The translations under genes were made by a program, and so were the position numbers. The notes beneath the pieces are model-generated. The model saw only the letters and a program-made list of their open reading frames with translations, did no database searches and was not told the origin of the DNA. Positions 1 through 64,000 of a DNA stretch of 64,000 bases are shown here, in pieces. Origin of the DNA: a virus. Location: IMG/VR virus record IMGVR_UViG_3300016725_000004; one strand, given 5' to 3'. Numbering within the stretch: the first letter of the stretch is position 1; the number at the start of each line of letters is the position of its first letter.

Positions 1-126
1 AACATTAAGTTGAGAATTAGCATAACCCCATTCATCTCTGAGTTGTATTACGTTTTTATCAGTAATTTGTTTTACTTGTAATACCCCATCTAAATCAGTT
101 ACTTTTTCTTCAAAATTCCAACCCAT
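1..126 (-). CDS. partial CDS (N-terminal about 42 codons; continues past window start)
   Basis: ATG at 126 on minus strand opens a frame (MGWNFEEKVTDLDG...) that runs off the window edge; promoter-like element upstream. Confidence 0.3.
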   Translation of the reverse strand, partial: MGWNFEEKVTDLDGVLQVKQITDKNVIQLRDEWGYANSQLNV

Positions 127-217
127 ATTTTCAATTGCAAAACGATCTAATTTGTTAGATTTAACCTGTTGATATGCAATCTTTCTGTCATGCTTAAATT
201 GCTTAAATATACGTTGA

Positions 218-246
218 ATAATACTATTAACTTGAGATAATGTCAA
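218..246 (-). promoter_or_regulatory. sigma70-like promoter (TTGACA-N17-TATTAT)
   Basis: minus-strand TTGACA (241-246) and TATTAT (218-223) with 17-nt spacer, upstream of partial CDS. Confidence 0.35.
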
Positions 247-295
247 GTTAAAAATTACAAAGCTTGTACTAGAGCTATTTGATACGAAACCAAGC

Positions 296-670
296 CTAAC
301 TTGCATACATTTTCTTCATAGAATCAAAGTCTAAATTCTTCTCATATTCACATAATTTATTATAATCATAATCATCTAGTAACGATACAAATGTTTTCCA
401 TTTATTATACCATCTCCAATAATCTTCGGTAGGATTATTGTCTAATATTACTACACCGAAATCTTTAGTACATAATACAGCTTTAAGAATTAACTCTTGA
501 ATCCTTGTTAATTCTTTTTCAATATCTTCAGTTCTTTCATGTTTAGTAGCATGTGCAAATCTAAAGAAAACAGAACCGTATCCCTCAATGTATCTAAATA
601 ATGCTAATTCACATTTATTTTCTACTATTTTTTCAAGAATATTTTTTGTGTCCTTTGAATCTTTTTCCAT
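296..670 (-). CDS. hypothetical protein (124 aa)
   Basis: ORF on uniformly used minus strand, tight packing; no recognisable motif. Confidence 0.5.
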   Translation of the reverse strand: MEKDSKDTKNILEKIVENKCELALFRYIEGYGSVFFRFAHATKHERTEDIEKELTRIQELILKAVLCTKDFGVVILDNNPTEDYWRWYNKWKTFVSLLDDYDYNKLCEYEKNLDFDSMKKMYAS

Positions 671-678
671 ATTTTCTC

Positions 679-1035
679 CTAGTATTTAAGATAGGTCAAT
701 ACTTCAATAGCTTCAAGTAATTTACTAAATAACGGAGTATCAAATTCAATATTATCTAATTTAAGCGTACATTTTTCACTAGAGTAATAGATATGTATTT
801 TACCAAATTCAGAAAAATAAATATTACAGTAAATTTTATCATCATTCCAATAGACTGAAACTTCATTTCCTGTAGCAGCCGATATTCCCGGTAAATTTTT
901 ACCATTAAATAACTCAATAAACTTTTTAGCATAATCTAAACAAATAGGATTAGTTACTAATTCACTTTCATTATCCCAACCTGCGGGCATATTTCTATAT
1001 TCTTCTATTTCTTTAAGTAGGTCTTCTTTTGTCAT
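679..1035 (-). CDS. hypothetical protein (118 aa)
   Basis: minus-strand ORF, 8-nt gap to neighbour. Confidence 0.5.
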   Translation of the reverse strand: MTKEDLLKEIEEYRNMPAGWDNESELVTNPICLDYAKKFIELFNGKNLPGISAATGNEVSVYWNDDKIYCNIYFSEFGKIHIYYSSEKCTLKLDNIEFDTPLFSKLLEAIEVLTYLKY

Positions 1036-1046
1036 ATTAGGCTCCT

Positions 1047-1391
1047 TTAAAAATCACATTCTAACATAGAATCATTCCAATTATTATTTAATGCATTCCA
1101 ATAATTATTATGCAACATTATCATTTGTGCAGTCAATATTTTCTTATGATTTTTCTTTCTACGAAGATAATCTTTTCTAGCTTCTTCAACAGTAGGAAAT
1201 GCCCATTTTCTATTACACTTTAGATTTACAAATCTAAAACTTATCCAAACTCCACATTTGGTAAACTTATTCACTTTATATTTAAAACACTTCGGTTTAA
1301 TACCCAAACGTGAAAATTCTTTGCAATCTTCATATCTATATACATATTTAATATTAGAAAATTCAGAATCACTATTGACCATACAACTCAT
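1047..1391 (-). CDS. AP2-domain-like DNA-binding protein (114 aa)
   Basis: GVWISFRFVNLKCNRKWAFPTVEEARKDYLR resembles AP2 domain (W.A.I..GK...LG.F.T.EEAA.AY) common in phage HNH/homing-endonuclease-associated proteins. Confidence 0.4.
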   Translation of the reverse strand: MSCMVNSDSEFSNIKYVYRYEDCKEFSRLGIKPKCFKYKVNKFTKCGVWISFRFVNLKCNRKWAFPTVEEARKDYLRRKKNHKKILTAQMIMLHNNYWNALNNNWNDSMLECDF

Positions 1392-1728
1392 TAAAGCACT
1401 CCTTAATTTTAATAATTAAATTTTTATAGTCCTGGGTATTCTCAGAATTTAATTCAAATAAATCATTACATATCTTCTTAAATATCTTTTCTTTTTCTAC
1501 TCGCTCTTTTAACTTTTTCTCATTCAATGAAATATGTACATACCCACAGTTACGGCAAATGTGGTCAAAGCTATTCCAATTTGCTCCCCATATTTTAAAT
1601 TTGCTAGTAGCAATGAATTTCTTTGATATATTATGTGTTCTATACGCAGGGAAACTAACTTGTATATCTCCCATCATAACATAATCTTCAACTGCACCAC
1701 ATTTGGGGCATGCAATTTTAGGTGTCAT
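1372..1728 (-). CDS. zinc-ribbon protein (118 aa)
   Basis: CPKCG ... CRNCG pairs; minus-strand ORF. Confidence 0.45.
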   Translation of the reverse strand: MTPKIACPKCGAVEDYVMMGDIQVSFPAYRTHNISKKFIATSKFKIWGANWNSFDHICRNCGYVHISLNEKKLKERVEKEKIFKKICNDLFELNSENTQDYKNLIIKIKECFNELYGQ

Positions 1729-1931
1729 ATTTCAATTTGTGAAGGAGGACAAGTGTATTCTATAATTGCAGTTTTCATATCAGTAAATTTATTAGGTTTA
1801 ATTCTATATTCTAATTTACCTTTAACATATGAGCATCCAATAATACTACCTTCGAGAGTTCTACCGTTAAAGTTAAATCTTACAAATTGGCCCACTTTAA
1901 ACTTCATTTCATGATGTACTTCTTTCGGCAT
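1725..1931 (-). CDS. hypothetical protein (68 aa)
   Basis: small minus-strand ORF abutting neighbours (overlapping stop/start). Confidence 0.4.
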   Translation of the reverse strand: MPKEVHHEMKFKVGQFVRFNFNGRTLEGSIIGCSYVKGKLEYRIKPNKFTDMKTAIIEYTCPPSQIEI

Positions 1932-2113
1932 AAATTCTCCTGAGGAATAGTTAATTCAAGGGTTATATTATCTTTTCCTACATATAATATTCCATTAGTT
2001 AATGTTAATTCAATTTTACTAGTAACAAAGTCTAAAGTAGTTTCAATTATTTCATTATCTGTTTGTGCTAAAATTTCACATACATTAGTAACAACCTGTT
2101 CCCCTTTAATCAT
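1904..2113 (-). CDS. hypothetical protein (69 aa)
   Basis: small minus-strand ORF. Confidence 0.35.
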   Translation of the reverse strand: MIKGEQVVTNVCEILAQTDNEIIETTLDFVTSKIELTLTNGILYVGKDNITLELTIPQENLCRKKYIMK

Positions 2114-2586
2114 TTTAAATATAAAAATGGACAGAAAAATACATTAGCAGTAAAGACAAAAAGCATAATATAAAAATCTTTAGAAATATGCTCAGATTTT
2201 TCTTGGTAAAATTTATAATATGATGGGTAATCTATATAGTCACCAATGTCTATTACACAGAATTTACAAATAGCAGTGCAAATACTTAGAAAAATAATGT
2301 ACCCGCTTCCTTTAAATATAACTTCAGGTTGATAAATAAAATAAACATATTGTGAGAAAGTTGGATAATAGGGCAAATAATAAACAAATTCAAAAATTGC
2401 ATATAAACCTATAAACATACATAAAATAAAAAGTAGCATACCTACCAATATGCTACTTAAACAAACAATAATTTTAATTGTGGTTTTAATGGGTACTTTC
2501 ATAATATTCCAAATATCTACCAAAAATAAATTGTCCAATATATGTTTCCATAAGATTGCCAAAATCTGTTTCATCATTAAATTCAA
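2110..2586 (-). CDS. membrane protein (start uncertain, likely internal Met)
   Basis: multiple hydrophobic segments; 5' end overlaps upstream gene so true start probably near 2502 or 2439. Confidence 0.4.
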   Translation of the reverse strand: MNLMMKQILAILWKHILDNLFLVDIWNIMKVPIKTTIKIIVCLSSILVGMLLFILCMFIGLYAIFEFVYYLPYYPTFSQYVYFIYQPEVIFKGSGYIIFLSICTAICKFCVIDIGDYIDYPSYYKFYQEKSEHISKDFYIMLFVFTANVFFCPFLYLK

Positions 2587-2992
2587 AAATAATACTATTA
2601 TTAGTTATATTCATATCTTCTAAAGTAAAATTTAGTATATCTTTAATTGAAACATTTAACATTTCTTCATTAGCTAAATTATTTCTATTTCTATATGTTT
2701 TAATACCATCTGTAAAGTTTGTAATAACCGATTCAGTATTACCCGGATCAATAAGTGAAGATAACACCTCTAATTTAAGTGAAGCATTATATTCATTAAA
2801 AGAACCATATTCACTAATATGCTGTTCAATTTGATTCCAAATTTCCCGAACTGCTTCTTCAAACTCATAGTCATCTAATGTATCCTGAACTAATAACTCT
2901 CGTAATTCTTCTACTGTATTTGGTATATTTGGAAAATTAACTAAAAAACTAGTGCTTGAACTATTAGATATAAATCCTCTTCTTATTTTCAT
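2486..2992 (-). CDS. paralogous family A protein, copy 3 (168 aa)
   Basis: N-terminus MKIRRGFISNSSSTSFLVNF shared with two upstream paralogs. Confidence 0.55.
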   Translation of the reverse strand: MKIRRGFISNSSSTSFLVNFPNIPNTVEELRELLVQDTLDDYEFEEAVREIWNQIEQHISEYGSFNEYNASLKLEVLSSLIDPGNTESVITNFTDGIKTYRNRNNLANEEMLNVSIKDILNFTLEDMNITNNSIIFEFNDETDFGNLMETYIGQFIFGRYLEYYESTH

Positions 2993-3480
2993 ATAGGTTG
3001 AGTTAATACCAAATGTTTACCAAATATTTTATTCATTCCGGAAGTAAAATAATCAAAAGTAGGATGGTTGTTATCAATATCAAAAATAATACAATTATCT
3101 ACTATTTCAAAATCACCAAGCATATCTTCAGCAATATCTCCAAGTGTTTTAGATTGTAACTGCTTTATACTTAATTTATTATCTTCCATGTATTCATTTA
3201 AACTAGGAATAGTACAAATCAAAGGAACTTCGCAATAATATTTAGATAAATATTCAATTACATTATCTTTTAAATATTCTTTATAATTCTCAAACCCAAT
3301 ATTCTTTGAAATATATTGCAAATCATTCCATATATATTTAAGAACTATTTCAAATTCATATTCTTTACTAGATTGTTTGAACATTTCCATTAATTCTTCA
3401 AGGGAAGACGGAATAGTATCAAATTTAACTACAAAACTAGTGCTTGAACTATTTGAAACAAAACCACGCCTAAATTTCAT
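2989..3480 (-). CDS. paralogous family A protein, copy 2 (163 aa)
   Basis: MKFRRGFVSNSSSTSFVVKFD...; tandem paralog. Confidence 0.55.
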   Translation of the reverse strand: MKFRRGFVSNSSSTSFVVKFDTIPSSLEELMEMFKQSSKEYEFEIVLKYIWNDLQYISKNIGFENYKEYLKDNVIEYLSKYYCEVPLICTIPSLNEYMEDNKLSIKQLQSKTLGDIAEDMLGDFEIVDNCIIFDIDNNHPTFDYFTSGMNKIFGKHLVLTQPI

Positions 3481-3495
3481 TCTTCTCCCCTAAGA

Positions 3496-3975
3496 TTATC
3501 TAATATAATATTTACCAAAAATATCCTTAAAAATGATCGTAGTATGAATAGAATGTGGTATTAGAATACATCCTTTAGTTATATGCACATCATGCAATAT
3601 ATTTTCAATTATATCATCTAATGAGTTATTAAGCAATTGTTCAGTTGATTCTTTATGAGTTAGCCTATACAATTCAAATTTTTCTTTTAAATTGAAACTA
3701 TCTAACCCGCGTGCTTGTGGTTCCTTATATTCAAAATAATCAAATAAGTATCCAATAGCAGATAATTTTAGATGTTTCCAATAATTATCCATATTTTTAT
3801 GTGTATTCATTATATGTTGAATTTGTTCCCAAACTAATTTTGAAGTGGTACTAAAATCTTTAGACTCAGAATTTAACATTGAACATAATTCTTCAAAAGA
3901 AGAAGGCATTTTATCAAATTTAACTACAAAGCAAGTTGTTGAACTGTTAGATATAAATCCGTATCTAACCTTCAC
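3496..3975 (-). CDS. paralogous family A protein, copy 1 (159 aa)
   Basis: MKVRYGFISNSSTTCFVVKFD...; tandem paralog. Confidence 0.55.
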   Translation of the reverse strand: MKVRYGFISNSSTTCFVVKFDKMPSSFEELCSMLNSESKDFSTTSKLVWEQIQHIMNTHKNMDNYWKHLKLSAIGYLFDYFEYKEPQARGLDSFNLKEKFELYRLTHKESTEQLLNNSLDDIIENILHDVHITKGCILIPHSIHTTIIFKDIFGKYYIR

Positions 3976-4334
3976 ATTAGAATCCCAAATATCTCTTTAA
4001 ATTTGAAATAATTAACCATTATCAACAGAAAAGCAACAAGAATTGAATGCATGACTACCAAGGCAATGCTTTGATAAACAGTATCTTTATTCATCGACTC
4101 AAAGATAAAAGAAAAAGACACAGTTATACCTTGAATACAAAATTGAATTAGCATCAAATTAAGTGTAAGAAATAAAGGGAGTAAAAACACTTTATCTGAA
4201 CTTTTAACAAATTCTGGCAAGGTTTGATGTATAACTAAAAAGTCAGCAGGAACTATTAATAATTGATAGGTGTACATGCAAATACATACAGCTAAAAATG
4301 GAAAAATAGAACAAGTTCGAGCAAAACTTTTCAT
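3972..4334 (-). CDS. small membrane protein (120 aa)
   Basis: three hydrophobic helices; minus-strand ORF. Confidence 0.45.
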   Translation of the reverse strand: MKSFARTCSIFPFLAVCICMYTYQLLIVPADFLVIHQTLPEFVKSSDKVFLLPLFLTLNLMLIQFCIQGITVSFSFIFESMNKDTVYQSIALVVMHSILVAFLLIMVNYFKFKEIFGILM

Positions 4335-4708
4335 TGTTTCTCCTTAAAATCAAAGTTATTTACTTGAATCATATTGTCTATATAATCATCTGGATTAAAT
4401 ATTTTACATTTAAGTCGTGTAATATTAAACATTAATGCTTTCTTTATCCTATGTAATCCATCTATTACTTCATAATTTGGATCAATTATTATTGGATATT
4501 TTAAGTCAGCTCGTTCAACTCTATCCATTTTTAATCTATTGCAATCTTCTGATATATCAAATGTTTTTGAATTAGTAGGTAGAGTTATTACCTTAGTGTT
4601 CTTTACGGTATTGAATAAAAAGTTTCTATCAATCCAATACTTTTTTCCTTTCCATCTAATTGGAATCATTTTATTTTTATCTATAACAGACACAATCACT
4701 TTTTTCAT
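4331..4708 (-). CDS. ParB-like nuclease-domain protein (125 aa)
   Basis: YPIIIDPNYEVIDGLHRIKKAL matches ParB/Srx N-terminal motif (v.DGhHR..A). Confidence 0.4.
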   Translation of the reverse strand: MKKVIVSVIDKNKMIPIRWKGKKYWIDRNFLFNTVKNTKVITLPTNSKTFDISEDCNRLKMDRVERADLKYPIIIDPNYEVIDGLHRIKKALMFNITRLKCKIFNPDDYIDNMIQVNNFDFKEKQ

Positions 4709-5277
4709 TATTTTTCCTTATCTTCATACTTTTTTAACAACTTTAATTGCTGTTTAATAATAACTTCACGTTGTTTTACCTCTGAAATTAAATCTTCTTT
4801 AATTTTATCATTAAAATAAATAAGTCTTGGTCGTATATCTTTTAACAAAATGTTTTTCAATAGCATTGCTTCCGTATACCCAAAGCCAAATGCGCTAATC
4901 ACAGGAATGCAAGGTAATTCTAAAGGTTCATCATCAATACAAATGTAATCTGTTTCCGCTACATAGTAAGATTTACAATATTGACGAATTTCTTCATTAC
5001 GATCTGAAAGAATGTTTGTCTTCCAATCTACAGCTAAACACTCACAAAATTCTTGTACTTTATAATCAACATTTTCGGTTATTTTAGCTACAAAGTATTC
5101 ATAAGTACATTTACGCCAACTAGATGAAATTACTATTCTAATTGGAATATATCTTTTTATTTCAAGAACTGCATCTACAAAAAATTCAAAACAATTTCTA
5201 TCAATTAATTTATCTGATAACATAAAACTAGCATCAGTGTTAAGTACGCCATCAATGTCGAGGAAAATAGTTTTCAT
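4708..5277 (-). CDS. HAD-superfamily phosphatase (putative nucleotidase)
   Basis: MKTIFLDIDGVLNTD (DxDGV motif I), downstream SSSW (motif II-like); RBS GGAGAAAG before Met at 5277. Confidence 0.5.
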   Translation of the reverse strand: MKTIFLDIDGVLNTDASFMLSDKLIDRNCFEFFVDAVLEIKRYIPIRIVISSSWRKCTYEYFVAKITENVDYKVQEFCECLAVDWKTNILSDRNEEIRQYCKSYYVAETDYICIDDEPLELPCIPVISAFGFGYTEAMLLKNILLKDIRPRLIYFNDKIKEDLISEVKQREVIIKQQLKLLKKYEDKEK

Positions 5278-5540
5278 TTCTTTCTCCAAATAAGAATACT
5301 CCAAGTAATTAGTAATATAAATACAGAAATAGAAAATGAATAGATATAGGATAATAAATCAATATATCTATGTAAAATTGCACCAAATATTAAATAACAT
5401 AGTACACATAAACAAGATTTTAAATTAACATTAAATCTTGTTCGTTTATCAAAATAATAATATATACTAAAAAATAATACCATCCCTATTAATAGGGATG
5501 GATAATGTAGTAACTCTAGGAGTTGCGTAAAATCTATCAT
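5274..5540 (-). CDS. small membrane protein (88 aa)
   Basis: hydrophobic ORF. Confidence 0.4.
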   Translation of the reverse strand: MIDFTQLLELLHYPSLLIGMVLFFSIYYYFDKRTRFNVNLKSCLCVLCYLIFGAILHRYIDLLSYIYSFSISVFILLITWSILIWRKK

Positions 5541-6034
5541 ATAAGTTTAATTTTAGTAGATATAGGAGCAGCCAGTATATTACATTTTTCATCTAGTAAA
5601 AGAACCATAGTTTGAGAAGATCCGTAGTACATACCTTGATGTTTAACATCATTTATTTCATATTCAACTTTATCTCCAGTCTTAAATTTAAGACCAGTAT
5701 TTTCAATAATAGATCCAAGTACGCTTGAACATAAAGTATTTAGATTTAGTTGGGTTTTAAAAATTTTATCTGAGTTATAAATATATAAACATTGAACCAT
5801 ATCTTCTGATAAATCAGAGCTAAACCAAATAATTAACTTATCGAAATTCTTCTCTATTTCAAGAACAAAATCCCCCAAAATGTCAATAGTTAATATGTAG
5901 TTATCAGTGGATGCTTTAAATAATCTATGTTGAATTAAAACTTTATCTAATTTATCTTTAGATTTTTCTGATATTAAATCATTATCTTCTTTACTAATTT
6001 TGTATAATTCCTTAATTCTGTCTGCTATTGTCAT
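5537..6034 (-). CDS. hypothetical protein (165 aa)
   Basis: minus-strand ORF. Confidence 0.5.
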   Translation of the reverse strand: MTIADRIKELYKISKEDNDLISEKSKDKLDKVLIQHRLFKASTDNYILTIDILGDFVLEIEKNFDKLIIWFSSDLSEDMVQCLYIYNSDKIFKTQLNLNTLCSSVLGSIIENTGLKFKTGDKVEYEINDVKHQGMYYGSSQTMVLLLDEKCNILAAPISTKIKLI

Positions 6035-6305
6035 TATTTTTCCTTCGCAAAATTGTATCTATAACTAAATATATTATACCACATAAAAATATAATTAGCA
6101 AACCGTAAACGTAATAGTTTTTATCAACTCCAAGAGGTTCAAGTATGTATCCAATAATATTAAATAAAAATACAGTTGAAAAGGAGTTAACTATTGAATT
6201 TGCATGTTTTAGCTTTGTTGTTTCAAATAACATAGAACATAGTATAAATACAATTACCCCAATTATACTTGATATTATTTGTGGAATCTCAATTGTGATT
6301 GACAT
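6012..6305 (-). CDS. small membrane protein (97 aa)
   Basis: hydrophobic ORF. Confidence 0.4.
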   Translation of the reverse strand: MSITIEIPQIISSIIGVIVFILCSMLFETTKLKHANSIVNSFSTVFLFNIIGYILEPLGVDKNYYVYGLLIIFLCGIIYLVIDTILRRKNNDNSRQN

Positions 6306-6543
6306 AAAGAACCCCCATGATAATAATTAAAATTAAAATTAACTTTTGAATAGGTTGACTAAAAATAAAATTAATAAATTCAAAAACCAATTGAATTAGT
6401 ATTTCAAAGCAAGCAAATACAATAGAAAAAATAAAACTAATTATTAGTAATGGGATTATAATAATCAGTTCCATACTTTCACCTATAAATGAATTTAAAT
6501 GTAAGGTAGCAAACAAGAAAAGGAATAGTAAAAATAAATCCAA
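6289..6543 (-). CDS. small membrane protein (84 aa)
   Basis: hydrophobic ORF. Confidence 0.35.
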   Translation of the reverse strand: MDLFLLFLFLFATLHLNSFIGESMELIIIIPLLIISFIFSIVFACFEILIQLVFEFINFIFSQPIQKLILILIIIMGVLYVNHN

Positions 6544-6745
6544 CTAAATTAATTGAAAACATTTCATAGAAAATAATACCAAGTATACTAAAGAGAATTA
6601 AAGGGCAAATTACTTCTCTAACTAGAAAGTTAATTTTCCAATTGCGTATAGAAAAGAATCGGTCTAGTATACTAACAGAAAAACTAATACAAATTATGCC
6701 CAATAATAGTGAAGCAAACGCCTTAGTCATCATATAAAAATTCAT
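6479..6745 (-). CDS. small membrane protein (88 aa)
   Basis: hydrophobic ORF, overlaps neighbour, start uncertain. Confidence 0.35.
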   Translation of the reverse strand: MNFYMMTKAFASLLLGIICISFSVSILDRFFSIRNWKINFLVREVICPLILFSILGIIFYEMFSINLVGFIFTIPFLVCYLTFKFIYR

Positions 6746-7092
6746 ATCAACTCTTCATAAAATTCTACTGTATAATCTTGTTCTTCACAATAATGTAGCC
6801 ACATTTTAAATTGTTCAATATGATTTGAAGTTAAATCAGTAGAACCAACTACATCTAAAGTATCACAAGTCATACAATCATAGTCTAGTTCATCCTGCTT
6901 AAATTTAGGTAAACTAGATGAATATTTAGTTACTAATTCAATATATTTAGCAGGTCTATCTTTACTAGGAATACTAAATAAACATTTAGCTTCTGAGATA
7001 TTCCATAAATTAAAAGTTGCATAATCTTTAATTTCTTTAAATTTACCTTTAACACAAACTATTGCTGGACGCCAACCACGAACCTTAATCAT
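6742..7092 (-). CDS. hypothetical protein (116 aa)
   Basis: minus-strand ORF. Confidence 0.5.
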   Translation of the reverse strand: MIKVRGWRPAIVCVKGKFKEIKDYATFNLWNISEAKCLFSIPSKDRPAKYIELVTKYSSSLPKFKQDELDYDCMTCDTLDVVGSTDLTSNHIEQFKMWLHYCEEQDYTVEFYEELI

Positions 7093-7445
7093 TTTCTTCT
7101 CCTTTCATTTTTATATCGTAGATTACTCATTTTATCTGAATAATAATCGGGAAATGCACAAAATAATAAATGACATAAATAAATAAAAATAGTTATTGCA
7201 CCTACTATTAAATTTAATAAAGGAATAATAAAAAGTATATACCAAGTTACTTTAGCTGAAGTTAGTTTATATCCATATATTGTAATGAATAAAAATTTAA
7301 AATGGTCATCTACAATACACATATAACTATGGTAAATAAATAAGAGCAAACTTATAATACTTAGAGTATATGAAATTGTAAATATATAATCTAAATTTGA
7401 GAAAGTTTGTAGGGTACTAAGTATATATTCATAAATATTATACAT
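7089..7445 (-). CDS. paralogous family B small membrane protein
   Basis: shares motif FIIPLLNL...I.GAITIFIYLC with 8157/8480/8818 ORFs. Confidence 0.5.
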   Translation of the reverse strand: MYNIYEYILSTLQTFSNLDYIFTISYTLSIISLLLFIYHSYMCIVDDHFKFLFITIYGYKLTSAKVTWYILFIIPLLNLIVGAITIFIYLCHLLFCAFPDYYSDKMSNLRYKNERRRK

Positions 7446-7446
7446 T

Positions 7447-8184
7447 TTATTCTTCTTTTAACATTTTTAATGTTTCTTTAATAAAGTCAATAATTAAATT
7501 TTTTGACTCTAAGTGTTTAGAATCTAATTTATTAGTAGAATCTTCATAATTTATACCATCATATATGGAAATCCTGTTATTCATCAATATGAAAGAATTA
7601 GCTGAATTTTTCTTAAAAAGAGGATAGTATATATCATATATGCCCCGTTCAATATAATTTAAGCATTGGGTATAAAACCAAATAGCTTCATCTACCCACT
7701 CTTTACTAAATTGTTTAAATTCTTCTTTATATACTAACATATAATTTTCTTGACAAGAAGGATAAAATTCAAAAATAGATGGATTATATGTTACTTGTTT
7801 CCAAAGAATAACATTATATTTTTGCGTGATTTCTTCTTTTTCATGTTCATAAAATACACCTGAAATTTGGCTACTCATATCAGGATAATTTTTGAACCAA
7901 GGTTCCATGCGTTTTGATATTCTAGTATATCCAACATATATTGGAGTTTCATTCCAAAATCTAGCAAAGTCATAATTTGAAATTTCATCAAATTGTTGAG
8001 TATAATAGTTTGAAAGTAATTTATCTGGTGTTATTCCAGTCCCATTTCCATGAATAATATGGTCATTCATGTATAACCTAAAAGTATCAAAATTGGGTTG
8101 TGCAGATATTGCTGGAAATTGATAAGCTAAAAGACATTGTAAATTATGTGGTGAGATCATTTCTCCTCCAGTAGTTTTAAACAA
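7447..8184 (-). CDS. hypothetical protein (245 aa)
   Basis: minus-strand ORF interrupting family B array. Confidence 0.5.
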   Translation of the reverse strand: MFKTTGGEMISPHNLQCLLAYQFPAISAQPNFDTFRLYMNDHIIHGNGTGITPDKLLSNYYTQQFDEISNYDFARFWNETPIYVGYTRISKRMEPWFKNYPDMSSQISGVFYEHEKEEITQKYNVILWKQVTYNPSIFEFYPSCQENYMLVYKEEFKQFSKEWVDEAIWFYTQCLNYIERGIYDIYYPLFKKNSANSFILMNNRISIYDGINYEDSTNKLDSKHLESKNLIIDFIKETLKMLKEE

Positions 8185-8483
8185 AATTTTCCAATTCCCA
8201 TTGGAATCAACACAAAAATAGTATAAACACTACAAAGAAAGATTCCTAATACTGCGGTAATTAAATTAATATAAGGAATAATTAAAAATACCACCCAACA
8301 AATTGCTTGAGTACGAAATATATTGGGTGTAATACAAAAGTTAATAAATCCTAAATTGAAAGTTATTTTAGAATTTGAATTAATACTATTTTTGAATTTA
8401 TAAAAAATATAACTTGAAAAAAGAAAACAAATAATAGAAATAATGTAACTTGTATTTAATACTAATTCTCTATATTCAGTCAT
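8157..8483 (-). CDS. paralogous family B small membrane protein
   Basis: LIIPYINLITAVLGIFLC motif. Confidence 0.5.
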   Translation of the reverse strand: MTEYRELVLNTSYIISIICFLFSSYIFYKFKNSINSNSKITFNLGFINFCITPNIFRTQAICWVVFLIIPYINLITAVLGIFLCSVYTIFVLIPMGIGKFCLKLLEEK

Positions 8484-8818
8484 TTTCTCTCCTCAATATT
8501 TGAAAACTTTGACAAAGTTTTGGAGATAAATTCTGGAATATTTTTAATAGTATTAATTATTCCCATACAAAGTAAACAAATTCCAATAATGACAAGTGTT
8601 GCTAAATTTAGCAATGGAATAATAAATACTAAAATCCAAGCTATATTATATGTATTTAATAGAGATTTCATATTAAAATCAATTTCATATGCTTCTGCAT
8701 TTTTATTATAAAATAATCTAATATGTTCATGTTTCCTAAGATATAAGAAAGATATAATGTACAAAATTAATAGTATTATAGATAAAATTGAACAATATAA
8801 AGTCAGCGTTCCTAACAT
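8480..8818 (-). CDS. paralogous family B small membrane protein
   Basis: FIIPLLNLATLVIIGICLLC motif. Confidence 0.5.
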   Translation of the reverse strand: MLGTLTLYCSILSIILLILYIISFLYLRKHEHIRLFYNKNAEAYEIDFNMKSLLNTYNIAWILVFIIPLLNLATLVIIGICLLCMGIINTIKNIPEFISKTLSKFSNIEERK

Positions 8819-9153
8819 TAATTTTCCCCTGAGATTTTCAATAAAAATTTTCTAAGATTAGTTATACAATATTCAAGAAAAACTAAACCTAAATATAGAG
8901 ATGCGCTTAAAATGCAAGATATTAAAAGTAGTGCATTTAATATTGGAATACAAAATGCTGCCCAACACAGCATAGCTTTTTCATTTAATAGCATCTTAAG
9001 ATCAATAATAAGAACATTACATATTATAATTTGTTTAAATTTCCTTAGATATAAAAATAAACCAATATAACTGATAATAGCTATTCCAGTTATAGGCAAA
9101 CAATAAAAGGCTATTAAACCTAAAAGCTTAAATACAAACTCAAAATATTCCAT
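8818..9153 (-). CDS. paralogous family B small membrane protein
   Basis: FCIPILNALLLISCIL motif. Confidence 0.5.
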   Translation of the reverse strand: MEYFEFVFKLLGLIAFYCLPITGIAIISYIGLFLYLRKFKQIIICNVLIIDLKMLLNEKAMLCWAAFCIPILNALLLISCILSASLYLGLVFLEYCITNLRKFLLKISGEN

Positions 9154-9259
9154 AACTTCCCTTTAAACTAAAATCTACAATAAGATATATCCAAAAGAAA
9201 ATTGCACAAGTTGTACAAAAAGCTAAAATAACTGGGGGTAAATAATTCATAAATTCCTC

Positions 9260-10324
9260 CTATCTAAATTTGAGAAAATAATTCCATAATGTATCTTCAT
9301 CCATATCACTGATTTGATCTGCGTATTTTCCATATCCAACATATTTTTTAATATTTTGTTTATCCAGAAATTCAAATTGTTTTATATCTTCTTCATTATT
9401 TAAGTAATTAATAAAATTCAAAAATAAATGTGTAGGCTTAATAAACTTTACTGCACGTTCATACTGTGTTCTTGAAAAAGTAAATACACGGCGAATACGT
9501 TTTGTTACAGTAGTTATTTCTGGTATTTGTTGAAGTTCATCCCAACTTAATTCTTTACTATCAGGATAAACGGGCCCACTATCACCTAATTCAATTCCAT
9601 TTTCATCTTTAGGATTACCAACTCGAATAGGGAAAGTTCTAATTACCATCATTACATTACCTAAGTCATTAGGATGAAGTCCCACATCACTAAGAACGGC
9701 AGAAGGAGTAACATCAATACTAGTACAGTGTGGGTAAGAATATCCATAATTAAGGCCAAGATCAAAACCTTGGCCTGTTTCAACTAAAATATTTAAGTTT
9801 TGAGAGATAAGAAATTGTAAGTATTCATCATTATATTTATACAATAAATGCTGTAATTCTGGTGTACCTTGAGCTAGAGGATTTTTCCTCATAATTTTAC
9901 TTGCTCTAGCTGCTCCTGCGCCAGATTGCGTACTAGCTATTTTAACTACACCACTTTTATCTTGTTCTGCTTCTTTATCTTGTTTAGTAACAACAGCAGC
10001 CCTAGGATGAATTAAAACTCTTTCATCATCAATATCAAATTCTTTCATTTCTTTAAACAAAACATCTATATCAATTACACTGCCTGCGCTAAGGAAAATT
10101 TGACATCTTTCTTGAATAATACCAGCTACGGGTAACATCTTAGTTACATATTTCTTCCCTTGATAATAAAAAGTATGACCAGCATTTGGAGATAGACGAC
10201 CAACTGCAACATGAACAGTATTATCTAATGCTATTTTATTAGCAATTAATCCTTTACCTGTGGATCCAAATTGACCATCAATAATCATATTACATTTACC
10301 AGATTTAACAAAATCCGATAGCAT
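9260..10324 (-). CDS. adenylosuccinate synthetase homologue, short archaeal/PurZ-like form (354 aa)
   Basis: P-loop IIDGQFGSTGKGLI (cf. PurA QWGDEGKGK), ASTQSGAGAA (cf. TTKRGIGP), TVTKRIRRVFTF (cf. TTGRRRRCGW); about 80 aa shorter than bacterial PurA; Asp of GDEGKGK replaced by Ser. Confidence 0.6.
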   Translation of the reverse strand: MLSDFVKSGKCNMIIDGQFGSTGKGLIANKIALDNTVHVAVGRLSPNAGHTFYYQGKKYVTKMLPVAGIIQERCQIFLSAGSVIDIDVLFKEMKEFDIDDERVLIHPRAAVVTKQDKEAEQDKSGVVKIASTQSGAGAARASKIMRKNPLAQGTPELQHLLYKYNDEYLQFLISQNLNILVETGQGFDLGLNYGYSYPHCTSIDVTPSAVLSDVGLHPNDLGNVMMVIRTFPIRVGNPKDENGIELGDSGPVYPDSKELSWDELQQIPEITTVTKRIRRVFTFSRTQYERAVKFIKPTHLFLNFINYLNNEEDIKQFEFLDKQNIKKYVGYGKYADQISDMDEDTLWNYFLKFR

Positions 10325-10325
10325 T

Positions 10326-10634
10326 TTACTTTCGATTCATTCTATTTTTAACTTTCGACAAAAGATTAGTCAATCTATTTAAATTATGAATTTTCCTTTC
10401 TTCACAAGATAAGCCAACAATGTCCTCCTCAATACATTGTTGATCTACTTCCTTTAAATATTCCGAAAAGATTGAAATTATAAGAATATAACAGGAAGGT
10501 TCTGTTACTTTAAATTCTTCTAAAAATTCTGTAATTTTATTGTATTCTTCTACTTCTAATCCATATGCACGATAAATTAATTGTCCGTAATTTCGCATAA
10601 AATTTAAATTTTTAAATGTGGTTCGTTCATTCAC
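10326..10634 (-). CDS. hypothetical protein (102 aa)
   Basis: minus-strand ORF. Confidence 0.45.
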   Translation of the reverse strand: MNERTTFKNLNFMRNYGQLIYRAYGLEVEEYNKITEFLEEFKVTEPSCYILIISIFSEYLKEVDQQCIEEDIVGLSCEERKIHNLNRLTNLLSKVKNRMNRK

Positions 10635-11059
10635 AAATATTGCTCCATATTAGATATAATCTTCTTCAGTTGTTCAAATCTAAATTCATCCATTTCTGAA
10701 TCAGAAAGTTGCACTTTAGTTGTTTCTAATTTATAACGTGTTATATCTTGTAAATTATTTGATATTGCAAGTACACATAGCTTAATTGGAAATGAACTAG
10801 AAGTTAATAACTTATCTTGAATTACATTCATTGAAACTTTAGGATAAAAGCTAGTTATAAATCCCACAACAAAATTAAATTCAGTAATATTCATTTTATA
10901 TTTAGAACGAATTAAGTCTTCACCCGTCATCAAGGTATCAAATTTTAAACAAGTAATTGGACTAATATCTTCAGGTACTAAATTAGGCTCAATTAAATTT
11001 AGATTCTTAAATGTGTTGTTACCGCATTTAATTCCACCATTTATTTGAATATCCTTCAT
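10631..11059 (-). CDS. hypothetical protein (142 aa)
   Basis: minus-strand ORF. Confidence 0.5.
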   Translation of the reverse strand: MKDIQINGGIKCGNNTFKNLNLIEPNLVPEDISPITCLKFDTLMTGEDLIRSKYKMNITEFNFVVGFITSFYPKVSMNVIQDKLLTSSSFPIKLCVLAISNNLQDITRYKLETTKVQLSDSEMDEFRFEQLKKIISNMEQYL

Positions 11060-11400
11060 TTCATTCCTCCAGTATTTAAAGGAATCAATTTACCATTTTT
11101 CCATTTACCAATTACTTTAATTCTTTCTATATCCATATTTCTACCATGACCAGAAATATATTGTAATTCATTTATATCATTATCAGTAAGAAATTTATTT
11201 TCGCAATAAATAGTATCAGTAATAATCTCTTGTCGTAAATATACATCAGTCCAAGCTATAGTAATTTGAATTTCAAATTTACCCTCTTTATCTTTATCAG
11301 GTATAACTCGCTTTCTAGGAAATCTTACATAAGTATTAAACGCACAAACTATTAATATAATCGAGGCGATAAGTATTAATAAATATTCTACACGTCCCAA
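11056..11400 (-). CDS. hypothetical protein with N-terminal TM helix (TTG start)
   Basis: ORF begins with TTG; hydrophobic N-terminus. Confidence 0.4.
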   Translation of the reverse strand: MGRVEYLLILIASIILIVCAFNTYVRFPRKRVIPDKDKEGKFEIQITIAWTDVYLRQEIITDTIYCENKFLTDNDINELQYISGHGRNMDIERIKVIGKWKNGKLIPLNTGGMK

Positions 11401-11546
11401 AGGTCAAATCCAGCATCATCGTTACTTTCTTGTATTTCTAATTTACATTGTTTACACATTCCAATAAAACGTGCTTCAGTTAAATAATCATCTTCTATAT
11501 AAGTACAACCACAAATTCTGCAAGTTTGTAGTTCATCAAAGGGCAT
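11386..11546 (-). CDS. small zinc-ribbon protein (about 53 aa, not in ORF track)
   Basis: MPFDELQTCRICGCTY...CKQCKLE; ATG overlaps upstream TAA (TAATG coupling). Confidence 0.4.
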
Positions 11547-11767
11547 TAGTTATCACATGATATAGACATTTCTGTAGCACCTTTACCTGAAATAACTAAA
11601 GTTTTACCTTTAATGCATAGGAAATCTACACCATACCCATTTTTATAATAATAATGTCCCATATATCTAACAGGAAATTCAGTAATAGTATAAGAACTAT
11701 TACTTTCACTATTACAAGAAATAAGAAAAAAGCAAATAGTTAGAAGTAAAATTGTTATCAACTTCAT
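11546..11767 (-). CDS. putative lipoprotein (73 aa)
   Basis: signal peptide plus lipobox-like LISC. Confidence 0.45.
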   Translation of the reverse strand: MKLITILLLTICFFLISCNSESNSSYTITEFPVRYMGHYYYKNGYGVDFLCIKGKTLVISGKGATEMSISCDN

Positions 11768-12057
11768 TGCAAAGAAACTCCAACAATCCTATTATCTTCT
11801 TCATCAATTCTAAATATAAGTCTATGGTCATAAAAAGAAAGAATAGTATTAATAAGTCCAAAGGTTGTAATACGATTATCTGATCCAATTACCAAGTTTG
11901 GATTATCCTTTTCAAAATTTGAAACTTCTTCTTCAGGAAGATTTAATTTTGAGTTCAAATCATCAGCATAAATAGTAAAAGTAGAAAAGAGATTATTAAG
12001 TAGTGTAACCATTTCGTCTGTATTAGCCATTTGTGTTTCCTCCGAATATTTTTCCAT
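11764..12057 (-). CDS. hypothetical protein (97 aa)
   Basis: minus-strand ORF. Confidence 0.45.
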   Translation of the reverse strand: MEKYSEETQMANTDEMVTLLNNLFSTFTIYADDLNSKLNLPEEEVSNFEKDNPNLVIGSDNRITTFGLINTILSFYDHRLIFRIDEEDNRIVGVSLQ

Positions 12058-12706
12058 ATGTACTTTCCCACGTATTTTCCCAAATGTTTCTTAACTGAAG
12101 TAATAATTCAAATTCTTGTTTTGATACTACATTATTACTAAACATTAATATATTAGTCATAGTATCTTCTATCAAATCCTTATAAGTATAGTTTATAGCA
12201 CTCCCATCTTCGTAATTAGCGATATAATCATCATCTATTTTTTCAAGATAAAAATATACTCTATCATTATCTTTGTAAGAATACCCCATAGATCCTGTAA
12301 CTAATATGGTATTATACCAGTTACTTTTGATTAAATCAATATAAGTAATATAAGATTTAAGTAACAATTTAGAATCAGAGTTAACTAGTTTCTTTACATA
12401 TCTCACATATTTTGCAAATTCCACATTTTGTTCAAATTCAGCAACATGTTTAGATAAATATGAAAGAGGAATGAAACGATAAGATGATCTTTCATCTAAA
12501 AGTTGCGCAATTATTGTAGCTATACCCAAATCTTCATATGGAATTGTAGTACATCCAAAACATTCTTTTATTGTAGCAATTTCATTAAAAACATTATATC
12601 CAATAACAGAGTCTTTTTCAAGTTTTAATGCGGTCATTAATTCAAAATGTTCATTAACAAACATTTCACCTAAATGAAGAGGTTCACGGGTCATGATGGA
12701 TTGCAC
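12023..12706 (-). CDS. hypothetical protein (227 aa)
   Basis: minus-strand ORF. Confidence 0.5.
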   Translation of the reverse strand: MQSIMTREPLHLGEMFVNEHFELMTALKLEKDSVIGYNVFNEIATIKECFGCTTIPYEDLGIATIIAQLLDERSSYRFIPLSYLSKHVAEFEQNVEFAKYVRYVKKLVNSDSKLLLKSYITYIDLIKSNWYNTILVTGSMGYSYKDNDRVYFYLEKIDDDYIANYEDGSAINYTYKDLIEDTMTNILMFSNNVVSKQEFELLLQLRNIWENTWESTYGKIFGGNTNG

Positions 12707-12930
12707 TCCAATTCAATTATATTATTCCCATCAGGATTAAAAATAGCTGCACATCGAACCTCTGTTCGTATAATTTTTATTTTTCCTTCTTTATATATTC
12801 TTGGAGTTGCATCTTCAATAGCTTTTCGTTTAGCTGATTCTTCATCATTATTTTGTACTGTATAATGATTAAGACATTCTCCTCTGGAATCGTGTATTTC
12901 AAATCTAACAGTTACTTCATTTATTTGCAT
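12691..12930 (-). CDS. hypothetical protein (79 aa)
   Basis: minus-strand ORF. Confidence 0.4.
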   Translation of the reverse strand: MQINEVTVRFEIHDSRGECLNHYTVQNNDEESAKRKAIEDATPRIYKEGKIKIIRTEVRCAAIFNPDGNNIIELECNPS

Positions 12931-13127
12931 TTTTTGCCTCTTTTTAAGTCCTTAATTATAAGTCCGTATTCAAGTGAAAGAATTGGTTCTTTTTTACATT
13001 CTAAAAGATATACAGGTTGTTTAAATAATTTTGCGTCATTTATTCCTTCTTTAATCATATAATCTAAATATGATTGTGGAGCAACTCTATAACATAGAGT
13101 GCGAAATAACTCATATGAAGTTTTCAT
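12921..13127 (-). CDS. hypothetical protein (68 aa)
   Basis: minus-strand ORF. Confidence 0.35.
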   Translation of the reverse strand: MKTSYELFRTLCYRVAPQSYLDYMIKEGINDAKLFKQPVYLLECKKEPILSLEYGLIIKDLKRGKKCK

Positions 13128-13330
13128 TAAATTTCTTGAACCTCCGGTTTTAATGCCCCTCTTGCTACATTATAACAATGTGTAATAATTGTACCCATTT
13201 TAGATGCTTCAATTAAAGATATATCTGTTTTTGAAAAAGTTACATTACATAACATACAATCTTTCAATATAATACTAGCCATAAAGTCATTTAAAGTGAG
13301 ATCTTTATATTCATTATTTGTAAAATGCAC
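13127..13330 (-). CDS. hypothetical protein (GTG start; may extend upstream)
   Basis: open frame continues to 13438 without ATG; start codon unclear. Confidence 0.35.
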   Translation of the reverse strand: MHFTNNEYKDLTLNDFMASIILKDCMLCNVTFSKTDISLIEASKMGTIITHCYNVARGALKPEVQEI

Positions 13331-13438
13331 AGTAATTACATCTGTTATACTTGTTACATATCCAAGATAATATTCAGAGGTTAATTTATATTTAACACAA
13401 CTTCCTACTTGAATTAACTCACGGCAATCGCGCTTTTC

Positions 13439-14416
13439 CTAAAACTCGGAAGAATCATTTTGAATCCAGTTAAACACTTGCAAAGAATCAATAATCTTCT
13501 CCAAAATTTGTTCTTGAGTAAATTTACCACATTCATTATTAGTATGATCCCTTATAAAACTTGATAAAATATTATTTTCATCTACAATATATGCTTGCTG
13601 CCATACAGATTCATTTGTGTCTATTGTAATATATCTTTCTGAAATAGTAATTGAAACTTTATTAATATTATTTTCCCAAATAAGACTTGAATTTGTTGGG
13701 TTAATATGTACATCTGGAAGAGGTAAGTACCATGGAATATTTTCATAAATAAATTTTATTACTTTTTCAATTTTTTCATTGGTATTATTCATAACGTAAT
13801 GATTAATAATATATTTATAATTAGCGATCTTTAATTTAAGAATATCTATAGCTTCTTGTAATTCTTCATTTGGAATGTAAAAGAAAGGACAACCGACATT
13901 AACATTAAATGTTGTTTTATTATTAAAATTATTATTTCGTAGATATGCAAAAACAAAAGAAGTAAACTTAGTTGGAAAATAAGGATCAAGTTCTTCCTTA
14001 TTCTTCATATATTCGTCTCTAATAAACATATCAAAAGAAGTATCTGAAATAGAATGATTTTGGCGATACATTGCGAGATTAATTTTCTTTAACATAAATT
14101 TTCTATATTCAATAAGCAATTTTTTAAAGAGACCAATATTTGTTTGAGTAATATATGGACGGCAAATAATTGCATTATATATTTCAATCAATTTTTCTAC
14201 AGAACATTCTTTTAATGCTTTTGTATTAACTATTATATGCTTATTAGATTGAGTATAAATATCAAAATCTAAATTTAACTTATATTCACGTTCCATAAAT
14301 AGTTTTATCTTATATGATATTGCATCTGCTAATGTATATTTAAAATTCATAAAACAAGCTAAATTTTTTAGCTTCTGCTCAAGTGTTGCACACAAAATGC
14401 GGTGGTCTTTGTTCAT
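13439..14416 (-). CDS. hypothetical protein (325 aa)
   Basis: long minus-strand ORF. Confidence 0.55.
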   Translation of the reverse strand: MNKDHRILCATLEQKLKNLACFMNFKYTLADAISYKIKLFMEREYKLNLDFDIYTQSNKHIIVNTKALKECSVEKLIEIYNAIICRPYITQTNIGLFKKLLIEYRKFMLKKINLAMYRQNHSISDTSFDMFIRDEYMKNKEELDPYFPTKFTSFVFAYLRNNNFNNKTTFNVNVGCPFFYIPNEELQEAIDILKLKIANYKYIINHYVMNNTNEKIEKVIKFIYENIPWYLPLPDVHINPTNSSLIWENNINKVSITISERYITIDTNESVWQQAYIVDENNILSSFIRDHTNNECGKFTQEQILEKIIDSLQVFNWIQNDSSEF

Positions 14417-14727
14417 TGAAAACTCCCTCGAATACTAGGCATTTCACATAGAGAGACAGTTACTTTACAAAGCTTACCTTTAAGATTTCCTGAATATAAT
14501 TCATATGCATTAGGATAACAATCAATTAGTTTATCTGCTAAATCATCATATTTAAAAACTCTATTATACTTTCGTTTTATTGTATCTTTAATTTTAATAG
14601 TAGTTGATACTATAGAACCTTTTAATGTTTCCTTATTTAAAACAAAATAAAATTTAGTATTACTTTCTTCAAATTTAATATCTCTATACTTTATAGATAA
14701 AAGAAGACAATTGATTCGTTCACTCAT
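14413..14727 (-). CDS. hypothetical protein (104 aa)
   Basis: minus-strand ORF. Confidence 0.45.
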   Translation of the reverse strand: MSERINCLLLSIKYRDIKFEESNTKFYFVLNKETLKGSIVSTTIKIKDTIKRKYNRVFKYDDLADKLIDCYPNAYELYSGNLKGKLCKVTVSLCEMPSIRGSFQ

Positions 14728-14942
14728 TACCTTGCTCCTAGTAGTTGTTGAAGTAATACTTTTCTATCTTCACTTGACATATGAGGATTAAACTGCTGCA
14801 TTCTCATTAAATGAGTGCTAGACATATACAATATAATTAATTCTAATTCTTTATTAGATTTATTATTTAACGCACTAGTTATTATTTGAAATTCATCTTC
14901 AGTTAATGGAAATTCAGGAAAAACTTTTCCAAAATTTGTCAT
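14727..14942 (-). CDS. hypothetical protein (71 aa)
   Basis: minus-strand ORF. Confidence 0.4.
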   Translation of the reverse strand: MTNFGKVFPEFPLTEDEFQIITSALNNKSNKELELIILYMSSTHLMRMQQFNPHMSSEDRKVLLQQLLGAR

Positions 14943-15382
14943 TTCTTTTTAACTATATCATTTACACCTGAAATAAGTTTATTCAAGATTTCATCTTTGC
15001 ACCATTCTTTATCAATCATTTCCCATGTATAATTTTTAAGCATATTTTGTATATTACCTTCAAGAAATATTCCATCACTTATTGCAACAATATGCCAGCA
15101 ATCTTTAGGATTACCTAAATTTTTACAAGAAAGGACTTTAAAAACACGAAATTTATTATCAGGATTTATAATAATAAAATCATTAATTGAAATAGGTACA
15201 TCTGCGAAGACCATCCCAGAAAGTGAAGTGATACCACAATTATTAGAACTTTCAATATCTAAAGGCGTCAGAGTTGGTTTCCATCCCATAGGGACTCCCC
15301 AACCCCAAGACATGTTATTTGTAAAATCAAATACTCGCTTACCTTCTTTACCCATATAAAGATCACTATGAAGCATACTCAT
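14939..15382 (-). CDS. hypothetical protein (147 aa)
   Basis: minus-strand ORF. Confidence 0.5.
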   Translation of the reverse strand: MSMLHSDLYMGKEGKRVFDFTNNMSWGWGVPMGWKPTLTPLDIESSNNCGITSLSGMVFADVPISINDFIIINPDNKFRVFKVLSCKNLGNPKDCWHIVAISDGIFLEGNIQNMLKNYTWEMIDKEWCKDEILNKLISGVNDIVKKK

Positions 15383-15394
15383 GTCCTTTTCCTC

Positions 15395-15748
15395 CTAAAC
15401 ATGTTTCATATATAATTTTTTCAACTTCCAACTATCATTAAAGTCTTCTATAAATTGTAAGGTTAAGTTTTCTCGTTTTTTAATGAAGCTACTCAATAAT
15501 TTAATTAGTTCTTGTTTTCTATTAAAAAGTGAATTTGTATAATTTCGTTGTAATGTTTTTTCAATACAATTAATTTTAAAACGTATGTCGCTTTCAGAGC
15601 AATAATAGTAATCAAGTGAATTAATATATTTCTTTGTAAAAAAATTAGGTGTTAAAAGAAGGACTTCACCAAGGTAAGGTTCTAGATCATTTTCATTGTT
15701 TGAAATTGCAAGTAGTTTAAGTTTATTATAGGCTGCATAAATTCTCAT
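15395..15748 (-). CDS. hypothetical protein (117 aa)
   Basis: minus-strand ORF. Confidence 0.45.
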   Translation of the reverse strand: MRIYAAYNKLKLLAISNNENDLEPYLGEVLLLTPNFFTKKYINSLDYYYCSESDIRFKINCIEKTLQRNYTNSLFNRKQELIKLLSSFIKKRENLTLQFIEDFNDSWKLKKLYMKHV

Positions 15749-15785
15749 AATTCCTCCTAATATTAGTATACCACATAATTATATT

Positions 15786-16469
15786 TTATACAAATTCATG
15801 TAGATTAACTAAATTTAATTTAATATGCTTTTTATTTTTAATAGAAATAGAAAAAAAGTATGATGTATTATTAATAATATTAAAAATTAGATTATCATAA
15901 TCTAATTTAGCACGGGTGTATCTTGATACTATTCTTTTAACTTTTGGCATCACCAAACTCAAGCTATTTTCAATTGAATATCTTCTATCGAGTTCAATAT
16001 AGGAATTAATAAATCGTGGTTCACGTTTATCTAAATTATGAATACTTATTCTAATCGCATTGTACTTTGTATCTTCAAATAATGTTAAATTATAAGAATA
16101 CCAAGATTCCAAACTAAACGTAATTTTAATATTATCTATTGTTCGGGATACTATGTCCCATTCTAGTGGACTATATTCACCGAGTAATTCAGTCGCAGAA
16201 AAGGAATCATGTATATTAATTAAATGAGTAGTATTATTAAGTAACTCAATTTTAATCCTTTCATGAACTTTATCTATATATTCTCTAGTAAAAACATCCG
16301 TTAAATATTTAACAGCAGGTAAAGGAAAGCTATGAAATAGTTGATAGATTGTTTCATACATTAACTCAGAAAAATTTGAAACTGAATCGTAATTATCAAA
16401 GTTATATTGGATATTGTAATTTTTATTGTTTATAGTACAAGAAATATGTAAACGAAGTGGACTTAACAT
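15786..16469 (-). CDS. hypothetical protein (227 aa)
   Basis: minus-strand ORF. Confidence 0.5.
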   Translation of the reverse strand: MLSPLRLHISCTINNKNYNIQYNFDNYDSVSNFSELMYETIYQLFHSFPLPAVKYLTDVFTREYIDKVHERIKIELLNNTTHLINIHDSFSATELLGEYSPLEWDIVSRTIDNIKITFSLESWYSYNLTLFEDTKYNAIRISIHNLDKREPRFINSYIELDRRYSIENSLSLVMPKVKRIVSRYTRAKLDYDNLIFNIINNTSYFFSISIKNKKHIKLNLVNLHEFV

Positions 16470-16897
16470 TCTTCTAAATTCTGTATAATTTTATTAACCC
16501 TATTAAGGTATAATATATGTTGGTCTGTAATCATTTTACTAAACTTTTGTGGAATATGAGTTAAATAATAAGCAATCTCTTTAAAATAATTATGGTAATT
16601 GAGTTTTAATTTATCTTTTTCTTCTTGTGAAGAGGGTAGATATGCATCATTCAAAAGATTTTTATATGAAATATAAAATTCTAATCCAGAGTCTTGAAGA
16701 TATAATGCTAACGTAACTTCTTCTTTGGTAATAATTTCATAGTCAGAAGAATTAGTAAAATTAAATTGAAATAAATATCTTGAAGGAGGCATTAATTTAA
16801 TACCAGTGTACAATGCACCACCTACATTTCGTTGAATATTAACACACATAAGAAGTTCATTAGACTTAGTTAAAAAACAATCGCCGGGTAGTAACAT
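16463..16897 (-). CDS. hypothetical protein (144 aa)
   Basis: minus-strand ORF; RBS GGAGGAGC upstream. Confidence 0.5.
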   Translation of the reverse strand: MLLPGDCFLTKSNELLMCVNIQRNVGGALYTGIKLMPPSRYLFQFNFTNSSDYEIITKEEVTLALYLQDSGLEFYISYKNLLNDAYLPSSQEEKDKLKLNYHNYFKEIAYYLTHIPQKFSKMITDQHILYLNRVNKIIQNLEEC

Positions 16898-17252
16898 AGC
16901 TCCTCCTAGTAGGAAATATTATCGAATTAATTATCATATTTTTAGCAAAATCATTTAACGTGACTGGAATACTTTCAACATTAGCAATTAATGGAACACT
17001 CATACACATTGAATCGAAAATAATGGTATTACTAGGGATTTCATTATTTTTTCAAAAGTTCTTTTAAAGCTACTTCCATAGAAATAATATTCATACTATG
17101 GATATCTTCTAATTTCTTTTCATCAGTACAAGTAACACAATTCATAAGTGTTTTGTTAGAATAATTCTTTGATAACTGTTCAAAGAATTATTCTTTTTCA
17201 ATATTACCTTGCAATACATAATCCATAATATCTGAAAAATCCAAAGTATAAT

Positions 17253-17603
17253 TCATTTAAACTCCTTTATTCTACCAATATTATCTATACTCTTTATAAC
17301 TTTACCATAAATAGTAGACGTCCATCCATTTTCATGACCATGATTGTTAGAAATTTTATAAACTTTTATTCCTTTTTCAATCTTTACCCCAGTTATTAAA
17401 TGAGAATCAATCCAACGACCTTTTACTTTACAAAATACAATATCACCTTTGTTATAACTATCTCGTACTTCATAATAACAGGTACTTGCATTAGGTAGTA
17501 TTGGGAGCATTGAATTACCAAAGCACTTCATGCTACCCATTCCTGTTGTTTCTAAATCATGTTTCAACCGAGTATATTTACTTTGTAATACATTGTCCTG
17601 CAT
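17253..17603 (-). CDS. S24/S26-family serine peptidase-like protein
   Basis: GNSMLPIL (cf. G.SM.P.L nucleophile motif of LexA/signal peptidase I), GDIVFCKV, beta-rich C-terminus; start taken at MQDNV (17603). Confidence 0.45.
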   Translation of the reverse strand: MQDNVLQSKYTRLKHDLETTGMGSMKCFGNSMLPILPNASTCYYEVRDSYNKGDIVFCKVKGRWIDSHLITGVKIEKGIKVYKISNNHGHENGWTSTIYGKVIKSIDNIGRIKEFK

Positions 17604-17955
17604 TTCTATTCTCCACATATTTTTGTAATTCTTTGTATAAATCACTTGAGTTAAAGTTTTCAATAGGTACATCATCAAAATACAATTTTTGTTCTCTATC
17701 AGCAAAACAGTGAACTACACCATTTCCATATAGTGATAAAATAAAATTTCTATGATTATCATAAGACCACTCAAGAATAATTTCATTATCGGGACTTGGC
17801 CCATAATGACTAGGCATAAGATTTTCAGGTAATTGCTCAAGCAATTTTACTGCATCTTCTATTACATTAGGTGTAATAGGATTAGCTCCATATCCATCCC
17901 AATTATGTTTTAAATTTGATAAATTCTGGACTTTCTTTATGAAATTATCTTTCAT
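17578..17955 (-). CDS. hypothetical protein (125 aa)
   Basis: minus-strand ORF. Confidence 0.45.
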   Translation of the reverse strand: MKDNFIKKVQNLSNLKHNWDGYGANPITPNVIEDAVKLLEQLPENLMPSHYGPSPDNEIILEWSYDNHRNFILSLYGNGVVHCFADREQKLYFDDVPIENFNSSDLYKELQKYVENRNAGQCITK

Positions 17956-18683
17956 ATCAGTTCCATTTTTTCTTTCATTTCTTTTATAATATAGTTAGAA
18001 TAATTTGATTCATGCTGATAAGATAATTCAAGATACCATAAGGATAACTTAGATAGAATTTCACTTTTACCTGAATTAAATGCATTTAAGAATACAGGTG
18101 TACTAAAATGAATTGAATTTAGATAAGACTTAATGGAAGATTCCATATTTTTAAAATTATCTAATGACAGTTCTTGTTTATATTCATTAATTTGAAATAA
18201 GAATGAAGCTAAATAGTAATCTTCATATAATACCATAGAATGATCGCATTCTACAAATATCTTTTCTAAACCAGTTAATTCTATTTTAGTACATTTAGGA
18301 TATTCTGTACTACTAATCAGACTTTTAATAAGGTCTAAAGAATGACCATTTTTTCCTGTAAAATTAATATAGTTTTCAAATCCTTCAACTGCTGCTTCAA
18401 TATTTGGAACATCATATTTTTCATTATGTGCATCAAAATGATGGTAATTAAAATCATGAAAAATAGCTGCAATCATCATTGAACGTAATTGAGAATATGT
18501 AGTTGAAAAATAAGTTGTATTAGATAATTCATATAGAGAGCAAATAAATTTTACAACATGCATATATCCATGATATGAATTTCTATAAGAACTAGCATTA
18601 TATAATTTATAATAGTTAAGTGGCTCGGTTAATTTAAAATAATCTACAATTAAATTAAATTTAGAGGTATTTAGAAGCATCAT
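17952..18683 (-). CDS. HD-domain phosphohydrolase (243 aa)
   Basis: HGYMHVVKF ... AAIFHDFNYHHFD (H..H...HD..D metal-binding pattern). Confidence 0.5.
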   Translation of the reverse strand: MMLLNTSKFNLIVDYFKLTEPLNYYKLYNASSYRNSYHGYMHVVKFICSLYELSNTTYFSTTYSQLRSMMIAAIFHDFNYHHFDAHNEKYDVPNIEAAVEGFENYINFTGKNGHSLDLIKSLISSTEYPKCTKIELTGLEKIFVECDHSMVLYEDYYLASFLFQINEYKQELSLDNFKNMESSIKSYLNSIHFSTPVFLNAFNSGKSEILSKLSLWYLELSYQHESNYSNYIIKEMKEKMELI

Positions 18684-18942
18684 CTGTCCAAATATATTTG
18701 ATATTTGTTATATTCATGGTATTGAGGTTCCTCCTAAGATTAAAATATTTTTCATTTGAAATATCCATTTCAGTCACATCACCGCAATATGAATAATCAT
18801 CTTTAAAACTTTTAGGAGAATGATCTAAATTATACTTTATATACTTATCTTTATCTTCTTTAGTTGGACAAATTACAACACCGTCATCTTTATCAGTACA
18901 ACCACTAGAACGTTCTATCATTTTGATAATATAAATTTTCAT
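18661..18942 (-). CDS. hypothetical protein (93 aa)
   Basis: minus-strand ORF. Confidence 0.4.
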   Translation of the reverse strand: MKIYIIKMIERSSGCTDKDDGVVICPTKEDKDKYIKYNLDHSPKSFKDDYSYCGDVTEMDISNEKYFNLRRNLNTMNITNIKYIWTDDASKYL

Positions 18943-19331
18943 GACTTAATCTTAAATTCAGGAACTTTAATATCTAGTTCAGTTTCAAGCCAGTCAGCAA
19001 CAATTCTTCTATGACAAAAATCACCAGGTTTTTCATAACAAAGCAAAATAATTTTATCTGAATTATATGAAAGTTTAGCTAGTTCGTTAAATACATTTTT
19101 AGCCTTTAATGTATTCAATACCTCTTTATAATATGCAATACGATAATCATGTTCTTTATATTCACCAGATTTATACTTTTGAAAAAACCAATATTTGGGA
19201 GCTAATTTTTTATATTGAAGTCTATCAGAAGTTTCCCAAAATGCAGGAGCTTTACCTGCAATAGAAATTCCAATTAATCCATTTGATTCATATAATGGTA
19301 ATTTTGCATAATATCCCGTATAGATTTTCAT
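18939..19331 (-). CDS. DUF488-family protein (130 aa)
   Basis: MKIYTGYYAK ... LLCYEKPGDFCHRRIVADWL (DUF488/YeaO signature). Confidence 0.5.
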   Translation of the reverse strand: MKIYTGYYAKLPLYESNGLIGISIAGKAPAFWETSDRLQYKKLAPKYWFFQKYKSGEYKEHDYRIAYYKEVLNTLKAKNVFNELAKLSYNSDKIILLCYEKPGDFCHRRIVADWLETELDIKVPEFKIKS

Positions 19332-19840
19332 GGTTTCGTCATGATCTTATCAGTTAATGCTTTAAAAAATTCAGGATCTGTATCCAAATGTTCTTTCAAT
19401 GTACCAACTGTATTAGTCAATATACTTTTTAATTCATCTGAAAAGCCAAATCTCTTTTGACAAAAATCAATTGATTTATAAATATTACCATCTTCCATAC
19501 GAGAGCAACTTGCAAGCCAATCGCAAAACATTTCTATTACATCAAATAGATCCATTCCTGAAATACCATTTTCATAATGTTCAGGATGATGACTATTTGC
19601 AGCATAATGGTGGTCGAGTGCTACTTTAAGTTCTTTCAAACATGCATTATATTCATCTGTACCAAATTTCATTTCTTTAAGTTTCGGAGTATAAATATCA
19701 AATAAACTTTTTTCAGGTTCTTCTAACTTGGAAGCATCATGATTTTTAACTTGAGTTAATACAATAGTAGTACAAGCTTTAACTAATTGTTTAACTTGAA
19801 ACATATGTTTTCGTGTATCATCCGTACAATCATATGCCAT
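19328..19840 (-). CDS. hypothetical protein with His-rich motif (170 aa)
   Basis: start at MAYDCTDD with RBS AAAAGGAGAA; motif DHHYAANSHHPEHYENG. Confidence 0.45.
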   Translation of the reverse strand: MAYDCTDDTRKHMFQVKQLVKACTTIVLTQVKNHDASKLEEPEKSLFDIYTPKLKEMKFGTDEYNACLKELKVALDHHYAANSHHPEHYENGISGMDLFDVIEMFCDWLASCSRMEDGNIYKSIDFCQKRFGFSDELKSILTNTVGTLKEHLDTDPEFFKALTDKIMTKP

Positions 19841-20180
19841 TTGTATTCTCCTTTTCTTTTTCTGACTTATATTTAATAAATGCTTCTTTAACCTCAGTGA
19901 AATATTCAAGATAATCTTTATAAAATATACTCCACAAAAATATTGTAAAAAGTAGAAGTATAAAAGAAGAAAAATATGAAATATATATTGGTCCATATAT
20001 TTCATATTTTAATAATATATCTTTAGTATAATAAATTACGATAACAGGAAATTGAAAAGGAAAAATAGAACAAAGTCCGAGTATGGAAAAGAAAAATAAA
20101 ATACAAATTTTGCAAAGTAAATCGTTTCTATAATCATTTAATTTATTCATACAACGATTCCAAATTAGAATTCCAACCAT
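19830..20180 (-). CDS. small membrane protein (116 aa)
   Basis: hydrophobic ORF. Confidence 0.4.
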   Translation of the reverse strand: MVGILIWNRCMNKLNDYRNDLLCKICILFFFSILGLCSIFPFQFPVIVIYYTKDILLKYEIYGPIYISYFSSFILLLFTIFLWSIFYKDYLEYFTEVKEAFIKYKSEKEKENTNGI

Positions 20181-20538
20181 AAAATATGCTTCCTATATAA
20201 AGTACAAGAAGTATAACACTTATGTATGCAGTATAATATGAAAAGATACGGGTTTTTGATAAGGGTCTACAAAAATAATATTTAAAATAAAAGTATGATT
20301 TTTCATTTATTAATTTTACTAAACCCGGAAAGAATCGTGCTAAAAGAAAGTTAATATCTTTCTTTAATAAATTATAACAAAATTCTATAAGACTAATTGA
20401 TATTAAATAAATTATTGCTCCAACCATAGATTGGTAATAACAAATAAACAAATAAAATACTAGAACACATAAAGTCTGTTCTAGTATAAATAACAATCTT
20501 CTATATTTTATATAGCATATTTCGTCTTTGGATACCAA
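20143..20538 (-). CDS. small membrane protein (TTG start)
   Basis: hydrophobic ORF preceded by GGAGG RBS and promoter. Confidence 0.4.
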   Translation of the reverse strand: MVSKDEICYIKYRRLLFILEQTLCVLVFYLFICYYQSMVGAIIYLISISLIEFCYNLLKKDINFLLARFFPGLVKLINEKSYFYFKYYFCRPLSKTRIFSYYTAYISVILLVLYIGSIFYGWNSNLESLYE

Positions 20539-20570
20539 AATTTACCTCCAAAGTATAAGTTATTAACTGT

Positions 20571-20599
20571 AATATAGCATAATAAATGCTAAAAGTCAA
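20571..20599 (-). promoter_or_regulatory. sigma70-like promoter (TTGACT-N17-TATATT)
   Basis: minus-strand -35 at 20594-20599, -10 at 20571-20576. Confidence 0.4.
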
Positions 20600-20610
20600 A
20601 TAACACGAAT

Positions 20611-20645
20611 AGCCCCCACATGGTAATTTTAACCATGTGGGGGCT
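20611..20645 (-). terminator. stem-loop, candidate intrinsic terminator after nrdD operon
   Basis: 13-bp perfect stem agcccccacatgg/ccatgtgggggct, 9-nt loop, T-rich tail on minus strand. Confidence 0.4.
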
Positions 20646-20658
20646 ATGTTTAGTACAC

Positions 20659-20796
20659 CTATTTGTGCTTTACGCGGTCGTGTTCCTCGGCGCGTTTGGC
20701 ATTGTTGAATCTGTCAGTCGTACCTACCAAGTAGCCTGTGATGCGGCGTGTGCGTTGAAAACGCAACCCAGCACCAACAATTTCATTTTCTGGCAT
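20659..20796 (-). CDS. NrdD glycyl-radical domain peptide (45 aa, stand-alone)
   Basis: MPENEIVGAGLRFQRTRRITGYLVGTTDRFNNAKRAEEHDRVKHK. Matches class III RNR C-terminal radical motif (T4 NrdD: RRVCGYLGSPDARPFNAGKQEEVKRRVKH); AGGAGG RBS 7 nt upstream; GC-rich codons. Confidence 0.6.
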   Translation of the reverse strand: MPENEIVGAGLRFQRTRRITGYLVGTTDRFNNAKRAEEHDRVKHK

Positions 20797-20834
20797 AATT
20801 CCTCCTGAATGTTTTCGGTGTATATTTAAACTGG

Positions 20835-21347
20835 TTACATTTTTTTAGTAGTATTAGGAAGAACTATTTGGTGAGAAGTATCAGTATCATCTTCATATAT
20901 CAAAACTGAATCATTATCTGAAAGTTCTGAAATATGATCTTTAGTTAAATTAAGTTTTATACAGCAATTCTTACCTACTAGTGATTTTAAATACTCTGAA
21001 ATATTAATATCAGGAATATCTTGAATTAATATCTTATAAGGTATAGTTTTAAACAAATTAGAAATAGGATAAGACTGATTACTTAAATAAGTAATATAGC
21101 GTTTAACCAACGCGGATTCTTCTAAATCAGTAGGATTTTCAATAAAATTACCTAATAAATATCCAACTGGTATAGATTGAGTAGAACCAATAGTTAAGCT
21201 TAGTCCATCAGAAATAGTTGCTAAAAAATAATTAGAATAATCTATAGAAGGTGGAAGTTTAATTCTTTTAAGACTAGAGTCAGCTAATTGCAATGCACCA
21301 TCAAAATCAATATCTTCAAAACCGAAAGCAAATATTAGAAATCTCAT
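20835..21347 (-). CDS. paralogous family C protein (170 aa)
   Basis: MRFLIFAFGFEDIDFDGALQL... similar to adjacent MKFAILTFGFNFISFEAAFLL... Confidence 0.5.
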   Translation of the reverse strand: MRFLIFAFGFEDIDFDGALQLADSSLKRIKLPPSIDYSNYFLATISDGLSLTIGSTQSIPVGYLLGNFIENPTDLEESALVKRYITYLSNQSYPISNLFKTIPYKILIQDIPDINISEYLKSLVGKNCCIKLNLTKDHISELSDNDSVLIYEDDTDTSHQIVLPNTTKKM

Positions 21348-21811
21348 TGAGCATTATTCTCTTGAAGTTTCTGTTGCAATTCATCCGAAACTTTTAAACT
21401 AGCTATGATTGAATCTTCATTTTCACGCAATTTATAAATATATTCATCTAGTTCTTCATCTGTATCTGGAATTTCACCAATATTTATAATGTAAGGTTTA
21501 GAATCGAGTGCAATACCTAAAATATAATCATCTTGTTTCAAAAAGGAAACAATCTTTTGCTTTATTACTTCATCAGAATCATCTTCTCCAAAATTAACTT
21601 TGTTACCTTTTATATGACCACTAGGAATACCATCAAATAATGTATCCAAACCTTGTTGAAAATTATATTGAATATACTGCATAAGGGAAGTTTCTTCTTG
21701 TTCATGTTCATCAACTATTTCATCATAGGGCGGCATAATATTTACGCCAAGCAAAAATGCAGCTTCAAAAGATATAAAGTTGAAACCAAATGTCAGGATT
21801 GCAAATTTCAT
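21344..21811 (-). CDS. paralogous family C protein (155 aa)
   Basis: N-terminus similar to 20835-21347 product; acidic. Confidence 0.5.
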   Translation of the reverse strand: MKFAILTFGFNFISFEAAFLLGVNIMPPYDEIVDEHEQEETSLMQYIQYNFQQGLDTLFDGIPSGHIKGNKVNFGEDDSDEVIKQKIVSFLKQDDYILGIALDSKPYIINIGEIPDTDEELDEYIYKLRENEDSIIASLKVSDELQQKLQENNAQ

Positions 21812-21870
21812 GATATTTCCCCTCTTTGTTTGGGAGGAGGATTTTACCTCCTCCCATAAGTTATATGTTC

Positions 21871-22374
21871 TTATTCCGTTGTATTATCAGAATCATCATA
21901 GGAACCGATAAAATCGGGCATCCTATCTGATTCATCATTGATACAAGTAGTATCAAAAGGTTTCATCCAAAAAGATAATTCACCTTTTTCTTCAGCTTCT
22001 TTATATTTAGCGATACATAATTCTTCAGCACGTTCTAAAGCCATGCGTAAAGTTTGAATTTCTTTAATACTACGAAGAGTAAAACTGCAAGTAGTTTCAT
22101 CTCCAAAGTGATTAGTACAACTACTAAGAGTTATACCACCAAATTGAGCGCATTCTAATTTACCATAAATACAATCAATTCCATGAAAACCATTACTTCT
22201 AGCAGGCACAATAGAAATTTTAAATCTATCTTTTTCAACTTTGGTAGATATTAAATCTTTAACTCTATCAACAAAACAGTCACCATTAGGTGTAGTAACA
22301 GTTAATGCATGGCGTACATATTCTTTTTGTTCTTCTGTCATAGGAATAAAGTACATATTATGTATATGTTGCAT
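21871..22374 (-). CDS. hypothetical protein (167 aa)
   Basis: minus-strand ORF immediately downstream of nrdD. Confidence 0.5.
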   Translation of the reverse strand: MQHIHNMYFIPMTEEQKEYVRHALTVTTPNGDCFVDRVKDLISTKVEKDRFKISIVPARSNGFHGIDCIYGKLECAQFGGITLSSCTNHFGDETTCSFTLRSIKEIQTLRMALERAEELCIAKYKEAEEKGELSFWMKPFDTTCINDESDRMPDFIGSYDDSDNTTE

Positions 22375-22382
22375 TTTTCCTC

Positions 22383-24791
22383 CTAGATATTAAATTTATT
22401 ATTTACTTTATCAAATTCTTCAGCAATTTCATCATTTACACGATATTCTTTATTACAAGATAATGCCAAAGCAAGTTGAGCTTTGGTTATTCCTTCACCA
22501 TCTTTACGGCCACATCTTGGGCAAGAATCACCAATTACGCCAACATATCCACATAATGGATCCCTGTCTACTGGATGATTAATTGATCCATACCCAATAC
22601 CTGCATGTTTCATATATTGAATAATTTGTTCAAATGCTTCTGGATTCTCTGCTACGTCACCAGTTACTTCAACATATGAAATATGTCCACCATTTTCATA
22701 TGCATGATAGGGAGCTTCAATATCAATCTTATCAGTAATTGAAATATCATAATATACAGGAACATGATTACTATTTGTATAATAAGCCCTATCAGTTATA
22801 CCGGGAATAACACCAAACTTCTTTTTATCAATATCAACAAATCTACCAGAAAGACCTTCAGCAGGTGTACCAATCAAAGAAAAATTCAACTGTGTTTTCT
22901 GTGTTTGTTCATCACAGCGGTCACGTAGATGCTTTACAATTTTAAGACCTAATTCCTGTGCTTCCGCACTTTCACCATGATGTTTACCAATAAGAGCAAC
23001 TAAAGTTTCAGCTAATCCAATAAATCCAACAGTTAATGTACCATGCTTAATTATTTCTCTAACTTCATCTTCAGGCCCAAGCTTTTCACTGCCAATATAG
23101 ATATGTTGTCCCATAAGGAATGGCATATTTTTACATTTACGTTTAGCCTGTACTTCAAATCTATCCATAAGTTGAATAAAAACTAAATCCAACAATTTGT
23201 CAAGGGATTCAAAGAACTGGTCAATATTATGATTTGCAAGAATACCCAATCTAGGAAGGTTAATACTTGTAAAACTTAAATTACCTCTACCAGTAAAAAC
23301 TTCATAATCTTTATTCACATTACCAACAACACGAGTACGGCATCCCATCGTAGCGGATTCTGTTTCAGGATGACCCGGTACATAATATTGTTTATTAAAC
23401 GGTGCATCCAGAAAAGTAAAGTTAGGAAATAATCTACGACCGCTCACTTTACATGCAAGCTGAAATAGATCATAATTTATATCACCGGGAGTACCATTGA
23501 TTCCGTCCATAACTTTAAAAATATGGATTGGGAAAATAGCAGTTTCCCCATGTCCTAAACCAGCATCAAGAGCATAAAGTAAATTGCTAATAAGCATACG
23601 ACCTTCGGGAGTAGTACAAGTGCCGTAGTTTACACTACTAAATGGAACCTGACTTCCTGCGCGAGAATTTAATGTATTCATATTATGAACAAAAGATTCC
23701 ATAGCTTGATATGTTGATTTATTAGTACGTTTATGAGCAAGTTTGAATACCTTGCGTAAACTATATGCCATATCAAATTCTGTATCATGCACAACATATT
23801 TTTTAATATCACCACTTTTAGCTTGTTCTATATTTGGCATGGAACTTATATGGTCATAACAATCAACTAAACATTCTTCAGTTAATACTGAACCAGTATA
23901 TACTTTAAAAAAGTGCTTAATTTCTTTATAAAGGGGGAAATCTGCAATATCTTCATCTTCAACATAATAGAATGTTTCAATAATATCAAGAACATGTTTT
24001 GCAAAGGTCTTACTAATATATGGAGCTAAATCATAATCAAATTTTGCAATACTCTGACCACCAAACATATCATTCTGACTTGATTGAATAGCAATTGCTG
24101 CAAGAGCAGCAGCAGTTTGAATTGCAGAAGGTTCACGCAAATGTCCAAATCCAGTATTAAAACCATTTTCAAAAAGTTTTCCCAAATCAATTTGAACACA
24201 ATTCAAGCACAGAGGATAAAAATCTAAATCATGAATATGAATACTACCATCAAGATGAGCTTTACTTATTTCAGGACGAAGAAGCATTAAATGTGTAAAC
24301 CGCTTACTTGCTTCTGAACCATAGCGAAGCATAATACCCATACTACCATCACCATTAATATTTGCATTCTCACGCTTTAAATCATTATCTGCTGCATCAC
24401 GCAAAGTTAAATCAGCAATAGTAGTTATCAAATATGAATTTGTTTCTCTTGCTCTATCTCTAGTATAACGATAAGAAATATATTCCTGAGCTAATTCATT
24501 ATAACCAAAATCCATTAACATAAATTCTACTTCATGCTGAATAACATTAATAGTAATTGTAGATTCATTATAGCTGTTAAGCTTTTGTACAACCTGATCG
24601 GTAACACGCATTAAATCTTCATCAGCAATCAATTCAAAATTTTCATTTTTAGATTTTACTGCATCTTGAGCCAAACGAATAGCATGATAAATACGGTTAG
24701 CATCGAACTCTACAGTTTGATTGTCCCGTTTAATTACATTTGTGACCATATGGGTTCCTCCGATTTTTGGGTCAAAAAATAGCTGGTACAT
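22383..24791 (-). CDS. nrdD: anaerobic ribonucleoside-triphosphate reductase (class III RNR) lacking the glycyl-radical tail
   Basis: N-terminal ATP-cone (VIKRDNQTVEFDANRIYHAIRLA), long class III RNR body, C-terminal Cys cluster CGYVGVIGDSCPRCG; no R..GY radical motif at its end. Confidence 0.8.
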   Translation of the reverse strand: MYQLFFDPKIGGTHMVTNVIKRDNQTVEFDANRIYHAIRLAQDAVKSKNENFELIADEDLMRVTDQVVQKLNSYNESTITINVIQHEVEFMLMDFGYNELAQEYISYRYTRDRARETNSYLITTIADLTLRDAADNDLKRENANINGDGSMGIMLRYGSEASKRFTHLMLLRPEISKAHLDGSIHIHDLDFYPLCLNCVQIDLGKLFENGFNTGFGHLREPSAIQTAAALAAIAIQSSQNDMFGGQSIAKFDYDLAPYISKTFAKHVLDIIETFYYVEDEDIADFPLYKEIKHFFKVYTGSVLTEECLVDCYDHISSMPNIEQAKSGDIKKYVVHDTEFDMAYSLRKVFKLAHKRTNKSTYQAMESFVHNMNTLNSRAGSQVPFSSVNYGTCTTPEGRMLISNLLYALDAGLGHGETAIFPIHIFKVMDGINGTPGDINYDLFQLACKVSGRRLFPNFTFLDAPFNKQYYVPGHPETESATMGCRTRVVGNVNKDYEVFTGRGNLSFTSINLPRLGILANHNIDQFFESLDKLLDLVFIQLMDRFEVQAKRKCKNMPFLMGQHIYIGSEKLGPEDEVREIIKHGTLTVGFIGLAETLVALIGKHHGESAEAQELGLKIVKHLRDRCDEQTQKTQLNFSLIGTPAEGLSGRFVDIDKKKFGVIPGITDRAYYTNSNHVPVYYDISITDKIDIEAPYHAYENGGHISYVEVTGDVAENPEAFEQIIQYMKHAGIGYGSINHPVDRDPLCGYVGVIGDSCPRCGRKDGEGITKAQLALALSCNKEYRVNDEIAEEFDKVNNKFNI

Positions 24792-24830
24792 TTGATTGTA
24801 CCAGCTATTTTTTTATAAGTCGAGTAATAT

Positions 24831-26135
24831 TTACACTAAAACCTTTGAGTGCAAAATCTTTGTCATCACAGGATAAGGTTCATTAGAACTATCTCTGTCC
24901 CAATTTACTTTAACCTTTTTCCCAACAATGTTGAACACATTCAAATCCAACCAATCTTTAAAAACTGAGAATTGTTTAATATAAATTGTTCTACCAAACA
25001 TATCTTTACATACAATGTGGTCGATAATATATCGGCGCAGTTTAGTTGGCGTAACCTCTTGTCGAAGTTTATAATCCTCAACAATCATGGTTTCGTTTTT
25101 ACTAAACTGCTTTACTGTTTTATAAATTTTATCAGAGAAAAGTTTATTCTTTCGGATAATACAACTACCATATCTATCATTCATACGTTTAATAAACGAA
25201 TCCACATGTTCCTTGGAATCAAGCTTTTTATATGGAACACAGTAAATACGTTTAATTCCATGTTTAGTACATTTGTCAACAAGATGATTAATTCGTTCCA
25301 ATCGTTTAAGAGTTTTAGCTTCATCACCTTTCTTATACATATCTAGTATGACGAGATTACATTTTTTCAATTTTTCATCAGAACAAAGAACTTGGTCAAG
25401 CTTAGACAAAGCCCATTTATCATCAGAATTTATAGGCTGAAGTATAAAATCAAGAATAACAGGTGTATTTTTGGGAAGGAACTTTGCAATCTTTTTAAGA
25501 ACTTTAAATTTATCTGTATACTCATGGTTATCACTACGAATAACCGTAATATCTCCGTGCATAATACGAGCTTTAAATCTAAAACCCGTAACATTCATTT
25601 GTCCAATAACAGGGTAAGATTTTGTTTCTATTTCTTCTACATAAGTAGCCTTATTAAACTTAATTTTAAAATTAACAAAATCTTCCCCAAACAAACAAAC
25701 CTTGAGCAATTTGTAACCAAAACCAAAACGACAATTAGTAAACAAATCAAGATAGAACTTTGCTTCCTCACAAGAAATTTGCACATTACGAAAAACACGC
25801 TTAATAAGATCCATAGATGGATTTTTTTCTATCAGATCAAGAATGGAATTAAATCTTGATTCAATTTGTTTATCAAAATTAAAAGAAATATTGTCGCTAA
25901 CTTCAAACCAACTAATAGGATGCAAATCATTTTTAAAGTCAGTTGAAAAAAAGTATTTAGTGTTAACCGTATTACACGTTGGAATAGTATTATTCCAGAT
26001 AAGTGAAAATAACAATTTTAACTGTTCATTCTTCTTATTTTTTTTCAAAATAGATTTACACTCTGCAATTGAAATCAATCTATATTGCATTTTTTGCATA
26101 AAACTTATAATATCTGCGGCAGAATTAAAGGTCAT
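24831..26135 (-). CDS. hypothetical protein (434 aa); weak ligase-like motifs, unverified
   Basis: VILDFILQP and GSCIIRK resemble ligase motifs III/IV but no KxDG motif I found. Confidence 0.4.
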   Translation of the reverse strand: MTFNSAADIISFMQKMQYRLISIAECKSILKKNKKNEQLKLLFSLIWNNTIPTCNTVNTKYFFSTDFKNDLHPISWFEVSDNISFNFDKQIESRFNSILDLIEKNPSMDLIKRVFRNVQISCEEAKFYLDLFTNCRFGFGYKLLKVCLFGEDFVNFKIKFNKATYVEEIETKSYPVIGQMNVTGFRFKARIMHGDITVIRSDNHEYTDKFKVLKKIAKFLPKNTPVILDFILQPINSDDKWALSKLDQVLCSDEKLKKCNLVILDMYKKGDEAKTLKRLERINHLVDKCTKHGIKRIYCVPYKKLDSKEHVDSFIKRMNDRYGSCIIRKNKLFSDKIYKTVKQFSKNETMIVEDYKLRQEVTPTKLRRYIIDHIVCKDMFGRTIYIKQFSVFKDWLDLNVFNIVGKKVKVNWDRDSSNEPYPVMTKILHSKVLV

Positions 26136-26164
26136 AATTTGCTCTCCCTTTTTCTACGTTATCT

Positions 26165-26211
26165 AAATATAAAAAATGGGTAGATAAAACATTACTGTAA
26201 TATCTACCCAT
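26165..26211 (-). terminator. intrinsic terminator of GC-rich two-gene insert
   Basis: 10-bp stem atgggtagat/atctacccat followed on minus strand by TTTTTTATATTT. Confidence 0.55.
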
Positions 26212-26233
26212 TATAAATGGCGGCGGCAGACTG

Positions 26234-26905
26234 CTAGGACTGCGTTTCGTACACAGTCTTGATAAGCAGATGCTTGCCAAACTTGAAGATTTGAGCCGTA
26301 GCCCACAGGCTCTTGAGGGCGCAAATGCGAGTGTACAGGGACTTGAAGATTTCAAGTTCCCGCTCACAGTTGTCAAGATTGCCCTTTTTAGGGCACAGCA
26401 GCTTGAAGGAATCGTTCAGGGCGTTAAAGGCTTCGAGGTAATCGGAGGTTTCTTCTTCGTCCAAACATTCAAAAGCCTCGTCTTCGTCCGGAACTTCACT
26501 GCCGGTAGATTCCGCTTCCTGCTGCACTTCAACGATACGCTGGGCGATTGCCTCGGTATTCAGCATGTAGCTGTTTACCAAGCCTTCGAGGGCTTGTATG
26601 CGGTCTTCATCGACCAGAAAAACTTCGCCAAAGTTTGCTTGCGTGGCGTCATCCTCTGATTCTTCATCAGAAGGATGCACGATAAGGATGACTTCCACAG
26701 AGGATGCAGTTGGCAAAATGTTGCCAGTATCCAGGGCGGCGCAGATAACGCCACGAATGGCATTCTGCATGGGGTCAGAGACGTCGAGTTCTTTCAACGT
26801 AAGCTGGTCAGAGTCATCGGAAGATTCGGCGTCATCTTCGGAACCATCAAGTTCCTGACCGTCAACTTCCTGACCTTCTTCCTCAATTTCACGTTCATTT
26901 TTCAT
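26234..26905 (-). CDS. highly acidic protein (223 aa) in GC-rich insert
   Basis: AAGGAG RBS; D/E-rich throughout (EEEGQEVDGQELDGSEDDAESSDDSD...); GC-rich codons. Confidence 0.55.
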   Translation of the reverse strand: MKNEREIEEEGQEVDGQELDGSEDDAESSDDSDQLTLKELDVSDPMQNAIRGVICAALDTGNILPTASSVEVILIVHPSDEESEDDATQANFGEVFLVDEDRIQALEGLVNSYMLNTEAIAQRIVEVQQEAESTGSEVPDEDEAFECLDEEETSDYLEAFNALNDSFKLLCPKKGNLDNCERELEIFKSLYTRICALKSLWATAQIFKFGKHLLIKTVYETQS

Positions 26906-26928
26906 GATGGCTCCTTGAGTTTCAAGTT

Positions 26929-26951
26929 GGAGGGGGCAGTTAACCCCCTCC
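26929..26951 (-). promoter_or_regulatory. GC hairpin between the two insert genes
   Basis: ggaggggg-cagttaa-ccccctcc; no U-run, so probably an RNA stability/processing element rather than a terminator. Confidence 0.3.
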
Positions 26952-26986
26952 TATATAGGTGGCGCGGAGGTGACTAGTGGTTGGGA

Positions 26987-27769
26987 TTAATCCCAATCGT
27001 CTTCGTCATCATCCTTGCTGCCCTTCTTGCCTTTGCCCTTGCCCTTGGCAGCCTTGCCGCCCTTGGCAGACTTGCCGCCCTTCTTGCCCTTCTTGGGCTT
27101 TTCTTCTTCGTCATCGTCATCATCGGCGTCCCCGTCATCGTCATCGTCCTCGGAGTCGCCGTCATCATCATCGTCATCGTCCCCGTCATCGTCATCGGAG
27201 TCGCCGTCATCGTCATCGCCGTCATCATCATCGGAGTCGCTGTCATCGTCATCGTCATCGGCGTCCTCGTCCTCGTCCTCGTCTTCGTCCTTCTTCTTCT
27301 TGGCGGCCTTGGCGGGCTTCTTCTTGGCCTTCTTGGAGCCACCGTCCTCGTCTGCGTCTTCGCCGCTCAGTACAGCAGCGTCTTCAGCGACCAGGAACAC
27401 AGCACCGTCTTCATTGGTGACGGCAACAAAGCCGGGCACAGGGCTTTCGGTCAGTTCGCCGGAGTCGTCAGTAATGCTGACAACGCGGGCCCGCGTGGTG
27501 ATAGTCACTTCGTTGCCCTCTTCGTAGCCACCTTCGGCGAAAACGGTGAGCAGGCCGTCATAGGGGAAAAGTTCCACGGTGGAAAGCTGCTTGCGCGGCT
27601 TGCGGTAGGAAATGAGAAGGCCGTTGTCGAGGATTTCCTTGATAGTGCCGGAAATGGTCTGGGGGACAGAAGCTTCGGCTTCAAGCGTATAGGTCTGCAC
27701 AGCAGCCTTCTTGGAAGCCTTCTTGTTGTCCTTCTTACCGCCCTTCTTGGAAGCTTTAACTTTAGCCAT
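26987..27769 (-). CDS. Lys-rich / poly-Asp low-complexity protein (260 aa)
   Basis: ATG at 27769 with AAGGAG RBS; KVKASKKGGKKDNKKASKK N-terminus, globular core, KKAKKKPAKAAKKKK, then about 70-residue Asp tract and KGKGKGKK tail. Confidence 0.55.
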   Translation of the reverse strand: MAKVKASKKGGKKDNKKASKKAAVQTYTLEAEASVPQTISGTIKEILDNGLLISYRKPRKQLSTVELFPYDGLLTVFAEGGYEEGNEVTITTRARVVSITDDSGELTESPVPGFVAVTNEDGAVFLVAEDAAVLSGEDADEDGGSKKAKKKPAKAAKKKKDEDEDEDEDADDDDDDSDSDDDDGDDDDGDSDDDDGDDDDDDDGDSEDDDDDGDADDDDDEEEKPKKGKKGGKSAKGGKAAKGKGKGKKGSKDDDEDDWD

Positions 27770-27904
27770 GATGGAACTCCTTTTCGCCGTATTGGCGTAA
27801 TATGTTGTTTGAGAGCAAAAACATCTTTGGCTCTCGTTCAAGTTCCAACTAATAAGTTGGACATTGTGGTGAACCAATGACAAGTAAATTTAAACTGTGT
27901 TTGC

Positions 27905-27933
27905 ATTATATGCTAAACCAAGTTAAATGTCAA
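27905..27933 (-). promoter_or_regulatory. consensus sigma70 promoter (TTGACA-N17-TATAAT) driving GC-rich insert
   Basis: minus-strand -35 at 27928-27933, -10 at 27905-27910. Confidence 0.55.
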
Positions 27934-28069
27934 GAACTTTTTTCCCGAATTTTTAACTTTTTTGGAACTCCCACGTTTTCAATTGTGGCGGGCGGGCACA
28001 CAAATTTGAAAGTTTCCTCGGTATTTGCTTGCGCAAAGTGGTAAACTTACAACCTGCGTTCCAAAAAAG

Positions 28070-28240
28070 TTAATCAATTACGTTCTGACACTTAAACTCA
28101 AAGCGCAATGCTGTTTTAAATGACTTCAATGTCTTCGACATGCCCATACGTTTTCTGGACTTTTTACATTTGCAATGTTTTTTGTCCATCTTGTCGTAGT
28201 TCACGTCACTAAGTTTGTGAATACCAACATAGGGTTTCAT
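28070..28240 (-). CDS. small basic protein (about 56 aa)
   Basis: MKPYVGIHKL...CKCKKSRKRMGMSK; AAGGAAAAAAC RBS; hairpin just upstream. Confidence 0.35.
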   Translation of the reverse strand: MKPYVGIHKLSDVNYDKMDKKHCKCKKSRKRMGMSKTLKSFKTALRFEFKCQNVID

Positions 28241-28439
28241 GTTTTTTCCTTGGTTGAGGTTTAACTCAACCAACTTCAAACTTGAGCATTTCGACCTCCT
28301 ATGTTTGAAGGTGTAGCACCCAATAAGTAATGAGTGCAGTAAATACAACATTGTGTGACAAACTATATATCACAACTGCCACAAGAGCAATTGATATTTT
28401 ATCTTTCATTTTATCCTCCAACTTAGAGGATTTGGTTAT

Positions 28440-28838
28440 TTACAAATCATCATCGTCATCATCGTCATCTTCAGTATAACCAAAAATGTCTTTTTCATAG
28501 TTGTGAATACCTTCTGAAGATTCTAAAATCTTCGGAGTAGGAAATTCAGGCATAGCATCACCAAGCGCAATGTCACAACAAATGACAGGGTTGACCTTCC
28601 AGCTATGCTGAATCAGCGCAGCTTTTACTTCACTGAGAGTAGCCGGAGTGAGGTCACAGGAATGAATATTGAATGTGCAGTTTTGTTCCGGACTATACAC
28701 TGTGGTTTCACCACTGCCATGCATTCTGATAACTTGAACGACACACTCTTTATCAAAAGCTTCTTCAACACTAGAAACGTAAGATACTTCGCCATTGGTA
28801 GAATCATCATACACTGTAACCAAGCTGCCAACTTTCAT
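28440..28838 (-). CDS. family E protein with poly-Asp C-terminal tail (132 aa)
   Basis: MKVGSLVTVYDD...EDDDDDDDDL; paralog of 36712-37212. Confidence 0.55.
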   Translation of the reverse strand: MKVGSLVTVYDDSTNGEVSYVSSVEEAFDKECVVQVIRMHGSGETTVYSPEQNCTFNIHSCDLTPATLSEVKAALIQHSWKVNPVICCDIALGDAMPEFPTPKILESSEGIHNYEKDIFGYTEDDDDDDDDL

Positions 28839-28864
28839 ATCTGACTCCTTGTATTTCTTATACG

Positions 28865-29200
28865 TTATATTTGATAACCAACTTTCGGAGGGCTATCATG
28901 TTTATATGCAATTCGCATCAAGTCTATAGTAGCCCAATTCAAAACTCTTTTCAACAAGTCAGCGTGTTCGGGAATGAATCCTTCATTTGCTGAGATAGTC
29001 TGAAAAATTTCAGCCACTTTCCAATGGTGGGCCAAACCATAATATAAGCAAACTTGCTTGTCTTCAATTGCAGGAAAATGCCGCGAACGAACAAGCATCA
29101 AGTATGAATGATCCGGACACACAGTAACAGAATAAGTGTGTCCTTGTGAAAGGTTAAGCTTATCAACAACTACACCCTGCTGATTGATTAGCACTTCCAT
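28865..29200 (-). CDS. family D small protein (111 aa)
   Basis: MEVLINQQGVVVDKLN... shares N-terminal pattern with 37226-37522 and 33821-34189 products. Confidence 0.5.
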   Translation of the reverse strand: MEVLINQQGVVVDKLNLSQGHTYSVTVCPDHSYLMLVRSRHFPAIEDKQVCLYYGLAHHWKVAEIFQTISANEGFIPEHADLLKRVLNWATIDLMRIAYKHDSPPKVGYQI

Positions 29201-29227
29201 TCAGAAATCCTTTTAATCACCAAAACT

Positions 29228-29256
29228 AGTATAACACTTTGGTGTGAGTTTGTCAA
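29228..29256 (-). promoter_or_regulatory. sigma70 promoter (TTGACA-N17-TGtTATACT extended -10)
   Basis: -35 at 29251-29256, -10 at 29228-29233. Confidence 0.5.
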
Positions 29257-29286
29257 GAACTAAATTGACTTGTTTTTGGCTTACTT

Positions 29287-29790
29287 TTAGTACCCCTGAA
29301 TAATCTTTTCGATTTTATGAAGCTTTCGTTTCAGTTCTTTAACTTCGGCTTCCTTAGCGGCAAGCTTGTGCCTGAGCTTGAGGAAGTCTTCACTGTCAAC
29401 TTCAAAGTACAACACTTCCGCAAGTTTCTTTTGCGTCAAAGTCCGAACGGGTTTAATATCAGTAATCATTGCAGTAAAACAACCAGATTGGTAAAAAGAT
29501 ACGTCAATCATCGGATCTGCCAAAGATCGGCAAGTAACTTTCCACCCATCAGGGTAAACATCATTCGGCCCGTGCCCTGTACCACCACCTTCTAAGTTTG
29601 CTTTATATACAACAAACTCACCAAGAAGGTGGCTGAAATTTTCTTCATCTATGGTTACTGCATGTTCAGTCAATTTACTACTGAATTTTCGGTTGGCATA
29701 AACTAGCCGCTCCTCAATCCAAGCATAAACTTCATATCCGGGTTTAAGTTCAATAATATCCCCAACTTTCAAATAATTTTTCTTAGACAT
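29287..29790 (-). CDS. hypothetical protein with C-terminal coiled coil (167 aa)
   Basis: start MSKKNYLKVGD with AAGGAGAAGG RBS. Confidence 0.5.
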   Translation of the reverse strand: MSKKNYLKVGDIIELKPGYEVYAWIEERLVYANRKFSSKLTEHAVTIDEENFSHLLGEFVVYKANLEGGGTGHGPNDVYPDGWKVTCRSLADPMIDVSFYQSGCFTAMITDIKPVRTLTQKKLAEVLYFEVDSEDFLKLRHKLAAKEAEVKELKRKLHKIEKIIQGY

Positions 29791-29800
29791 GACCTTCTCC

Positions 29801-29980
29801 TTAAAAGTTAGGTTCAACAATCGCTTTGCAAAAGGCGGTCACATCCTGCTGGTCTTCCTTGGAAAAGGAAGAGTCAGCCAACACTGTTGAAATAGCATCA
29901 TCAATGGATGATGTAGGATTGTTTGCCAAGTATTCAGTTACGTCCGTTGCCACAGCAAGAGCATCAATGTCGCGTATCAT
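29801..29980 (-). CDS. small acidic protein (59 aa, not in track)
   Basis: MIRDIDALAVATDVTEYLANNPTSSIDDAI...; AAGGAAA RBS. Confidence 0.4.
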   Translation of the reverse strand: MIRDIDALAVATDVTEYLANNPTSSIDDAISTVLADSSFSKEDQQDVTAFCKAIVEPNF

Positions 29981-29995
29981 AGTAGTTTCCTTATT

Positions 29996-30769
29996 TTACA
30001 TAGATTCAACAACTTTTTGCAGTTTTTCAACTGCATCAATAAAAGATTGTTTATCATTTTTTGACAATTTATTTCTTGTTTTGTGTATCTTACCTGAAAT
30101 TGACATTTTCAAATCTACAGTAAGAATATTTAATTTTTCTAAAAACTTAGCAATTGTAAGATTTTTACAGGCATTATCTTCACAGATTTTATCTGAATTT
30201 AATTCATTACACAGATCTGCATACATACGCTTTTGCATAATTTCATCTTTATCATTCCTAGCAATTTTCAACAAACGTTCCCGTGTCATTTCTGGTTTAT
30301 TTCTGGCATCATCAAGAATGTCTTGAGGAAGTTTATTAATCTTTAAAATTTCACTCACGGTACTCTTTGATTTGTGAAGTAATCTTGCAAGTGCATCATT
30401 AGAACATTGCTTTTGTTCTTTAAGAAACAAAAGTGATTCTGATAATTCAACTGCTGTTAAATCAGAACGCAAACAATTTTCAATTAAAGCCAAAGATAGT
30501 GCATAACCACCAATAAATGTAGCAGAAACAGTTACTCTCTTCAAGAGATTAAGGGCATGGACAAGACGTTCACCAGAAAGAAGAACGAGACGTTTATTAC
30601 AATAAGTAAAAACAATACTTTTATGTAAATCTTCATCTTTAATATTTTTAGCAAGTGCTATAACTTCATCCTCAGTGAAATATTCACTTGAATGTTTTTT
30701 GCTGGAAAGCAAATCTTTAATATTAAGTAAATATTCTTTACCATTCTCAAATTCAATTGTATTTTTCAT
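29996..30769 (-). CDS. ParB-like DNA-binding/nuclease-domain protein (257 aa)
   Basis: VLLSGERLVHAL and LIENCLRSDLTAVELSESL resemble ParB box (GERR..A / EN..R.DL...E). Confidence 0.45.
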   Translation of the reverse strand: MKNTIEFENGKEYLLNIKDLLSSKKHSSEYFTEDEVIALAKNIKDEDLHKSIVFTYCNKRLVLLSGERLVHALNLLKRVTVSATFIGGYALSLALIENCLRSDLTAVELSESLLFLKEQKQCSNDALARLLHKSKSTVSEILKINKLPQDILDDARNKPEMTRERLLKIARNDKDEIMQKRMYADLCNELNSDKICEDNACKNLTIAKFLEKLNILTVDLKMSISGKIHKTRNKLSKNDKQSFIDAVEKLQKVVESM

Positions 30770-30791
30770 GCGTCCTCCAATTATAAATGAT

Positions 30792-30814
30792 GGGAAGGTA
30801 ATAATTACCTTCCC
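30792..30814. terminator. stem-loop between 420-aa gene and ParB-like gene
   Basis: gggaaggtaat-a-attaccttccc palindrome; weak T-tract. Confidence 0.3.
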
Positions 30815-30829
30815 ATATATAGTGGTCAG

Positions 30830-32092
30830 TTAGTCGAGGCGACCACGAAGCTGACTGATAGCAGACAGGCAAGCATTCCGGTCAGCCTCATGCTGCATAT
30901 TGCAGCCAAACCCGAAAATCAAGTTCATGTCGTCAAACTTGGTTTGGGTAAGAAGGGCATACAGAGGCTTTTCTACCTCCGTAAGCTTTACGGGGGAGGT
31001 TGCACCTTCATGAGCAAGCAGAGCGGTTTCAACCGTATTCAGCACTTCCTTTATGTGCTCAGACTGCTGCTGATTTTTCATGTTGCCTTGGACGCCGAAA
31101 AACATGGCGGCAGCGTTGGGATCCTGCTGCAAAGTACGGCTGTGAAGCAGAGCCTTGAAGGTTGCTTCAAATTCAGGGTCAGGCATTTCCTGCGTCATGC
31201 AGTTGCCGCCGCATGCACAAGTATGCGGCTTGTCCACAGATATAGGTGAAGGAATGGCAGGAACATCTTCGGCAGCAGTTGCCATGCGAACATACTGCCC
31301 GAAGTTGACCAAGTGTTCGCAGTCAATAACTGCGACATCCTTGTAGGAACGGGCCAGCATGGCTTCTGTAAGCCGGGCGCGGGGCGTCTGCTTGACGATT
31401 ATGCCCACGCAGTATTGCGGCGCAGGAAGTTTGTCACCAAGCTGCTTCAACAAGCAGCAAACCGCGTTAATGTCCTGGCTGTTGAATGGGGCCAGCATGC
31501 GCGGCTCAATCAAAAGCGTGACTTCGCGCAAATTGACATTTTCGCCCTTCAAGGACTTGGCGGTGAAGTCGCCGGACTGAATGCGGGCGGTGAGTTCAGA
31601 AGTAATGGGAGATTCAACGATAAGAGTTTTGCATTCGATGGTTTTCATGGTTTTGCCTTTTGGTGGAGTTTTGGGTTTAAGTTCATCAGGAAGATGAACG
31701 CCTTCTGCTTCCAATTCTTCCTGAGCCTTGATAATGTTGGTCAAGATTTTTTCCAAGGTGGAAAAATCTTTCACTGCGTACCTGCGGGAAAACTTTTTGC
31801 GCATTTTGTTAGTAAGTTTTCCCACAGTGGCCCTTTCCAAAATAAAGCCCACTGAAAATTCAAGTTGATAGACCGGTGAAGAATCCTCAAGAAGAAAGGA
31901 ACCCGAAATGCCGGGTTCAGGAAAAAGCGGTGAAGAGCCAAAAATACTTTCACCGACCAGCAAGTTTACCGTGTGGGAATTTGGAAACAATTCAGTCAAT
32001 TTTTCAAGGGAAGTGTTTGCTTGAACTTGTTTCAAGTTGACCGGATTGCTATCCAAGGGATTGAGTACAAAGACGCGGCATGCAATTTTCAT
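30830..32092 (-). CDS. hypothetical protein (420 aa), GC about 50%
   Basis: long ORF with GC-rich codon usage unlike AT-rich regions. Confidence 0.55.
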   Translation of the reverse strand: MKIACRVFVLNPLDSNPVNLKQVQANTSLEKLTELFPNSHTVNLLVGESIFGSSPLFPEPGISGSFLLEDSSPVYQLEFSVGFILERATVGKLTNKMRKKFSRRYAVKDFSTLEKILTNIIKAQEELEAEGVHLPDELKPKTPPKGKTMKTIECKTLIVESPITSELTARIQSGDFTAKSLKGENVNLREVTLLIEPRMLAPFNSQDINAVCCLLKQLGDKLPAPQYCVGIIVKQTPRARLTEAMLARSYKDVAVIDCEHLVNFGQYVRMATAAEDVPAIPSPISVDKPHTCACGGNCMTQEMPDPEFEATFKALLHSRTLQQDPNAAAMFFGVQGNMKNQQQSEHIKEVLNTVETALLAHEGATSPVKLTEVEKPLYALLTQTKFDDMNLIFGFGCNMQHEADRNACLSAISQLRGRLD

Positions 32093-32102
32093 CAGTTTCT
32101 CC

Positions 32103-32423
32103 TTAAATATTTTTCCAATCTTGGTAATATTTTTTCATTTTAACATACGAATTTCGTATGATAGATATATTGAATTTCCAAAAGATAATAGTAAGAATAA
32201 GAGAAAGAGCAGCAGAGATTCTGAGAATGTAAATATACATAATTGGAATGGTAAGTATTTTCATATGTGAATTTAAATTGCTATACAAATGAGCCATGAT
32301 AGCAGGTGCAAGCCAAGGGACGAAAGACAAAATGAAAAAGACAGTATAACACACAAGCAGTCCAAGTTCGCAGTAAAAATACTCAAAACGAATTTTCTTC
32401 ATCTCATGGTCATATGCGTTCAT
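32103..32423 (-). CDS. small membrane protein (start at internal Met)
   Basis: MNAYDHEMKK... with GGGGGAATT RBS, downstream of promoter; upstream part of track ORF overlaps promoter. Confidence 0.4.
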   Translation of the reverse strand: MNAYDHEMKKIRFEYFYCELGLLVCYTVFFILSFVPWLAPAIMAHLYSNLNSHMKILTIPIMYIYILRISAALSLILTIIFWKFNISIIRNSYVKMKKYYQDWKNI

Positions 32424-32449
32424 AATTCCCCCTTTCAAAGCATGGTATA

Positions 32450-32478
32450 TTATACCATGCTTTGAAAAGAAAGTCAAT
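32450..32478 (-). promoter_or_regulatory. consensus sigma70 promoter within 35-bp palindrome
   Basis: TTGACT-N17-TgGTATAAT; palindrome tttcaaagcatggtatattataccatgctttgaaa (32434-32468). Confidence 0.55.
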
Positions 32479-32490
32479 GGGTCAAAACAA

Positions 32491-33024
32491 CTAAATTTTG
32501 TCAAATTTGACTTCAACGAGAATGGCTCGAAGAAAATCATCACTGCCATCAGTTATTTGTGTAAGTCTAACCTTCCTACCATTAAGTTCAACAATGGGAT
32601 GATTACCTGCCCCACCACTCCACGGATGCTTACCACATATCTTTACAAAGTATTTGTTCAAAAGTGAAACACAACGAGCAAACTGCAAATGCTTTTTTGC
32701 AAACTTTTCAAACTTGTGATAGCGAGAAACCTTCTCCGCATTTGTTTCGTAATGCAAATCCTGAAACTGAAAACAAATGGTAGCTTCACCCCTGCTGGGA
32801 GCAAATTCACAAAGTGTAGTTTTGACTTTGACATTTTCCGAAGATGTCACATCCTTCAAAAGATGAAACATTGCGCCAGAGATAATCTCCGAAATGGAGT
32901 TGGAATAAGTAACAAGGTCTTCAAGCTGTTTCACACGCTGTTCTGCCCGAAGCCGAATGTTAGCAGAGCGGCGTTCGATACCTAATTCCTTAACCACAAC
33001 TTTTTTCAATGTATTAGCTTTCAT
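32491..33024 (-). CDS. hypothetical protein (177 aa)
   Basis: AAAGGGGTAATTT RBS; follows promoter. Confidence 0.5.
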   Translation of the reverse strand: MKANTLKKVVVKELGIERRSANIRLRAEQRVKQLEDLVTYSNSISEIISGAMFHLLKDVTSSENVKVKTTLCEFAPSRGEATICFQFQDLHYETNAEKVSRYHKFEKFAKKHLQFARCVSLLNKYFVKICGKHPWSGGAGNHPIVELNGRKVRLTQITDGSDDFLRAILVEVKFDKI

Positions 33025-33052
33025 AAATTACCCCTTTTTCAAAGTATGGTAT

Positions 33053-33081
33053 ATTATACCATACTTTGAAAAGAATGTCAA
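33053..33081 (-). promoter_or_regulatory. consensus sigma70 promoter within 35-bp palindrome
   Basis: TTGACA-N17-TgGTATAAT; palindrome tttcaaagtatggtatattataccatactttgaaa (33037-33071). Confidence 0.55.
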
Positions 33082-33093
33082 GAGGCTGAAAAA

Positions 33094-33306
33094 CTACGAA
33101 ATAAGCGGTTCAGCGGCGATTTCAAAAAGGTAGGTTCCTTCTTTGTCAAGTTGAAACGTACCATTTTGCTTGTTCACCCAAAGTTTGGGAAAACGGGTGC
33201 GTAGCTCTTTTTCAGCCGCAGCTTTACTTGCGGCCACAAAGAGAAATTCAGCTACGCCAAATGGTTTGAACTTGGTCACAACAAAAACTTCTTTGTTAGT
33301 GTTCAT
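33094..33306 (-). CDS. hypothetical protein (70 aa)
   Basis: minus-strand ORF. Confidence 0.4.
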   Translation of the reverse strand: MNTNKEVFVVTKFKPFGVAEFLFVAASKAAAEKELRTRFPKLWVNKQNGTFQLDKEGTYLFEIAAEPLIS

Positions 33307-33808
33307 GCTTATCCTCCAAAATGTTTAAGGTGAAATTAGGTTGTTTATCTCTCGCAGGTGTACGAGAGATAGAAACAGTTATAGCCACATCATGTAAAAC
33401 CGTATCATCTTTTGTCATATCCAAAAGATAAGTATTCAATTCATTGAATATTGTTTTAGAGAATGTTCCAAACATATTCACATCACCAGATTCAGTAATA
33501 ATCGAACCTAAGGGTGGCATGATAATCTCATGCCGCTTTTTGTTACATTGCTTCATTATCCAACGCAATGGCCCAATTAGCCATTTTTTATTAATTTCAG
33601 TATCTGAAGGATTTATTGTAAAAGAACACAAATCAAAAATTGCAGAAGGGGAAAGATTTCCTATCTTTCCAGCAAAAGGTATGCCTTCAACATATCCATT
33701 GAAAAGCTCTTCAATCATAAGGTAATTGTCATTAAGCGTGAAACGACAAAAACCTCCATATGTCATGACATGAGAAATAACACCCTGAGGGTTGATTGCA
33801 AATTTCAT
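33296..33808 (-). CDS. hypothetical protein (170 aa), distant family D-like N-terminus
   Basis: MKFAINPQGVISHV... Confidence 0.5.
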   Translation of the reverse strand: MKFAINPQGVISHVMTYGGFCRFTLNDNYLMIEELFNGYVEGIPFAGKIGNLSPSAIFDLCSFTINPSDTEINKKWLIGPLRWIMKQCNKKRHEIIMPPLGSIITESGDVNMFGTFSKTIFNELNTYLLDMTKDDTVLHDVAITVSISRTPARDKQPNFTLNILEDKHEH

Positions 33809-33820
33809 TTTAATCTCCTT

Positions 33821-34189
33821 TTAATCGCGTTTAGAAAAATCTTTCCCAAATTCAGGTGTACGAATTACAACATTATTCAATTGCTGTTCTATAATCCACA
33901 AAACACAATTCAGCAAAGCTTCATTAATTATAGTACGAATCTTTTTGCTGGTTGTATTTTGAGGAATAAGAACAGATTGCTCTTTCAATTTAGAATATGC
34001 ATCTAATAGACCTCCTACTTCATATGAGTTAACTCCTATATCCATAGTGAATATATCATGGCATTCACCACGAATAAATGAGGATATTTCAATAATATTT
34101 TCATGTACTGTTACTTTAAATTTCGGTGCATGATATCCTATCTTATGAGGATTAACTACCACACCTTTAGCAGTAAGGAGAAAGTGCAT
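33821..34189 (-). CDS. family D small protein (122 aa)
   Basis: MHFLLTAKGVVVNPHKIG... Confidence 0.5.
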   Translation of the reverse strand: MHFLLTAKGVVVNPHKIGYHAPKFKVTVHENIIEISSFIRGECHDIFTMDIGVNSYEVGGLLDAYSKLKEQSVLIPQNTTSKKIRTIINEALLNCVLWIIEQQLNNVVIRTPEFGKDFSKRD

Positions 34190-34200
34190 TTTAATTCTCC

Positions 34201-34614
34201 TTATACGAGTTTCACATTAAGGAATTTTTGTATTTCTTCTGGAGTTTGTTCAAAAATATCGTTAATACCTTTTTTCAATGAAACATAAGTTGATTGACGT
34301 AGTTGCTCAAATGCAGGAGCATACTGCAAAGTAAGTAATTTAAGTTCATCATCTGAAACTAATTTATACTTATGACATTCAATTGAATACAAAATATAAT
34401 CTGCAATCCCAAAGTTACCTGAAACAAGAACTCCCCAGATATCATCAAATCTGTACATATGAATGGTAGCATCATTAGAAATGCGCTTCATTTTTATGTA
34501 GGGTGTATCTTTTTCAAGTTCAATTTCACAAAGCCAAGGTAAGGCTGTCATTTCACAAGCGCGTAAAATATCACTAAAAGATGAAATTCCTAATTGCAGA
34601 TTTGGTAAAAACAT
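34201..34614 (-). CDS. hypothetical protein (137 aa)
   Basis: minus-strand ORF. Confidence 0.5.
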   Translation of the reverse strand: MFLPNLQLGISSFSDILRACEMTALPWLCEIELEKDTPYIKMKRISNDATIHMYRFDDIWGVLVSGNFGIADYILYSIECHKYKLVSDDELKLLTLQYAPAFEQLRQSTYVSLKKGINDIFEQTPEEIQKFLNVKLV

Positions 34615-34626
34615 ATACCCTCCTTT

Positions 34627-35070
34627 CTATTTGTAAATGTTAAGCATTAACGATAACAAAAAAGAATCAGGACGCACATTATGTGCATGAATGTAATGTG
34701 TATATCCATCAGGAATAACAAAAGTGTACCCTTTATATTCAGCTTTTATTTCACTACTTCCGTTAAGTTTGCCACAAATACGGCAAATAGAAGAACCCTT
34801 ATAAAAGGATCTGCTACCGGAACAGAGAAGCTTTGAAAATTTCTTTGTAAAAAGCTTCATCTGTTCTTCGGTAAGATTATTGGAATCTTCAACGGGTTTA
34901 TTGAATTTAAACCAATAACCTATTGCAACATTACCACGTTCCGTAATATGTGCAGTCTTCAAAGTATTGCGAATGGATATTCTAAGTTTTTTATGTTCAG
35001 GAAGATTAACTTCTTTCAAAGCTACATATGCATTTTCAAGAAGTTGGTAAGCATCAATATCTATAAACAT
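34627..35070 (-). CDS. hypothetical protein (147 aa)
   Basis: minus-strand ORF. Confidence 0.5.
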   Translation of the reverse strand: MFIDIDAYQLLENAYVALKEVNLPEHKKLRISIRNTLKTAHITERGNVAIGYWFKFNKPVEDSNNLTEEQMKLFTKKFSKLLCSGSRSFYKGSSICRICGKLNGSSEIKAEYKGYTFVIPDGYTHYIHAHNVRPDSFLLSLMLNIYK

Positions 35071-35441
35071 TATGCACCTCCTTTAGCAGCAGCACACATT
35101 TTAGTATAAGTATATATTCTATCACGCTCACCATATTCGAGCATTTGAATCGAATACGGAGCACGTTCTTTCAACTTGGGAGTGAAACGAGATCGTTTCA
35201 AAACACGGCAAATAATACCGGGATAAAATCCCATTACCGGATGGAGCACTAAACACACATTCCCTGCCTTTGGGGGAATCACAGGAAGACCAGCCGCACC
35301 CATAACAACCACGTTGGTAAAGCGGAAGAAGCAATCTTCTGTATGCATCAAAATTGCTTCGGGAGTATCAAGCGCATGGTTAAGGTATGTTTCAGGAATT
35401 TCTTCGACAATTGCCACCGCAGTGCATTCATATATTTCCAT
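35070..35441 (-). CDS. hypothetical protein (123 aa)
   Basis: minus-strand ORF. Confidence 0.5.
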   Translation of the reverse strand: MEIYECTAVAIVEEIPETYLNHALDTPEAILMHTEDCFFRFTNVVVMGAAGLPVIPPKAGNVCLVLHPVMGFYPGIICRVLKRSRFTPKLKERAPYSIQMLEYGERDRIYTYTKMCAAAKGGA

Positions 35442-35488
35442 AACTACTCCTTTCCTACCCAGTAGGTAGGAATTACATTCTGTTCTCC

Positions 35489-35728
35489 TTATTTTGAATA
35501 AATTTTACGGTTATTTGGTGTATTGATAACATACATAGATTCATGTGCCCGCAAAATAACACCACGCCGAGCCAAGCGGTTGAGAATCTTTACAACAAGA
35601 GGGCGGTCTTTTTCTTCATATTCTTCAAGATGAACATGCCAAAAATCGCCCAAGTTTTGGGAAAGAGATTTCCGAAGGCCGGTAAAAATCTCTTTGGAAG
35701 TAAGGCTGCGCTTTTGTTCAGTAGACAT
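35489..35728 (-). CDS. small basic protein, possible winged-helix (79 aa)
   Basis: start MSTEQKRSL with AAAAGGGGAGAA RBS; VVKILNRLARRGVILRAHE. Confidence 0.4.
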   Translation of the reverse strand: MSTEQKRSLTSKEIFTGLRKSLSQNLGDFWHVHLEEYEEKDRPLVVKILNRLARRGVILRAHESMYVINTPNNRKIYSK

Positions 35729-35742
35729 AATGTTCTCCCCTT

Positions 35743-36132
35743 TTATTTGTTTACAAAATACAAAACGAGGAAGACGATTTGAAACGCTGCCAGTCCAAAA
35801 TAAAAGTATGCATCCCACATATAGTCAGCAGAACGTCTGCGAGAATTTTCTATAACTTCATCTAATGCTTTTATATGTTTCTCTTGGATGCTAGTCAACT
35901 TGTCACAGTTTTCAATCACTCGCGGGAGTTTTCTCTGCTTTACCAAATTATCCAAATATTGAAGTCTTTCCAAAACTTTTTCCCGTTCTTCTTTCTCGAA
36001 GAAATGAAATTGAATATCAAGAATGGCCCGTTGGCGGTCGGTAGCAGAGGTATTCAACCATGCAATAAAACCAAGTTGATCTTCCTCTGACATGTTAAAC
36101 ATATCCATCCATTTTGTATTTTCGTACATCAT
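35743..36132 (-). CDS. hypothetical protein with C-terminal TM helix (129 aa)
   Basis: minus-strand ORF. Confidence 0.45.
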   Translation of the reverse strand: MMYENTKWMDMFNMSEEDQLGFIAWLNTSATDRQRAILDIQFHFFEKEEREKVLERLQYLDNLVKQRKLPRVIENCDKLTSIQEKHIKALDEVIENSRRRSADYMWDAYFYFGLAAFQIVFLVLYFVNK

Positions 36133-36316
36133 ACACCTCGAAGTTAGAAAGAGTGCAAAGCTTCTCGCAATGCCCGTTTAATCGGTTGGCCCAATTCATC
36201 CACCAGCAACAGTAAATGTTTTGAATTTTCAACTTTTGGGTTAAAAGAAAAAGTTATAAAATTTTGTGAAATTTCAATATAATCAACTTCCATTTCTTTC
36301 TCTGTATTTTCCACAG

Positions 36317-36586
36317 TTAGTCTCCTTTGATATTTTCAGAAATAAGTAAAAAGTTCAACATACATATAACCTGATGTTGATACTCCCTAGGAAGATTGTA
36401 AAATTGTTCATCTAATATTTGAATTTGGCTAGATGAAAGTTTTCGTAACCACTTCAAAAATTTATTATGATGAAGTATATTCATTTCAATATAATCCATC
36501 CAGTTAAAATTACCAATATGGGTGGATTTATCATAAAAGTTTCCAGTGAAAAGCAAATAGTTAACTTTATCAATTGCACTTTTCAT
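36317..36586 (-). CDS. hypothetical protein (89 aa)
   Basis: minus-strand ORF. Confidence 0.4.
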   Translation of the reverse strand: MKSAIDKVNYLLFTGNFYDKSTHIGNFNWMDYIEMNILHHNKFLKWLRKLSSSQIQILDEQFYNLPREYQHQVICMLNFLLISENIKGD

Positions 36587-36711
36587 ATTTACTCCTAAAT
36601 TAATAATTTACTTTCATTAAGAATTTTTATTTCTCCCCTACCAGTATCACGGTTAAATTCTTCTGACAAAGCTGTCAGTTGTTTGATTTGTGCCTCTGTC
36701 ATATATCCTCC

Positions 36712-37212
36712 TTATTTGCAAAGGTAACAAATACCAATAAAGATAAGTGCAACTACAGTGAATGAACCAAGCAAAACTCCAAGAAACTTGGCGATACTTA
36801 CATTAGGAGTATTATCCTCATCTTCATCATCCTCGTCATCATCGTCATCTTCACTGATAGGACGAATTTGAAGGTTAATTTGTTTGCGTTCCTCCGAAGA
36901 AAGTAAAACGGCTTGAGGTATAACCGGAAGTTCATCGGTTCCTTTAAGTTCAAATGAAATAACGGGTTCAATATACCACTTGTATTTCTCCAAACTCTCT
37001 TGAACTTCATCAAGTGAACAAAGTTCAAGTTCGCCAGCATACACGTTAAAAGCGGTATTAAGATGAGGGCAAAAGACAGTTATCTCATTTCCACGAATGG
37101 CGATAACTTGCAAAATATAATCTCCCTCGAACGCAGTAATGACGTGAGGCACATACATTTCATAGCCTTCGTCATCAATATCAGATATAGTAACCAAGCT
37201 ACCAAGTTTCAT
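36712..37212 (-). CDS. family E protein with poly-Asp tract and C-terminal TM anchor (166 aa)
   Basis: MKLGSLVTISDIDD...EDDDDDEDDEDEDN...FTVVALIFIGICYLCK. Confidence 0.55.
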   Translation of the reverse strand: MKLGSLVTISDIDDEGYEMYVPHVITAFEGDYILQVIAIRGNEITVFCPHLNTAFNVYAGELELCSLDEVQESLEKYKWYIEPVISFELKGTDELPVIPQAVLLSSEERKQINLQIRPISEDDDDDEDDEDEDNTPNVSIAKFLGVLLGSFTVVALIFIGICYLCK

Positions 37213-37225
37213 AACAACTCCCTAC

Positions 37226-37522
37226 TTAATATTTGTCCATGAATTTTATTATGGTGGTAAACAACTTAATTTCTTTTGGAGTCATACCCTCCAAAGCATC
37301 CTTATTATTTACCTCCTCAAGAATTTTCTCTAATGAGGTTGTGCGAAAATTTCCTGTCCAAAGAACAGCAGGTTCTTCAATATCAGGACGAAGAACCCTC
37401 GGATGAAAATAATTACGAGTAATCGTAAGTATCTCTCCCTCAACTTCAACTTCAAACGTAATGCCAACATATTTATTGACCTGGTCTACCACAGCACCAG
37501 CATGATTTACGAAAAATTTCAT
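37226..37522 (-). CDS. family D small protein (98 aa)
   Basis: MKFFVNHAGAVVDQVNKYVG... Confidence 0.5.
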   Translation of the reverse strand: MKFFVNHAGAVVDQVNKYVGITFEVEVEGEILTITRNYFHPRVLRPDIEEPAVLWTGNFRTTSLEKILEEVNNKDALEGMTPKEIKLFTTIIKFMDKY

Positions 37523-37573
37523 CTACCCTTCTCCTTTTCAATGGCGATAGCTGCCAGTTTTCGGCTATGGTAT

Positions 37574-37602
37574 ATTATACCATAAATAGCCGTTGGTGTC
37601 AA
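37574..37602 (-). promoter_or_regulatory. consensus sigma70 promoter (TTGACA-N17-TgGTATAAT)
   Basis: -35 at 37597-37602, -10 at 37574-37579; core palindrome ctatggtatattataccatag. Confidence 0.55.
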
Positions 37603-38064
37603 CTAGGCCAAATTAATGGCGTGGTACGGCAGTTTGTGCGGCTTGCTTGCTTTTAGCAATTCCACATATCCCAAGTTGAACAAGTCGCCGTTGCGCAACT
37701 TGCTAAAATAAAATTCAGCGTAATCTTTTGTCGTAAAACTGGTTCGATTATCATTTTCAGGGTTAATCAAATCCGTATACAACACGCGCCAACTAATTTG
37801 GCCGGGCGAAGAACTATCACAATATATATTAAAAATTCTTATTAGGAATGTTATCTCTCCACACTCAAAGGTTGGAGGTACTTCAAATAATACTGCATAA
37901 ACTTCTCGGTCAGTAAACTCATAATATTCACAGTCAGTGACACCCAACTTTATAAAGTTCACACAAGTTTTATTTCGTATCGGATCTGTTTGTTGTGTAG
38001 ATTTAATAAAATCTGCAAAGTTTGCAAATTTTGAAAAATCATGGTGAGCGAATTTTATTTGCAT
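37603..38064 (-). CDS. hypothetical protein (153 aa)
   Basis: minus-strand ORF. Confidence 0.5.
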   Translation of the reverse strand: MQIKFAHHDFSKFANFADFIKSTQQTDPIRNKTCVNFIKLGVTDCEYYEFTDREVYAVLFEVPPTFECGEITFLIRIFNIYCDSSSPGQISWRVLYTDLINPENDNRTSFTTKDYAEFYFSKLRNGDLFNLGYVELLKASKPHKLPYHAINLA

Positions 38065-38073
38065 AATGACTCC

Positions 38074-38336
38074 TCAATATAATTGACGAAACGTAGTTGA
38101 AGCTTCAACTCTGTCAAATAAAGTTGTGCCTTTATCATTAAAGACAAAATCAATTTTTAGAGTTTGCACATTAACTTTCAATATTTGATATGTACCTGTC
38201 ATGTATTCATGAAGGATTACTGCATAACTATTCTCCGCAAGATTTTTTATTCCAACACAGGATTCAGTAAGCAATCCACTACTTTTAGCTACAATATTCT
38301 CTTTAAACTTTTCCTGAATTTCCTCAAATTTCATTG
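38074..38336 (-). CDS. small protein (87 aa) overlapping stop of HTH gene
   Basis: MKFEEIQEKFKEN...; the 207-aa track ORF upstream of this Met is out-of-frame overlap with HTH gene. Confidence 0.35.
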
Positions 38337-38824
38337 AGGAAATCCTTTGCGGAACAACCAAAAATACCACCAAGCAGCTTTGCTTTGTTTCTTGGAATGT
38401 TACGCTGACCAAGTTCATATTGGCTGATATGTGATTGCGGCACACCGAGATCCTGTGCGAGTTCTTTTTGCGTGAGATTTGCATTCCTACGCAATTCTCG
38501 CAAAATGTCACACGGATACTTTGCGCTTTTAGGTTTAACAATTTTCCAAGTTTTGGGATTAGGAAAAGAATACATGCTAATATCCAATTGTCCCAAACAA
38601 ATAGTTTCAGAGGTACAATCTTTTCTTTCCACCTCCAAAACCAGCGCAAAACCAATTTCACCTTTAGGATTACAGATAGTAATAATACTATCTGCATCTA
38701 CTACAAAAAATGATCTTACAGTAATTTGGTCTGAAATTTTAACCATATCAAGGTCAGTACCTTGATAAATGGCAAAGTTACGAATGTTGGGTTTTTTCAA
38801 AGGAAGGCAAGTCAGAGTATACAT
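38324..38824 (-). CDS. XRE-family HTH protein with unknown N-terminal domain (166 aa)
   Basis: C-terminal LRELRRNANLTQKELAQDLGVPQSHISQYELGQRNIP (Cro/C1-type helix-turn-helix). Confidence 0.55.
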   Translation of the reverse strand: MYTLTCLPLKKPNIRNFAIYQGTDLDMVKISDQITVRSFFVVDADSIITICNPKGEIGFALVLEVERKDCTSETICLGQLDISMYSFPNPKTWKIVKPKSAKYPCDILRELRRNANLTQKELAQDLGVPQSHISQYELGQRNIPRNKAKLLGGIFGCSAKDFLNEI

Positions 38825-38833
38825 TTCGTTCTC

Positions 38834-39646
38834 CTAAGCAAGACGAATATAATCAGTAAGTTGATCCACATAGCCAGTAAGCTGAATAAAGGATTCAGCA
38901 CTGCCGCCCAAATCAGGATGGTGAATCTTTGACAAAGCACGGTATTGCGATTTGATTTGCTCCAAAGTAAGTTCTTCAATTGAGTCAAGCAAACCAAGAA
39001 ATTCAGCAGCTTCAATAACCTTACGCGGAAATCCACGCAATTTGGACTGCGCATTCATTTCCTCAACTTGCTCTTTTGTGTAATCCGAAAGAACAACATC
39101 CTGTTCAATGTTGAAACAAACTTTAATACCTTCTTTCAGAAAAGCATAAAAACTGCGGTAGTGCCAATCACTAGCACGATAATATCCTGCACCACCACAA
39201 TAATAGGAACCACTTTTATTTTCATAGTTTGAAAAATGTTGTGGCTTCACAACACTGCCGGGTCGATATTTATTCTTTAAGTCTTCTGTAGCTTTTGAAG
39301 CTGCCATAGCCTTTGTTGCAGTTGCCATTGAAATGGCTTCGGCTTCAAAGGCAGAAGCCCTATAATAATCATCATCCTTCCTCCAGTAAATGCGGTAGGA
39401 AGGCATGAGAATGCGGGCATAGAAATACTTTGCCAAGTTCTGGTGAGCTTGGTCATCAAGCTCAATTCGCCGGGCAATATTCTTAATCTTTTCAAAGATT
39501 TCTTTTGCGCCGTTACGAAAACGGATGGTGGTCATCTTACCTTCGTGAAGTTTCAAGTAATCACGAAAGTCTTCTGCCAAGTCTTCAACAATGTTGAGCA
39601 AGTTGAAATTTCCGAGATACTTCTTTTCATAAGCCTTGGGTTTCAT
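38834..39646 (-). CDS. J-domain (DnaJ-like) protein (270 aa)
   Basis: C-terminal QIKSQYRALSKIHHPDLGGSAESF (HPD tripeptide, J-domain helix II/III). Confidence 0.6.
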   Translation of the reverse strand: MKPKAYEKKYLGNFNLLNIVEDLAEDFRDYLKLHEGKMTTIRFRNGAKEIFEKIKNIARRIELDDQAHQNLAKYFYARILMPSYRIYWRKDDDYYRASAFEAEAISMATATKAMAASKATEDLKNKYRPGSVVKPQHFSNYENKSGSYYCGGAGYYRASDWHYRSFYAFLKEGIKVCFNIEQDVVLSDYTKEQVEEMNAQSKLRGFPRKVIEAAEFLGLLDSIEELTLEQIKSQYRALSKIHHPDLGGSAESFIQLTGYVDQLTDYIRLA

Positions 39647-39671
39647 TTATAACTCCTTTTTGGTATGGTAT

Positions 39672-39700
39672 ATTATATCATAATATATGGTAATTGTCAA
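39672..39700 (-). promoter_or_regulatory. consensus sigma70 promoter (TTGACA-N17-TATAAT)
   Basis: -35 at 39695-39700, -10 at 39672-39677; tggtatattatatca core. Confidence 0.55.
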
Positions 39701-39762
39701 GTATCTGACACATACGAAAAATGGCTGAAAACCAGCCATTTACGCCAATTTTCAGCCATTAA

Positions 39763-39969
39763 TTAAATGGGATTTGAGATACTATTCAATCGTTGAAGTA
39801 TGTCTGCTTGGCAGTTATCATGCAAATGAATAATAACACGACCATACCTATGAGAACCATCAGCTTCATCTGTACGTTCCATAAAGGTAAAGGTGTTAGT
39901 ATTATCTGGAATGATAACTTGTTTGCATTTATCGCAAATATAAACCGTATCTAATTTCACTATTTCCAT
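39763..39969 (-). CDS. small Cys-containing protein (68 aa)
   Basis: CDKCKQ...HDNCQ; minus-strand ORF. Confidence 0.4.
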   Translation of the reverse strand: MEIVKLDTVYICDKCKQVIIPDNTNTFTFMERTDEADGSHRYGRVIIHLHDNCQADILQRLNSISNPI

Positions 39970-40235
39970 TATTCAACCAATTCACAAATCTTAAATTTAA
40001 GTTTAAATTCTGCGAGCATTTTTCCTTCAAATTTAAGAAATTGCACAATACCAATTTCATAGTTCACATATACACATTCAATAACTGTACCCGCCTTAAA
40101 TTTTCCAATATCTTTACGAAGCTCTACATTTTCATATTGAATAGAAAAATCTTCTGCGGTATCAAACTCAGAAAACTTTACAAAATATTGGTACAGCGGG
40201 TCTTTTTTCTTAAACTTGGTAGTTTTCGTTTTCAT
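39969..40235 (-). CDS. hypothetical protein (88 aa)
   Basis: minus-strand ORF. Confidence 0.4.
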   Translation of the reverse strand: MKTKTTKFKKKDPLYQYFVKFSEFDTAEDFSIQYENVELRKDIGKFKAGTVIECVYVNYEIGIVQFLKFEGKMLAEFKLKFKICELVE

Positions 40236-40259
40236 ATGTTCTCCTTTTTTCTTATTATA

Positions 40260-41138
40260 CTATATCCTTTCTTGATTGTCAAGATTAGAATATTGACGAA
40301 AATTATCATAGCTACCTTTGCGAATACAAAGTTTAGATATATCTCCAAAGTATTCTTCTAAACAATCAAATAATAATTGGGTAATTTTTACTTCATCTGG
40401 CATTTCAGGTAAATCACAGGATTTACATAATTGATGCAATTCTTTTTCCTGATCTGCAAACCAATTAAGCACCTCGTGTTTAGACCAAGCACCAGTACGA
40501 ATATCTTGTAAATCTTTCTTACGATAATGTAAATCTATCTGTCCAGATTGTAAAATTTGCCTAGCTTCATTTACCAATCTAACTAAGTTGTATGCATATT
40601 TTACATCATATCCATATTTTTCAATTAGTATGCGCCTTTTAGAAAGGCTATCAGGATTCCATTTTGCTTGTAATTTATGTTTCTGTTTATATGCATAACC
40701 AAGATATGTTTTCTTACATAGTTTAGTTACAAATAAACTTCTATTATCACGAACCATCTTTCCAATCTTAGTTTGATTAAGAATACAATCTTGAGAAGAA
40801 AATAAGGAATCAAGAATATTTGGGTTACTTTCAAGTAATAATCTAAAATAATGAACAATATTATAAATTGTTAAATCATGAGATTTATTTTGATACATAA
40901 TATGTGATGGATAATAACCAGTAAATGTAGGAATAGCTGTTGAGAATCCATGTATTTTACCAAAGGAACTAGGAAAAATTAATTCAATAGGAGGGATACA
41001 AAAACTAAAAATATCAATATCTGAAGTTTCAGTTGCTAATCCATAGGCATGACTACCAAGGATAGTTTCATATTCAGTAGTAATTGGAAAATTATAACTA
41101 ATTAAACCGTGTTCAAATAACTGTGATACAATTGACAT
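40260..41138 (-). CDS. nucleotidyltransferase-fold protein (Pol beta superfamily, 292 aa)
   Basis: ILGSHAYGLATETSDIDIFSF (GS..YG...SD.D minimal NTase motif). Confidence 0.5.
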   Translation of the reverse strand: MSIVSQLFEHGLISYNFPITTEYETILGSHAYGLATETSDIDIFSFCIPPIELIFPSSFGKIHGFSTAIPTFTGYYPSHIMYQNKSHDLTIYNIVHYFRLLLESNPNILDSLFSSQDCILNQTKIGKMVRDNRSLFVTKLCKKTYLGYAYKQKHKLQAKWNPDSLSKRRILIEKYGYDVKYAYNLVRLVNEARQILQSGQIDLHYRKKDLQDIRTGAWSKHEVLNWFADQEKELHQLCKSCDLPEMPDEVKITQLLFDCLEEYFGDISKLCIRKGSYDNFRQYSNLDNQERI

Positions 41139-41147
41139 TGTTCTCCT

Positions 41148-41510
41148 TTAAAATAATTGTATATTACCACAAGAATCAATATATGTGACATAAGGTGTAC
41201 GAATAAGATTAACTCCTTTAAACTCTTTAGTATAATTAAATATGTCATTTAAAACCTTTGCAGCTACTTTATCTTCATATTCTTGCAAATTAATATCAGG
41301 TTGTTCTTCAATACAATCTAAATCCTCTGAAAAACTTGAAAGTAAACAATCCAATTCAATACCAGAATTGGTTAATATTGCAATATATTCAAATCCATCA
41401 TCAATATAACGAAAATTAGTTACAGTTACTATTTCATGTTTTGATATTACAGGATTATTATTTTGCAATATATTATGTAAACATTTAACTTTCTGTCCTA
41501 TTTTAAGCAT
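41148..41510 (-). CDS. hypothetical protein (120 aa)
   Basis: minus-strand ORF. Confidence 0.45.
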   Translation of the reverse strand: MLKIGQKVKCLHNILQNNNPVISKHEIVTVTNFRYIDDGFEYIAILTNSGIELDCLLSSFSEDLDCIEEQPDINLQEYEDKVAAKVLNDIFNYTKEFKGVNLIRTPYVTYIDSCGNIQLF

Positions 41511-42364
41511 GCTGTTATCTCCAATATTTCTAGCAACTGGTCATAATTAAGTTTTGAGTAATCTATATCTTTTTTACCTGGAAAGTATTTACAAATCTTT
41601 TCTTCTAGTAGTCTAGCATTAGCTTTGTATATTCTACTTTCTTCTTTACTTCCTTTAGGTTGACAATTATGTTTGTCTTCACTCTCTTTAATATTAGCTT
41701 CAATTTTAGCTATAAGTTTAGATTTTAATTCATCTTGATTCATAACTTTGATAGCGGCATTAACTAGTTGTTCTGGAACTTCTAAAAATTTAGAAAAATC
41801 ACTAGAAGTAAGTTTATTGTGAGGAATAAGAGTATTATACATTTTAATTAATGAAACTATAGTTTCCACTTTTGAAAGATATGGCTCCCTGTATTTATGA
41901 ACTACGAAATATTTATTAGGCAAAGAAATAATAGCTCGTTCTTCTTGATGTTGTATTCTAATATTTGCTTCAATAATACATTTATCTTTTTCTTTAAGTT
42001 CATAAACTAAATTTTTAATATATTCCTCGGATTTTTCATCTTTTATATCTTGAAGAACTTGTTCAACATAACATGTGCAAATTTCTAATATATCAGCGAG
42101 ATCAGTAGCATCCAAATTATTGTCAGGTGCATAAGAATTAAAAGTATCCACTAATCTTTTAGCGGTAAAATTACTAACTTTTCTTGGACAAGAAGCACAT
42201 TCTTTAGCTATTTTATCAAATTCTTCATCAGACATAAAACCAGCTAAATTAGTTACTTGAGCCCGACTAAATTTTAACATGCGTATCAATGACGTTATTA
42301 TTATTTTAATATCAGGGTTAATACTATTCATTAATAACCTCCTGTTCTCGATTATATTTATCAA
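41498..42364 (-). CDS. hypothetical protein (288 aa)
   Basis: minus-strand ORF. Confidence 0.5.
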   Translation of the reverse strand: MINIIENRRLLMNSINPDIKIIITSLIRMLKFSRAQVTNLAGFMSDEEFDKIAKECASCPRKVSNFTAKRLVDTFNSYAPDNNLDATDLADILEICTCYVEQVLQDIKDEKSEEYIKNLVYELKEKDKCIIEANIRIQHQEERAIISLPNKYFVVHKYREPYLSKVETIVSLIKMYNTLIPHNKLTSSDFSKFLEVPEQLVNAAIKVMNQDELKSKLIAKIEANIKESEDKHNCQPKGSKEESRIYKANARLLEEKICKYFPGKKDIDYSKLNYDQLLEILEITACLK

Positions 42365-42932
42365 TAATCATTTTTCTAATTGTTGAATTAATACCTGGAT
42401 TAATTTGTAATACTTCTGGGATTATATTATGTCGTATTCTATTTCTTGGGTGATATACATCTTTATTAGTTTCATCTTCAATCCAACTATAATTATGTTT
42501 AGTCATATATTTAATTAGTTCTTCTTTTGGAGTAAGAAGAAAAGGACGAATAATATTATTACGAGAATAAGGGATTAATTTAGGCTTACCATGAAATGCA
42601 GAAAATAAATAAGTTTCAACACAATCATTTAAATGATGCGCAGTAATTACTGGAGCATCTAAACTCTCTAAAAAATTATATCTATGTTCTCTCCAATATG
42701 CCTCTTTATTTCTTAATATATTATATTTAATCTTTTCAACAATTAAATTAGGTAATCGTTCTTGTAACCAAGCTAATGCATTTTTTGACGTTTCAGTAAG
42801 ATGATTAAAAAATACAGGAATAACTTTACGATTTTTATCTGCACATATAAAATAATAAGCACACATTGAATCTACACCACCGCTAACTGCAACATAGCAA
42901 GTATTTGGAAGCTTTCCTAATAGCTTAATCAT
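42324..42932 (-). CDS. PP-loop ATPase, TilS (tRNA-Ile lysidine synthetase) N-terminal-domain-like (202 aa)
   Basis: YVAVSGGVDSMCAYY (SGGxDS PP-loop) and ITAHHLNDCVETYLF (TilS-like AHhlDDqaET motif). Confidence 0.6.
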   Translation of the reverse strand: MIKLLGKLPNTCYVAVSGGVDSMCAYYFICADKNRKVIPVFFNHLTETSKNALAWLQERLPNLIVEKIKYNILRNKEAYWREHRYNFLESLDAPVITAHHLNDCVETYLFSAFHGKPKLIPYSRNNIIRPFLLTPKEELIKYMTKHNYSWIEDETNKDVYHPRNRIRHNIIPEVLQINPGINSTIRKMIIDKYNREQEVINE

Positions 42933-43219
42933 TCTTCCTCTGATGAATATGGATCTACAAGAACAACGGTTGTTATTTCTTTATCATCTATATAAAAGGT
43001 ATACATTATATGACCAGCATAATCATAACTAATATCTATTGATGAAAAAGTTTCACCACAAAGAAACTTACCATCATAAGGTGTTATATATTGTCTTGGA
43101 GGAAACTTATCAAAATCTCTTAATAATGTTACATTGTGGTAAGATTCAGAAGCAACATCTATAATTGGTAGACTCTCAGAATATGAAAACATAATATGCG
43201 AATCAACAAAGTAGCTCAT
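42929..43219 (-). CDS. hypothetical protein (96 aa)
   Basis: minus-strand ORF. Confidence 0.4.
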   Translation of the reverse strand: MSYFVDSHIMFSYSESLPIIDVASESYHNVTLLRDFDKFPPRQYITPYDGKFLCGETFSSIDISYDYAGHIMYTFYIDDKEITTVVLVDPYSSEEE

Positions 43220-43228
43220 TATTTCTCC

Positions 43229-43684
43229 TTAATACAAATCGTAGTCAGGTGTAGTTTTATAATAAAACTTTAATTTTAGAATATCCTGATTATCTTTCTT
43301 TTTATCAAGAATTTTTAATCTAATTATACCATCAGTTAAATTGAGCATATAATAGAATTTCTCTCTATGATAGGAATATGGTGTAACATCTTTACCATAT
43401 TCCCAACGATAACTAGTGTTAGTTTCTGCTACAATACATGCAGATAAAAAATTAGGAGAATTTGATGCAAAGGAAGTTAATGCCTTCAATTTATCAAATT
43501 CTCCAAGTTTAAAGTTATTTATTATAGGATAAAATCTATGTAGAAGATTAATATTAGTAATAGATGTATATTGTTTGTATAGGTTAATAGCATTAAAAAA
43601 TGCATCTTGATTTGTAGCTTCTCCAACTAAAAAGAAGCACTCTATATATGGTTGTTTGCCTTTACCAATATCAAAATTTAACAT
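43229..43684 (-). CDS. hypothetical protein (151 aa)
   Basis: minus-strand ORF. Confidence 0.5.
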   Translation of the reverse strand: MLNFDIGKGKQPYIECFFLVGEATNQDAFFNAINLYKQYTSITNINLLHRFYPIINNFKLGEFDKLKALTSFASNSPNFLSACIVAETNTSYRWEYGKDVTPYSYHREKFYYMLNLTDGIIRLKILDKKKDNQDILKLKFYYKTTPDYDLY

Positions 43685-43692
43685 AGTTTCTC

Positions 43693-44292
43693 CTAAACTA
43701 AAATAGTAAATTTTCCATCTACATTAAAAGTTATAAAACTCATTCCACTTTTAAGTCTATGTCTTGTCAATATTTTTGATTGTAAAGTAATATCATCCAT
43801 TTTACCACGAAGTATATCATCTGCATTCAACACATAAGTATAAAATACTAACAAATCTGTATTATTAAAGAAATCTTCAAAAGAATATGATTCAGTTTTT
43901 AGTAAATAATCTACTTCAAATTTCTGTCGTATAACGTCAACCAAAATAATTACACCTGTTCCGTTATCATCAGAAGATACTAGTCGTCCAGCCGTAATAT
44001 ACTCTAGTATATTATGTTTACGTTTTTCAATTAGTTTTTCATTATATATTCTACAAGTTACCGTTTCATCATCATATTTAGTTATTTCTAAATCAATATA
44101 ATATTCAGCATGACATGAGTTTTGATAATAGAATTTAAAAACTTCTATACTTTTAACTTTTTCGTCTATATTTAGTAATTCAGATAATTTTATTAATGGA
44201 GTACATTTTTCGTATTTATACCAATCTGTATACATTTTATTACAATCTTCATAAGTAAAAAGTGGCAAATCAAATTCAGTGAAAGTATTCAT
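43693..44292 (-). CDS. hypothetical protein (199 aa)
   Basis: minus-strand ORF. Confidence 0.5.
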   Translation of the reverse strand: MNTFTEFDLPLFTYEDCNKMYTDWYKYEKCTPLIKLSELLNIDEKVKSIEVFKFYYQNSCHAEYYIDLEITKYDDETVTCRIYNEKLIEKRKHNILEYITAGRLVSSDDNGTGVIILVDVIRQKFEVDYLLKTESYSFEDFFNNTDLLVFYTYVLNADDILRGKMDDITLQSKILTRHRLKSGMSFITFNVDGKFTILV

Positions 44293-44756
44293 TAGTAAGT
44301 AGTAAAGGATAAATTAAAATGTATTTTAAAATCATCTTGATGAATATGAAGTCTATGATAAATACTTTTTACTTCTATATCAAGTATACTTTGTTTTTTC
44401 TGTAAACTTAGTCTTTCAGAATAAGGTGTTAATTTCCATGAAAAATAAGAAGGTGAAGTAGGTATTTTTACAAAGTATTTAATTTTTGCATGTATAAAAT
44501 TAGTATCATTAATCATTCCTCTACACATCAATCGTGTAAAATCTACCAAATTCAATGTATTATTATATTTATTTGGAAATTCTTTTAAATATAATTTAAA
44601 CCTATCTATGTAATCCACATCAAATGCATATTTAGTACGGGCGCAGGCACTATAAAATTCATCTAATTTAGTAGAAGAAATTAGAATTGGTGGAATACAA
44701 AAAGTATTACAAAAGAAGGATAACATTGTTGTATGTTTGTTATGTATTATTTTCAT
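44292..44756 (-). CDS. hypothetical protein (154 aa)
   Basis: minus-strand ORF. Confidence 0.5.
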   Translation of the reverse strand: MKIIHNKHTTMLSFFCNTFCIPPILISSTKLDEFYSACARTKYAFDVDYIDRFKLYLKEFPNKYNNTLNLVDFTRLMCRGMINDTNFIHAKIKYFVKIPTSPSYFSWKLTPYSERLSLQKKQSILDIEVKSIYHRLHIHQDDFKIHFNLSFTTY

Positions 44757-44758
44757 TT

Positions 44759-45130
44759 TTACTCCTTAATTAATAACTCTATTTTTAAATAATTTTTTAA
44801 TTTATAGAAGGTTATTGAATATTGTTTTAAATGCAAAATATATCTAAATATCTTATAACTACGAAGTTTTATACTTTCTTCATTATTTTGAATTGTCCAA
44901 TTACAGAATACATCATAAATATTACATCCAATAAATAATTGATTTACGGAAAATTGTCTTGAAAAAGAACGTAAATTAACTACTACTTTTTCATTATATA
45001 ATATACTTGTAATTCTTTCAATTATATCTATTATTTCTTTTGGAATATCAGTAACCTTCTTAAAAGAAGCATATTCTTTAGTACAATAAAATGTATGTTT
45101 GTTATTTTTATGAATATGACGTAAGATCAC
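44759..45130 (-). CDS. hypothetical protein (123 aa)
   Basis: minus-strand ORF. Confidence 0.45.
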   Translation of the reverse strand: MILRHIHKNNKHTFYCTKEYASFKKVTDIPKEIIDIIERITSILYNEKVVVNLRSFSRQFSVNQLFIGCNIYDVFCNWTIQNNEESIKLRSYKIFRYILHLKQYSITFYKLKNYLKIELLIKE

Positions 45131-45133
45131 ATG

Positions 45134-45553
45134 TTATCCATAATAAAATAAAACACTAAGAATAAGAATATAAATAGTATTATGTGCTAATTGATCTAAT
45201 CCAAAACACATCCAATATTTCTTATCTGATGCTGAATATTTTCCTCCATAATTTGGAGAAGCTTTTAATCTATCAATAATAAAATGTGATACAAAATCAA
45301 ATAATCCAAGATAAAAAGAAACTTCTGTATCTTTAAGTACGCAATAACTAATCGCAATTGTTGGCAGCATATGAATAAAGCAATGACTAGATAATGGTAA
45401 AATCCAGTCATTGCTTGATTTAGGCTTGCCACATAGCATATCTAATATCCAACTGTCTTTAACACCTTTATTCAACATAAATTCTGTGACAAATAAATAG
45501 TCACAGGCATAGTGCTTCAATTGAAACAAAAACAAAAGAAGCAATAATTCCAT
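45134..45553 (-). CDS. membrane protein (139 aa)
   Basis: hydrophobic segments. Confidence 0.45.
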   Translation of the reverse strand: MELLLLLFLFQLKHYACDYLFVTEFMLNKGVKDSWILDMLCGKPKSSNDWILPLSSHCFIHMLPTIAISYCVLKDTEVSFYLGLFDFVSHFIIDRLKASPNYGGKYSASDKKYWMCFGLDQLAHNTIYILILSVLFYYG

Positions 45554-45921
45554 TATTTATTTTCCTTAATATCATTAGCAAACATTAACAATCCTGAAAT
45601 CAAACGTGAAAGAATACCAGAATAATTAGATTCAGTACCATCAAAAACTAAGCGTTTAATTTTACCATAGTTAACATATATTCGTTCATTCGATCTTTCA
45701 ATAAGAAAAGGAAGTTCATTACTCTCACAAAAACTAGCAATACAATTTTGTATTGTATCTATAGATAAATATTTTTCATATTCTTGTCTACAGTTATTAT
45801 ACCCTTCATTGATAGCAATATTTTTAGCAAATTTAAGTTCAGATCTGAGAACAATTATTTCGTAGTTTAACTTTTCTTCTGAAGTCATTTCACACCTCAC
45901 ATGGCATATGGTTACTACCAA
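45553..45921 (-). CDS. hypothetical protein (122 aa)
   Basis: minus-strand ORF. Confidence 0.45.
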   Translation of the reverse strand: MVVTICHVRCEMTSEEKLNYEIIVLRSELKFAKNIAINEGYNNCRQEYEKYLSIDTIQNCIASFCESNELPFLIERSNERIYVNYGKIKRLVFDGTESNYSGILSRLISGLLMFANDIKENK

Positions 45922-46093
45922 AAAAATTTATATATAAACAATCATCTTCATGTACACAACCACAACAAGTATTGATAGGTATATTGGTATTACTCATTAA
46001 TTGTATATTAGGATTATCTTTAATATGTAAGATGGCAGTACCGTATTTTTGAATACGTTCTTTCATAGATATATTTAGAATTTTTTCTTTCAT
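45890..46093 (-). CDS. small Cys-rich protein (67 aa)
   Basis: CCGCVHEDDC...HMPCEV. Confidence 0.35.
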   Translation of the reverse strand: MKEKILNISMKERIQKYGTAILHIKDNPNIQLMSNTNIPINTCCGCVHEDDCLYINFFGSNHMPCEV

Positions 46094-46362
46094 TTTCGTT
46101 TACACCCAATTACAACATAAGGTGTAAAATGATTTGCTATTAAATACTGCATATTACAATTATGATCTTCTAAATATTCGGTTAAAGGAGTATATACTGT
46201 TTCTTGTGATAATATACCGGTATCTTTAAGAGTCATTATATGAGTTACCTTATCTTTTTCATCAATTTTAACTCCAATACAAGCTTTTGGAATTAAAACA
46301 AAATCAATATCAGAAGCAAAACAATTTGTAGAAAGTAAAAGAGTAAGTATGATAGCTAACAT
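46090..46362 (-). CDS. secreted small protein (90 aa)
   Basis: N-terminal signal peptide MLAIILTLLLSTNCFASD. Confidence 0.45.
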   Translation of the reverse strand: MLAIILTLLLSTNCFASDIDFVLIPKACIGVKIDEKDKVTHIMTLKDTGILSQETVYTPLTEYLEDHNCNMQYLIANHFTPYVVIGCKRK

Positions 46363-46919
46363 GATATAGATATATTAACTTTATGTTGAATAAAATCATA
46401 TGAAATCTTAACTATATAACCTAGGTTTTTAATCTTTTTAATTGAAGAAAAATTATAAAGAGTTTCGAGTAATCTTGAAGTTGGTTTATTCTCGGAGTCA
46501 CATAAATCAGAAGATGTAGATGAATATTCTTGGAATACTCTTTTACAAATTGTATTATAAATTTCATATGTCGTTATATTAATGTCTTGAGTGTAATTAT
46601 ATAATTTTGCAGTCTTGCGAAGTATAGTAGATAATTTACTTTCAACAACTACTTTACACAATTGGTTCACATATAATGTAAACCCCAAAGTTATATTTGG
46701 ATCTGTATTTGAATTTTTTGAACAAAGCTTATCAAATTCTCTATTGGCATTTTTTATAAAGTTGGATTGTTCTTCTAAGGTAATTATAATGTCTCTATCA
46801 AGCATATCTTTACATTCATTAACAATATTATTTATATCTTGCGTACTTTCCTCAATAATACGTTTAATCATTTCTTGATTAAACTGAATTTTTCGTTTCA
46901 TTTCATTAGCAGATATCAT
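46356..46919 (-). CDS. hypothetical protein (187 aa)
   Basis: minus-strand ORF. Confidence 0.5.
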   Translation of the reverse strand: MISANEMKRKIQFNQEMIKRIIEESTQDINNIVNECKDMLDRDIIITLEEQSNFIKNANREFDKLCSKNSNTDPNITLGFTLYVNQLCKVVVESKLSTILRKTAKLYNYTQDINITTYEIYNTICKRVFQEYSSTSSDLCDSENKPTSRLLETLYNFSSIKKIKNLGYIVKISYDFIQHKVNISISC

Positions 46920-47547
46920 TATTTGGTATCTCCCATTTTAATCCACACTCGTAACAAGTATATTGACGCATTGCATCTAATGCGTCAGTTTGACCACAAA
47001 CACCGCCACAATTTGGACAATATGTATAATCTTTAGTTTTAAAACTAGCATGAATACTTTGTTCAATATCATTCTTTAGTGAAACTATTTTTGTAAGCAT
47101 TCCATCAACTAATATTTTAGACCGAAGCAAAGCTTCTAAATCACCGTGTATAACTTTTGGATGTACAAAATTAAATTCATCTAAAAGAACTTCAAGATTA
47201 TTTTCAGCTACCATTGAGTATAGTTGTTCATTAAAATCTCTATTAGTCATACTCAAACTTTCATTAGATTTTTTCATACAAGCATCAATATTTGAATTAG
47301 TAATAATACACAAAACATTACTTAATTTAGTATGATCTACGTCACCAACTAATTTACAGTAATCGACTTTAGCAAATTTTAATCCGTGTTTTGTAGAAAC
47401 AAGTACACGAGATCCAACTGTTATTGGTTTAGCGTAATAAAAATGATATACTTTTTGTTTAACAGGTTCAGTAGATAACTGGTAAAGAGAAGGAATAGAG
47501 GAAGTGGCACTATCAGTATAATGGCGGCAACCAATGATGTAACCCAT
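46906..47547 (-). CDS. protein with C-terminal zinc ribbon (213 aa)
   Basis: CPNCGGVCG...CYECGLKW. Confidence 0.5.
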   Translation of the reverse strand: MGYIIGCRHYTDSATSSIPSLYQLSTEPVKQKVYHFYYAKPITVGSRVLVSTKHGLKFAKVDYCKLVGDVDHTKLSNVLCIITNSNIDACMKKSNESLSMTNRDFNEQLYSMVAENNLEVLLDEFNFVHPKVIHGDLEALLRSKILVDGMLTKIVSLKNDIEQSIHASFKTKDYTYCPNCGGVCGQTDALDAMRQYTCYECGLKWEIPNNDIC

Positions 47548-48026
47548 TAATTCCTCCTCAAATTAATCACAGCTTGCATAAGCAAGAAAAGATTTTCTTT
47601 ATCAGAAGCAGATAAATTTTTCAAAAAACTGTTAATCTTTGATTCAATTTCAAGATTGCGAACCATTTCAATTTTATCCAAGTGAATTGCATTTTGCTCA
47701 ATAGCATAAGCAATCTTATCTTGAACTTGAGTAATGTCTAAATCTGAAAAAACAGAAATACCATTAACTACAGGAACCTTGATTCCTGAATTTAGTACAA
47801 CACATTCTTTAATAGTAAAAGTTATTTTCCTACAAGATTTATTATTAAATTTTCTAGGTCTTTCATTATAATCACCTCTATTACCTACTTCAACTTGAAT
47901 AATGGGTTCTAAATCATTAAGTCTCCAATATGCAAACTTAATCTTTTCCATAATTTCTTCAATAGAAAATTTTTCAAAATCTTCAATCTCTTCAAACTTA
48001 TGTCCGCACTGAATTACCAAGTCCAT
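47547..48026 (-). CDS. hypothetical protein (159 aa)
   Basis: minus-strand ORF. Confidence 0.5.
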   Translation of the reverse strand: MDLVIQCGHKFEEIEDFEKFSIEEIMEKIKFAYWRLNDLEPIIQVEVGNRGDYNERPRKFNNKSCRKITFTIKECVVLNSGIKVPVVNGISVFSDLDITQVQDKIAYAIEQNAIHLDKIEMVRNLEIESKINSFLKNLSASDKENLFLLMQAVINLRRN

Positions 48027-48038
48027 AATTCTCTCCTT

Positions 48039-48686
48039 TTATAACCCAAGTTTCATTAGTGCTGATATACTTACATCAAAAAATCCAGTTGGAAAAGAAC
48101 AACGCTTTCCATCTATATTATAATAACCATCAGAATCAATTTTAATTTTATTTAACTTATCATTAAGATAATAAATAGTAGTATCTAAATTATTTTGATA
48201 TGTCTGACTTCTTAAACTATTTATTAATTGTTCACTATTGGTATGTATAAGAAGTTTAAGATTTCTTTTTAAAGCAAATGTAAAAAATTCTCCTAAATTA
48301 AAACAATCCTGAGGTGATAAATATAGTTCAGGGTGGTCAATAATTAGTCCATAATATTCTCGCGTTGTAATACAAGCGGTTAATATTTTTTGTAAAAAGG
48401 TACAATTAATGTCATCATAAGAATATAATAAGTCTGTTCCAACAATATTTCTTAGCCAAAATCGTACTTCTTGTCTATCTTCCATTCTTCGACAGAAAAA
48501 TGCACTTGTATCTGGATACACCCTTTCATAAATAAATTTATCTTCTTCTTTAGGAAAAGAAATAATAGGATTACCTAACGAGTTAGTAACAAAAAGTGTT
48601 AAAGGGCTAATTGTGATAGGTTGAGTTACATCTTTGTATCTAACGAGGATTGAATCCATACACCTTCTCCAAAAGATTTTTGTCAT
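48039..48686 (-). CDS. hypothetical protein (215 aa)
   Basis: minus-strand ORF. Confidence 0.5.
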   Translation of the reverse strand: MTKIFWRRCMDSILVRYKDVTQPITISPLTLFVTNSLGNPIISFPKEEDKFIYERVYPDTSAFFCRRMEDRQEVRFWLRNIVGTDLLYSYDDINCTFLQKILTACITTREYYGLIIDHPELYLSPQDCFNLGEFFTFALKRNLKLLIHTNSEQLINSLRSQTYQNNLDTTIYYLNDKLNKIKIDSDGYYNIDGKRCSFPTGFFDVSISALMKLGL

Positions 48687-49242
48687 ATTGAATATTTAGT
48701 ATTGTTGCAATTTGAGTCATAATATATGCATTATTTTCTAATTCAAAATAGGGGACTTTAAATTGTTTCAACATATTTTTAATTTTAATATCAATTGCTA
48801 TAGCTTCTTCAATACGAGATTGTGTTCTACCAACTGTAGAAAATTTAAATGAGGAATTACGTTCAACAAAGATATTAATACTTTGATATTTTTCATGAAG
48901 CGAAAAACATAAATCAGATAAAGCTTGTTGATTAATACTTTCAGGGTTATTGTATGTACAAGTAAGCAATAAAGGTGAATCACAAATTACAAAGTCAACT
49001 TGCTCAATGACACGGGAAATTCGTCTATTTTGTTTAGCAAGAATATATGCTTGGTCGTGTTGAAGAACATTAAAACGATTTTCGTGTACTAAATCTCTAG
49101 CATATTCTAAAGCTAGTTCACAACTAAAACCTAAAATACTTAAATCGGAAAATAAACGAGCGGCTAAAACAGATTTTCCAGAATTTGGGCCAGCAAAAAG
49201 GTTAATAAGTATTTTCTTAGGTTGGTATTCTGATTGGGCCAT
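48640..49242 (-). CDS. P-loop NTPase (putative kinase/ATPase, about 200 aa)
   Basis: Walker A LFAGPNSGKSVLAARL; start MAQSEY with GGAGGA RBS; hhhhD (DFVICDSP) Walker B-like. Confidence 0.5.
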   Translation of the reverse strand: MAQSEYQPKKILINLFAGPNSGKSVLAARLFSDLSILGFSCELALEYARDLVHENRFNVLQHDQAYILAKQNRRISRVIEQVDFVICDSPLLLTCTYNNPESINQQALSDLCFSLHEKYQSINIFVERNSSFKFSTVGRTQSRIEEAIAIDIKIKNMLKQFKVPYFELENNAYIMTQIATILNIQYDKNLLEKVYGFNPR

Positions 49243-49498
49243 TCCAAAGTCCTCCGAGCAAACTTGTAGCAATTGCATTATAATTATCTAGTAATTGACA
49301 TTTACCACAACAGGTTGTTGCTACATCTCCATCAGCAATATTTGGAAATACTTTAGTCATCTTTACTACAATAATTTTTTCAGTCATAAAAATTTTATGT
49401 GTAGATAGATAATCTGGAGAATCTGGATTGGGTTTCCAAAAATAAAATTCAACATTTTGTATCATAATTGGTGGTCCAGTGAACCAAATATCAGACAT
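49217..49498 (-). CDS. small Cys-containing protein (about 93 aa)
   Basis: start MSDIWF with AGGA RBS; TTCCGKCQ. Confidence 0.35.
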   Translation of the reverse strand: MSDIWFTGPPIMIQNVEFYFWKPNPDSPDYLSTHKIFMTEKIIVVKMTKVFPNIADGDVATTCCGKCQLLDNYNAIATSLLGGLWNGPIRIPT

Positions 49499-49781
49499 GA
49501 TGACATTGTATCCTATCAATATCTTCTTTCTTTTTAAGAGGAAGATTGTCAATCTCATATTGTGCTTGAATGTATATCCAAGATTCAAAAGAAGTTCCAA
49601 AATATTTGGCTAGTCTTAATGCAGTATCGACAGTTATACCTCTACGATTTTCACAAATTTCCTGTATTCTACTATACGGTAATCTCAAGTCATAGGCAAG
49701 CTGTGATTTTGAAATATTCAAAGGATTTAAGAATTTCTCAACTAACCATGTGCCGGGATGCTGAACCATAATAAACTCCAT
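49491..49781 (-). CDS. HigA-like XRE-family HTH protein (about 96 aa)
   Basis: HPGTWLVEKFLNPLNISKSQLAYDLRLPYSRIQEICENRRGITVDTALRLAKYFGTSFESW matches HigA antitoxin HTH pattern. Confidence 0.5.
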   Translation of the reverse strand: MEFIMVQHPGTWLVEKFLNPLNISKSQLAYDLRLPYSRIQEICENRRGITVDTALRLAKYFGTSFESWIYIQAQYEIDNLPLKKKEDIDRIQCHHV

Positions 49782-49998
49782 TATGTTTGGACTCCCATAT
49801 ATTTCAAGATTCACTTGCGTGAGTGGTCATTTCAACTTGCGTCCAAAACTTTTTAATCCATATATTTTATAAGTTTGTACACACAATAAGCTACAACAGA
49901 AATAAATCCTACTACGATAAAAATTTTTAAAGCATTTATAAATAGAGTTATAAGGCCTGCAATAATAAACAGGCCTATAATTGCGAGTTTATATTTCA

Positions 49999-50730
49999 TT
50001 AAAACTTTTCAAAATTTTTGGCTGTCGGCTTCGTTGAAGGAAGAAGGTCTTTCTCCAAATCCTTCAAGGAATCCGCTTCAGTCTGTGAAGAGTTCATCAA
50101 TTCAGTACGAGTTTTACTAGCTTCCAGTTTAGCCTGTAGCTCTGCCGCTTTCCTATCCATTGCAGTAGAAGCAACATTAATGGAAGAATGCTCCTTCGTA
50201 AGACCTTTGATTTCACGCTGGCGCTGTTCCATCTGTTCAGCTTGCTCAAGCTTTGCTTTTGTAATCTTAAGATTACTGGCGCTTTGAGCAATACGTTCTT
50301 TGGCAGTTTCAATAGTCTGCCAATACTGCTTAACAATAGCATTAAGTTCAGTATACTGAGAAGTAGCAACTTCGGCTTCGTCAATTTCTCGTTTAACCTT
50401 ATCATGCATTTTAGCAAGGGTATCATTTATAGTATTCAAACTCTTAGTATTCTTTTCAACATCAATTCCATCTTCAATACGTTTAGCAGCAATATCACGC
50501 ATATCTATATATTTGTTAAAATTGGAGCGAGCTTCATCAGCTTCTTTCTGCTCCCTATCCATATCCATCTTAGCTTTAGCCAACGCACCAGAAAGTTCTT
50601 CAAACTTCTGAAGCATGGCATCAAGCTCGGCTTGAGTCGCAAGCTCCGGATTATTCAAAGCAATAAAATCAGTTACTTTATTTTTAAGTTCAAGAAGAGA
50701 ATTTTTACCAAACATTGTGAAGAATCCCAT
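49999..50730 (-). CDS. PspA/IM30-like coiled-coil protein (243 aa)
   Basis: MGFFTMFGKNSLLELKNKV N-terminus (cf. PspA MGIFSRF), long heptad-rich alpha-helical body; AAGGAG RBS. Confidence 0.4.
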   Translation of the reverse strand: MGFFTMFGKNSLLELKNKVTDFIALNNPELATQAELDAMLQKFEELSGALAKAKMDMDREQKEADEARSNFNKYIDMRDIAAKRIEDGIDVEKNTKSLNTINDTLAKMHDKVKREIDEAEVATSQYTELNAIVKQYWQTIETAKERIAQSASNLKITKAKLEQAEQMEQRQREIKGLTKEHSSINVASTAMDRKAAELQAKLEASKTRTELMNSSQTEADSLKDLEKDLLPSTKPTAKNFEKF

Positions 50731-50741
50731 GATACTGCTCC

Positions 50742-51698
50742 TTACCAACGCCTACGGCGATTGGAGTAAAAATGCCACACAAGCAATATGCTTGCAACAC
50801 TAAAACCAACTAACACGATTGTTCCGAATCCCCAAGAGTCAGCATCGTCTTCATCGACTTCGACAGCCTCAACATTGTCCGGAACAAAATCAGGATTAAT
50901 AGCTACATTAGCAGCTTTCATTTCTTCCATACTCTTTTTTACTTCATCAAGTTGCTTCCTTAAATCTTCATTATCTTTAGCCAATACTTCTGCTTCTGCC
51001 AAGAATGCCTTTACACCTTCATCATTTTGACGATGATAAAAGAAGGCACCTTGATTATTCAAAGCATTAGCAGTAGCCTGATTAGCAGCAGCTTGAGCAT
51101 TAACTTTATTAGAATGATCTAACATCATAAATAACATCATAGAATCCCACCCACCGAAACTAGAATGGGTATTATACACATAAGATGGAGGATTTGAATA
51201 ATAATTATTATTAGGTGTAATAAATGTATAAGTTTTACCTGAAGAACTTGTATATGAATTGGGAATAGTAGGTTTACTTGTATTATATGAGCTAATAGAA
51301 TTTCCCTGTTTTGCAAATTTAGTAGAATCGACTTTAGGTACATTATTCATAATTGTAGTTTTGGTAGCTTTCGGTGTACCTGAACCAAATGAACCTGTAA
51401 AAGAATTATTTACTTTTGGTGTAGAGGGGGAAGTAGAGGATTGAGAAGTTTTAGGAGTAGAGGTAACTTTTGGTGTACCTGAACCAAATGAATCTGTAAA
51501 AGAATTATTTACTTTTGGTGTAGAAGATGAAGGTGAAGAATAAGAGGGTTTAGAGCTAACACTGGGCCTGCTACTCGAAAAACCTCCTCCTCTTCCGCCA
51601 CCACCACTACTTCCACCTTTAGCATCAGTAATTGCGGGAAGAAAAGCTAAGGAAACTACGCAAAATATGATAAGTAGAATACTACTAAATTTTTTCAT
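50742..51698 (-). CDS. secreted/membrane-anchored repeat protein (318 aa)
   Basis: signal peptide, Gly/Ser-rich region, two 33-aa repeats (TPKVNNSFTGSFGSGTPK), C-terminal TM plus RRRRW. Confidence 0.5.
   Translation of the reverse strand: MKKFSSILLIIFCVVSLAFLPAITDAKGGSSGGGGRGGGFSSSRPSVSSKPSYSSPSSSTPKVNNSFTDSFGSGTPKVTSTPKTSQSSTSPSTPKVNNSFTGSFGSGTPKATKTTIMNNVPKVDSTKFAKQGNSISSYNTSKPTIPNSYTSSSGKTYTFITPNNNYYSNPPSYVYNTHSSFGGWDSMMLFMMLDHSNKVNAQAAANQATANALNNQGAFFYHRQNDEGVKAFLAEAEVLAKDNEDLRKQLDEVKKSMEEMKAANVAINPDFVPDNVEAVEVDEDDADSWGFGTIVLVGFSVASILLVWHFYSNRRRRW
51361..51527 (-). repeat. about 99-bp direct tandem repeat (x2) inside CDS 50742-51698
   Basis: ggtgtacctgaaccaaatgaa(c/t)ctgtaaaagaattatttacttttggtgtaga occurs at 51373-51425 and 51472-51524. 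Confidence 0.6.
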
Positions 51699-52291
51699 TA
51701 CTCATTCTTAAATGAAATATCCGAAGGAGAAATTGCATATCCATCATAAAAGACTGTTTCATTTTTATTTACATCATATTCAATATAAAGCATAACAGAA
51801 TTAGTAATTTGAGAATAATCCTCATTGGTATAAATCATAAATTTAAATTTTGACCCAAACCTTTCAGATAGGTTACGTTTATTAACTTCAAATGGATTAA
51901 TAGGCTCTTTAATTTCAGGGGACATATCCCGTTCATACAAAATATTATTAACTTCAATAATATCATCACCCAATTCTTTCATCTCATATTTATAATTAAA
52001 TTTACGCTTAAATAGGAAGCCATCATTTAAATGGCCTGTAGCTTTATTATAATTCAAACGAATAAAATTTCCATCCTCAGTAAAAATATCGTAACAAACA
52101 ATTTCAGGAAGTTCTATTTCACAGATATTATTTGAAAATATATTCATAATAATTGGTTCAGGGGATGAATCCTTTGTAGGGCATGAAAAATATGTAAGGT
52201 TAACATTCATAAAACCACCAATAATAGGAATATTAATCAGGGGTTTAATATTCTCATTTGGCTTTTTAAGAAGCTTGTCAGTTCCAAACAT
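51698..52291 (-). CDS. hypothetical protein (197 aa)
   Basis: AAAAAAGGAGGAGCAA RBS; follows promoter. Confidence 0.5.
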   Translation of the reverse strand: MFGTDKLLKKPNENIKPLINIPIIGGFMNVNLTYFSCPTKDSSPEPIIMNIFSNNICEIELPEIVCYDIFTEDGNFIRLNYNKATGHLNDGFLFKRKFNYKYEMKELGDDIIEVNNILYERDMSPEIKEPINPFEVNKRNLSERFGSKFKFMIYTNEDYSQITNSVMLYIEYDVNKNETVFYDGYAISPSDISFKNE

Positions 52292-52309
52292 TTGCTCCTC
52301 CTTTTTTAA

Positions 52310-52337
52310 ATTATACCATACTATTATATATTGTCAA
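52310..52337 (-). promoter_or_regulatory. sigma70 promoter (TTGACA-N16-TgGTATAAT)
   Basis: -35 at 52332-52337, -10 at 52310-52315. Confidence 0.5.
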
Positions 52338-52497
52338 CTTCATCAACTTCAGTATATTTACTATGTCTGCAAAGATTATCATGAAGAGAAGCAGTTTTAA
52401 TTCTTACATTATTATCTTCTTTATAAAAGACAACTGGAGGAGTACAATATTCTAATAAATTTATGCTATGTATATATGCCCAATCCTAAATTCAAAT

Positions 52498-52953
52498 TTA
52501 ATCATCACCACTACTGCTGAAATCAGAAGAAGAAGAAGCAGAATCTGTATCAAAAGATTTATATGAGTCATCCGTATCTGAAATATTATTACTTGAAGAA
52601 GTAAATAATTCATTTATAGCTATTGTAGATGCCACATCTGCTAAATCATCAATTACAGTATCTAAATCATTATTTTGTGAAGCTTGAACCCCGCGAGTTG
52701 GGCGGTATCCTCCATATCTAAAAGTTGACCTTTGAGGTTGTGGAATCTCACGCCGTAAAACCGGTCTAGGATGTGGCTGTGAAGATTGTATAGATATAGA
52801 TGGTGAAGGCGGTGTAGAAATAAAGTTTTTTCCCCCACAGCTTAGTTTAACATCTTCTATTTCTTCTATTTCTTCATTTACTTCATTAGGTTTATTTTTC
52901 TTAAACAAATTTTTAAAAAAAATGATGATTGCGTTAATCATTTTTCCCTCCAT
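52498..52953 (-). CDS. membrane-anchored protein with Ser/Asp-rich acidic tail (151 aa)
   Basis: N-terminal hydrophobic helix; C-terminal DTDDSYKSFDTDSASSSSDFSSSGDD. Confidence 0.45.
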   Translation of the reverse strand: MEGKMINAIIIFFKNLFKKNKPNEVNEEIEEIEDVKLSCGGKNFISTPPSPSISIQSSQPHPRPVLRREIPQPQRSTFRYGGYRPTRGVQASQNNDLDTVIDDLADVASTIAINELFTSSSNNISDTDDSYKSFDTDSASSSSDFSSSGDD

Positions 52954-53267
52954 TACTCACAAAATAAAATTAACATTTTATTTTCATCATATAAATATGT
53001 ACTACCCTTAAATTTACAATTATTTTTATTTGCAAATTCTTCAAAAGATTCACAAGTATCAGTACAAAATCCTATTACGTTACCATCTTGTACAAATGGA
53101 GTTGCATTATTTATAGAGAAAGCAGATTGTTTAATAGGTTTAGATTTTGTAGAAGAAGGAAATGAAGTTCTCCTTTGTTCAATCCAGGTACTTACAAATA
53201 AACAAAGGATACCAATAATGAATACATAAAAATACCATTTATTAGAAGAAGACATTATTATCTCCAA
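52953..53267 (-). CDS. membrane-anchored small protein (104 aa)
   Basis: N-terminal TM helix. Confidence 0.45.
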   Translation of the reverse strand: MEIIMSSSNKWYFYVFIIGILCLFVSTWIEQRRTSFPSSTKSKPIKQSAFSINNATPFVQDGNVIGFCTDTCESFEEFANKNNCKFKGSTYLYDENKMLILFCE

Positions 53268-53361
53268 GTTATAGGGTTACTACGCACGAAAAGGCGAGAG
53301 GACAAACCCTCTCGCCTTTATATATTTGCGATAAGGGAATTAAACCCCTTATATTGTTTTC

Positions 53362-53437
53362 TGGTGGGCCTGTCCAGATTCGAACTGGAAGTCCAAGACT
53401 TAGAAGGTCTTTGCATTATCCGTTATGCTACAGGCCC
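53362..53437 (-). tRNA. tRNA-Arg (anticodon UCU)
   Basis: 76-nt cloverleaf GGGCCTG-TA-GCAT-AACGGATA-ATGC-A-AAGAC-CTTCTAA-GTCTT-GGACT-TCCAG-TTCGAAT-CTGGA-CAGGCCC-A-CCA; all four stems perfectly paired, U33, TTCGAAT T-loop, encoded CCA. Confidence 0.85.
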
Positions 53438-53444
53438 AGAAATA

Positions 53445-53699
53445 TTATTTTCCATCGAAAGGAAAATCAATAAGCTGCAAGTATCCTTTCATTTGAGCAA
53501 TAGCAGCTTTTCTCCCTTTGTTAAAACCAAGGGAGTAACTTGTTTGGTGAATAGTTTTCAACTGCTCTTGTAAAGAGCAAATTTTAGTATTACTCTCTTC
53601 TAAGTTTAATAGACACTGAAACTTTTCTTCTGTAGTATCATTTAATTTATCTAGCCAAATTTGGCAAGCATCATGTACTACTAAAGGTTTTTCATCCAT
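53445..53699 (-). CDS. hypothetical protein (84 aa)
   Basis: minus-strand ORF. Confidence 0.4.
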   Translation of the reverse strand: MDEKPLVVHDACQIWLDKLNDTTEEKFQCLLNLEESNTKICSLQEQLKTIHQTSYSLGFNKGRKAAIAQMKGYLQLIDFPFDGK

Positions 53700-54238
53700 T
53701 ATTTATTCTCTCGAATAATTTTAAAAATAAAATCAACAAATTTTTTGTTGAAAAAGTCCTTTCCATATTTTTCAATCATCATCTTCTTAGTAGATTTTGC
53801 CAACTTGTAGTTTGATGGGCCTTCATACAATTTACCAACAAAAGAAGGATAAACTAAAGTGTCAAAGTCCATCGGCGTCTTGACTTCAATTTCAGCGGAA
53901 ATCAGGTTGGTATCATCATAAGAATCAACTTCCCAAATATCAGAACCAATACAAACTTGATAGCGAGTTTTATAATTAAAAACTCCATCGCACATTGAAA
54001 ACAAACTATAAGCTTCCATTCGAGAAACGGGAATATTTACTTCTTCCCGTGAATGCTTGGAAAGTTGTTGCTTCAAAGTAAGGCAATAGGAAATCTTTCC
54101 AGAAATATTTTCAATTCGGATACGACCAACTTTGCCGTCATCATGAAATATAAACCCTTGAAGCATTTTAGAGGTTGACGTAACATGTTCTTTCCAAGAG
54201 TCGCCAACCACTTCAAATTTACGTTCAATTTCGCGCAT
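53699..54238 (-). CDS. CYTH-domain (triphosphate tunnel metalloenzyme) protein (179 aa)
   Basis: N-terminal MREIERKFEVV (EIExKF CYTH signature); follows promoter. Confidence 0.55.
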   Translation of the reverse strand: MREIERKFEVVGDSWKEHVTSTSKMLQGFIFHDDGKVGRIRIENISGKISYCLTLKQQLSKHSREEVNIPVSRMEAYSLFSMCDGVFNYKTRYQVCIGSDIWEVDSYDDTNLISAEIEVKTPMDFDTLVYPSFVGKLYEGPSNYKLAKSTKKMMIEKYGKDFFNKKFVDFIFKIIRENK

Positions 54239-54297
54239 GATTTTATCCTTTTTTCAATTACTAGTATTACTGGCAAAATTACCAATTCACTAGCTAA

Positions 54298-54326
54298 ATT
54301 ATACCATATTTTTATGGTTATGTCAA
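54298..54326 (-). promoter_or_regulatory. consensus sigma70 promoter (TTGACA-N17-TgGTATAAT)
   Basis: -35 at 54321-54326, -10 at 54298-54303. Confidence 0.55.
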
Positions 54327-54880
54327 GGTTCGATTAAATCAATATATAAGCCACAATGGCATTTTCCTACCACCCGCACTTCCTTGCATGGGCAAATTGT
54401 ATCTTCATTTTCGTAAGTAGTACAAGGACAATGACCATTACGATTTTTAATTCTAAAATAAATACGGTCAACTAATTCGGTATTTGGATTCATTACCAAA
54501 ATATTACCTGATTTTGAAAAAATCATAGTACGAGAATTAAGTGAAGAATAATCAGGTTGAGAATTAATAGAATTAAACTTAATTTGTTCCTTGGGAAGTA
54601 TATACCTCCTACCATTACAATTTTGAACCAAGTATTTATCAGTTACTTCAATATCTAATATTCTTGGAGATATTTTTGGACTTTTTGAATCAAAAGCTTT
54701 CTCCCCCAAAGCTTCAATACATGCTACTAAAATAGGAGAATGCTGAGGATAAATTAAATTTGCAATAAAATTTGGATAAACTAAATCAATATTAATATTT
54801 TTTAAATGAGCTAAATTTGGATCGTTTTCAATAAACCATTTAACTGCTTCCTTAGAAAATGTATCACTCAAATTAGTCAT
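54323..54880 (-). CDS. protein with C-terminal CPC..CPC..CHC cysteine cluster (ferredoxin-thioredoxin-reductase catalytic-subunit-like)
   Basis: GHCPCTTYENEDTICPCKEVRVVGKCHCGLY (CPC-x9-CPC-x8-CHC); start taken at MTNLSD. Confidence 0.35.
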   Translation of the reverse strand: MTNLSDTFSKEAVKWFIENDPNLAHLKNINIDLVYPNFIANLIYPQHSPILVACIEALGEKAFDSKSPKISPRILDIEVTDKYLVQNCNGRRYILPKEQIKFNSINSQPDYSSLNSRTMIFSKSGNILVMNPNTELVDRIYFRIKNRNGHCPCTTYENEDTICPCKEVRVVGKCHCGLYIDLIEP

Positions 54881-55415
54881 TGCGAATTTCAAGTTTTCCC
54901 CTCCATTTAATATCATAAGCATATGATAAAAATTCTTGAAATCTAGCAATATGGTCATCAAAAAAGAAATTAAATATTGGAAGTTTATAATGTTGGGCAA
55001 TTCGCAATGCTTGTGTAGTGCCACCAGATTTAGGTGTCCAGCACACAATAAATTCTGTAGGAGTTTTTAAATCAAATCCTAAAACTTGATAGCAATTTCT
55101 ACCATGTAATCGTTGACCATAATCAGATAAGTTAAACCACGCAGGATGAAATTCACAAGCCATATCTAAAGCTTTACCTGTAACTTTATATAAAGGAGAA
55201 GGATTATTATTAAAATTCTTTTCGGGTAAATATATTTCTTTCTTACCTTTTACTAAATCACAACCACGTTCAAATGCAGAATCTGCACCATCTGCACCTC
55301 CAGAACGTAGTATAAATTTATTTTTACCCAAAAGCTTTCCAATATTAACCATTAGTTTTAATATGAACTTAGGAGTATCTCTACTACCAATGCCAGTATA
55401 AATATTAGGAGTCAT
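54873..55415 (-). CDS. SLOG/DprA-like Rossmann-fold protein (DUF2493-type, 180 aa)
   Basis: YTGIGSRDTP ... ILRSGGADGADSAFERG (DprA/SLOG nucleotide-binding motifs). Confidence 0.5.
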   Translation of the reverse strand: MTPNIYTGIGSRDTPKFILKLMVNIGKLLGKNKFILRSGGADGADSAFERGCDLVKGKKEIYLPEKNFNNNPSPLYKVTGKALDMACEFHPAWFNLSDYGQRLHGRNCYQVLGFDLKTPTEFIVCWTPKSGGTTQALRIAQHYKLPIFNFFFDDHIARFQEFLSYAYDIKWRGKLEIRND

Positions 55416-55638
55416 TTTTACGTTCTTTTATTTGTCTTTCATCATATTCATTTGTTATTTCTTTAATCTTTAATACACAAGCATCATATCCAAGTTGATA
55501 CATATTACGTTTATCTTGCTTTAATTCTTCAATCACTTGAAGAGCTTCATTTAATTTTGTTTCAAGGTGTTCAATTCGTTTAAGTAATTGTTTAGTATTG
55601 TTTGGAGGTGGTGGCGGTGGTGGAATAGAGTTTAGCAT
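55405..55638 (-). CDS. Pro-rich/coiled-coil small protein (77 aa)
   Basis: MLNSIPPPPPPPNN then heptad region. Confidence 0.4.
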   Translation of the reverse strand: MLNSIPPPPPPPNNTKQLLKRIEHLETKLNEALQVIEELKQDKRNMYQLGYDACVLKIKEITNEYDERQIKERKNDS

Positions 55639-56063
55639 TATTTTTCCTCCTTAGATTTATCTTTCTCAATTGAGAATACTGAGGGTATAACAACTTTGAA
55701 TTGTTCTCGAATATACTCACAAATTTCTTCAGATACCTTACAAGTAGCAACAATAAATATAATTTGACCTTTCAAAAATGTATGAAGAATCTTCAAATCT
55801 TTTAATTCAATCTGCTTAGTAGCAAATTGTGTGTTATATAAATAAGTAAAATTAACTTTTTCATTTTTATTAAGGTATTCATTAATTCTAGTAACGTAAT
55901 AAATATAATCCGTACCATCAAGAGATAATACTTTGGTAAAAGTTACTTTATGAGCACCAGAAACAACATTATAATCTAAATCCGTAAAACGAAAATCGTT
56001 AAATAATTCAGGAAATTCAAGTGATTTAGGTTCTTGCTTTTTAGGCAACTTTTTGCTTTTCAT
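55638..56063 (-). CDS. hypothetical protein (about 141 aa)
   Basis: start MKSKKLPKK with GGAGGAAAAG RBS. Confidence 0.45.
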   Translation of the reverse strand: MKSKKLPKKQEPKSLEFPELFNDFRFTDLDYNVVSGAHKVTFTKVLSLDGTDYIYYVTRINEYLNKNEKVNFTYLYNTQFATKQIELKDLKILHTFLKGQIIFIVATCKVSEEICEYIREQFKVVIPSVFSIEKDKSKEEK

Positions 56064-56592
56064 CTTTTCCTCCACAGAAAATACAACGATATGTTTCTGA
56101 TGCATTATCATCATCAAAATGCATTACATGTAAACCACAAGGTGAATGGTAACATGGATGATACCCAATCATAAAATTATCATTATATTTAATTTTATTT
56201 TTTATCATTATATCTTCAACATACTCTCTTATAGTATTTTCATATCCCCAAACATATCTAACTACTTCAGCACAACTTTTTTGCAAAATATGCAAACATT
56301 CTATTTTATATTTTAAAGTAGGTTTAGCATTAATTGGTGTAAAACTTTCTTTTGTGGATAATCCACAAAAAATACAAGTTTTATCTCCATAAAATATATC
56401 AGTTATAGCATGATATCCAAAGGGGGAAATAGAACATGTTCCAAAAGTATAATAGGATTCAATTTGAGAATTTTGAATTAAACCTTGTTTAACACAGCAT
56501 TTACCTAAATCATCAAGAAAATTTAATCTAATATTTAGTGAACTTCGTTGTAAATTTCTTAAAGTTAAATAGGATGATATTAATTTTTCCAC
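56041..56592 (-). CDS. Cys/His-rich protein (183 aa)
   Basis: multiple C..C and H..C pairs (CIFCG, PCYHSPCG, CIFCGG). Confidence 0.45.
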   Translation of the reverse strand: MEKLISSYLTLRNLQRSSLNIRLNFLDDLGKCCVKQGLIQNSQIESYYTFGTCSISPFGYHAITDIFYGDKTCIFCGLSTKESFTPINAKPTLKYKIECLHILQKSCAEVVRYVWGYENTIREYVEDIMIKNKIKYNDNFMIGYHPCYHSPCGLHVMHFDDDNASETYRCIFCGGKDEKQKVA

Positions 56593-56912
56593 GGTGAATA
56601 CTTTACTAATTCTTCCATACTCATTACTTCTTTAATAGTACGCTTTCTCAAATCGAGATACGCTTCTTCATTTTGACTTGCAAATACGCAAAAACCCTTT
56701 CCACATTCAGGACAAATAGAATCAATCCAATAATCATCTTGTGAAGGATCATAATTACCTGTATCTGAACTAAGTTTAGAATAGACTTGATTATGATTAC
56801 ATTTACTTTGAAAATTAGCAACTTGTTTCCAAAGTTCAACTTTTTCATCTACATTTCGTCTAATTGCTTGAATAAGATTATTTCTAATTTCTTGCATTTC
56901 AGGAGATTTCAT
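56580..56912 (-). CDS. hypothetical protein with CPECG motif (110 aa)
   Basis: minus-strand ORF. Confidence 0.4.
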   Translation of the reverse strand: MKSPEMQEIRNNLIQAIRRNVDEKVELWKQVANFQSKCNHNQVYSKLSSDTGNYDPSQDDYWIDSICPECGKGFCVFASQNEEAYLDLRKRTIKEVMSMEELVKYSPWKN

Positions 56913-57351
56913 TATTTGACTCCATTGAATTTAGTTCAGTTAGTGATTGCATCATTATATCAGGATTTACAATATTAATCAACATGTCGCCATGCTCAAG
57001 TATACCATCAAGAAAACCCAAATCTCGAAGTACATCAGGTTTCTGTATTTTAGCATCTTTCTTATTTAAGATTTGATTAATTTCATCAATTATAAATCCA
57101 ACCTTATTATTCAAATTACAAACAATAATCTTACAATTTTCATGAATTTCATATGTATTAGAACTTGAACAAATCATACGAAAATCAATAATAGGAACAA
57201 TAGTTCCTCTTAAATTTATAATACCTGCAAGATAATCAGGTGAATTAGGAAGTTTAGTTATATTAGGAATTTTTATAATACAATCCATTTTATTAATATC
57301 CAAACCATATTCAGTATTACCGCATTTAAATGTAATTATATGAATGTCCAT
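56899..57351 (-). CDS. CheW-like domain protein (150 aa)
   Basis: KCGNTEYGLDINKMDCIIKIPNITKLPNSPDYLAGIINLRGTIVPIIDFRMI matches CheW fold signature (..YG....V.EI.....P.....G..NLRG..VPVIDLR). Confidence 0.6.
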   Translation of the reverse strand: MDIHIITFKCGNTEYGLDINKMDCIIKIPNITKLPNSPDYLAGIINLRGTIVPIIDFRMICSSSNTYEIHENCKIIVCNLNNKVGFIIDEINQILNKKDAKIQKPDVLRDLGFLDGILEHGDMLINIVNPDIMMQSLTELNSMESNNEIS

Positions 57352-57352
57352 A

Positions 57353-58108
57353 TTAGACCTCCTGTACTGTAATTTTTAGCCTTGGGCCAGAAATCCAATC
57401 TTCAGCTTCAACATGTTTTAATTCTTGAGGTATTCTATTATAATCTTGATAACAAGTACGCAAACTAACATAATGTTCCTTACGATAATAGTAAAAGCCC
57501 CGTTTACCTTCTCCAATATAACAATCAATTAAAATTTCTGGAATTATTCCCGTACATCTATTTTTCAATTCAATTTGTCTAGTTTCTGGATTCCATACAA
57601 TATCAGCAACTAAGATTTTATTATCGCATTTTAAACAAATACAATAAATTACATATGGATTTAATCTATCTTCTTCTCCATAAGTATTAAACATTGTATA
57701 TTTCTTTTTATTAAACATAAAAGTACAACCACCATAAGCATCAATCCAAGTAGAATTTTTAATAGTATTAGCTATAGTGTTGGTAGATATACCAGCACCC
57801 ATCCAAAAATAATCTGTAAAACCTTCTTCATTTAGAGCTTCCCATTCACTTTCAGTATAATCTTCAATTTCTTCTGGTGTTAAATCACAAATATCATTCA
57901 TACAAAATTCAAGATTCTTATCTGCACCCATAAAAAAGATAATATTTTTTGAAAAACAATATTCAACAAATTTATTATAAATATCTTTATCCCAATGATA
58001 AGGTTGATTTATGCAATCTAAATACCTTTCAATCTTTTTAGGATTATCCATAATACAATATTTAAATTGTTTAAATATAGATAAAAAATAGTCAAATACT
58101 TCCATCAT
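57353..58108 (-). CDS. hypothetical protein (251 aa)
   Basis: minus-strand ORF. Confidence 0.5.
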   Translation of the reverse strand: MMEVFDYFLSIFKQFKYCIMDNPKKIERYLDCINQPYHWDKDIYNKFVEYCFSKNIIFFMGADKNLEFCMNDICDLTPEEIEDYTESEWEALNEEGFTDYFWMGAGISTNTIANTIKNSTWIDAYGGCTFMFNKKKYTMFNTYGEEDRLNPYVIYCICLKCDNKILVADIVWNPETRQIELKNRCTGIIPEILIDCYIGEGKRGFYYYRKEHYVSLRTCYQDYNRIPQELKHVEAEDWISGPRLKITVQEV

Positions 58109-58109
58109 A

Positions 58110-58514
58110 TTAACTCCTCAAATGTGGTGGTTTACAATTATGAATTAAATATTCTTTATCTTCTAATTTAGCTAAATTACATAAATCTGAGAAATAAGGA
58201 ATTTCAGACTCTAGAAAATAAATATGCTTATCATAAGCCAAGGCAAATAATATTTCATCCCAAGCACCCATTCCAATATACCCATTGGTATTTAATACAA
58301 AAATACTATCTGATTGAAATATTTTTTGCTGGTACATTTCATCTAACATGTGTTTTACTTTACCACTCATATCTAAATTCTCTACATGACCAAATAATCC
58401 AACGGTATGAACAATATATCCATCTAAGGTACAACATTTTAATTGCTCTTTCCAAACATTAGGAAATTTAGTTGAGCCGACTAGTGTTAGTGTTGGGAAC
58501 ACAATTATTCCCAA
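58110..58514 (-). CDS. hypothetical protein (134 aa)
   Basis: minus-strand ORF. Confidence 0.45.
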   Translation of the reverse strand: MGIIVFPTLTLVGSTKFPNVWKEQLKCCTLDGYIVHTVGLFGHVENLDMSGKVKHMLDEMYQQKIFQSDSIFVLNTNGYIGMGAWDEILFALAYDKHIYFLESEIPYFSDLCNLAKLEDKEYLIHNCKPPHLRS

Positions 58515-58777
58515 CTTACAGTTGTTTTATCATAATCATTATCATAAGATACTTTATAATCATCTTTTCGTAATTGTTTAATTGTTTGTTCTATTACTTT
58601 ATTTTGGATAGATGCAGGAGAAGATTTAACAATATTTAATAAATTCACGGTACACTGAAAATATCCTTGTACTGCATTTTGCATACAAAGTTGTGTTACT
58701 TTGTAAATACATTCATCAACCTTTTGTTCAATATTAAGTGTAGTATTAGCTATTTCTCTCAATTTAGCCGCATTCAT
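58505..58777 (-). CDS. hypothetical protein (90 aa)
   Basis: minus-strand ORF. Confidence 0.4.
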   Translation of the reverse strand: MNAAKLREIANTTLNIEQKVDECIYKVTQLCMQNAVQGYFQCTVNLLNIVKSSPASIQNKVIEQTIKQLRKDDYKVSYDNDYDKTTVSWE

Positions 58778-59540
58778 AATTTCCCCCTAATTCAGGATGA
58801 AAATTTATTAATTGTTTGCTTTGCTTATTATACATTATTTCAGTCAATAACACAAACACTTGCAATCTATCAATTTGAGTATTTGTACTTAATACAAAGA
58901 TATATTTAGTTAAACAAATACCATCTGAAGGAGTATTAGTACAAAGATTACATTTAATACTAGTTTTAATATTAAAAGATTTTATTGCTTCTTTAATACA
59001 GGCATTACAATTATTTTGCATTTCATCAAAATAATTAAATATTTCTTTTTCGACAAATTCAACTAAATTATTTAGTTTCTTTTTAATTGTAGGAAAAGCA
59101 TATTCATATTTTCTAATCAATTTATTACGAGTAAATTCATCTAATTTTGCCATTCTATCTTTAGCAGTATTATGACTCATATCTGAGTATTTTATACAAA
59201 TCAATTCTAAATTATTTGTTGCCAATATATCTTCTATATAATCAATATATTTTTTATGTTTGTTGTTAAGTAATTGAATTAAATTTTTTGCATAAGGTGA
59301 TAACGTAATATTAATTTTAGCTAAATCTTCTTCGAGTATATCTAATGTAATATCTGTGTCTTCTAATAAATCATGAAAATATGCTGCAAGTCTTGCTGAA
59401 TTTGAAACCCAAATAGGTAAGTTATTTGAAACAGCTATAGGATGATGATAATAAGGTTTTCCAACCTTATCAACTTGAGTACCATGATATTTTATTAGTA
59501 ATTGGGCAATTTGTTCTGATTGTTTTAAACTAAATCCCAT
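58764..59540 (-). CDS. RelA/SpoT-type HD-domain hydrolase (small alarmone hydrolase-like, 258 aa)
   Basis: KYHGTQVDKVGKPYYHHPIAVS ... LAAYFHDLLEDTDIT (RSH hydrolase motifs G.PY..HP..VA and HDxxEDT). Confidence 0.6.
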   Translation of the reverse strand: MGFSLKQSEQIAQLLIKYHGTQVDKVGKPYYHHPIAVSNNLPIWVSNSARLAAYFHDLLEDTDITLDILEEDLAKINITLSPYAKNLIQLLNNKHKKYIDYIEDILATNNLELICIKYSDMSHNTAKDRMAKLDEFTRNKLIRKYEYAFPTIKKKLNNLVEFVEKEIFNYFDEMQNNCNACIKEAIKSFNIKTSIKCNLCTNTPSDGICLTKYIFVLSTNTQIDRLQVFVLLTEIMYNKQSKQLINFHPELGGNYECG

Positions 59541-59794
59541 AAGTCATCCCCTTCTACTTCATCAACTTTATCAGTTTTAACAGGTTTAGAATCAAATCCA
59601 TATTCATATAGTTCTTTCCAAGCTTCATAAGGAATACATGCAGATACATCATCAGGTTTTTGAGCAATAACAACCATATCTATAAATTCATCAATTTGCT
59701 TCTTCTCTTCTTCAGTAGCATTAGGAAATGCACCACTTCCAAGAGTAGCTTTAATTATTTCATTCATATTACCACCAACTAATTCTGTTAACAT
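59525..59794 (-). CDS. small acidic protein (89 aa)
   Basis: minus-strand ORF. Confidence 0.4.
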   Translation of the reverse strand: MLTELVGGNMNEIIKATLGSGAFPNATEEEKKQIDEFIDMVVIAQKPDDVSACIPYEAWKELYEYGFDSKPVKTDKVDEVEGDDLWDLV

Positions 59795-59857
59795 AAATTA
59801 TACGTTTTTTACTTAAACGGTAAGTAAGAGGGAATTTAGAAACTTTGAAATAACTCA

Positions 59858-60163
59858 TTAAAACACCCAACCTAAAATTGCACCAAATGGATATACAATT
59901 ACACCTAAGCAACATAATATAAAATGTGTAGTACATGCAGATAAATATGTAAAAATATTTGTAGTAGTAATAGGTAAATCAGGAGCTAGAGTATATACAT
60001 TTTCAAAATTAATTAAATATCCAATGATATACAAGTATGTCAGACATCTAAATAATACTTTAATATACCAGTTAGATGTTTCTAACTTAAATTTATAAAA
60101 GAATAAATTAATTTGGAATTTCTCTTTAACTTTAGTTATTCCTAACTTTTCTCGAATATTCAT
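59858..60163 (-). CDS. small membrane protein (101 aa)
   Basis: hydrophobic ORF. Confidence 0.4.
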   Translation of the reverse strand: MNIREKLGITKVKEKFQINLFFYKFKLETSNWYIKVLFRCLTYLYIIGYLINFENVYTLAPDLPITTTNIFTYLSACTTHFILCCLGVIVYPFGAILGWVF

Positions 60164-60501
60164 TTTAGCAGCTTTGATTTGTAACTATCTAAAATTGTAT
60201 TATGATGTCCAATGCTCTCTTCTAAAGAAGGTCTAGCATCTTTATTTTTAATGTTAGGAGTAGGAGGGGTTTTTACTTTTGGAGAAGTATCCGGAATATT
60301 AGAGGTAGTAGCAAATAATGAGGAAGGTATCACACCAAAAAATGTAGCAGCAGAAGAAATACTAAACATTAAAGTAATTAAAATTATTACAATACAAAGG
60401 ATACGAATCTTTTTGTTCTTATACACAGAAAAACAATAACAAGAAATTAATAGTATAAACATTATAATAGCCGTTACGAATAATATTGAAAATAATGACA
60501 T
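60160..60501 (-). CDS. small membrane protein (113 aa)
   Basis: two TM helices. Confidence 0.4.
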   Translation of the reverse strand: MSLFSILFVTAIIMFILLISCYCFSVYKNKKIRILCIVIILITLMFSISSAATFFGVIPSSLFATTSNIPDTSPKVKTPPTPNIKNKDARPSLEESIGHHNTILDSYKSKLLK

Positions 60502-61349
60502 TATTTTGTACTCTTACATATAGGAAGCATTCCACCACCTAAAGCAATGGGTGTACCTTCATCGGCTGCATCTGCAAATCTTTCAATAGTTTTAAGAAGC
60601 ATAAATTCAGAAGTAGGAATACCTAATTCTTTTGCTATAGCAGCATCATTTCTAGCACGAACAGCTTGAACAGCTTGCCGCTGACTTTCAATTGCAAGTT
60701 GAGCTTCAAGCTCCCGAAGTTTACGCGCTCTTTCTTCATTTACTGCATATAGACGTTCTTTAGCATCAAGAACAACTTTAGGTGGAGTACCAACACCATT
60801 AGGAAATCCAAATTCAGTTATTTCAATAGGTGTAGATTCAAGTTCTTTATTTAGGGCAGCTTTAGCTTGCTTAGATATTTCTGAAACATTTGACAGAACA
60901 TCATCAATAGAATATTCACGCAAAATATCAATTACAACTTCAGGGGCTTTTCGAGCAATATAGGTATTATACATCATTTCAGAAGTAATTACAAATGTTG
61001 AATCCTTTTCTTTTTCAGCACGAGTAGAAAAAGCTTCATTAATAGATGCTTTATCTTCCTTCACACGAAATTGAATACCAAAGGTAACATCATCAACAGT
61101 TACATTTGATATGGGAAGAAATATTTTATCCACATGAATAGTATGAGCAGAGAAAGAGGTTTGTAATCGTACAAGTTTAGGACAAGCAGAAATAAAACAA
61201 ATATCCATACGAAATGTTCCCGGCTCACGAATTGTTGATTCTAAACCAGAAGATGTTAATTGTTTACCTTTTTCACCATTATTAATGGTTACTTGTTCGC
61301 CACATGCAGTTAGCATGAGAAGCAAACAAATAATAAAGATATTTTTCAT
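60501..61349 (-). CDS. SPFH/band-7-domain lipoprotein (282 aa)
   Basis: lipoprotein signal MKNIFIICLLLMLTACGE; VTVDDVTFGIQFRV...INEAFS...RKAPEVVIDILREYS and Ala/Gln-rich coiled-coil tail typical of prohibitin/HflC-like proteins. Confidence 0.45.
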   Translation of the reverse strand: MKNIFIICLLLMLTACGEQVTINNGEKGKQLTSSGLESTIREPGTFRMDICFISACPKLVRLQTSFSAHTIHVDKIFLPISNVTVDDVTFGIQFRVKEDKASINEAFSTRAEKEKDSTFVITSEMMYNTYIARKAPEVVIDILREYSIDDVLSNVSEISKQAKAALNKELESTPIEITEFGFPNGVGTPPKVVLDAKERLYAVNEERARKLRELEAQLAIESQRQAVQAVRARNDAAIAKELGIPTSEFMLLKTIERFADAADEGTPIALGGGMLPICKSTK

Positions 61350-61582
61350 GAATTTCTCCGAGTTAAGGTTAATGGGCCTGAGGTAAAAGTTACTCCCACG
61401 TCATGCAAACCAAGTGCTGCACACCGTTTAGCAATACAACAAATACACAATAATCCTGCCCCTTCTATTTCAGGAATAGGACTAATAACTCTCCAAACTT
61501 CATCAGGAACTATACAATCAATCCAACCTAAACCACCATATTTTCTACCGCAATCATAACATTCACCACTAGGTCTAATCAT
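61346..61582 (-). CDS. small Cys-rich protein (78 aa)
   Basis: CYDCG ... CICCIAKRC. Confidence 0.4.
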   Translation of the reverse strand: MIRPSGECYDCGRKYGGLGWIDCIVPDEVWRVISPIPEIEGAGLLCICCIAKRCAALGLHDVGVTFTSGPLTLTRRNS

Positions 61583-62196
61583 TATTCTTGCTCCATTATT
61601 TCAACATCATGTTTAAAAATATTAATACAATCTTCTAATCTATATTTACGAATTACTCGCTTTTTCTTAATATAAAGTTGTCCATCTTTTTTAAAAAATT
61701 CGACTTCATCTCCATCCGACAAAGATAAATCTTTAAGAATTTCTTTAGGAAGACGAATAGCCAAGCTATTGCCCCATTTACTAACCTTAGAACTAAAAAC
61801 TTTTTCATATTGAGCATTAAGAATTTTCAGTATTTTATCACTAGCATTATATACTTTATATCCAATATAATATACACCTTCTCTAAAATTACAAAATTCT
61901 AAAATTACATCCATTTGAATAAATTCATCAAATAATTTAGTTGAAACAAAGGAGGGATCATTTTCATAATTATATTTTTTATATTTATCAAAAATAAGAT
62001 CATAAACTTCTTTATCATTAGAATTATTACAAGCAAGTTTATATTCTATAATAAAAGGATTAGTATTTAAATCCTGATAACCACCATTTTTGGTATAAAT
62101 TCTGTTATAAGTACACATATTAATAATATCTTGCGCTTTAACTGGTGCTTCCAATTTGATTTCCATTTTTCCCTCCATAAATTTCGTTAAGGTCAA
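61582..62196 (-). CDS. protein with C-terminal AbrB/MazE-type swapped-hairpin domain (204 aa)
   Basis: C-terminal VSKWGNSLAIRLPKEILKDLSLSDGDEVEFFKKDGQLYI. Confidence 0.45.
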   Translation of the reverse strand: MTLTKFMEGKMEIKLEAPVKAQDIINMCTYNRIYTKNGGYQDLNTNPFIIEYKLACNNSNDKEVYDLIFDKYKKYNYENDPSFVSTKLFDEFIQMDVILEFCNFREGVYYIGYKVYNASDKILKILNAQYEKVFSSKVSKWGNSLAIRLPKEILKDLSLSDGDEVEFFKKDGQLYIKKKRVIRKYRLEDCINIFKHDVEIMEQE

Positions 62197-62569
62197 GTTG
62201 CTTCTTAATATTTACTATATTTTTATGTTCATTCCAATCGGGTACTTTAAAGGTTAAAATAATTTTCATATGATCTTTACATGGCTGCATTTCAATACTA
62301 GTCAAGTTTACATATGCTTCAATACTTCCACATTTAGTTTCAAAATTTATTTTATCTGTAAATAAACGAAAATCACTTAATTCTCTTATTGTATGTTTAA
62401 AATATTGATTTGTTATTTTTTCATATTTTAAATAGTCTTCCATAGATAAACAGGGTCTTTCAAAAATAATATCTAAATCTTGATCGTGAAACATACAAGT
62501 TGAAGTACATGAAAAATTTATACCTACAAATTCAAAATCATTTATCAGTTTTTGTGCTGTTAGATCCAT
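62138..62569 (-). CDS. hypothetical protein (143 aa)
   Basis: minus-strand ORF. Confidence 0.45.
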   Translation of the reverse strand: MDLTAQKLINDFEFVGINFSCTSTCMFHDQDLDIIFERPCLSMEDYLKYEKITNQYFKHTIRELSDFRLFTDKINFETKCGSIEAYVNLTSIEMQPCKDHMKIILTFKVPDWNEHKNIVNIKKQLDLNEIYGGKNGNQIGSTS

Positions 62570-62834
62570 TTCTTCCTGAAGTTACATCTTTAACAATAGT
62601 AACTGCACAAAATACCATTGCTTGCAATGCAATTATCATTCCAACAATAAATAATAGTAGTAGCATTCCAAAAAGTATTGAAGGAATAAAACAAGTAATC
62701 CAATCCATATCTTGGTACATATAATGCTTCAAACAGAGAAAAGATAATTGGCTACTAAGCCAAGCAGTAACACCAATGCAAATTAGCAACAATCTATCAA
62801 AAGCAGTTTCCGTCATTTTGATTTCATTTTCCAT
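62538..62834 (-). CDS. small membrane protein (98 aa)
   Basis: hydrophobic ORF. Confidence 0.4.
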   Translation of the reverse strand: MENEIKMTETAFDRLLLICIGVTAWLSSQLSFLCLKHYMYQDMDWITCFIPSILFGMLLLLFIVGMIIALQAMVFCAVTIVKDVTSGRNGSNSTKTDK

Positions 62835-63151
62835 TATTTTTCTCCGCTATATTTTTTCAAGGTTTCCAAAATACTAGTAAAACAAGAAGTTGTAGCTTGT
62901 CCAATTTCATTTTCTATTTGAAATATATTCAAGTCCTTATTTATCTCTATACATATAGTGCGCAAAGCATGTTCAAATTGACGTTGCACATCTTCAAGAG
63001 TTGCATTTTGTTTATTACAAATATATTCTTTTCCAAGCACATTAAATGTGAAGGATTTAGAATGAATAAAATATTTAATACATCCAAATTTACATTCAAA
63101 AACTTGAAATAAAGATTTATTAATTGATTTATTTTCTGTCCAAGCTATCAT
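62834..63151 (-). CDS. hypothetical protein (105 aa)
   Basis: minus-strand ORF. Confidence 0.45.
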   Translation of the reverse strand: MIAWTENKSINKSLFQVFECKFGCIKYFIHSKSFTFNVLGKEYICNKQNATLEDVQRQFEHALRTICIEINKDLNIFQIENEIGQATTSCFTSILETLKKYSGEK

Positions 63152-63860
63152 TCCCTTCCCCCAGTAATTGCTTAGAAAAAGCTAAAATGCAAAAACAATG
63201 AAAAATTACTTTCAAGGCATACATACTTTCAGAAGAAATAAAATAAGTAGTGGACATTACTTCTGAATAATTCACAGGATCGTTCAAAAACAAACAAATC
63301 AATATAAGATAAAAAGATTTAACTAAATAACTCTTATTAAAATACTTGGGATTAAATTTTTTACTGAATGTAGCAACACAATACATTAAAAATATACCCA
63401 AAAAATATTCAGGAAAATGTTTAGTAATTTGAGTATAATCATTATATTTAAACATTATCCTAATCTGTAAAAGTATTGAAAGTGCTCCAAGAATACGAAT
63501 TAGTCTTGGACGTATACTAATAAAATTTTCAACTTTTTCCAAAGTTGTCATATATTCCTCCATGTTAAAATCAGCTTCACATAAATTAAAAGTTCTATCT
63601 TTCAATATATTACAATTTCCATTAGAAATATATTCATCATCTGTTATTAACAATGATACTTCTTGGTATGAAGTTAAAGTATTAACTGGATTAATTATAA
63701 TTAGTCCATACTTATATTTTTCACCATGTTTAAACTTTCCAAAATCATATAAAATTTCTATATCATATATTTGCATAAACTCGCGTGATGGAGTTAAACT
63801 AGTGATACACCTTAAAATTACACGATCATTAATCTTTACGAGATATCTTTTCTTTTCCAA
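63129..63860 (-). CDS. membrane protein (243 aa)
   Basis: central and C-terminal hydrophobic helices. Confidence 0.5.
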   Translation of the reverse strand: MEKKRYLVKINDRVILRCITSLTPSREFMQIYDIEILYDFGKFKHGEKYKYGLIIINPVNTLTSYQEVSLLITDDEYISNGNCNILKDRTFNLCEADFNMEEYMTTLEKVENFISIRPRLIRILGALSILLQIRIMFKYNDYTQITKHFPEYFLGIFLMYCVATFSKKFNPKYFNKSYLVKSFYLILICLFLNDPVNYSEVMSTTYFISSESMYALKVIFHCFCILAFSKQLLGEGNDSLDRK

Positions 63861-64000
63861 ATTAAATTAATTCAGTAACTAAAAATTCTTTAAATTTTTT
63901 AAGTTCATTTGGATATTCAATGTAAAATTCAGTGCCTAACAAAGCAACACCATCATCCGTATTAGCCTCTACTATTTTTCCATCTGCTGAAAAATCGAAA

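Follow-up and report, generated by a model that had tools for sequence, protein, structure and literature searches.

The window, by which we mean the whole 64,000-nucleotide stretch of jumbo-phage DNA analysed here, probably encodes an oxygen-sensitive class III ribonucleotide reductase (RNR) naturally built of two subunits, an NrdD body without the radical glycine and a 45-aa product (hereafter the mini) encoded 1.6 kb downstream of it. With the radical glycine on a gene of its own, any activity of the enzyme requires the mini to work in trans. All ORFs of the nrdD block lie on the minus strand, and the ORF coordinates, AGGAGG motif and terminator hairpin reported by the initial annotation are present in the sequence. 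From 5' to 3' the features are:

24774-24814, minus strand: terminator-like hairpin belonging to the upstream gene; the nrdD ORF has its first in-frame ATG within it (read from the sequence)
24756-24761, minus strand: GGAGGA, ribosome binding site (RBS) of the body, 6 nt upstream of ATG 24749
22383-24749, minus strand: nrdD body, 788 aa from its likely start (ORF open up to ATG 24791, 802 aa)
24456-24740, minus strand: ATP-cone domain of the body (PF03477, E 5e-15, residues 18-112 in 802-aa numbering)
22509-22553, minus strand: cysteine cluster CGYVGVIGDSCPRCG, a zinc-ribbon remnant with three Cys (from the translation)
22386-22508, minus strand: C-terminal extension of the body, or pseudo-tail (RKDGEGITKAQLALALSCNKEYRVNDEIAEEFDKVNNKFNI), a putative degenerate homologue of the glycyl-radical tail without the radical Gly
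21871-22374, minus strand: orf167, intervening (72% aa identity to sister phage L068, dN/dS 0.26)
21344-21811, minus strand: orf155, intervening, paralogue of orf170 (93% aa identity to L068, dN/dS 0.04)
20835-21347, minus strand: orf170, intervening, paralogue of orf155 (61% aa identity to L068, dN/dS 0.31)
20801-20806, minus strand: AGGAGG, RBS of the mini, 4 nt before its ATG (read from the sequence)
20659-20796, minus strand: mini-ORF, 45 aa, MPENEIVGAGLRFQRTRRITGYLVGTTDRFNNAKRAEEHDRVKHK, putative autonomous glycyl-radical subunit (from profiles, 8P23_A and dN/dS)
20659-20754, minus strand: GC-rich core of the mini (GC3 about 0.65 over codons 15-45, against about 0.21 over codons 1-14)
20609-20647, minus strand: intrinsic terminator hairpin closing the nrdD-to-mini block (16-bp stem, 9 GC pairs, T-rich tail)

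The glycyl radical of a one-piece NrdD resides on a loop and C-terminal helix that insert into its barrel. Here this element, RRITGY loop and helix, lies on the mini, where G21 (codon 20734-20736) is the predicted radical glycine, and the body retains ATP-cone, catalytic barrel, zinc-ribbon cysteines and the finger-loop Cys (MGCRTR). The ORF at 22383-24791 matches positions 1-531 of 562 in Pfam NRDD (E 2e-177) and 1-718 of 746 in NCBIfam NF005497, all catalytic-barrel positions of these profiles being kept. The mini matches positions 533-562 of NRDD (31.3 bits, cut-off 26.2) and 711-744 of NF005497 (E 8e-12), which correspond to the missing last ~32 residues of NrdD, including RRITGY; Pfam Gly_radical (PF01228) does not match it. 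On the solved NrdD chain 8P23_A, the body aligns with residues 4-706 and the mini with residues 708-738 (E 3e-8 for the mini), so the two pieces are complementary and abutting, as expected from the original proposal of a split NrdD with its radical tail on a separate ORF. Homologues of the mini number 1777, and the best 120 are all stand-alone proteins of 45-77 aa. The cysteine cluster of the body had been described as having four Cys; it has three, as is common to the whole clade, intact members included, and the DRDPxCGY...CPxCG pattern is present in intact and split relatives alike. The pair thus has the same elements in the same order as canonical class III RNRs (NrdD with NrdG; phage T4 NrdD, PDB 1H78/1H79; the 743-aa NrdD of PDB 8P23), namely ATP-cone, barrel, finger-loop Cys, zinc-ribbon region, RxxGY motif and C-terminal helix. 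Unlike them, it has its radical loop and helix on a separate polypeptide, a glycine-less pseudo-tail at the end of the body, and two distant genes with no nrdG nearby.

The body had been taken for an 802-aa protein with an ATP cone and a class III core. The domains stand, but its start is most likely ATG 24749, giving 788 aa, because ATG 24791 falls within the hairpin of the upstream gene, GGAGGA precedes ATG 24749, and it is there that homologues begin aligning to the body. One strong terminator, 3' of the mini, ends the block, and its stem shows compensatory changes in L068. We propose that an NrdG activase would generate the radical at G21 of the mini, which would dock non-covalently into the body and hand the radical to the finger-loop cysteine. 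That partner is assumed, and is probably supplied by the host or encoded outside the window: in agreement with the initial annotation, no NrdG is detectable in the 64 kb by tblastn with three NrdG sequences (best E 0.8), and the one ORF with a CxxxCxxC motif gives no radical-SAM match. Among about 25 split phage loci, only 3 have nrdG within 6 kb.

Comparison with L068 yields dN/dS values of 0.06 for the body and 0.04 for the mini (dS 0.4-1.1; 17.5 synonymous and 4.5 non-synonymous differences in the mini), that is, strong purifying selection on both. This bears out one part of the suggestion that the tail works in trans, the mini being a separate, expressed-looking and selected gene. In L068 the block is arranged alike: body C-terminus, o163, o154, o171, mini. 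No Pfam or PHROG match was found for orf167, orf155 or orf170, nor any NCBIfam match for orf167. The proposed paralogy of orf170 and orf155 is confirmed, if distant (BLASTP, 25% identity, E 2e-8). In a related phage, L050, two different small ORFs occupy the body-mini junction.

The same split is found in many other genomes. A search of related phages for intact and split nrdD recovered 52 viral loci, of which 24-25 share this break point, in several gene arrangements. Among the best 80 GTDB species-representative loci, 72 are split, a fraction inflated by the ranking of these loci by similarity to a split-type mini. The body lies directly upstream of the mini in 57 of these 72 (median gap 60 nt), with nrdG directly downstream in 50 of the 57, so that the usual bacterial operon reads body, ~50-aa peptide gene, nrdG; exact-sequence look-ups place such operons on bacterial contigs of up to 1.4 Mb. 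The tail is absent from 78 of the 120 best body homologues, and short stand-alone tails form at least 150 distinct 50%-identity clusters. Tail-less bodies, each with a mini gene of its own, form a large clade spanning Clostridia, Desulfovibrionaceae, other anaerobes and their phages. On this genomic evidence, two-piece NrdD is common in gut bacteria and their phages; we found no description of the architecture in the searchable literature.

Insertion of the three ORFs had been offered as the cause of the split. This does not hold, as the break, between zinc ribbon and glycine loop, recurs in many bacteria and phages whose two genes are only ~0-200 nt apart. These comparisons show that the window phage did not create the split but would have inherited an enzyme already in two pieces, whose junction later served as an insertion site. 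It is in this lineage that the three unrelated ORFs would have been inserted between body and mini.

An older event may be recorded in the C-terminal extension of the body, which had been called non-homologous. A profile of 39 long-type tails, including that of the window, aligns with the mini profile over 47 columns (hhalign E 1.1e-5), a score reached by 0/200 column shuffles, and the match persists when the shared GEGV motif is removed (E 3e-4). The window's tail alone does not match the mini significantly (E 0.084), and in an AF2 model of the body alone the tail is not placed (pLDDT below 50). It is thus at the family level that profile comparison shows the body tails to be degenerate copies of the radical tail. 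Such decayed duplicates point to an old tandem duplication of the 3' end of nrdD, after which the first copy would have lost its glycine and the second gained a Shine-Dalgarno (SD) sequence and an ATG.

As initially suspected, the composition of the mini is foreign to the phage: it is GC-rich for its surroundings, with GC 0.50 and GC3 0.52, compared with 0.33 and 0.17 for the body and 0.30 GC for the window overall. Its GC3 excess over the body (+0.35) compares with -0.04 +/- 0.09 in 68 other split loci, where the maximum is that of L068 (+0.29), and with -0.15 to +0.14 in 11 other split phage loci. The GC-rich core is peculiar to the lineage of the window phage, which suggests that the conserved core and the terminator may have been replaced from a higher-GC donor. 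No donor turned up, bacterial tails reaching at most 83% nucleotide identity, over 96 nt, and selection on codons is another possible cause.

The host-like composition of the core, so unlike that of the phage body, also fits a different role, already raised in the initial annotation: the mini could be a spare part or hijacking module for host NrdD, similar to GrcA, providing host split bodies with extra radical subunits or repairing oxygen-damaged host enzyme and not dedicated to the phage body. The lack of a phage nrdG in the window agrees with this, as do the orphan minis (no body within 4 kb) in 15 of the 72 split GTDB loci; several orphans of Desulfovibrionaceae are in prophage-like DNA, beside a replication initiator, RusA and phrog_2045. 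We nevertheless consider it unlikely, since the phage body is glycine-less yet under purifying selection and so needs a mini-like partner, which makes the mini an obligate subunit and no spare. In addition, body and mini share one terminator-bounded block whose order is kept in the sister phage. The two roles, towards a host enzyme and towards the phage body, are not mutually exclusive.

Pyruvate formate-lyase (PFL) has autonomous glycyl-radical cofactors, GrcA (YfiD) in E. coli and Y06I in phage T4, the latter being a phage-encoded precedent for a stand-alone radical domain. Like them, the mini is small, stand-alone and homologous to a C-terminal radical domain, and would presumably be activated and act in trans. 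The analogy is only partial, however: GrcA is a protein of about 127 aa from the PFL family that rescues an oxygen-cleaved enzyme having its own radical domain, whereas the mini is of NrdD type, comprises only loop and helix, and is paired with a body devoid of the radical glycine. According to a 2026 review (PMC13450708), spare-part proteins are known for no glycyl radical enzyme class other than the formate-lyases.

Returning to the two-subunit enzyme, a broken nrdD whose pieces are both non-functional remnants would likewise lack the essential glycine in its body, lie in pieces 1.6 kb apart and need no activase in the window. Decay is nonetheless very improbable given the low dN/dS of both pieces at the dS values above, the intact barrel positions, the strong RBS of the mini and its terminator with compensatory changes, and the persistence of the same architecture across hundreds of bacterial and phage lineages.

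Other RNRs are encoded in pieces. Class II NrdJa/NrdJb (Pseudomonas aeruginosa, Thermus phage phiYS40) and the mobE-split NrdA of Aeromonas phage Aeh1 (PMC9669993; PMC3653736) also have a catalytic subunit encoded by two genes, whose products are believed to come together with no splicing step. RNR class and break point are different in these cases, and none parts the radical-bearing element from the barrel; moreover, the Aeh1 split was caused by a homing endonuclease, none of which is detectable at the present locus. Phage nrdD itself is annotated in more than one piece in T4 (I-TevII intron), Lactococcus phage 949, Clostridium phage c-st and Aeromonas phage phiAS4 (PMC3653736). The interruptions there are either self-splicing elements within the barrel or unexplained recent breaks, whereas the window nrdD has no intron or intein signal and breaks at a conserved position common to many bacteria.

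Since group I introns and inteins are known in phage nrdD (PMC3653736), and some bacterial minis lie in the frame of the body after a single stop, a single polypeptide might be restored by RNA or protein splicing, read-through or frameshifting. This is even harder to sustain than decay. No Rfam intron was found in the window, nor in 20300-22700 at E up to 10, and Pfam detects no intein or homing-endonuclease domain in either piece or in the three intervening ORFs, which are themselves conserved genes under selection. Across 61 distinct loci, where body stop codons are mostly TAA, minis are spread evenly over all three reading frames relative to the body (22/18/21), and an SD-like motif precedes an in-frame mini ATG in every one (61/61). 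At locus L011 the mini lies upstream of the body, and at L008 and L009 it is fused to another domain.

Finally, the window comes from a metagenome assembly, and one other assembly is interrupted within orf170. Even so, misassembly or sequencing error has a negligible chance of explaining an arrangement with which independent contigs agree. L056 and L057, both from a different assembly (JGI 2166559024), have identical body and mini and each cover one side of the block. L068-L071, from four other samples, represent a sister phage that has diverged but keeps this gene order, which is found in at least five independent assemblies.

The window is predicted to encode a two-piece class III ribonucleotide reductase, with the catalytic barrel on an nrdD gene devoid of the radical glycine (22383-24791, hereafter the body) and the radical motif on a separate ORF of 45 amino acids (20659-20796, hereafter the mini). 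Both lie on the minus strand at the positions given in the initial annotation, which had also read the first as an NrdD without its radical tail and the second as the NrdD C-terminus; profile searches bear out both identifications. The body contains an ATP-cone (PF03477, E 5e-15) and an NRDD barrel matching positions 1-531 of the 562 of Pfam PF13597 (E 2e-177), and scores 1000.6 bits against NCBIfam NF005497 (cut-off 764 bits) in a match that ends at position 718 of 746, the RxxGY radical motif being absent from its tail. The mini takes up positions 711-744 of the same NCBIfam model (E 8e-12) and 533-562 of Pfam NRDD (31.3 bits, cut-off 26.2). On PDB 8P23, a solved NrdD of 743 aa, residues 4-706 align with the body and 708-738 with the mini (E 3e-8; RITGY glycine matched), and the two pieces adjoin with neither gap nor overlap. 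Only the NRDD models recognise the mini; PF01228, the PFL-type glycine-radical domain, gives no match at E up to 1. The finger-loop motif of the body, MGCRTR (M468-R473), is invariant among 32 aligned homologues and also aligns with 8P23_A. The following signals accompany the two genes, those of the mini having been noticed before:

20609-20647, minus strand: terminator hairpin 3' of the mini (stem of 16 bp, T-rich tail)
4 nt 5' of the mini ATG, minus strand: ribosome-binding site AGGAGG, read from the sequence
24774-24814, minus strand: terminator hairpin with a T-run at the 3' end of the upstream 434-aa gene, including the first in-frame nrdD ATG

This first ATG (24791) falls within the hairpin that terminates the gene before, whereas the ATG at 24749 follows a GGAGGA motif at a distance of 6 nt and coincides with the beginning of homologue alignments. 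The true start of the body is therefore most likely 24749, which would shorten it from the 802 aa originally assigned to 788 aa. Its zinc-ribbon region has three cysteines only (C...CPRC) rather than the four of a four-Cys ribbon, as do the intact relatives of its clade; the three-Cys pattern (DRDPxCGY...CPxCG, window 22509-22553, minus strand) is common to intact and split members of this NrdD clade.

An assembly artefact or a decaying gene is highly unlikely. Two contigs of another assembly (L056 and L057, JGI 2166559024) carry identical body and mini sequences, each spanning one side of the block, and a diverged sister phage (L068, four other samples) has the same order of body C-terminus, o163, o154, o171 and mini. 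Between the window and this sister phage dN/dS is 0.06 for the body C-terminus and 0.04 for the mini (17.5 synonymous and 4.5 non-synonymous differences), and the stem of the terminator shows compensatory changes. A search of the phage collection returned no near-identical DNA to the window. The exact mini is also carried on a contig of 233 kb, the longest with that mini and therefore a jumbo phage; a single tRNA-Arg(TCT) gene is found at window 53362-53437 (minus strand).

The split is not peculiar to this phage. Searching viral contigs with the body (tblastn and ORF analysis) yielded 52 loci, about half of them with a break in one and the same place, after the zinc ribbon and before the glycine loop, which answers the comparison with related phages raised in the initial annotation. 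The arrangements seen are:

mini directly 3' of the body: L005 and 13 similar contigs
mini attached to the end of a further small domain, 0.3-1.1 kb 3' of the body: L008, L009
mini directly 5' of the body: L011
mini 0.6-0.8 kb 3' of the body: L047, L048, L050

Body and mini are normally 0-200 nt apart in this family and followed by the activase gene nrdG; the window departs from the norm on both counts, and adjacency is also loosened in other phages (L008, L011, L047, L050).

Bacterial chromosomes carry the same architecture. A protein-database search with the mini gave 1777 matches, the best 120 all of 45-77 aa, and a profile search against 1.84 billion representatives gave 2541, the best 150 all of 52-196 aa. 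Exact look-up placed two such proteins in bacterial operons consisting of a tail-less nrdD (766-771 aa), a mini (52-55 aa) and nrdG. The window mini is 93% identical to the database protein P0001 and 80% identical to the bacterial P0027, which the collection lists under 7059 index blocks, Hominiventricola aquisgranensis being one of the organisms to which it is attributed; 27 columns are invariant in an alignment of 15 minis. Among the best 80 loci of the GTDB species representatives, ranked by mini similarity (which favours split-type tails), 72 are split, seven are intact and one lies at a contig edge. The body is directly upstream of the mini in 57 of these 72 split loci (median gap 60 nt), with nrdG directly downstream in 50 of the 57. 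Represented among these loci are Lachnospiraceae, Oscillospiraceae, Desulfovibrio, Peptococcaceae, Selenomonadales, Treponemataceae and low-GC Bacilli. An independent census based on the body found the tail absent in 78 of the best 120 body homologues. Neighbour-joining on the barrel region groups the window body with that of phage L050, beside a large, mostly split bacterial clade within which a few intact members are nested; these may be re-fusions, or the fission may have occurred several times independently.

Only part of the split-gene explanation first offered can be kept: a radical subunit acting in trans is supported, but insertion of ORFs is not the cause of the break, since the same break is widespread elsewhere. 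A split intein was rejected, as intein domains are absent and the tail of the body measures no more than some 40 aa; Pfam and PHROGs detect neither intein nor homing-endonuclease domains in any of the five ORFs from body to mini. Rfam finds no intron in the window at the gathering threshold or in the split region at E up to 10. Read-through, selenocysteine insertion and frameshifting, suggested by loci that remain in frame past a single stop, were also rejected. Across 61 distinct loci the frame of the mini relative to the body is evenly distributed (22, 18 and 21 loci in frames 0, 1 and 2), body stops are mostly TAA (47, with nine TAG and five TGA), and a Shine-Dalgarno-like motif with an in-frame ATG precedes the mini in every case, so that neither read-through nor frameshifting nor sequencing error can account for the split in general. 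Some bodies depart further from the common form. One tail-less body is interrupted by a 1-kb gap in the match (L046, 7422-9015) and the homologues P0275, P0277 and P0377 contain the intein-type Pfam domains PF14890 and PF14528, from which it follows that intein invasion and the tail split co-occur. An otherwise intact phage NrdD (L013, 8128-8355) changes reading frame near the end of its radical tail, within the final ~11 residues (NNA|SKPRN...), due either to a sequencing error or to a decaying tail.

The sequences on both sides of the break give some indication of how it arose. All tail-less bodies run on past the last cysteine as CGR-x-(D/E)-G-E-(G/A)-(V/I), and that of the window has this ending (CPxCGRxxGE(G/A)(V/I)) followed by a glycine-less extension, the pseudo-tail. 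Minis begin ...V-G-x-G-(V/L)-x-F-(E/Q)-R-(I/T)-R-R-I-T-G-Y, and the window mini, a separate short ORF with its own Shine-Dalgarno motif and ATG, fits the family pattern (...VGxG(V/L)xF(E/Q)R(I/T)RRITGYLVGT..DRVKH). The pseudo-tail, which had been described as non-homologous, in fact belongs to a family: it (CGRKDGEGITKAQL...) aligns with the tails of 96 other tail-less bodies, and a profile of 39 distinct long-type tails, that of the window among them, matches the mini profile end-to-end over 47 columns (hhalign probability 82%, E 1.1e-5) and intact-NrdD tails with an E of 1.6e-7. Against a real score of 28.6, the 200 column-shuffled controls averaged 8.9 (sd 2.1) and peaked at 18.1, and the match to the minis persists without the shared GEGV motif (E 3e-4). 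The signal is significant only once the long-type tails are separated, an earlier test in global mode with all tail types mixed having given an E of 0.16. The window tail alone does not match the mini profile significantly (E 0.084, DEIAEEFDKVN against AKRAEEHDRVK only), and homology of the pseudo-tail in this phage thus rests on family membership. Given the profile similarity of body tails to minis, the simplest reading would be that the split arose by tandem duplication of the 3' end, after which the radical glycine would have disappeared from the attached copy and a translation start of its own would have arisen in the distal one. An AF2 model of the body alone (mean pLDDT 73.5) has a low-confidence helix at 756-780 (pLDDT <50), and with a pLDDT below 50 throughout the tail it is uninformative on where the pseudo-tail lies.

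The mini is as GC-rich and host-like in appearance as had been remarked, its third-position GC content (GC3) being 0.52 against 0.17 in the body, in a window of GC 0.30. This excess (+0.35) is nearly matched by the sister phage (+0.29), which is the maximum of a set of 68 other split loci averaging -0.04 +/- 0.09; across 11 further split phage loci it spans -0.15 to +0.14, and some genomes of the 68-locus set encode the same peptide at GC3 0.05-0.2. Codon use follows suit, with CGC, CAC, GAC and GCC in the mini versus CGT/AGA, CAT, GAT and GCT/GCA in the body. Only codons 15-45 and the terminator show the GC excess, while codons 1-14 are AT-rich and phage-like. This mosaic suggests that a higher-GC donor supplied the conserved core of the mini together with its terminator, in a replacement that predates the divergence of the sister phages. 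The search for a donor of the core was negative, the best nucleotide identity being 83% over 96 nt. Similarity ranks of bodies and minis are uncorrelated (Spearman 0.12, p 0.36), at low resolution.

Body and mini are separated in the window by 1.6 kb holding three ORFs (orf167, orf155 and orf170) without family match in Pfam, PHROGs or NCBIfam. Two of them, orf155 and orf170, are paralogues as first thought (25% identity, E 2e-8). The junction of phage L050 holds two different 93-aa ORFs and has retained nrdG after the mini; it thus appears from the gene orders that the body-mini junction is used as an insertion site. The paralogues evolve at different rates: orf155 (21344-21811, minus strand) is 93% identical in amino acids to its sister-phage counterpart (dN/dS 0.04), a constraint as strong as that on the reductase, and orf170 is only 61% identical (dN/dS 0.31). 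A hairpin between orf167 and orf155 (GGGAGGAGG/CCTCCTCCC, window 21821-21850) overlaps the region just 5' of the orf155 start and lacks a T-run on the coding strand. It could serve a regulatory function or sequester the RBS.

As already reported, no NrdG is encoded in the 64-kb window (tblastn with three NrdG queries), and its sole CxxxCxxC ORF has no radical-SAM match. Only three of about 25 split phage loci have nrdG within 6 kb. The phage may plausibly rely on the activase of its host, and a radical peptide of host-like type would be in keeping with this.

In the textbook view a glycyl radical enzyme is one chain, and its C-terminal domain has to leave the barrel by a swinging movement to reach the activase. 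The observed basis of a two-piece enzyme here consists of complementary domains, conservation, selection and independent translation signals. In such an enzyme, NrdG would take hydrogen from the predicted radical glycine of the mini (G21), the mini would dock in the barrel at the site of residues 708-738 of the one-piece NrdD, and the radical would move from there to the finger-loop cysteine of MGCRTR. A model of split NrdD as carrying a 'replaceable fuse' is attractive. The body would retain its defunct tail copy as a placeholder, and NrdG would activate the free peptide off the enzyme before it displaces this placeholder; oxygen would destroy the 5-kDa peptide only, leaving nothing else to replace. 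Phages could keep their own body and swap in a host-matched peptide for recognition by the host activase, as in the window, or carry the peptide alone and boost the host enzyme, as in Desulfovibrionaceae prophages. Taken whole, from a radical glycine on a cheap, exchangeable peptide of ~50 aa, through a placeholder pseudo-tail and replacement after oxygen damage, to exploitation by phages, this model is tentative and we consider it less likely than not.

Split phage nrdD genes have been catalogued before, with breaks due to introns or inteins or left unexplained (PMC3653736). Phage reductases split by introns, inteins or homing endonucleases carry the element at the break, unlike the window locus, where Rfam, Pfam and PHROGs detect none. 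Two-gene catalytic subunits are also found in the class II NrdJa/NrdJb and in the mobE-split NrdA of phage Aeh1. The initial annotation had likened the mini to GrcA/YfiD, and the likeness holds in that both are autonomous glycyl-radical proteins. It is incomplete, as the partner of GrcA/YfiD-type proteins has a functional radical domain of its own, replaced after oxygen damage, whereas the window body has no radical glycine; proteins of that type are moreover homologous to PF01228, and the mini is NRDD-type. A June 2026 review names formate-lyases as the only class of glycyl radical enzymes with such autonomous proteins (PMC13450708). No description of an NrdD with a separately encoded radical tail was found in the full-text literature searched, the coverage of which is incomplete, and the window holds a dispersed phage representative, lacking an activase gene, of a large and apparently undescribed two-gene NrdD family.

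The split clade would provide a ready-made system for studying target recognition by the activase, radical delivery and cheap repair of an oxygen-damaged enzyme, and would widen the concept of the autonomous glycyl radical cofactor past pyruvate formate-lyase. It also suggests a modular way for a phage to plug a viral nucleotide-supply enzyme into the activation machinery of its host. There are consequences for annotation, as minis are labelled 'anaerobic ribonucleoside-triphosphate reductase' or 'hypothetical protein' in databases; this concerns thousands of ORFs of 45-80 aa, and tail-less bodies are called complete NrdD.

Other stand-alone radical tails came to light. Orphan minis occur in Desulfovibrionaceae (L115 about 3806-4147, L112 about 3920-4135, L100 about 3872-4120) with neither an NrdD body nor nrdG within 4 kb. 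Their surroundings are prophage-like (a replication initiator and RusA in D. falkowii, a phrog_2045 match with E 6e-102, a phage methyltransferase-like gene), and from this gene content the phages in question appear to carry the radical peptide alone. A second class, of ~90-130 aa (L132 3818-4123, L096, L108, L114, L123, L126, L129, L151, and also phages L008, L009 and L011), has a conserved N-terminal domain of ~60 aa (..VNVTGGxLxQEEIxAYIxRAKxKxGREP..VDGDxVxLSYDF..) fused to FQRIRRITGYL... Its genes often lie in unrelated chromosomal contexts, by rpe and a GyrI-like gene or by rubrerythrin (R. flavefaciens FD-1).

Elsewhere in the window, 9260-10324 (minus strand) encodes a 354-aa protein of the adenylosuccinate synthetase family (PF00709, E 7e-30; phrog_1211, E 5e-64). 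As phrog_1211 is a phage PurZ-type family, the phage might make 2-aminoadenine (Z) DNA.

Follow-up and report, generated by a model that had tools for sequence, protein, structure and literature searches.

We asked if a GC-rich block in an AT-rich virus genome is a foreign insert or a resident part of that genome, and what the two highly charged proteins it encodes might do. The window is the whole stretch of DNA analysed, 64,000 nucleotides of IMG/VR virus record IMGVR_UViG_3300016725_000004. A preliminary description had read the block as a recently acquired promoter-to-terminator unit encoding candidate DNA-mimic or chromatin-like proteins.

A GC-rich operon and its predicted control signals

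Both ORFs of the preliminary description were found at its coordinates on the minus strand, which also carries the control signals and g3 described below: g1 (26987-27769; 260 aa, 57.0% GC, GC3 0.69) and g2 (26234-26905; 223 aa, 49.6% GC, GC3 0.55). The whole block (26165-27935) has 51.2% GC, somewhat lower than the first estimate of 55-60%; the very large deviation from the flanks (27.5% and 28.7%) was as described, and GC3 is 0.10-0.20 in nearly all other genes of the window. Only the coding sequences of g1 and g2 and their intergenic hairpin are GC-rich; in the promoter (30% GC) and the 5' untranslated region (38% GC) the GC content is low compared to the coding DNA. The DNA of the block was 100% identical in assemblies from three other samples, which rules out an assembly chimera; the GC-rich two-gene block is real.

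Transcription would start from a sigma-70-type promoter, TTGACA-N17-TATAAT (27905..27933), with a 12/12 match to the consensus and activity predicted from the sequence; the claim of a perfect promoter thus held. Six such perfect sites occur in the window, all on the minus strand, compared to 0.05 expected by chance, so that this promoter is of the phage's ordinary type and does not label the unit as foreign. The related locus L001 has kept both hexamers, and equivalent promoters lie upstream of the g1 homologues in L007 and L010. Immediately upstream is a conserved non-coding element (27936..28066), >90% identical to L001 against ~75% for adjacent coding DNA, whose predicted RNA fold is no better than that of shuffled sequences (z = -0.5); its promoter-proximal part is rich in A-tracts, resembles an UP element, and may act as one.

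The promoter is followed by a 5' leader of ~130 nt (27770..27898) predicted to form three hairpins (fold -30.3 kcal/mol, z = -2.6) and containing the Shine-Dalgarno sequence AAAGGAG (27777-27783). It is ~90% identical to the L001 leader and is long, the other promoters in the window having leaders of 20-60 nt. Two hairpins noted earlier, one over the g1 stop codon and one between the genes, were both predicted by RNA folding (z = -3.9). The former (TTGGGATTAATCCCAA, 26981..26996) had no evident counterpart in L007 or L010 when those sequences were read by eye, unfolded; it was set aside as a regulatory element and is probably incidental. The latter, a GC-rich 9-bp stem without a T-run (GGAGGGGGU/GCCCCCUCC, 26929..26951), has an analogous GC hairpin after the g1 homologue in L007 and L010 and, in L005, after an upstream charged-tail ORF; it could serve as a partial terminator or stabilise the RNA. 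The promoter, leader hairpin and GC hairpin after g1 recur in this layout in L007 and L010. The unit closes with an intrinsic terminator as clean as had been claimed (26165..26211), an 11-bp stem plus an inner stem, with U6 behind it (z = -4.1; 0/200 shuffles folded as well). No Rfam family matched across 25.5-33.5 kb. With consensus -35 and -10 hexamers at 17-nt spacing and a GC-rich stem with T-run at its end, the block has, at the sequence level, the parts of a sigma-70/intrinsic-terminator unit; GC, GC3, promoter match and terminator fold all agree with the GC-rich two-gene unit first proposed.

Gene order, codon usage and the origin of the GC-richness

The proposal of a recent horizontally acquired insert was not supported, given that g1, g2 and the next gene are syntenic in related phages; homologues in such positions, the finding that the preliminary description had named as speaking against its own reading, exist for g1, g2 and g3. 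The downstream neighbour g3 (24831..26135, 434 aa) aligns with homologues in L005, L007 and L010 as a divergent ATP-dependent DNA-ligase-like protein, and one member of its family matches PF01068 (E = 1e-4); a profile search of PDB sequences returned nothing for g3. Its codon usage is native and AT-rich (GC3 0.24). L005, L007 and L010 have one gene order in common, in which g1 is joined by the acidic g2, the ligase-like g3 and finally NrdD or ThyX, and the relatives that share the g1-g2-g3 order have genome GC of 29-46%. For g2, the homologue P0003 is 81% identical and a 190-aa protein of L005 matches over its full length (E = 1e-6), while the L007 and L010 counterparts were assigned by position and the motif DP-x-Q/E. 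The genes around the operon (NrdD, ThyX, ligase-like, ParB-like, deaminase, methyltransferase) point to DNA metabolism, and no structural genes lie near g1 and g2 in the window or any relative. The 11 kb of flanking DNA gave no match among 50,697 phage genomes. Taken together, the block is an operon complete in itself and conserved within one clade of uncultivated jumbo phages; more distant members are found in jumbo phages of Xanthomonas.

Horizontal acquisition could take a strong form, a cassette from a GC-rich cellular donor, or a weak form, replacement of alleles via a related phage of higher GC; as an account of the segment it appears to us rather doubtful. The composition and codon usage of g1 and g2 are far from those of the flanks, as it would predict, and over a wider block of 13.5 kb (26.2-39.7 kb) GC rises to 37%, compared to 27.5-28.7%, with an identity of 75-85% to L001 (43% GC); within this block a ParB-like gene keeps a native GC3 of 0.17, which suggests mosaicism. 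Because this wider region combines raised GC with identity to a higher-GC relative, recombination between phages probably contributes to the raised GC. Against the strong form stand the conservation of synteny across the clade, a promoter of the phage's own type, AT-rich flanks and leader, and the complete lack of a cellular homologue: no donor was found among 5.8 billion and 1.84 billion proteins or 185,579 reference genomes. On these sequence comparisons a cellular donor is essentially refuted.

As the sole cause of the GC-richness, either form is opposed by the codon usage of g1, in which GC3 is raised in every relative whatever the GC of the genome, contrary to what was first read as the mark of a foreign donor. 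Against its neighbours, g1 has GC3 of 0.69 vs ~0.15 in the window, 0.68 vs ~0.44 in L001, 0.71 vs ~0.50 in L007, 0.50 vs ~0.25 in L010 and 0.27 vs ~0.14 in L005, and the homologue in Xanthomonas phage PhiXhv-12 (0.82) is tied for highest in its genome region; g1 is thus at or near the top of local GC3 in 5/5 relatives, including those of 43-56% GC. Lysine is coded in four g1 orthologues by AAG/AAA at 34/3, 14/3, 13/1 and 22/5, whereas GAA/GAG in the same genes is 17/6, 8/0, 14/4 and 18/7. Such an excess of AAG over AAA, with GAA still above GAG, would not be expected from the uniform GC pressure of a foreign donor. The A-ending codons that g1 avoids are those decoded by these phages' own tRNAs: Arg-TCT in the window, Lys-TTT and Ile-TAT directly upstream of g1 in L010, and Leu-TAG, Leu-TAA, Ser-TGA, Thr-TGT, Lys-TTT and Gln-TTG in L007. 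Together g1 and g2 contain 0 AGA, 0 TTA, 0 CTA, 0 ACA and 1 ATA. This pattern points to codon-level selection for heavy expression on host tRNAs as the main source of the GC-richness, to which exchange between related phages possibly added; with AAG in place of AAA, long lysine runs may also escape slippage on poly(A).

The g1 family and the acidic partner g2

The charge architecture first described for g1 was confirmed, including the order of its tracts. The protein has 37 K, 60 D and 23 E (net charge -42) and consists of a K-rich N-terminus (residues 1-22, charge +9), a beta-rich core (residues 23-140, charge -14) that carries the basic loop YRKPRKQ, a basic tract after the core (KKAKKKPAKAAKKKK), an acidic tract, a KGK-rich tract (residues 226-252) and the C-terminal end DDDEDDWD. 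The Asp tract is present as reported but measures 63 residues instead of about 70 (residues 161-223, nt 27101-27289); it contains 44 D and 8 E, that is 52/63 Asp/Glu, and no K, R or H.

Relatives of g1 form a phage-only family of proteins of 115-225 aa that start MAK(K) and share the motifs Y-K-K-P-R-K-S-K and G-F-V-x-V. The beta-rich core is conserved throughout, and mixed-charge tails ending D-D-W are frequent (DDWD, DEDWN, DDWEEEED or EEDWGEYY, as in the orthologue C-termini DDNDDWD, DEDEDWN, NDDWEEEED and EEDWGEYY). Several members (P0005, P0006, P0011) have no charged tail, so the tail cannot carry the core function of the family. The very long poly-Asp tract is lineage-specific, with 0-20 acidic residues at that position of the alignment in the orthologues. 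AT-hook-like motifs, KKRGRPGRP and PKKRGRKP, occur in orthologue tails; P0007 has the R-G-R-P core (KKRGRPGRPVRK), while P0004, P0008 and the L005 upstream ORF have KRGRKP, a relaxed version, and the canonical RGRP is absent from the g1 of the window. One isolate carries a member, XYR92827.1 of Xanthomonas jumbo phage PhiXhv-12, near DNA ligase and topoisomerase genes.

Known families gave little hold on g1. In Pfam, g1 and g2 gave a single chance-level match at E <= 0.1 (DsbC_N), and neither protein matched PHROGs or PADLOC, the latter modelling defence-system proteins and not anti-restriction proteins. Among 10 family members, four matched PHROG 22271 (unknown function; best E = 1.8e-4) and four scored 13-18 bits, below the Pfam gathering threshold of 26.3, against the RimP C-terminal SH3 domain (PF17384); the g1 of the window matched neither. 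The sub-threshold scores are a hint of a small beta-barrel and do not amount to membership in PF17384. The g1-family profile had no match among PDB sequences, and AlphaFold2 on residues 1-157 with a two-sequence alignment gave no usable model (pLDDT 41). Against 50,697 phage genomes the block produced only poly-Asp low-complexity matches and tblastn of the g1 core produced none, and scans of IMG/VR, JGI metagenomes and GTDB genomes with single proteins and a four-member alignment added no loci. Poly-Asp ORFs are found in several cultured jumbo phages (PaBG and Erwinia phages), a low-complexity match only. A search of the literature on jumbo-phage AT-hook proteins and lysine-rich acidic early proteins found nothing relevant. 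By its sequences, then, the family is uncharacterised and phage-only; it has a beta-rich core and the motifs YKKPRKSK and GFVxV, and a mixed-charge D-D-W tail is present in some members and absent from others.

The acidity claimed for g2 was confirmed (223 aa, net charge -38). In its AlphaFold2 model (pLDDT 66) an acidic, disordered N-terminus is combined with a small alpha/beta unit and a helical bundle; the structure matches obtained for this model were generic helical bundles only.

Possible functions of g1 and g2

The explanation that we tentatively put first, at somewhat less than even confidence, is an operon built for very high, probably immediate-early, expression, in which g1 would be a nucleic-acid-associated polyampholyte. 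The consensus promoter behind its A-tract region would give strong transcription, and the long conserved structured leader with a strong Shine-Dalgarno sequence would give high expression; the GC hairpin after g1 could make g1 more abundant than g2, and the strong terminator would close the unit. Codons of both genes shun AAA, ATA, TTA, CTA, ACA, CAA and AGA, which these AT-rich phages supply with their own tRNAs, and would thereby be readable by the host tRNA pool; allele exchange with higher-GC related phages may add to the GC-richness. The abundance and timing of g1 and g2 expression are suggested by these signals. As an abundant early protein, g1 would have a small beta-barrel core, possibly SH3-like, with the basic loop, and histone H1- or AT-hook-like lysine tracts that tether it to DNA, possibly RNA. 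The 63-residue poly-Asp tract and D-D-W tip would form a flexible nucleic-acid mimic that folds back on g1's own basic regions or captures basic DNA-binding proteins of host or phage, with g2, an acidic helical protein, as a co-expressed partner or chaperone. The DNA-metabolism neighbourhood and the AT-hook-like orthologue tails are hints toward a nucleic-acid role, as are the sub-threshold RimP scores of 4/10 members and the example of SPO1 Gp44 described below. Counting against this explanation, the core has a net negative charge (-14) seldom seen in DNA-binding domains; family members without a charged tail exist, and the g1 of the window has no canonical RGRP; the GC3 gap of 0.69 vs 0.15 exceeds the usual effect of translational selection; and neither the PDB profile search nor hhalign against gp2.5 gave a fold or sequence link of g1 to any DNA-binding family.

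A close likeness in architecture, and in architecture only, is to Gp44, an early host-takeover gene product of Bacillus phage SPO1, which also combines a folded domain with a tract of at least 60 residues, >50% Asp/Glu and free of basic residues, and, as g1, has a further disordered C-terminal part. In Gp44 a DNA-binding domain is joined to a 67-residue acidic disordered region (residues 56-122, 57% Asp/Glu) that binds RNA polymerase and is proposed by its authors to mimic single-stranded DNA (PMC8208478). Unlike in Gp44, the acidic tract of g1 is set between lysine blocks and there is a D-D-W tip; the folded part of g1 measures ~120 residues with a net negative charge, and the orthologues of g1 often are without a long acidic tract; no sequence similarity to Gp44 emerged from tblastn of the core against the 50,697 phage records. 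The single-stranded DNA-binding proteins T7 gp2.5, E. coli SSB and T4 gp32 resemble g1 in a beta-rich core of ~110-120 aa, a disordered linker and an acidic aromatic tip, and such proteins share with g1 the replication-module neighbours, high expression (for g1 as predicted from its sequence signals) and the start MAKK. The g1 tail DDDEDDWD, acidic with an aromatic near the end, is comparable to gp2.5 and SSB by analogy only: gp2.5 has EDDWADE and ends DEDGDF, where the g1 family ends DDWD, DEDWN and similar, and g1 tails, unlike those of SSBs, carry long lysine blocks. An hhalign comparison of the family profile with T7 gp2.5 (probability 0.3%) led us to reject homology, and the g1-family profile search found no SSB among PDB sequences.

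Basic and acidic blocks also alternate in the chromatin polyampholytes HMGA, HMGB1, histone H1 and nucleoplasmin/NPM1. HMGA has AT-hooks and an acidic tail, and the acidic tail of HMGB1 is autoinhibitory; KKPAKAAKKKK of g1 resembles H1, the RGRP and KRGRKP motifs are in orthologues only, and nucleoplasmin, as g1, has a beta-rich core followed by acidic and then basic tracts. The resemblance to these eukaryotic proteins is compositional and architectural, without homology: the g1 of the window is without the GRP core, neither g1 nor its family matched HMG, AT-hook or linker-histone Pfam models, and no nucleoplasmin-family match appeared for g1 or 10 family members at E <= 1. The likeness of g1 to SPO1 Gp44, HMG proteins and SSB tails is, in our best guess, one of analogy without homology. 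A fuller chromatin-like system, in which g1, produced at a very high level from host-optimised codons as soon as infection starts, would condense or coat AT-rich phage DNA (e.g., in a replication compartment or condensate), with poly-Asp and D-D-W as a DNA mimic or recruitment hub and g2 as acidic chaperone, we consider improbable.

A host-takeover or anti-defence role, in which the g1 poly-Asp tract and/or the acidic surface of g2 would act early as a DNA mimic sequestering restriction enzymes, RNA polymerase, H-NS or similar, is in our estimate unlikely, although the 52 acidic and no basic residues of the 63-residue tract, the g2 charge of -38, the consensus host-type promoter and the precedent of Gp44, a DNA anchor with an acidic disordered region binding RNA polymerase beta and beta', all fit it. 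The long acidic tract is unconserved (0-20 acidic residues there in orthologues), the genes lie among replication and nucleotide-metabolism genes instead of grouping with other takeover genes at a genome end, the g2 model yields generic helical-bundle matches only, and no Ocr, ArdA, other Pfam, PHROG or PDB family was matched, the PADLOC scan being empty. T7 Ocr and ArdA are, as g1 and g2 would be if our timing is correct, strongly acidic early-gene products. They are rigid folded mimics of B-form DNA, unlike the low-complexity acidic part of g1 and unlike g2, which has no specific fold match; neither protein belonged to the Ocr or ArdA Pfam families in the scan at E <= 0.1. An anti-restriction role specifically has no support.

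Two further roles seem very unlikely. The signals for very high expression and the low-complexity charged tracts would also suit a virion-associated scaffold or core component, or an internal DNA-packaged protein whose charge blocks organise or neutralise head DNA, and the poly-Asp ORFs of PaBG and the Erwinia phages could be taken the same way, at the level of a low-complexity match; the neighbourhood free of structural genes, in window and relatives alike, and the lack of a PHROG structural match argue against it. Equally, g1 could be an RNA- or ribosome-associated factor with a barrel like the SH3- or Sm-like RNA-binding barrels of RimP and ribosomal proteins and an acidic aromatic tail recruiting translation or RNA-processing partners: the RimP scores of 4/10 members point that way, and the conserved structured leader could allow autoregulation, of which T4 gp32 is an example. 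Those scores are, however, under the 26.3-bit cut-off, no ribosomal-protein family was matched, and the genomic context is one of DNA metabolism.

An island of striking composition in a phage genome is, then, not necessarily foreign DNA. Here the island tracks one conserved gene family across phages of 29% to 56% genome GC and mirrors the phages' own tRNA set, which makes it a testable case of gene partitioning between host and phage tRNAs in one genome. The family defined here is uncharacterised and phage-only, and its member in culturable Xanthomonas jumbo phages makes experiments feasible. Should g1 prove to organise DNA in abundance or to mimic DNA with a flexible tract, it would be a new type among the few phage nucleoid and takeover proteins; and were the chromatin-like reading true, g1 and g2 would be an independently evolved bacterial-virus counterpart of HMG or nucleoplasmin systems.

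The two-gene block and its expression signals

Two minus-strand ORFs, gene 1 (g1; 26987-27769, 260 aa) and gene 2 (g2; 26234-26905, 223 aa), were found exactly where the preliminary description had placed them, and its observation of a GC-rich block of two charged-protein genes in an AT-rich window was confirmed. Sliding GC rose from about 0.29 to 0.51–0.60 across 26.5–27.5 kb and then dropped; the block (26165-27935) was 51.2% GC (g1, 57.0%; g2, 49.6%), and the flanks were 27.5% (1-26000) and 28.7% (40001-64000). The high GC was limited to the coding parts, with 30–38% in the promoter, leader and downstream spacer. The GC at third codon positions (GC3) was 0.69 for g1 and 0.55 for g2, versus 0.10–0.20 in nearly all other window genes, and codon counts showed the usage in g1 and g2 to be the reverse of that in 12 background genes (AAG/AAA, 41/6 versus 68/265; GAC/GAT, 49/32 versus 30/211; GGC share of Gly codons, 29/38 versus 13/177); TTA, CTA, ACA and AGA were counted zero times in g1 and g2. 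An assembly artefact was ruled out as the source of the block because identical DNA occurs in the assemblies of three other samples (Logan SRR3732730, JGI 2166559024 and ENA ERZ27250307).

The g1 promoter (27933..27905, minus strand) matched TTGACA-N17-TATAAT at 12/12 positions, and the terminator (26211..26165, minus strand) gave a predicted fold with z = -4.1; folding likewise predicted both the hairpin at the g1 stop codon and the 9-bp GGAGGGGGU/GCCCCCUCC hairpin. Six perfect TTGACA-N17-TATAAT sites occur in the window, all on the coding strand, against 0.05 expected, so the promoter of g1 is of the kind that this phage normally uses. The g1 leader is about 130 nt long, compared with about 20–60 nt at other window promoters, and contains three predicted hairpins (z = -2.6); the 300 nt 5' of g1 were about 90% identical to L001 (a 6.4-kb JGI contig of a relative), versus about 75% for coding DNA. 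The contigs L007 and L010, from more distant phages, are laid out like the window: a promoter (TTGACA/TATAAT or TATTAT) comes first, then a leader with a hairpin, a strong Shine-Dalgarno sequence and g1, and downstream of g1 a GC-rich hairpin lacking a good T-run, g2 and one more hairpin. We infer that this hairpin between the genes either limits read-through or makes the g1 message more stable, giving g1 in excess over g2.

The palindrome TATGGTATAATATACCATA, which overlaps several other consensus promoters of the window (32428-32477, 33032-33081, ~37574-37602 and ~39672-39700, all minus strand), is absent from the g1 promoter; the arrangement suggests a common operator for a regulator. It is extended at two promoter sites to TTTCAAAG..CTTTGAAA, and two palindrome-bearing promoters form a 50-nt direct repeat spaced 604 nt apart. 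Just upstream of the g1 promoter, a non-coding stretch (27936-28066, minus strand) showed >90% identity to L001 versus about 75% for adjoining coding DNA; its predicted fold was no better than that of shuffles and it had no Rfam match. Beyond it lie a small, very basic 56-aa ORF (MKPYVGIHKLSDVNYDKMDKKHCKCKKSRKR...; 28070-28240, minus strand) and, preceding this, a 7-codon mini-ORF, MLKFEVG (28266-28300, minus strand), whose Shine-Dalgarno sequence is AGGAGG. L001 conserves both ORFs, yet in three assemblies no gene was called in 27770-28440; they could represent a leader-peptide arrangement or provide the acidic proteins with a basic partner.

Relatives and genomic surroundings

A word-indexed search with the g1 core returned a single match (P0001, 61% identity, on L001). 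An exhaustive HMMER scan of 1.84 billion representatives recovered a small g1 family of 115–225 aa (E 1e-12 to 1e-4), which a profile search enlarged. All members begin MAK(K) and share the segments I-x-G-x-I/V...Y-K-K-P-R-K-S-K and G-F-V-x-V-x-D-E-x-G...V; many carry tails of lysine/arginine runs (including KKRGRPGRP and PKKRGRKP) alternating with acidic runs, terminating in DDWD, DEDWN, DDWEEEED or EEDWGEYY, and three members are tailless. A cultured homologue, XYR92827.1 (146 aa, lysine-rich tail), is encoded near DNA ligase and topoisomerase genes by the Xanthomonas jumbo phage PhiXhv-12; the paper on these jumbo phages presents them as a new lineage and says nothing about what this protein does (PMC13340338).

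A g2 homologue of 81% identity lies on another contig, between an upstream 259-aa gene and a downstream gene of >376 aa. The gene order of the window is kept in three more distant phage contigs, L005 (29% GC), L007 (46% GC) and L010 (35% GC): a g1 homologue comes first, ahead of an acidic 190–262-aa protein at the g2 position (homologous to g2 in L005, E = 1e-6; matched by position and motif only in L007 and L010), a 410–426-aa homologue of the next window gene, g3 (24831-26135, minus strand; 434 aa), and then NrdD or ThyX. The g3 product is a divergent ATP-dependent DNA-ligase-like protein, and it may be an inactive protein of ligase fold.

Several further observations were made in these contigs. 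Among the g3 homologues, CIDGER of L007 was read by eye as the ligase motif I KxDGxR, the lysine being present there only in L005. Two independent contigs (L005, 1-162; L006, 2-166) break inside an ORF upstream of a tailless g1 homologue; this ORF ends ...DDDDDWDEEETPKKRGRKSEVEDDEDDDDDDDFDFSD, uses GC-rich codons within a 29%-GC genome, and may be a tandem g1 paralogue bearing the charged tail. Within L001 (5190-6369), similarity of the g1 homologue ends after ...ESPVPG and convergent ORFs follow, one of which (5675-6190, minus strand) resembles by eye the C-terminal region of a terminase large subunit; the contig either records a true rearrangement or was assembled as a chimera. The gene after the PhiXhv-12 g1 homologue (L009 6527-6949) encodes a 140-aa protein with a Gly-Gly end; a "thiamine biosynthesis protein" (L009 9720-10403) is encoded two genes further on, and the two may form a ubiquitin-like/E1-like pair.

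Every gene-like ORF of the window is on the minus strand. Recognised products include an NrdD anaerobic ribonucleotide reductase (precomputed Pfam matches), adenylosuccinate-synthetase-like, RlaP-like nucleotidyltransferase and ParB-like proteins, and phosphohydrolases, together with one tRNA-Arg(TCT) (53362-53437, minus strand). No cultured phage matched the window at the DNA level. The window comes from a contig of 233 kb or more, and from this length and the phage-type relatives it is best read as part of an uncultivated jumbo phage. A second GC outlier (48.5% GC, GC3 0.53) is a 420-aa ORF of unknown function (30830-32092, minus strand), with 85% DNA identity to L001 1313-2572 and no Pfam or PHROG match.

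Origin of the GC-richness

The GC-rich codons had been taken as a sign of a foreign insert, recently acquired by horizontal transfer. This was not supported: homologues occur in conserved order among phages, and a scan of 185,579 reference bacterial and archaeal genomes gave no homologue. Locally, the g1 homologue has the highest or joint-highest GC3 in every relative (L001, 0.68 versus 0.36–0.51 for neighbours; L007, 0.71 versus 0.41–0.62; L010, 0.50 versus 0.19–0.31; L005, 0.27 for both g1 and g2 versus 0.09–0.21 for other genes; PhiXhv-12, 0.82, tied for highest). The g1 orthologues use AAG far more than AAA while GAA still exceeds GAG, which argues against uniform GC pressure, since pressure in a foreign donor would also have raised GAG; the neighbouring g3 genes have the opposite lysine preference. 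Phage tRNAs for sense codons other than Met, in the window, L010 and L007, all decode A-ending codons: L010 encodes Lys-TTT and Ile-TAT (7260-7431) directly upstream of the g1 promoter, and L007 (11711-15603) encodes Leu-TAG, Leu-TAA, Ser-TGA, Thr-TGT, Lys-TTT and Gln-TTG, plus tRNA-Met. The codons read by phage tRNAs are exactly those that g1 and g2 avoid.

Most simply, selection would favour efficient translation of g1, and in the window phage also of g2, by the host tRNA pool, suiting expression at a very high level, ahead of the build-up of phage tRNAs, or both. Where lysine runs are long, AAG may also prevent slippage at poly(A). The GC-richness likely also owes something to mosaic exchange between related phages that differ in base composition, because the block lies in an intermediate stretch of about 13.5 kb (26.2–39.7 kb; 37% GC, GC3 0.2–0.5) with 75–85% identity to L001 (43% GC), in which a ParB-like gene of native GC3 (0.17; 29996-30769) is embedded. 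Neither codon selection nor exchange between phages amounts to acquisition from a GC-rich cellular donor.

Charge architecture and possible function

The order of charge blocks in g1 was as described, with an acidic tract of 63 residues rather than about 70 (44 D, 8 E, 5 G, 4 S, 2 A and no basic residues); net charge was -42 for g1 and -38 for g2. The family is not defined by the long poly-Asp tract, which is an elaboration confined to the window lineage. Neither protein matched a known family in Pfam, PHROGs, PADLOC or PDB sequences, and the proposed DNA-mimic or chromatin-like role persists as only one among several analogies. Four of ten g1-family members gave sub-threshold matches to the RimP C-terminal SH3 domain, and four of ten matched PHROG 22271 (unknown function); our guess is that the first half of the g1 core is a small SH3-like barrel. 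AlphaFold2 (two-sequence input) gave no usable model of g1 (pLDDT 41); that of g2 was moderate (pLDDT 66), with a small alpha/beta unit, a helical bundle and only generic structural matches.

Homology of g1 to T7 gp2.5 was rejected by hhalign; the tail logic is alike, gp2.5 containing EDDWADE and ending DEDGDF. The closest documented functional precedent is SPO1 Gp44, which has a 55-residue DNA-binding domain, a 67-residue acidic disordered region and a disordered C-terminus; the acidic region binds RNA polymerase beta and beta', and single-stranded DNA mimicry was proposed (PMC8208478). With modest confidence we favour a model in which g1 would be an abundant early nucleic-acid-associated polyampholyte, its acidic block acting as an intramolecular or intermolecular DNA mimic, with g2 as its acidic partner. 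It is favoured because of the DNA-metabolism neighbourhood, the H1-/AT-hook-like basic tracts, the acidic tract with an aromatic tip and the expression signals; confidence is only modest because the core is net acidic and some orthologues are tailless. What is new here is an uncharacterised, conserved, phage-only operon, whose unusually sharp codon-usage contrast parallels the tRNA content of the phages. It is not a demonstrated new mechanism, but thanks to a culturable relative the operon is a good experimental target.

Follow-up and report, generated by a model that had tools for sequence, protein, structure and literature searches.

Previous studies described, in T4-type phages, regulatory cassettes termed PeSLs (promoter-early stem-loop; Arbiol et al. 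2010, PMC2839356; Comeau et al. 2014, PMC4122927). The stretch of 64,000 nucleotides analysed here (the window; IMG/VR virus record IMGVR_UViG_3300016725_000004) comes from a large phage, AT-rich and at least 233 kb long, and resembles these cassettes in several respects: stem-loops accompany near-perfect sigma-70-type promoters (TTGACA-N17-TATAAT), copies of these elements recur in the gaps between small orphan genes of hyperplastic regions, the indel and replacement junctions of close relatives lie at promoter or stem-loop elements, including in the interval from the -10 to the ATG, and modules common to phages stand beside unrelated genes. However, the stem-loop of a PeSL is a separate G/C-rich hairpin upstream, whereas four of the dyads found here are centred on the -10 element itself. 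Since the T4-type affiliation of the phage is not established, we speak of a resemblance to PeSLs and not of membership.

Dyads overlapping core promoters are familiar from phage repressors, such as the 17-bp operators of lambda cI/Cro and those of P22 Mnt/Arc at Pant, and from the global operator regulons of mobile DNA, such as the RK2 KorA/KorB operators, present at many promoters, and the P1 C1 operators; KorA sites overlap the -10 element. The locus is similar to the lambda and P22 operators in the length of its dyads (17-19 bp), their two-fold symmetry with a central base pair, the overlap with the -10, the presence of several copies in a few kb, and the XRE-type HTH gene in the first, putatively controlled, operon, and it is similar to the RK2 and P1 regulons in that several strong promoters each have a copy of one short putative operator. 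It differs in that the half-site of this putative operator is the polymerase's own extended -10 consensus, the palindromes are perfect instead of graded pseudo-palindromes, there is no sign here of a lysogeny module, the sites are clustered in 7.3 kb and not dispersed, and the cognate protein is a candidate only.

Promoters of consensus strength in front of small gene cassettes form a genuine family in this phage (Table 1; promoters are named by their upstream coordinate). The window contains seven perfect TTGACA-N16/17-TATAAT sites (12/12), compared with a mean of 0.27 and a maximum of 3 in 100 block-wise dinucleotide shuffles, and two more with 11/12 matches (32477-32449 and 29256-29228). 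All seven perfect promoters are on the minus strand, which is the coding strand, and each promoter site is intergenic with an RBS and an ATG downstream. The eight minus-strand consensus promoters listed in the initial annotation all exist, six with 12/12 matches (54326, 52337, 39700, 37602, 33081 and 27933) and two with 11/12, although the one placed at 32450-32478 had coordinates wrong by one; its two weaker promoters, 246-218 and 20599-20571, are also present, and the perfect promoter 40282-40254 is an addition to its list.

Table 1. Coordinates of the promoters and related features in the window
Feature	Position	Strand	Details
P-type promoter, TTGACA-17-TATAAT	39672..39700	-	19-mer 39664-39682, TATGATATAATATACCATA, 8/9 mirrored pairs
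P-type promoter	37574..37602	-	perfect 19-mer 37566-37584
P-type promoter	33053..33081	-	19-mer 33045-33063; 37-bp perfect palindrome 33036-33072
P-type promoter (TTGACT)	32449..32477	-	core CATGGTATAATATACCATG 32441-32459
N-type promoter, 12/12, without palindrome	40254..40282	-	upstream edge of the GC-richer island
N-type perfect promoter	54298..54326	-	left half TATGGTATAAT only
N-type perfect promoter	52310..52337	-	16-nt spacer; left half TATGGTATAAT only
N-type promoter, TATACT, 11/12	29228..29256	-	
N-type perfect promoter	27905..27933	-	
Weaker promoter, TTGACT-17-TATATT	20571..20599	-	strong hairpin before promoter, 20609-20647
Weaker promoter, TTGACA-17-TATTAT	218..246	-	inverted repeat over -35 element and spacer
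166-aa protein, C-terminal XRE-type HTH (residues 108-160)	38324..38824	-	operon of promoter 39700
GC-richer variable island	26200..40300	-	31-60% GC vs ~27% backbone
Ten-gene block (~4.5 kb) between promoters 37602 and 33081	33082..37565	-	in window, missing from L047
ParB-like gene, replaceable slot	29996..30769	-	slot bounded by hairpin 30790-30816
Terminator-like hairpin with T-run	39720..39760	-	directly upstream of promoter 39700

Only four promoters, 39700, 37602, 33081 and 32477, have the palindrome. Its conserved unit is the 19-mer TATGGTATAATATACCATA, a Gram-positive-type extended -10 element (TRTGnTATAAT) and its own mirror image, with the symmetry centre at base five of the -10 hexamer (about -8) and an extent from about -17 to +2; transcription would be expected to start 6-8 nt past TATAAT, within the right arm. 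The initial annotation had put the -10 at the palindrome centre in six sites, but 54326 and 52337 share just the left half TATGGTATAAT, and the dispersed operator set that it proposed is in fact a cluster at 32.4-39.7 kb, with no further palindromic promoters in the remainder of the window or in the 10 kb beyond the window start. A search with TGGTATAATATACCA, which is perfect at 32443-32457, 33047-33061 and 37568-37582 and has one mismatch at 39666-39680, gave eight strand-matches (the four sites) against 0.47 expected.

Judged by the control frequencies, ATACCAT, the right arm, would arise by chance at about 6e-5 per promoter; it was found after TTGAC-N14-ATGGTATAAT in none of 124 control phage promoters, and the probability that at least four among nine promoters would have it by chance is about 1e-15. 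Apart from the -35 element and the 19-mer, the paralogues 39700, 37602 and 33081 have nothing in common, and their spacers match at 2-3 of 12 positions (5-7 of 12 between orthologues). In relatives with 57-85% protein identity the 19-mer is kept while spacers and leaders have diverged, and the core is perfect at both sites (A and B) of L047, in L048, and in the orthologues of promoter 39700 in L189 and L197. The dyad had been said to exceed what RNA polymerase needs, and this holds for the palindromic subset, in which the ATACCAT arm was kept while the spacers were randomised. Variation of the core in this phage group falls mostly on the degenerate R and n of TRTGn, in either arm and uncompensated, a pattern as compatible with RNA polymerase recognising both strands as with a repressor; the TG is kept in 11 of 11 mirrored arms.

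Outside the 19-mer, the outer arms of promoter 37602 (CGGCT/AGCCG, 37562-37592, with a bulge) are unlike those of the other sites, including 33081. From the -35 element through to the RBS, promoters 33081 and 32477 differ only by one symmetric T:A to C:G double change, and the 35-bp dyad reported earlier as shared between them is real but slightly longer than stated, with 37 perfect bp at the former and 39 bp with one mismatch (32431-32469; perfect over 35 bp, 32433-32467) at the latter. It is not the conserved element, since in the 85% relative L047 nothing beyond the 19-mer is kept at either site, and the long arms are absent even at its directly comparable site B. The 35-37-bp dyad is confined to these two recently homogenised sites, and we infer that it is a recent lineage-specific elaboration outside the conserved element, probably produced by gene conversion between 33081 and 32477 together with template switching. 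Other symmetries were observed at the N-type promoters: 40282 has its -35 element mirrored upstream (GTCAA-N10-TTGAC), the spacer of 54326 contains the dyad ACCAT-N6-ATGGT, the -10 of 29256 is enclosed by the unrelated dyad CACCAAA-N13-TTTGGTG (29218-29244), not kept in L047, and the -10 of 27933, which has a leader of about 135 nt up to the ATG at 27772, is covered by the unrelated dyad GTTTaGCAT-ATA-ATGCAAAC.

Comparison with close relatives shows that the promoters are junctions of cassette gain, loss and exchange, a feature overlooked in the initial annotation. The GC-richer island, the gene content of which varies among close relatives, contains seven of the nine strong promoters, the palindromic four among them. 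The ten-gene block is an indel, and its crossover point in L047 falls within the shared 19-mer: the promoter at site A there is a hybrid that matches window positions 37636-37566 in its upstream part and 33081-32417 in its downstream part. L048 is without the three-gene cassette 29222-27971, the ParB slot has three alleles (ParB-like in the window, 139 aa in L047, and 65 aa + 57 aa in L048), and other cassettes were gained, lost or replaced beside promoters or hairpins. The hairpin before promoter 39700 and the promoter itself form a composite terminator-promoter module, which is shared with a different phage, L057. The hairpin is nearly identical in L189 and L197 and 92% identical over 49 nt to positions 4278-4326 of L057, where a further promoter of this type follows it; the genes beside it there are unrelated, and a comparison covering 18.6 kb gave no protein homology.

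A crossover inside the core is what would be expected if the palindrome had no separate function: the palindromic promoters would be paralogues held similar by recombination among cassettes, the 19-mer would be a homology patch surviving crossovers, and quasipalindrome mutation during replication would perfect and extend the inverted repeat. Template switching of this kind is documented as both maker and keeper of perfect hairpins (PMC8794818; PMC7202029), and the copying of the spacer's mirror image into the leader, or the reverse, would be tolerated because neither sequence is constrained. The symmetric double change that keeps the arms of 33081 and 32477 perfect, the lineage-specific outer arms, and the flank of one lineage that was apparently overwritten by the complement of the opposite flank all resemble its products. 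In 596 Gb of bacterial genomes, the same 19-mer has 55 distinct occurrences, and in 19 of these, lineage-specific arms add another 4-15 perfect pairs (<0.5 expected). However, because 39700, 37602 and 33081 share only the 19-mer and the -35, the right arm should drift in the absence of selection or of very frequent conversion limited to 19 bp. It does drift in L057/L024, a second phage with five sites of this promoter type in 18.6 kb (6-9 of 9 mirrored pairs), but it still keeps T-x-T-G and most of the TATA, which resembles constraint and not self-correction. Template switching is a mutational mechanism and not a function, and alone it leaves the subset's 8-nt right arm across lineages unexplained; we consider a patch without function rather unlikely.

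One sequence-specific repressor, for its part, cannot account for the dyads of unrelated sequence that overlap or adjoin the -10 of 7 of the 11 promoters here, non-palindromic ones included, compared with 12 of 124 controls (Fisher p = 8.5e-5), and in the control promoters such dyads are themselves about twofold in excess over shuffled downstream sequence. The dyads could work through nucleic-acid structure, either as a DNA cruciform at the -10, which would make the promoter sensitive to supercoiling, or as an RNA hairpin exclusive to read-through transcripts from the upstream cassette, which would draw in or abut the RBS, so that translation would come mainly from own-promoter transcripts, or would be a processing or stability site. 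The predicted read-through RNA folds at -29.0 kcal/mol for 33081 (z = -6.1) and -27.7 kcal/mol for 32477 (z = -5.7), the RBS GGGG is paired in both minimum-free-energy structures, and long dyads occur where a separate upstream terminator is missing (33081, 32477, 37602), 39700 and 20599 having their own upstream hairpins and short dyads. We nevertheless judge this improbable: the long arms are not conserved, the 8-bp AT-rich stem of the 19-bp unit is not long enough to extrude readily as a cruciform and stops short of the RBS at 37602 and 39700, the hairpins have no U-tract and are therefore not intrinsic terminators, and mismatches are uncompensated (A.C at 39700, G.T in three L057/L024 sites). 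Moreover, n and its mirror base do not covary across unrelated phage promoters (n = G with C 36, T 31; n = A with C 6, T 19; ratios similar when counted by family), which argues against base pairing at the n position and favours the view that the two arms are recognised independently. Such recognition could come from RNA polymerase binding either way to two head-to-head extended -10 elements with a 3-bp overlap (TATGGTATAAT on the coding strand, TATGGTATATT on the other), leading to a divergent antisense start or to a non-productive complex whose competition would tune or insulate the forward promoter. The end of the palindrome coincides exactly with the end of TRTGn (19 = 2 x 11 - 3), and the arm variation described above is of the corresponding kind. 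Bidirectional promoters caused by symmetry about a shared or overlapping -10, which could engage polymerase in two orientations, are documented (PMC12825309, citing Warman et al. 2021); the symmetry there is a pseudo-symmetry, whereas here it is perfect and reaches TRTG/TGn on both strands. However, the reverse orientation is without a -35 element (0-4/6 matches), there is no divergent gene, the implied spacing of divergent starts (about 15-16 bp) is outside the common classes of 18, 10 and 23 bp, and L057_6846 keeps ATGGT...ACCAT with the mirrored hexamer destroyed (TTCATT). All 121 genes called in the neighbourhood have the same orientation, which would leave the 3' end of the upstream gene as the sole antisense target of a reverse transcript. 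A mirror-image polymerase site is, in our view, of equally low probability.

Our preferred reading, held tentatively and at a little less than an even chance, is that these are strong host-polymerase promoters (TTGACA, 17 nt, TGnTATAAT) heading short orphan-gene cassettes, a counterpart of the PeSLs, in which a subset with a palindromic -10 carries a putative dimer operator. That the mirror half was retained for the binding of a symmetric dimeric protein, which would lie across the -10 and occlude it, is possible but somewhat doubtful; this operator reading concerns the mirror side of the 19-mer, ATACCATA, apart from the left half TATGGTATAAT. The candidate dimer would be the XRE HTH protein 38324-38824, a product of the first palindromic operon, in which promoter 39700 drives the genes of a 270-aa protein, the XRE HTH protein, and proteins of 86 aa and 153 aa. 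The XRE HTH gene has this position in the window, L189 and L197, the HTH gene pair and the palindromic promoter are kept together in the latter two, and the 7.3-kb block with all four palindromic promoters begins at this operon. Among the three HTH candidates named earlier, 38324-38824 and 49491-49781 are XRE-type and 35489-35728 is without a detectable HTH. No homologue of 38324-38824 was detected in the 18.6-kb L057/L024 region, a test of low sensitivity, or by an equally insensitive pattern scan of IMG/VR that included the L057/L024 contig, and this is weak evidence against the HTH-operator reading. What is new relative to the PeSL cassettes is the palindromic -10 core, and a dimer bound across the -10 would provide autoregulation and a coordinated shut-off of the 8-kb block.

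A mechanical scan for TTGACA-N16/17-TATAAT gave nine strong promoters, seven of them matching at 12/12 consensus positions, against a mean of 0.27 and a maximum of 3 such perfect sites in block-wise dinucleotide shuffles. TGn is present in 7/9, and all promoters are intergenic, lie on the coding-majority strand (121 of the 124 called ORFs are on the minus strand) and stand 15-135 nt 5' of a purine-rich RBS and ATG. In sequence, strand and gene position they correspond to sigma-70/sigma-A extended -10 promoters, which combine TTGACA and TATAAT at a spacing of 17 ± 1 nt with a TG one base 5' of the -10, and on these sequence grounds we consider them real. The initial annotation had located its promoters correctly to within one base and those sites are genuine, but it overlooked the perfect site 40282-40254. 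Seven of the nine fall inside the 26.2-40.3 kb island, and no promoter of this type was found in the 10-kb flank outside the start of the window. Promoters 39700 and 20599 have a separate upstream stem-loop/terminator, whereas 33081, 32477 and 37602 have no hairpin other than their -10-centred dyad.

Positions of promoters, palindromes and other features (promoters are named by their starting coordinate)
Feature	Position	Strand	Remarks
Promoter 54326	54326	minus	12/12; non-palindromic
Promoter 52337	52337	minus	12/12; non-palindromic
Promoter 40282	40282	minus	12/12; non-palindromic
Promoter 39700	39700	minus	12/12; palindromic class (all 32.4-39.7 kb)
Promoter 37602	37602	minus	12/12; palindromic class
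Promoter 33081	33081	minus	12/12; palindromic class
Promoter 32477	32477	minus	11/12; palindromic class
Promoter 29256	29256	minus	11/12; non-palindromic
Promoter 27933	27933	minus	12/12; non-palindromic
Palindrome, 37 bp	33036-33072		perfect
Near-copy of the 37-bp palindrome	32431-32469		symmetric T:A to C:G change
Terminator hairpin upstream of 39700	39720-39760		AATGGCTGAAAA...TTTTCAGCCATT; counterpart at 4278-4326 of L057
Stem-loop/terminator upstream of 20599	20609-20647		
PurZ-like adenylosuccinate synthetase homologue	9260-10324	minus	PHROG 1211, 5e-64
Anaerobic class III ribonucleotide reductase (NrdD)	22383-24791		ATP-cone domain
ParB-like protein	29996-30769		
tRNA-Arg (TCT)	53362-53437		sole tRNA

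Several promoters carry additional features of their own. The -35 is mirrored just upstream (GTCAA-N8/10-TTGAC) at 29256 (29256-29275) and 40282 (40278-40297), and an inverted repeat overlaps the -35 and spacer of promoter 246. The leader that follows promoter 27933 (27772-27905, minus) is unusually long, at about 135 nt, with a predicted fold of -32.8 kcal/mol (z = -2.3) and no match in Rfam.

Three promoters carry the palindrome TGGTATAATATACCA in perfect form and a fourth, 39700, carries it with one mismatch (8 strand-matches, or 4 sites, against 0.47 expected), whereas 54326 and 52337 possess its left half only, a half identical to the extended -10 element. There are therefore two promoter classes, and the palindrome that the initial annotation had assigned to six sites does exist, but at four promoters only. 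The unit common to them is the 19-mer TATGGTATAATATACCATA, in which TRTGnTATAAT, the Gram-positive-type extended -10 consensus, is joined to its own mirror image with a three-base overlap, the right arm being ATACCATA. Such an arm is no general property of these promoters, since in a control sample of 124 distinct phage promoters built as TTGAC-N14-ATGGTATAAT none is followed by ATACCAT, for which the positional frequencies of the sample give a chance of about 6e-5 per promoter. The exact core sequence was not found in the searchable literature. A shorter palindrome, TGGTATAATACCA, accompanies TTGATT-17-TATAAT at 12311-12339 (minus), within the called ORF 12023-12706.

Three proteins gave access to relatives. 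At locus L048 (96% protein identity to the window) the core is identical at both orthologous sites, and at L047 (85%) the 19-mer is perfect at both sites, A and B, with 5/12 spacer and 10/17 leader positions identical at site B. Loci L189 and L197 (57-76%) have a perfect core, with G in place of the window's A, and a different spacer; within the window itself, the spacers of 39700, 37602 and 33081 share 2-3/12 positions. The right arm has thus been kept in orthologues and paralogues with diverged spacers, which, as far as alignments tell, means that the mirror half is under constraint. A second large phage (L057/L024, a 161-kb contig), in which 18.6 kb showed no protein homology to the window, has five promoters of this type with 6-9/9 mirrored pairs. 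The core also recurs in unrelated phages and metagenomes; we rejected this recurrence as a sign of universal function and did not count it as evidence, because it is at about the chance rate (ATAYCA after roughly 1 in 800 such promoters, a rough estimate from control frequencies). In unrelated loci with the 17-mer palindrome (ATGGTATAATATACCAT or ATGATATAATATACCAT), the downstream genes are diverse and none is a regulator. In IMG/VR, the members of a widespread phage group (L259-L366) have a single conserved promoter in common, TTGACA...gcccttgtggTATAATATACCAAAATGTCAGAAC; it includes the 15-bp palindrome, whose mirrored n position is C or T within the group.

The 35-bp dyad emphasized by the initial annotation is real at two sites, but it is a local elaboration and not the conserved unit. 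Promoters 33081 and 32477 are alike from the -35 to the RBS, which implies a recent conversion between the two. At L047 the outer arms are absent from site B, and site A retains the right flank only. We dropped the missing left arm of site A as an instance of non-conservation, since alignment showed the promoter there to be a recombinant of two promoters, which explains why one flank remains; site B is still armless. Promoter 37602 has outer arms of another sequence, CGGCT/AGCCG, and together with the L047 sites this indicates that the long dyad is not the conserved element.

The window is phage-like, with a G+C of about 27%, and the island (31-60% G+C) stands out from this backbone, peaking at 27.0-27.5 kb, where a low-complexity protein rich in lysine, aspartate and glutamate is encoded (minus strand, about 26987-27772). 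Most island genes have no Pfam or PHROG match. A 270-aa island protein has distant homologues (45-56% identity) in phages of a lineage whose G+C is about 45% and in which no consensus promoters were found at all, and this suggests that island genes were imported. Upstream of a 264-aa homologue in a distant lineage (L194-L196) there is a different palindrome, perfect over 22 bp, CAGGTGCGATTAATCGCACCTG, with a CI-like repressor gene adjacent. Recognized genes of the window are limited to NrdD, a PurZ-like gene, HD hydrolases and similar, with no structural or replication hallmark genes in the window; the NrdD, which has an ATP-cone, speaks for an anaerobic host. Of the two XRE-type HTH proteins, the one at 49491-49781 (minus) resembles plasmid HigA-like antitoxins (PHROG 1381, 9e-18). 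A megablast search of GenBank phages with 42 kb of window sequence gave no match, and IMG/VR scans seeded with the HTH alignment and with proteins of 177, 292 and 420 aa gave no relative. Several public assemblies contain the window sequence at 100% identity, and loci L041-L046, being the same phage, are uninformative on conservation. One window gene product is identical to a protein encoded on a 233,379-bp contig, so the phage is large.

Comparison of close relatives placed a number of breakpoints at the promoters. The L047 site A promoter is a hybrid, which aligns with the 37602 region up to the spacer and with 33081 after the core; the crossover is inside the 19-mer, and the intervening 4.5 kb with ten genes is absent. 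Between promoters 29256 and 27933, L048 lacks a cassette of three genes; most of a 177-aa gene is also missing there, up to just 5' of promoter 29256, and the ParB-like gene is replaced in L048 and by another gene again in L047, giving three alleles of the slot. Further, the terminator hairpin upstream of 39700 recurs with the promoter in L057 at 92% identity, adjoined by unrelated genes. PeSLs, the promoter-early stem-loop cassettes of T4-type phages, combine strong sigma-70-type promoters with stem-loops in hyperplastic regions that undergo modular shuffling (PMC2839356, PMC4122927). The island resembles them in its near-consensus promoters, repeated intergenically among variable orphan genes, and in the indel and replacement breakpoints that lie at these elements, and differs in that the dyad here is centred on the -10 whereas the PeSL stem-loop lies 5' of the promoter. 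The best-supported account is a PeSL-like family of host-type promoters that would delimit and mobilize orphan-gene cassettes, in which the conserved mirror-image -10 core marks one local promoter subset.

For the palindrome, the reading we rank first, tentatively and at appreciably less than an even chance, is that of an operator, as the initial annotation had proposed; its observation was confirmed, and its interpretation supported, in part. The size of the dyad, within the roughly 14-20 bp expected of such operators, its symmetry, its placement over the -10, the conservation of bases dispensable for the polymerase and the location of the sites in one block all fit, as does the XRE HTH gene (38324-38824) in the first palindromic operon, likewise found in L189 and L197. 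In the L057/L024 phage, with its five such promoters, no HTH homologue was detected by a test of low sensitivity. Against an operator, or neutral towards it, is the finding that non-palindromic promoters also have dyads over the -10 region, of unrelated sequence (7/11 promoters here against 12/124 controls, p = 8.5e-5). The symmetry of the -10 also suggested that the mirror half may be a polymerase site in its own right, making a bidirectional promoter: the palindrome stops exactly at the TRTG boundary, variation is mostly at the degenerate R and n positions with no n-to-mirror covariation across phages, and the plus strand reads TGGTATATT at 4/4 sites (TGn with a 5/6 hexamer, A2 and T6 included). 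However, the reverse -35 matches at only 0-4/6 positions, a plus-strand gene upstream is absent, and one variant has its mirror hexamer destroyed.

A structural role, in which the dyads would act through nucleic-acid folding, was suggested by the general excess of dyads and by read-through RNA, whose predicted fold is strong at both 33081 and 32477 (z about -6) and takes the RBS into the stem; the conserved 19-mer is short for this, mismatches occur without compensation, and the hairpins have no following U-tract. The absence of a U-tract, the dyads being AT-rich at the centre and then running into AAAAAGGGG, AAAGGGGG or AAAACTGG, led us to reject an intrinsic terminator, for which a G+C-rich hairpin ending in a U-tract is expected. 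Promoters of the N4 virion polymerase are recognized as hairpins, and those of the plasmid Frpo type have both -35 and -10 within the stem; a single-strand promoter of either type was rejected because the -35 is outside every dyad here and the elements are ordinary duplex consensus hexamers. A known RNA family was also rejected, Rfam matching the tRNA only. Template switching (PMC8794818), as a source by mutation alone, fits the outer arms well, and it fits the bacterial genomes too, in which 19/55 occurrences of the 19-mer sit in lineage-specific longer perfect palindromes. Finally, the core might be dual-purpose, both promoter and, through its perfect two-fold symmetry, preferred recombination site for self-expressing cassettes within and between large phages, which we regard as improbable. 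It could then be a cruciform or Holliday-junction-like target or a dedicated recombinase site, and the promoters would have an integron-like or "att-like" cassette system built into them; the symmetry might in addition allow expression to be gated by RNA polymerase or by a dimeric regulator.

Among the bacterial occurrences, the 19-mer lies within perfect palindromes of about 37-49 bp at promoters in Clostridium and Clostridia (L209, L213, L220, L234), followed by smpB as judged by N-terminal sequence, and it is also present at promoters of prolyl-tRNA synthetase, aspartyl-tRNA synthetase, rpsM and a Mycoplasma tRNA gene. In one Poribacteria MAG (L200, L201, L203, L210, L221, L245, L251 and L255), one promoter-like sequence, 19-mer included, recurs at many contig ends, which suggests a repeated mobile element.

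The PurZ-like protein has as its best solved relative the adenylosuccinate synthetase entry 6fm1 (2e-51), which we take to be PurZ of Vibrio phage phiVC8, and it also matches 7odx, a chain deposited as PurZ (3e-45); neither DatZ nor MazZ was identified beside the gene. Adenine may be replaced by 2-aminoadenine in the phage DNA, which would affect -10 melting and protein recognition of AT-rich sites. Given this homologue, the promoters may have to function on 2-aminoadenine DNA, which, if true, would make their melting a matter of interest in its own right.

As an operator, the palindrome would delineate an early regulon that is small and testable and has a named candidate regulator; as a device for recombination or one based on polymerase symmetry, it would extend the PeSL idea beyond T4-type phages and represent a new architecture. 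In large uncultivated phages, little is understood of how the long series of orphan genes are expressed and turned over, and for these the window offers a readable rule: host-type consensus promoters, some with a mirror-image -10 palindrome, stand at the boundaries of self-contained cassettes, and it is exactly at those promoter-marked boundaries that blocks of cassettes are swapped.
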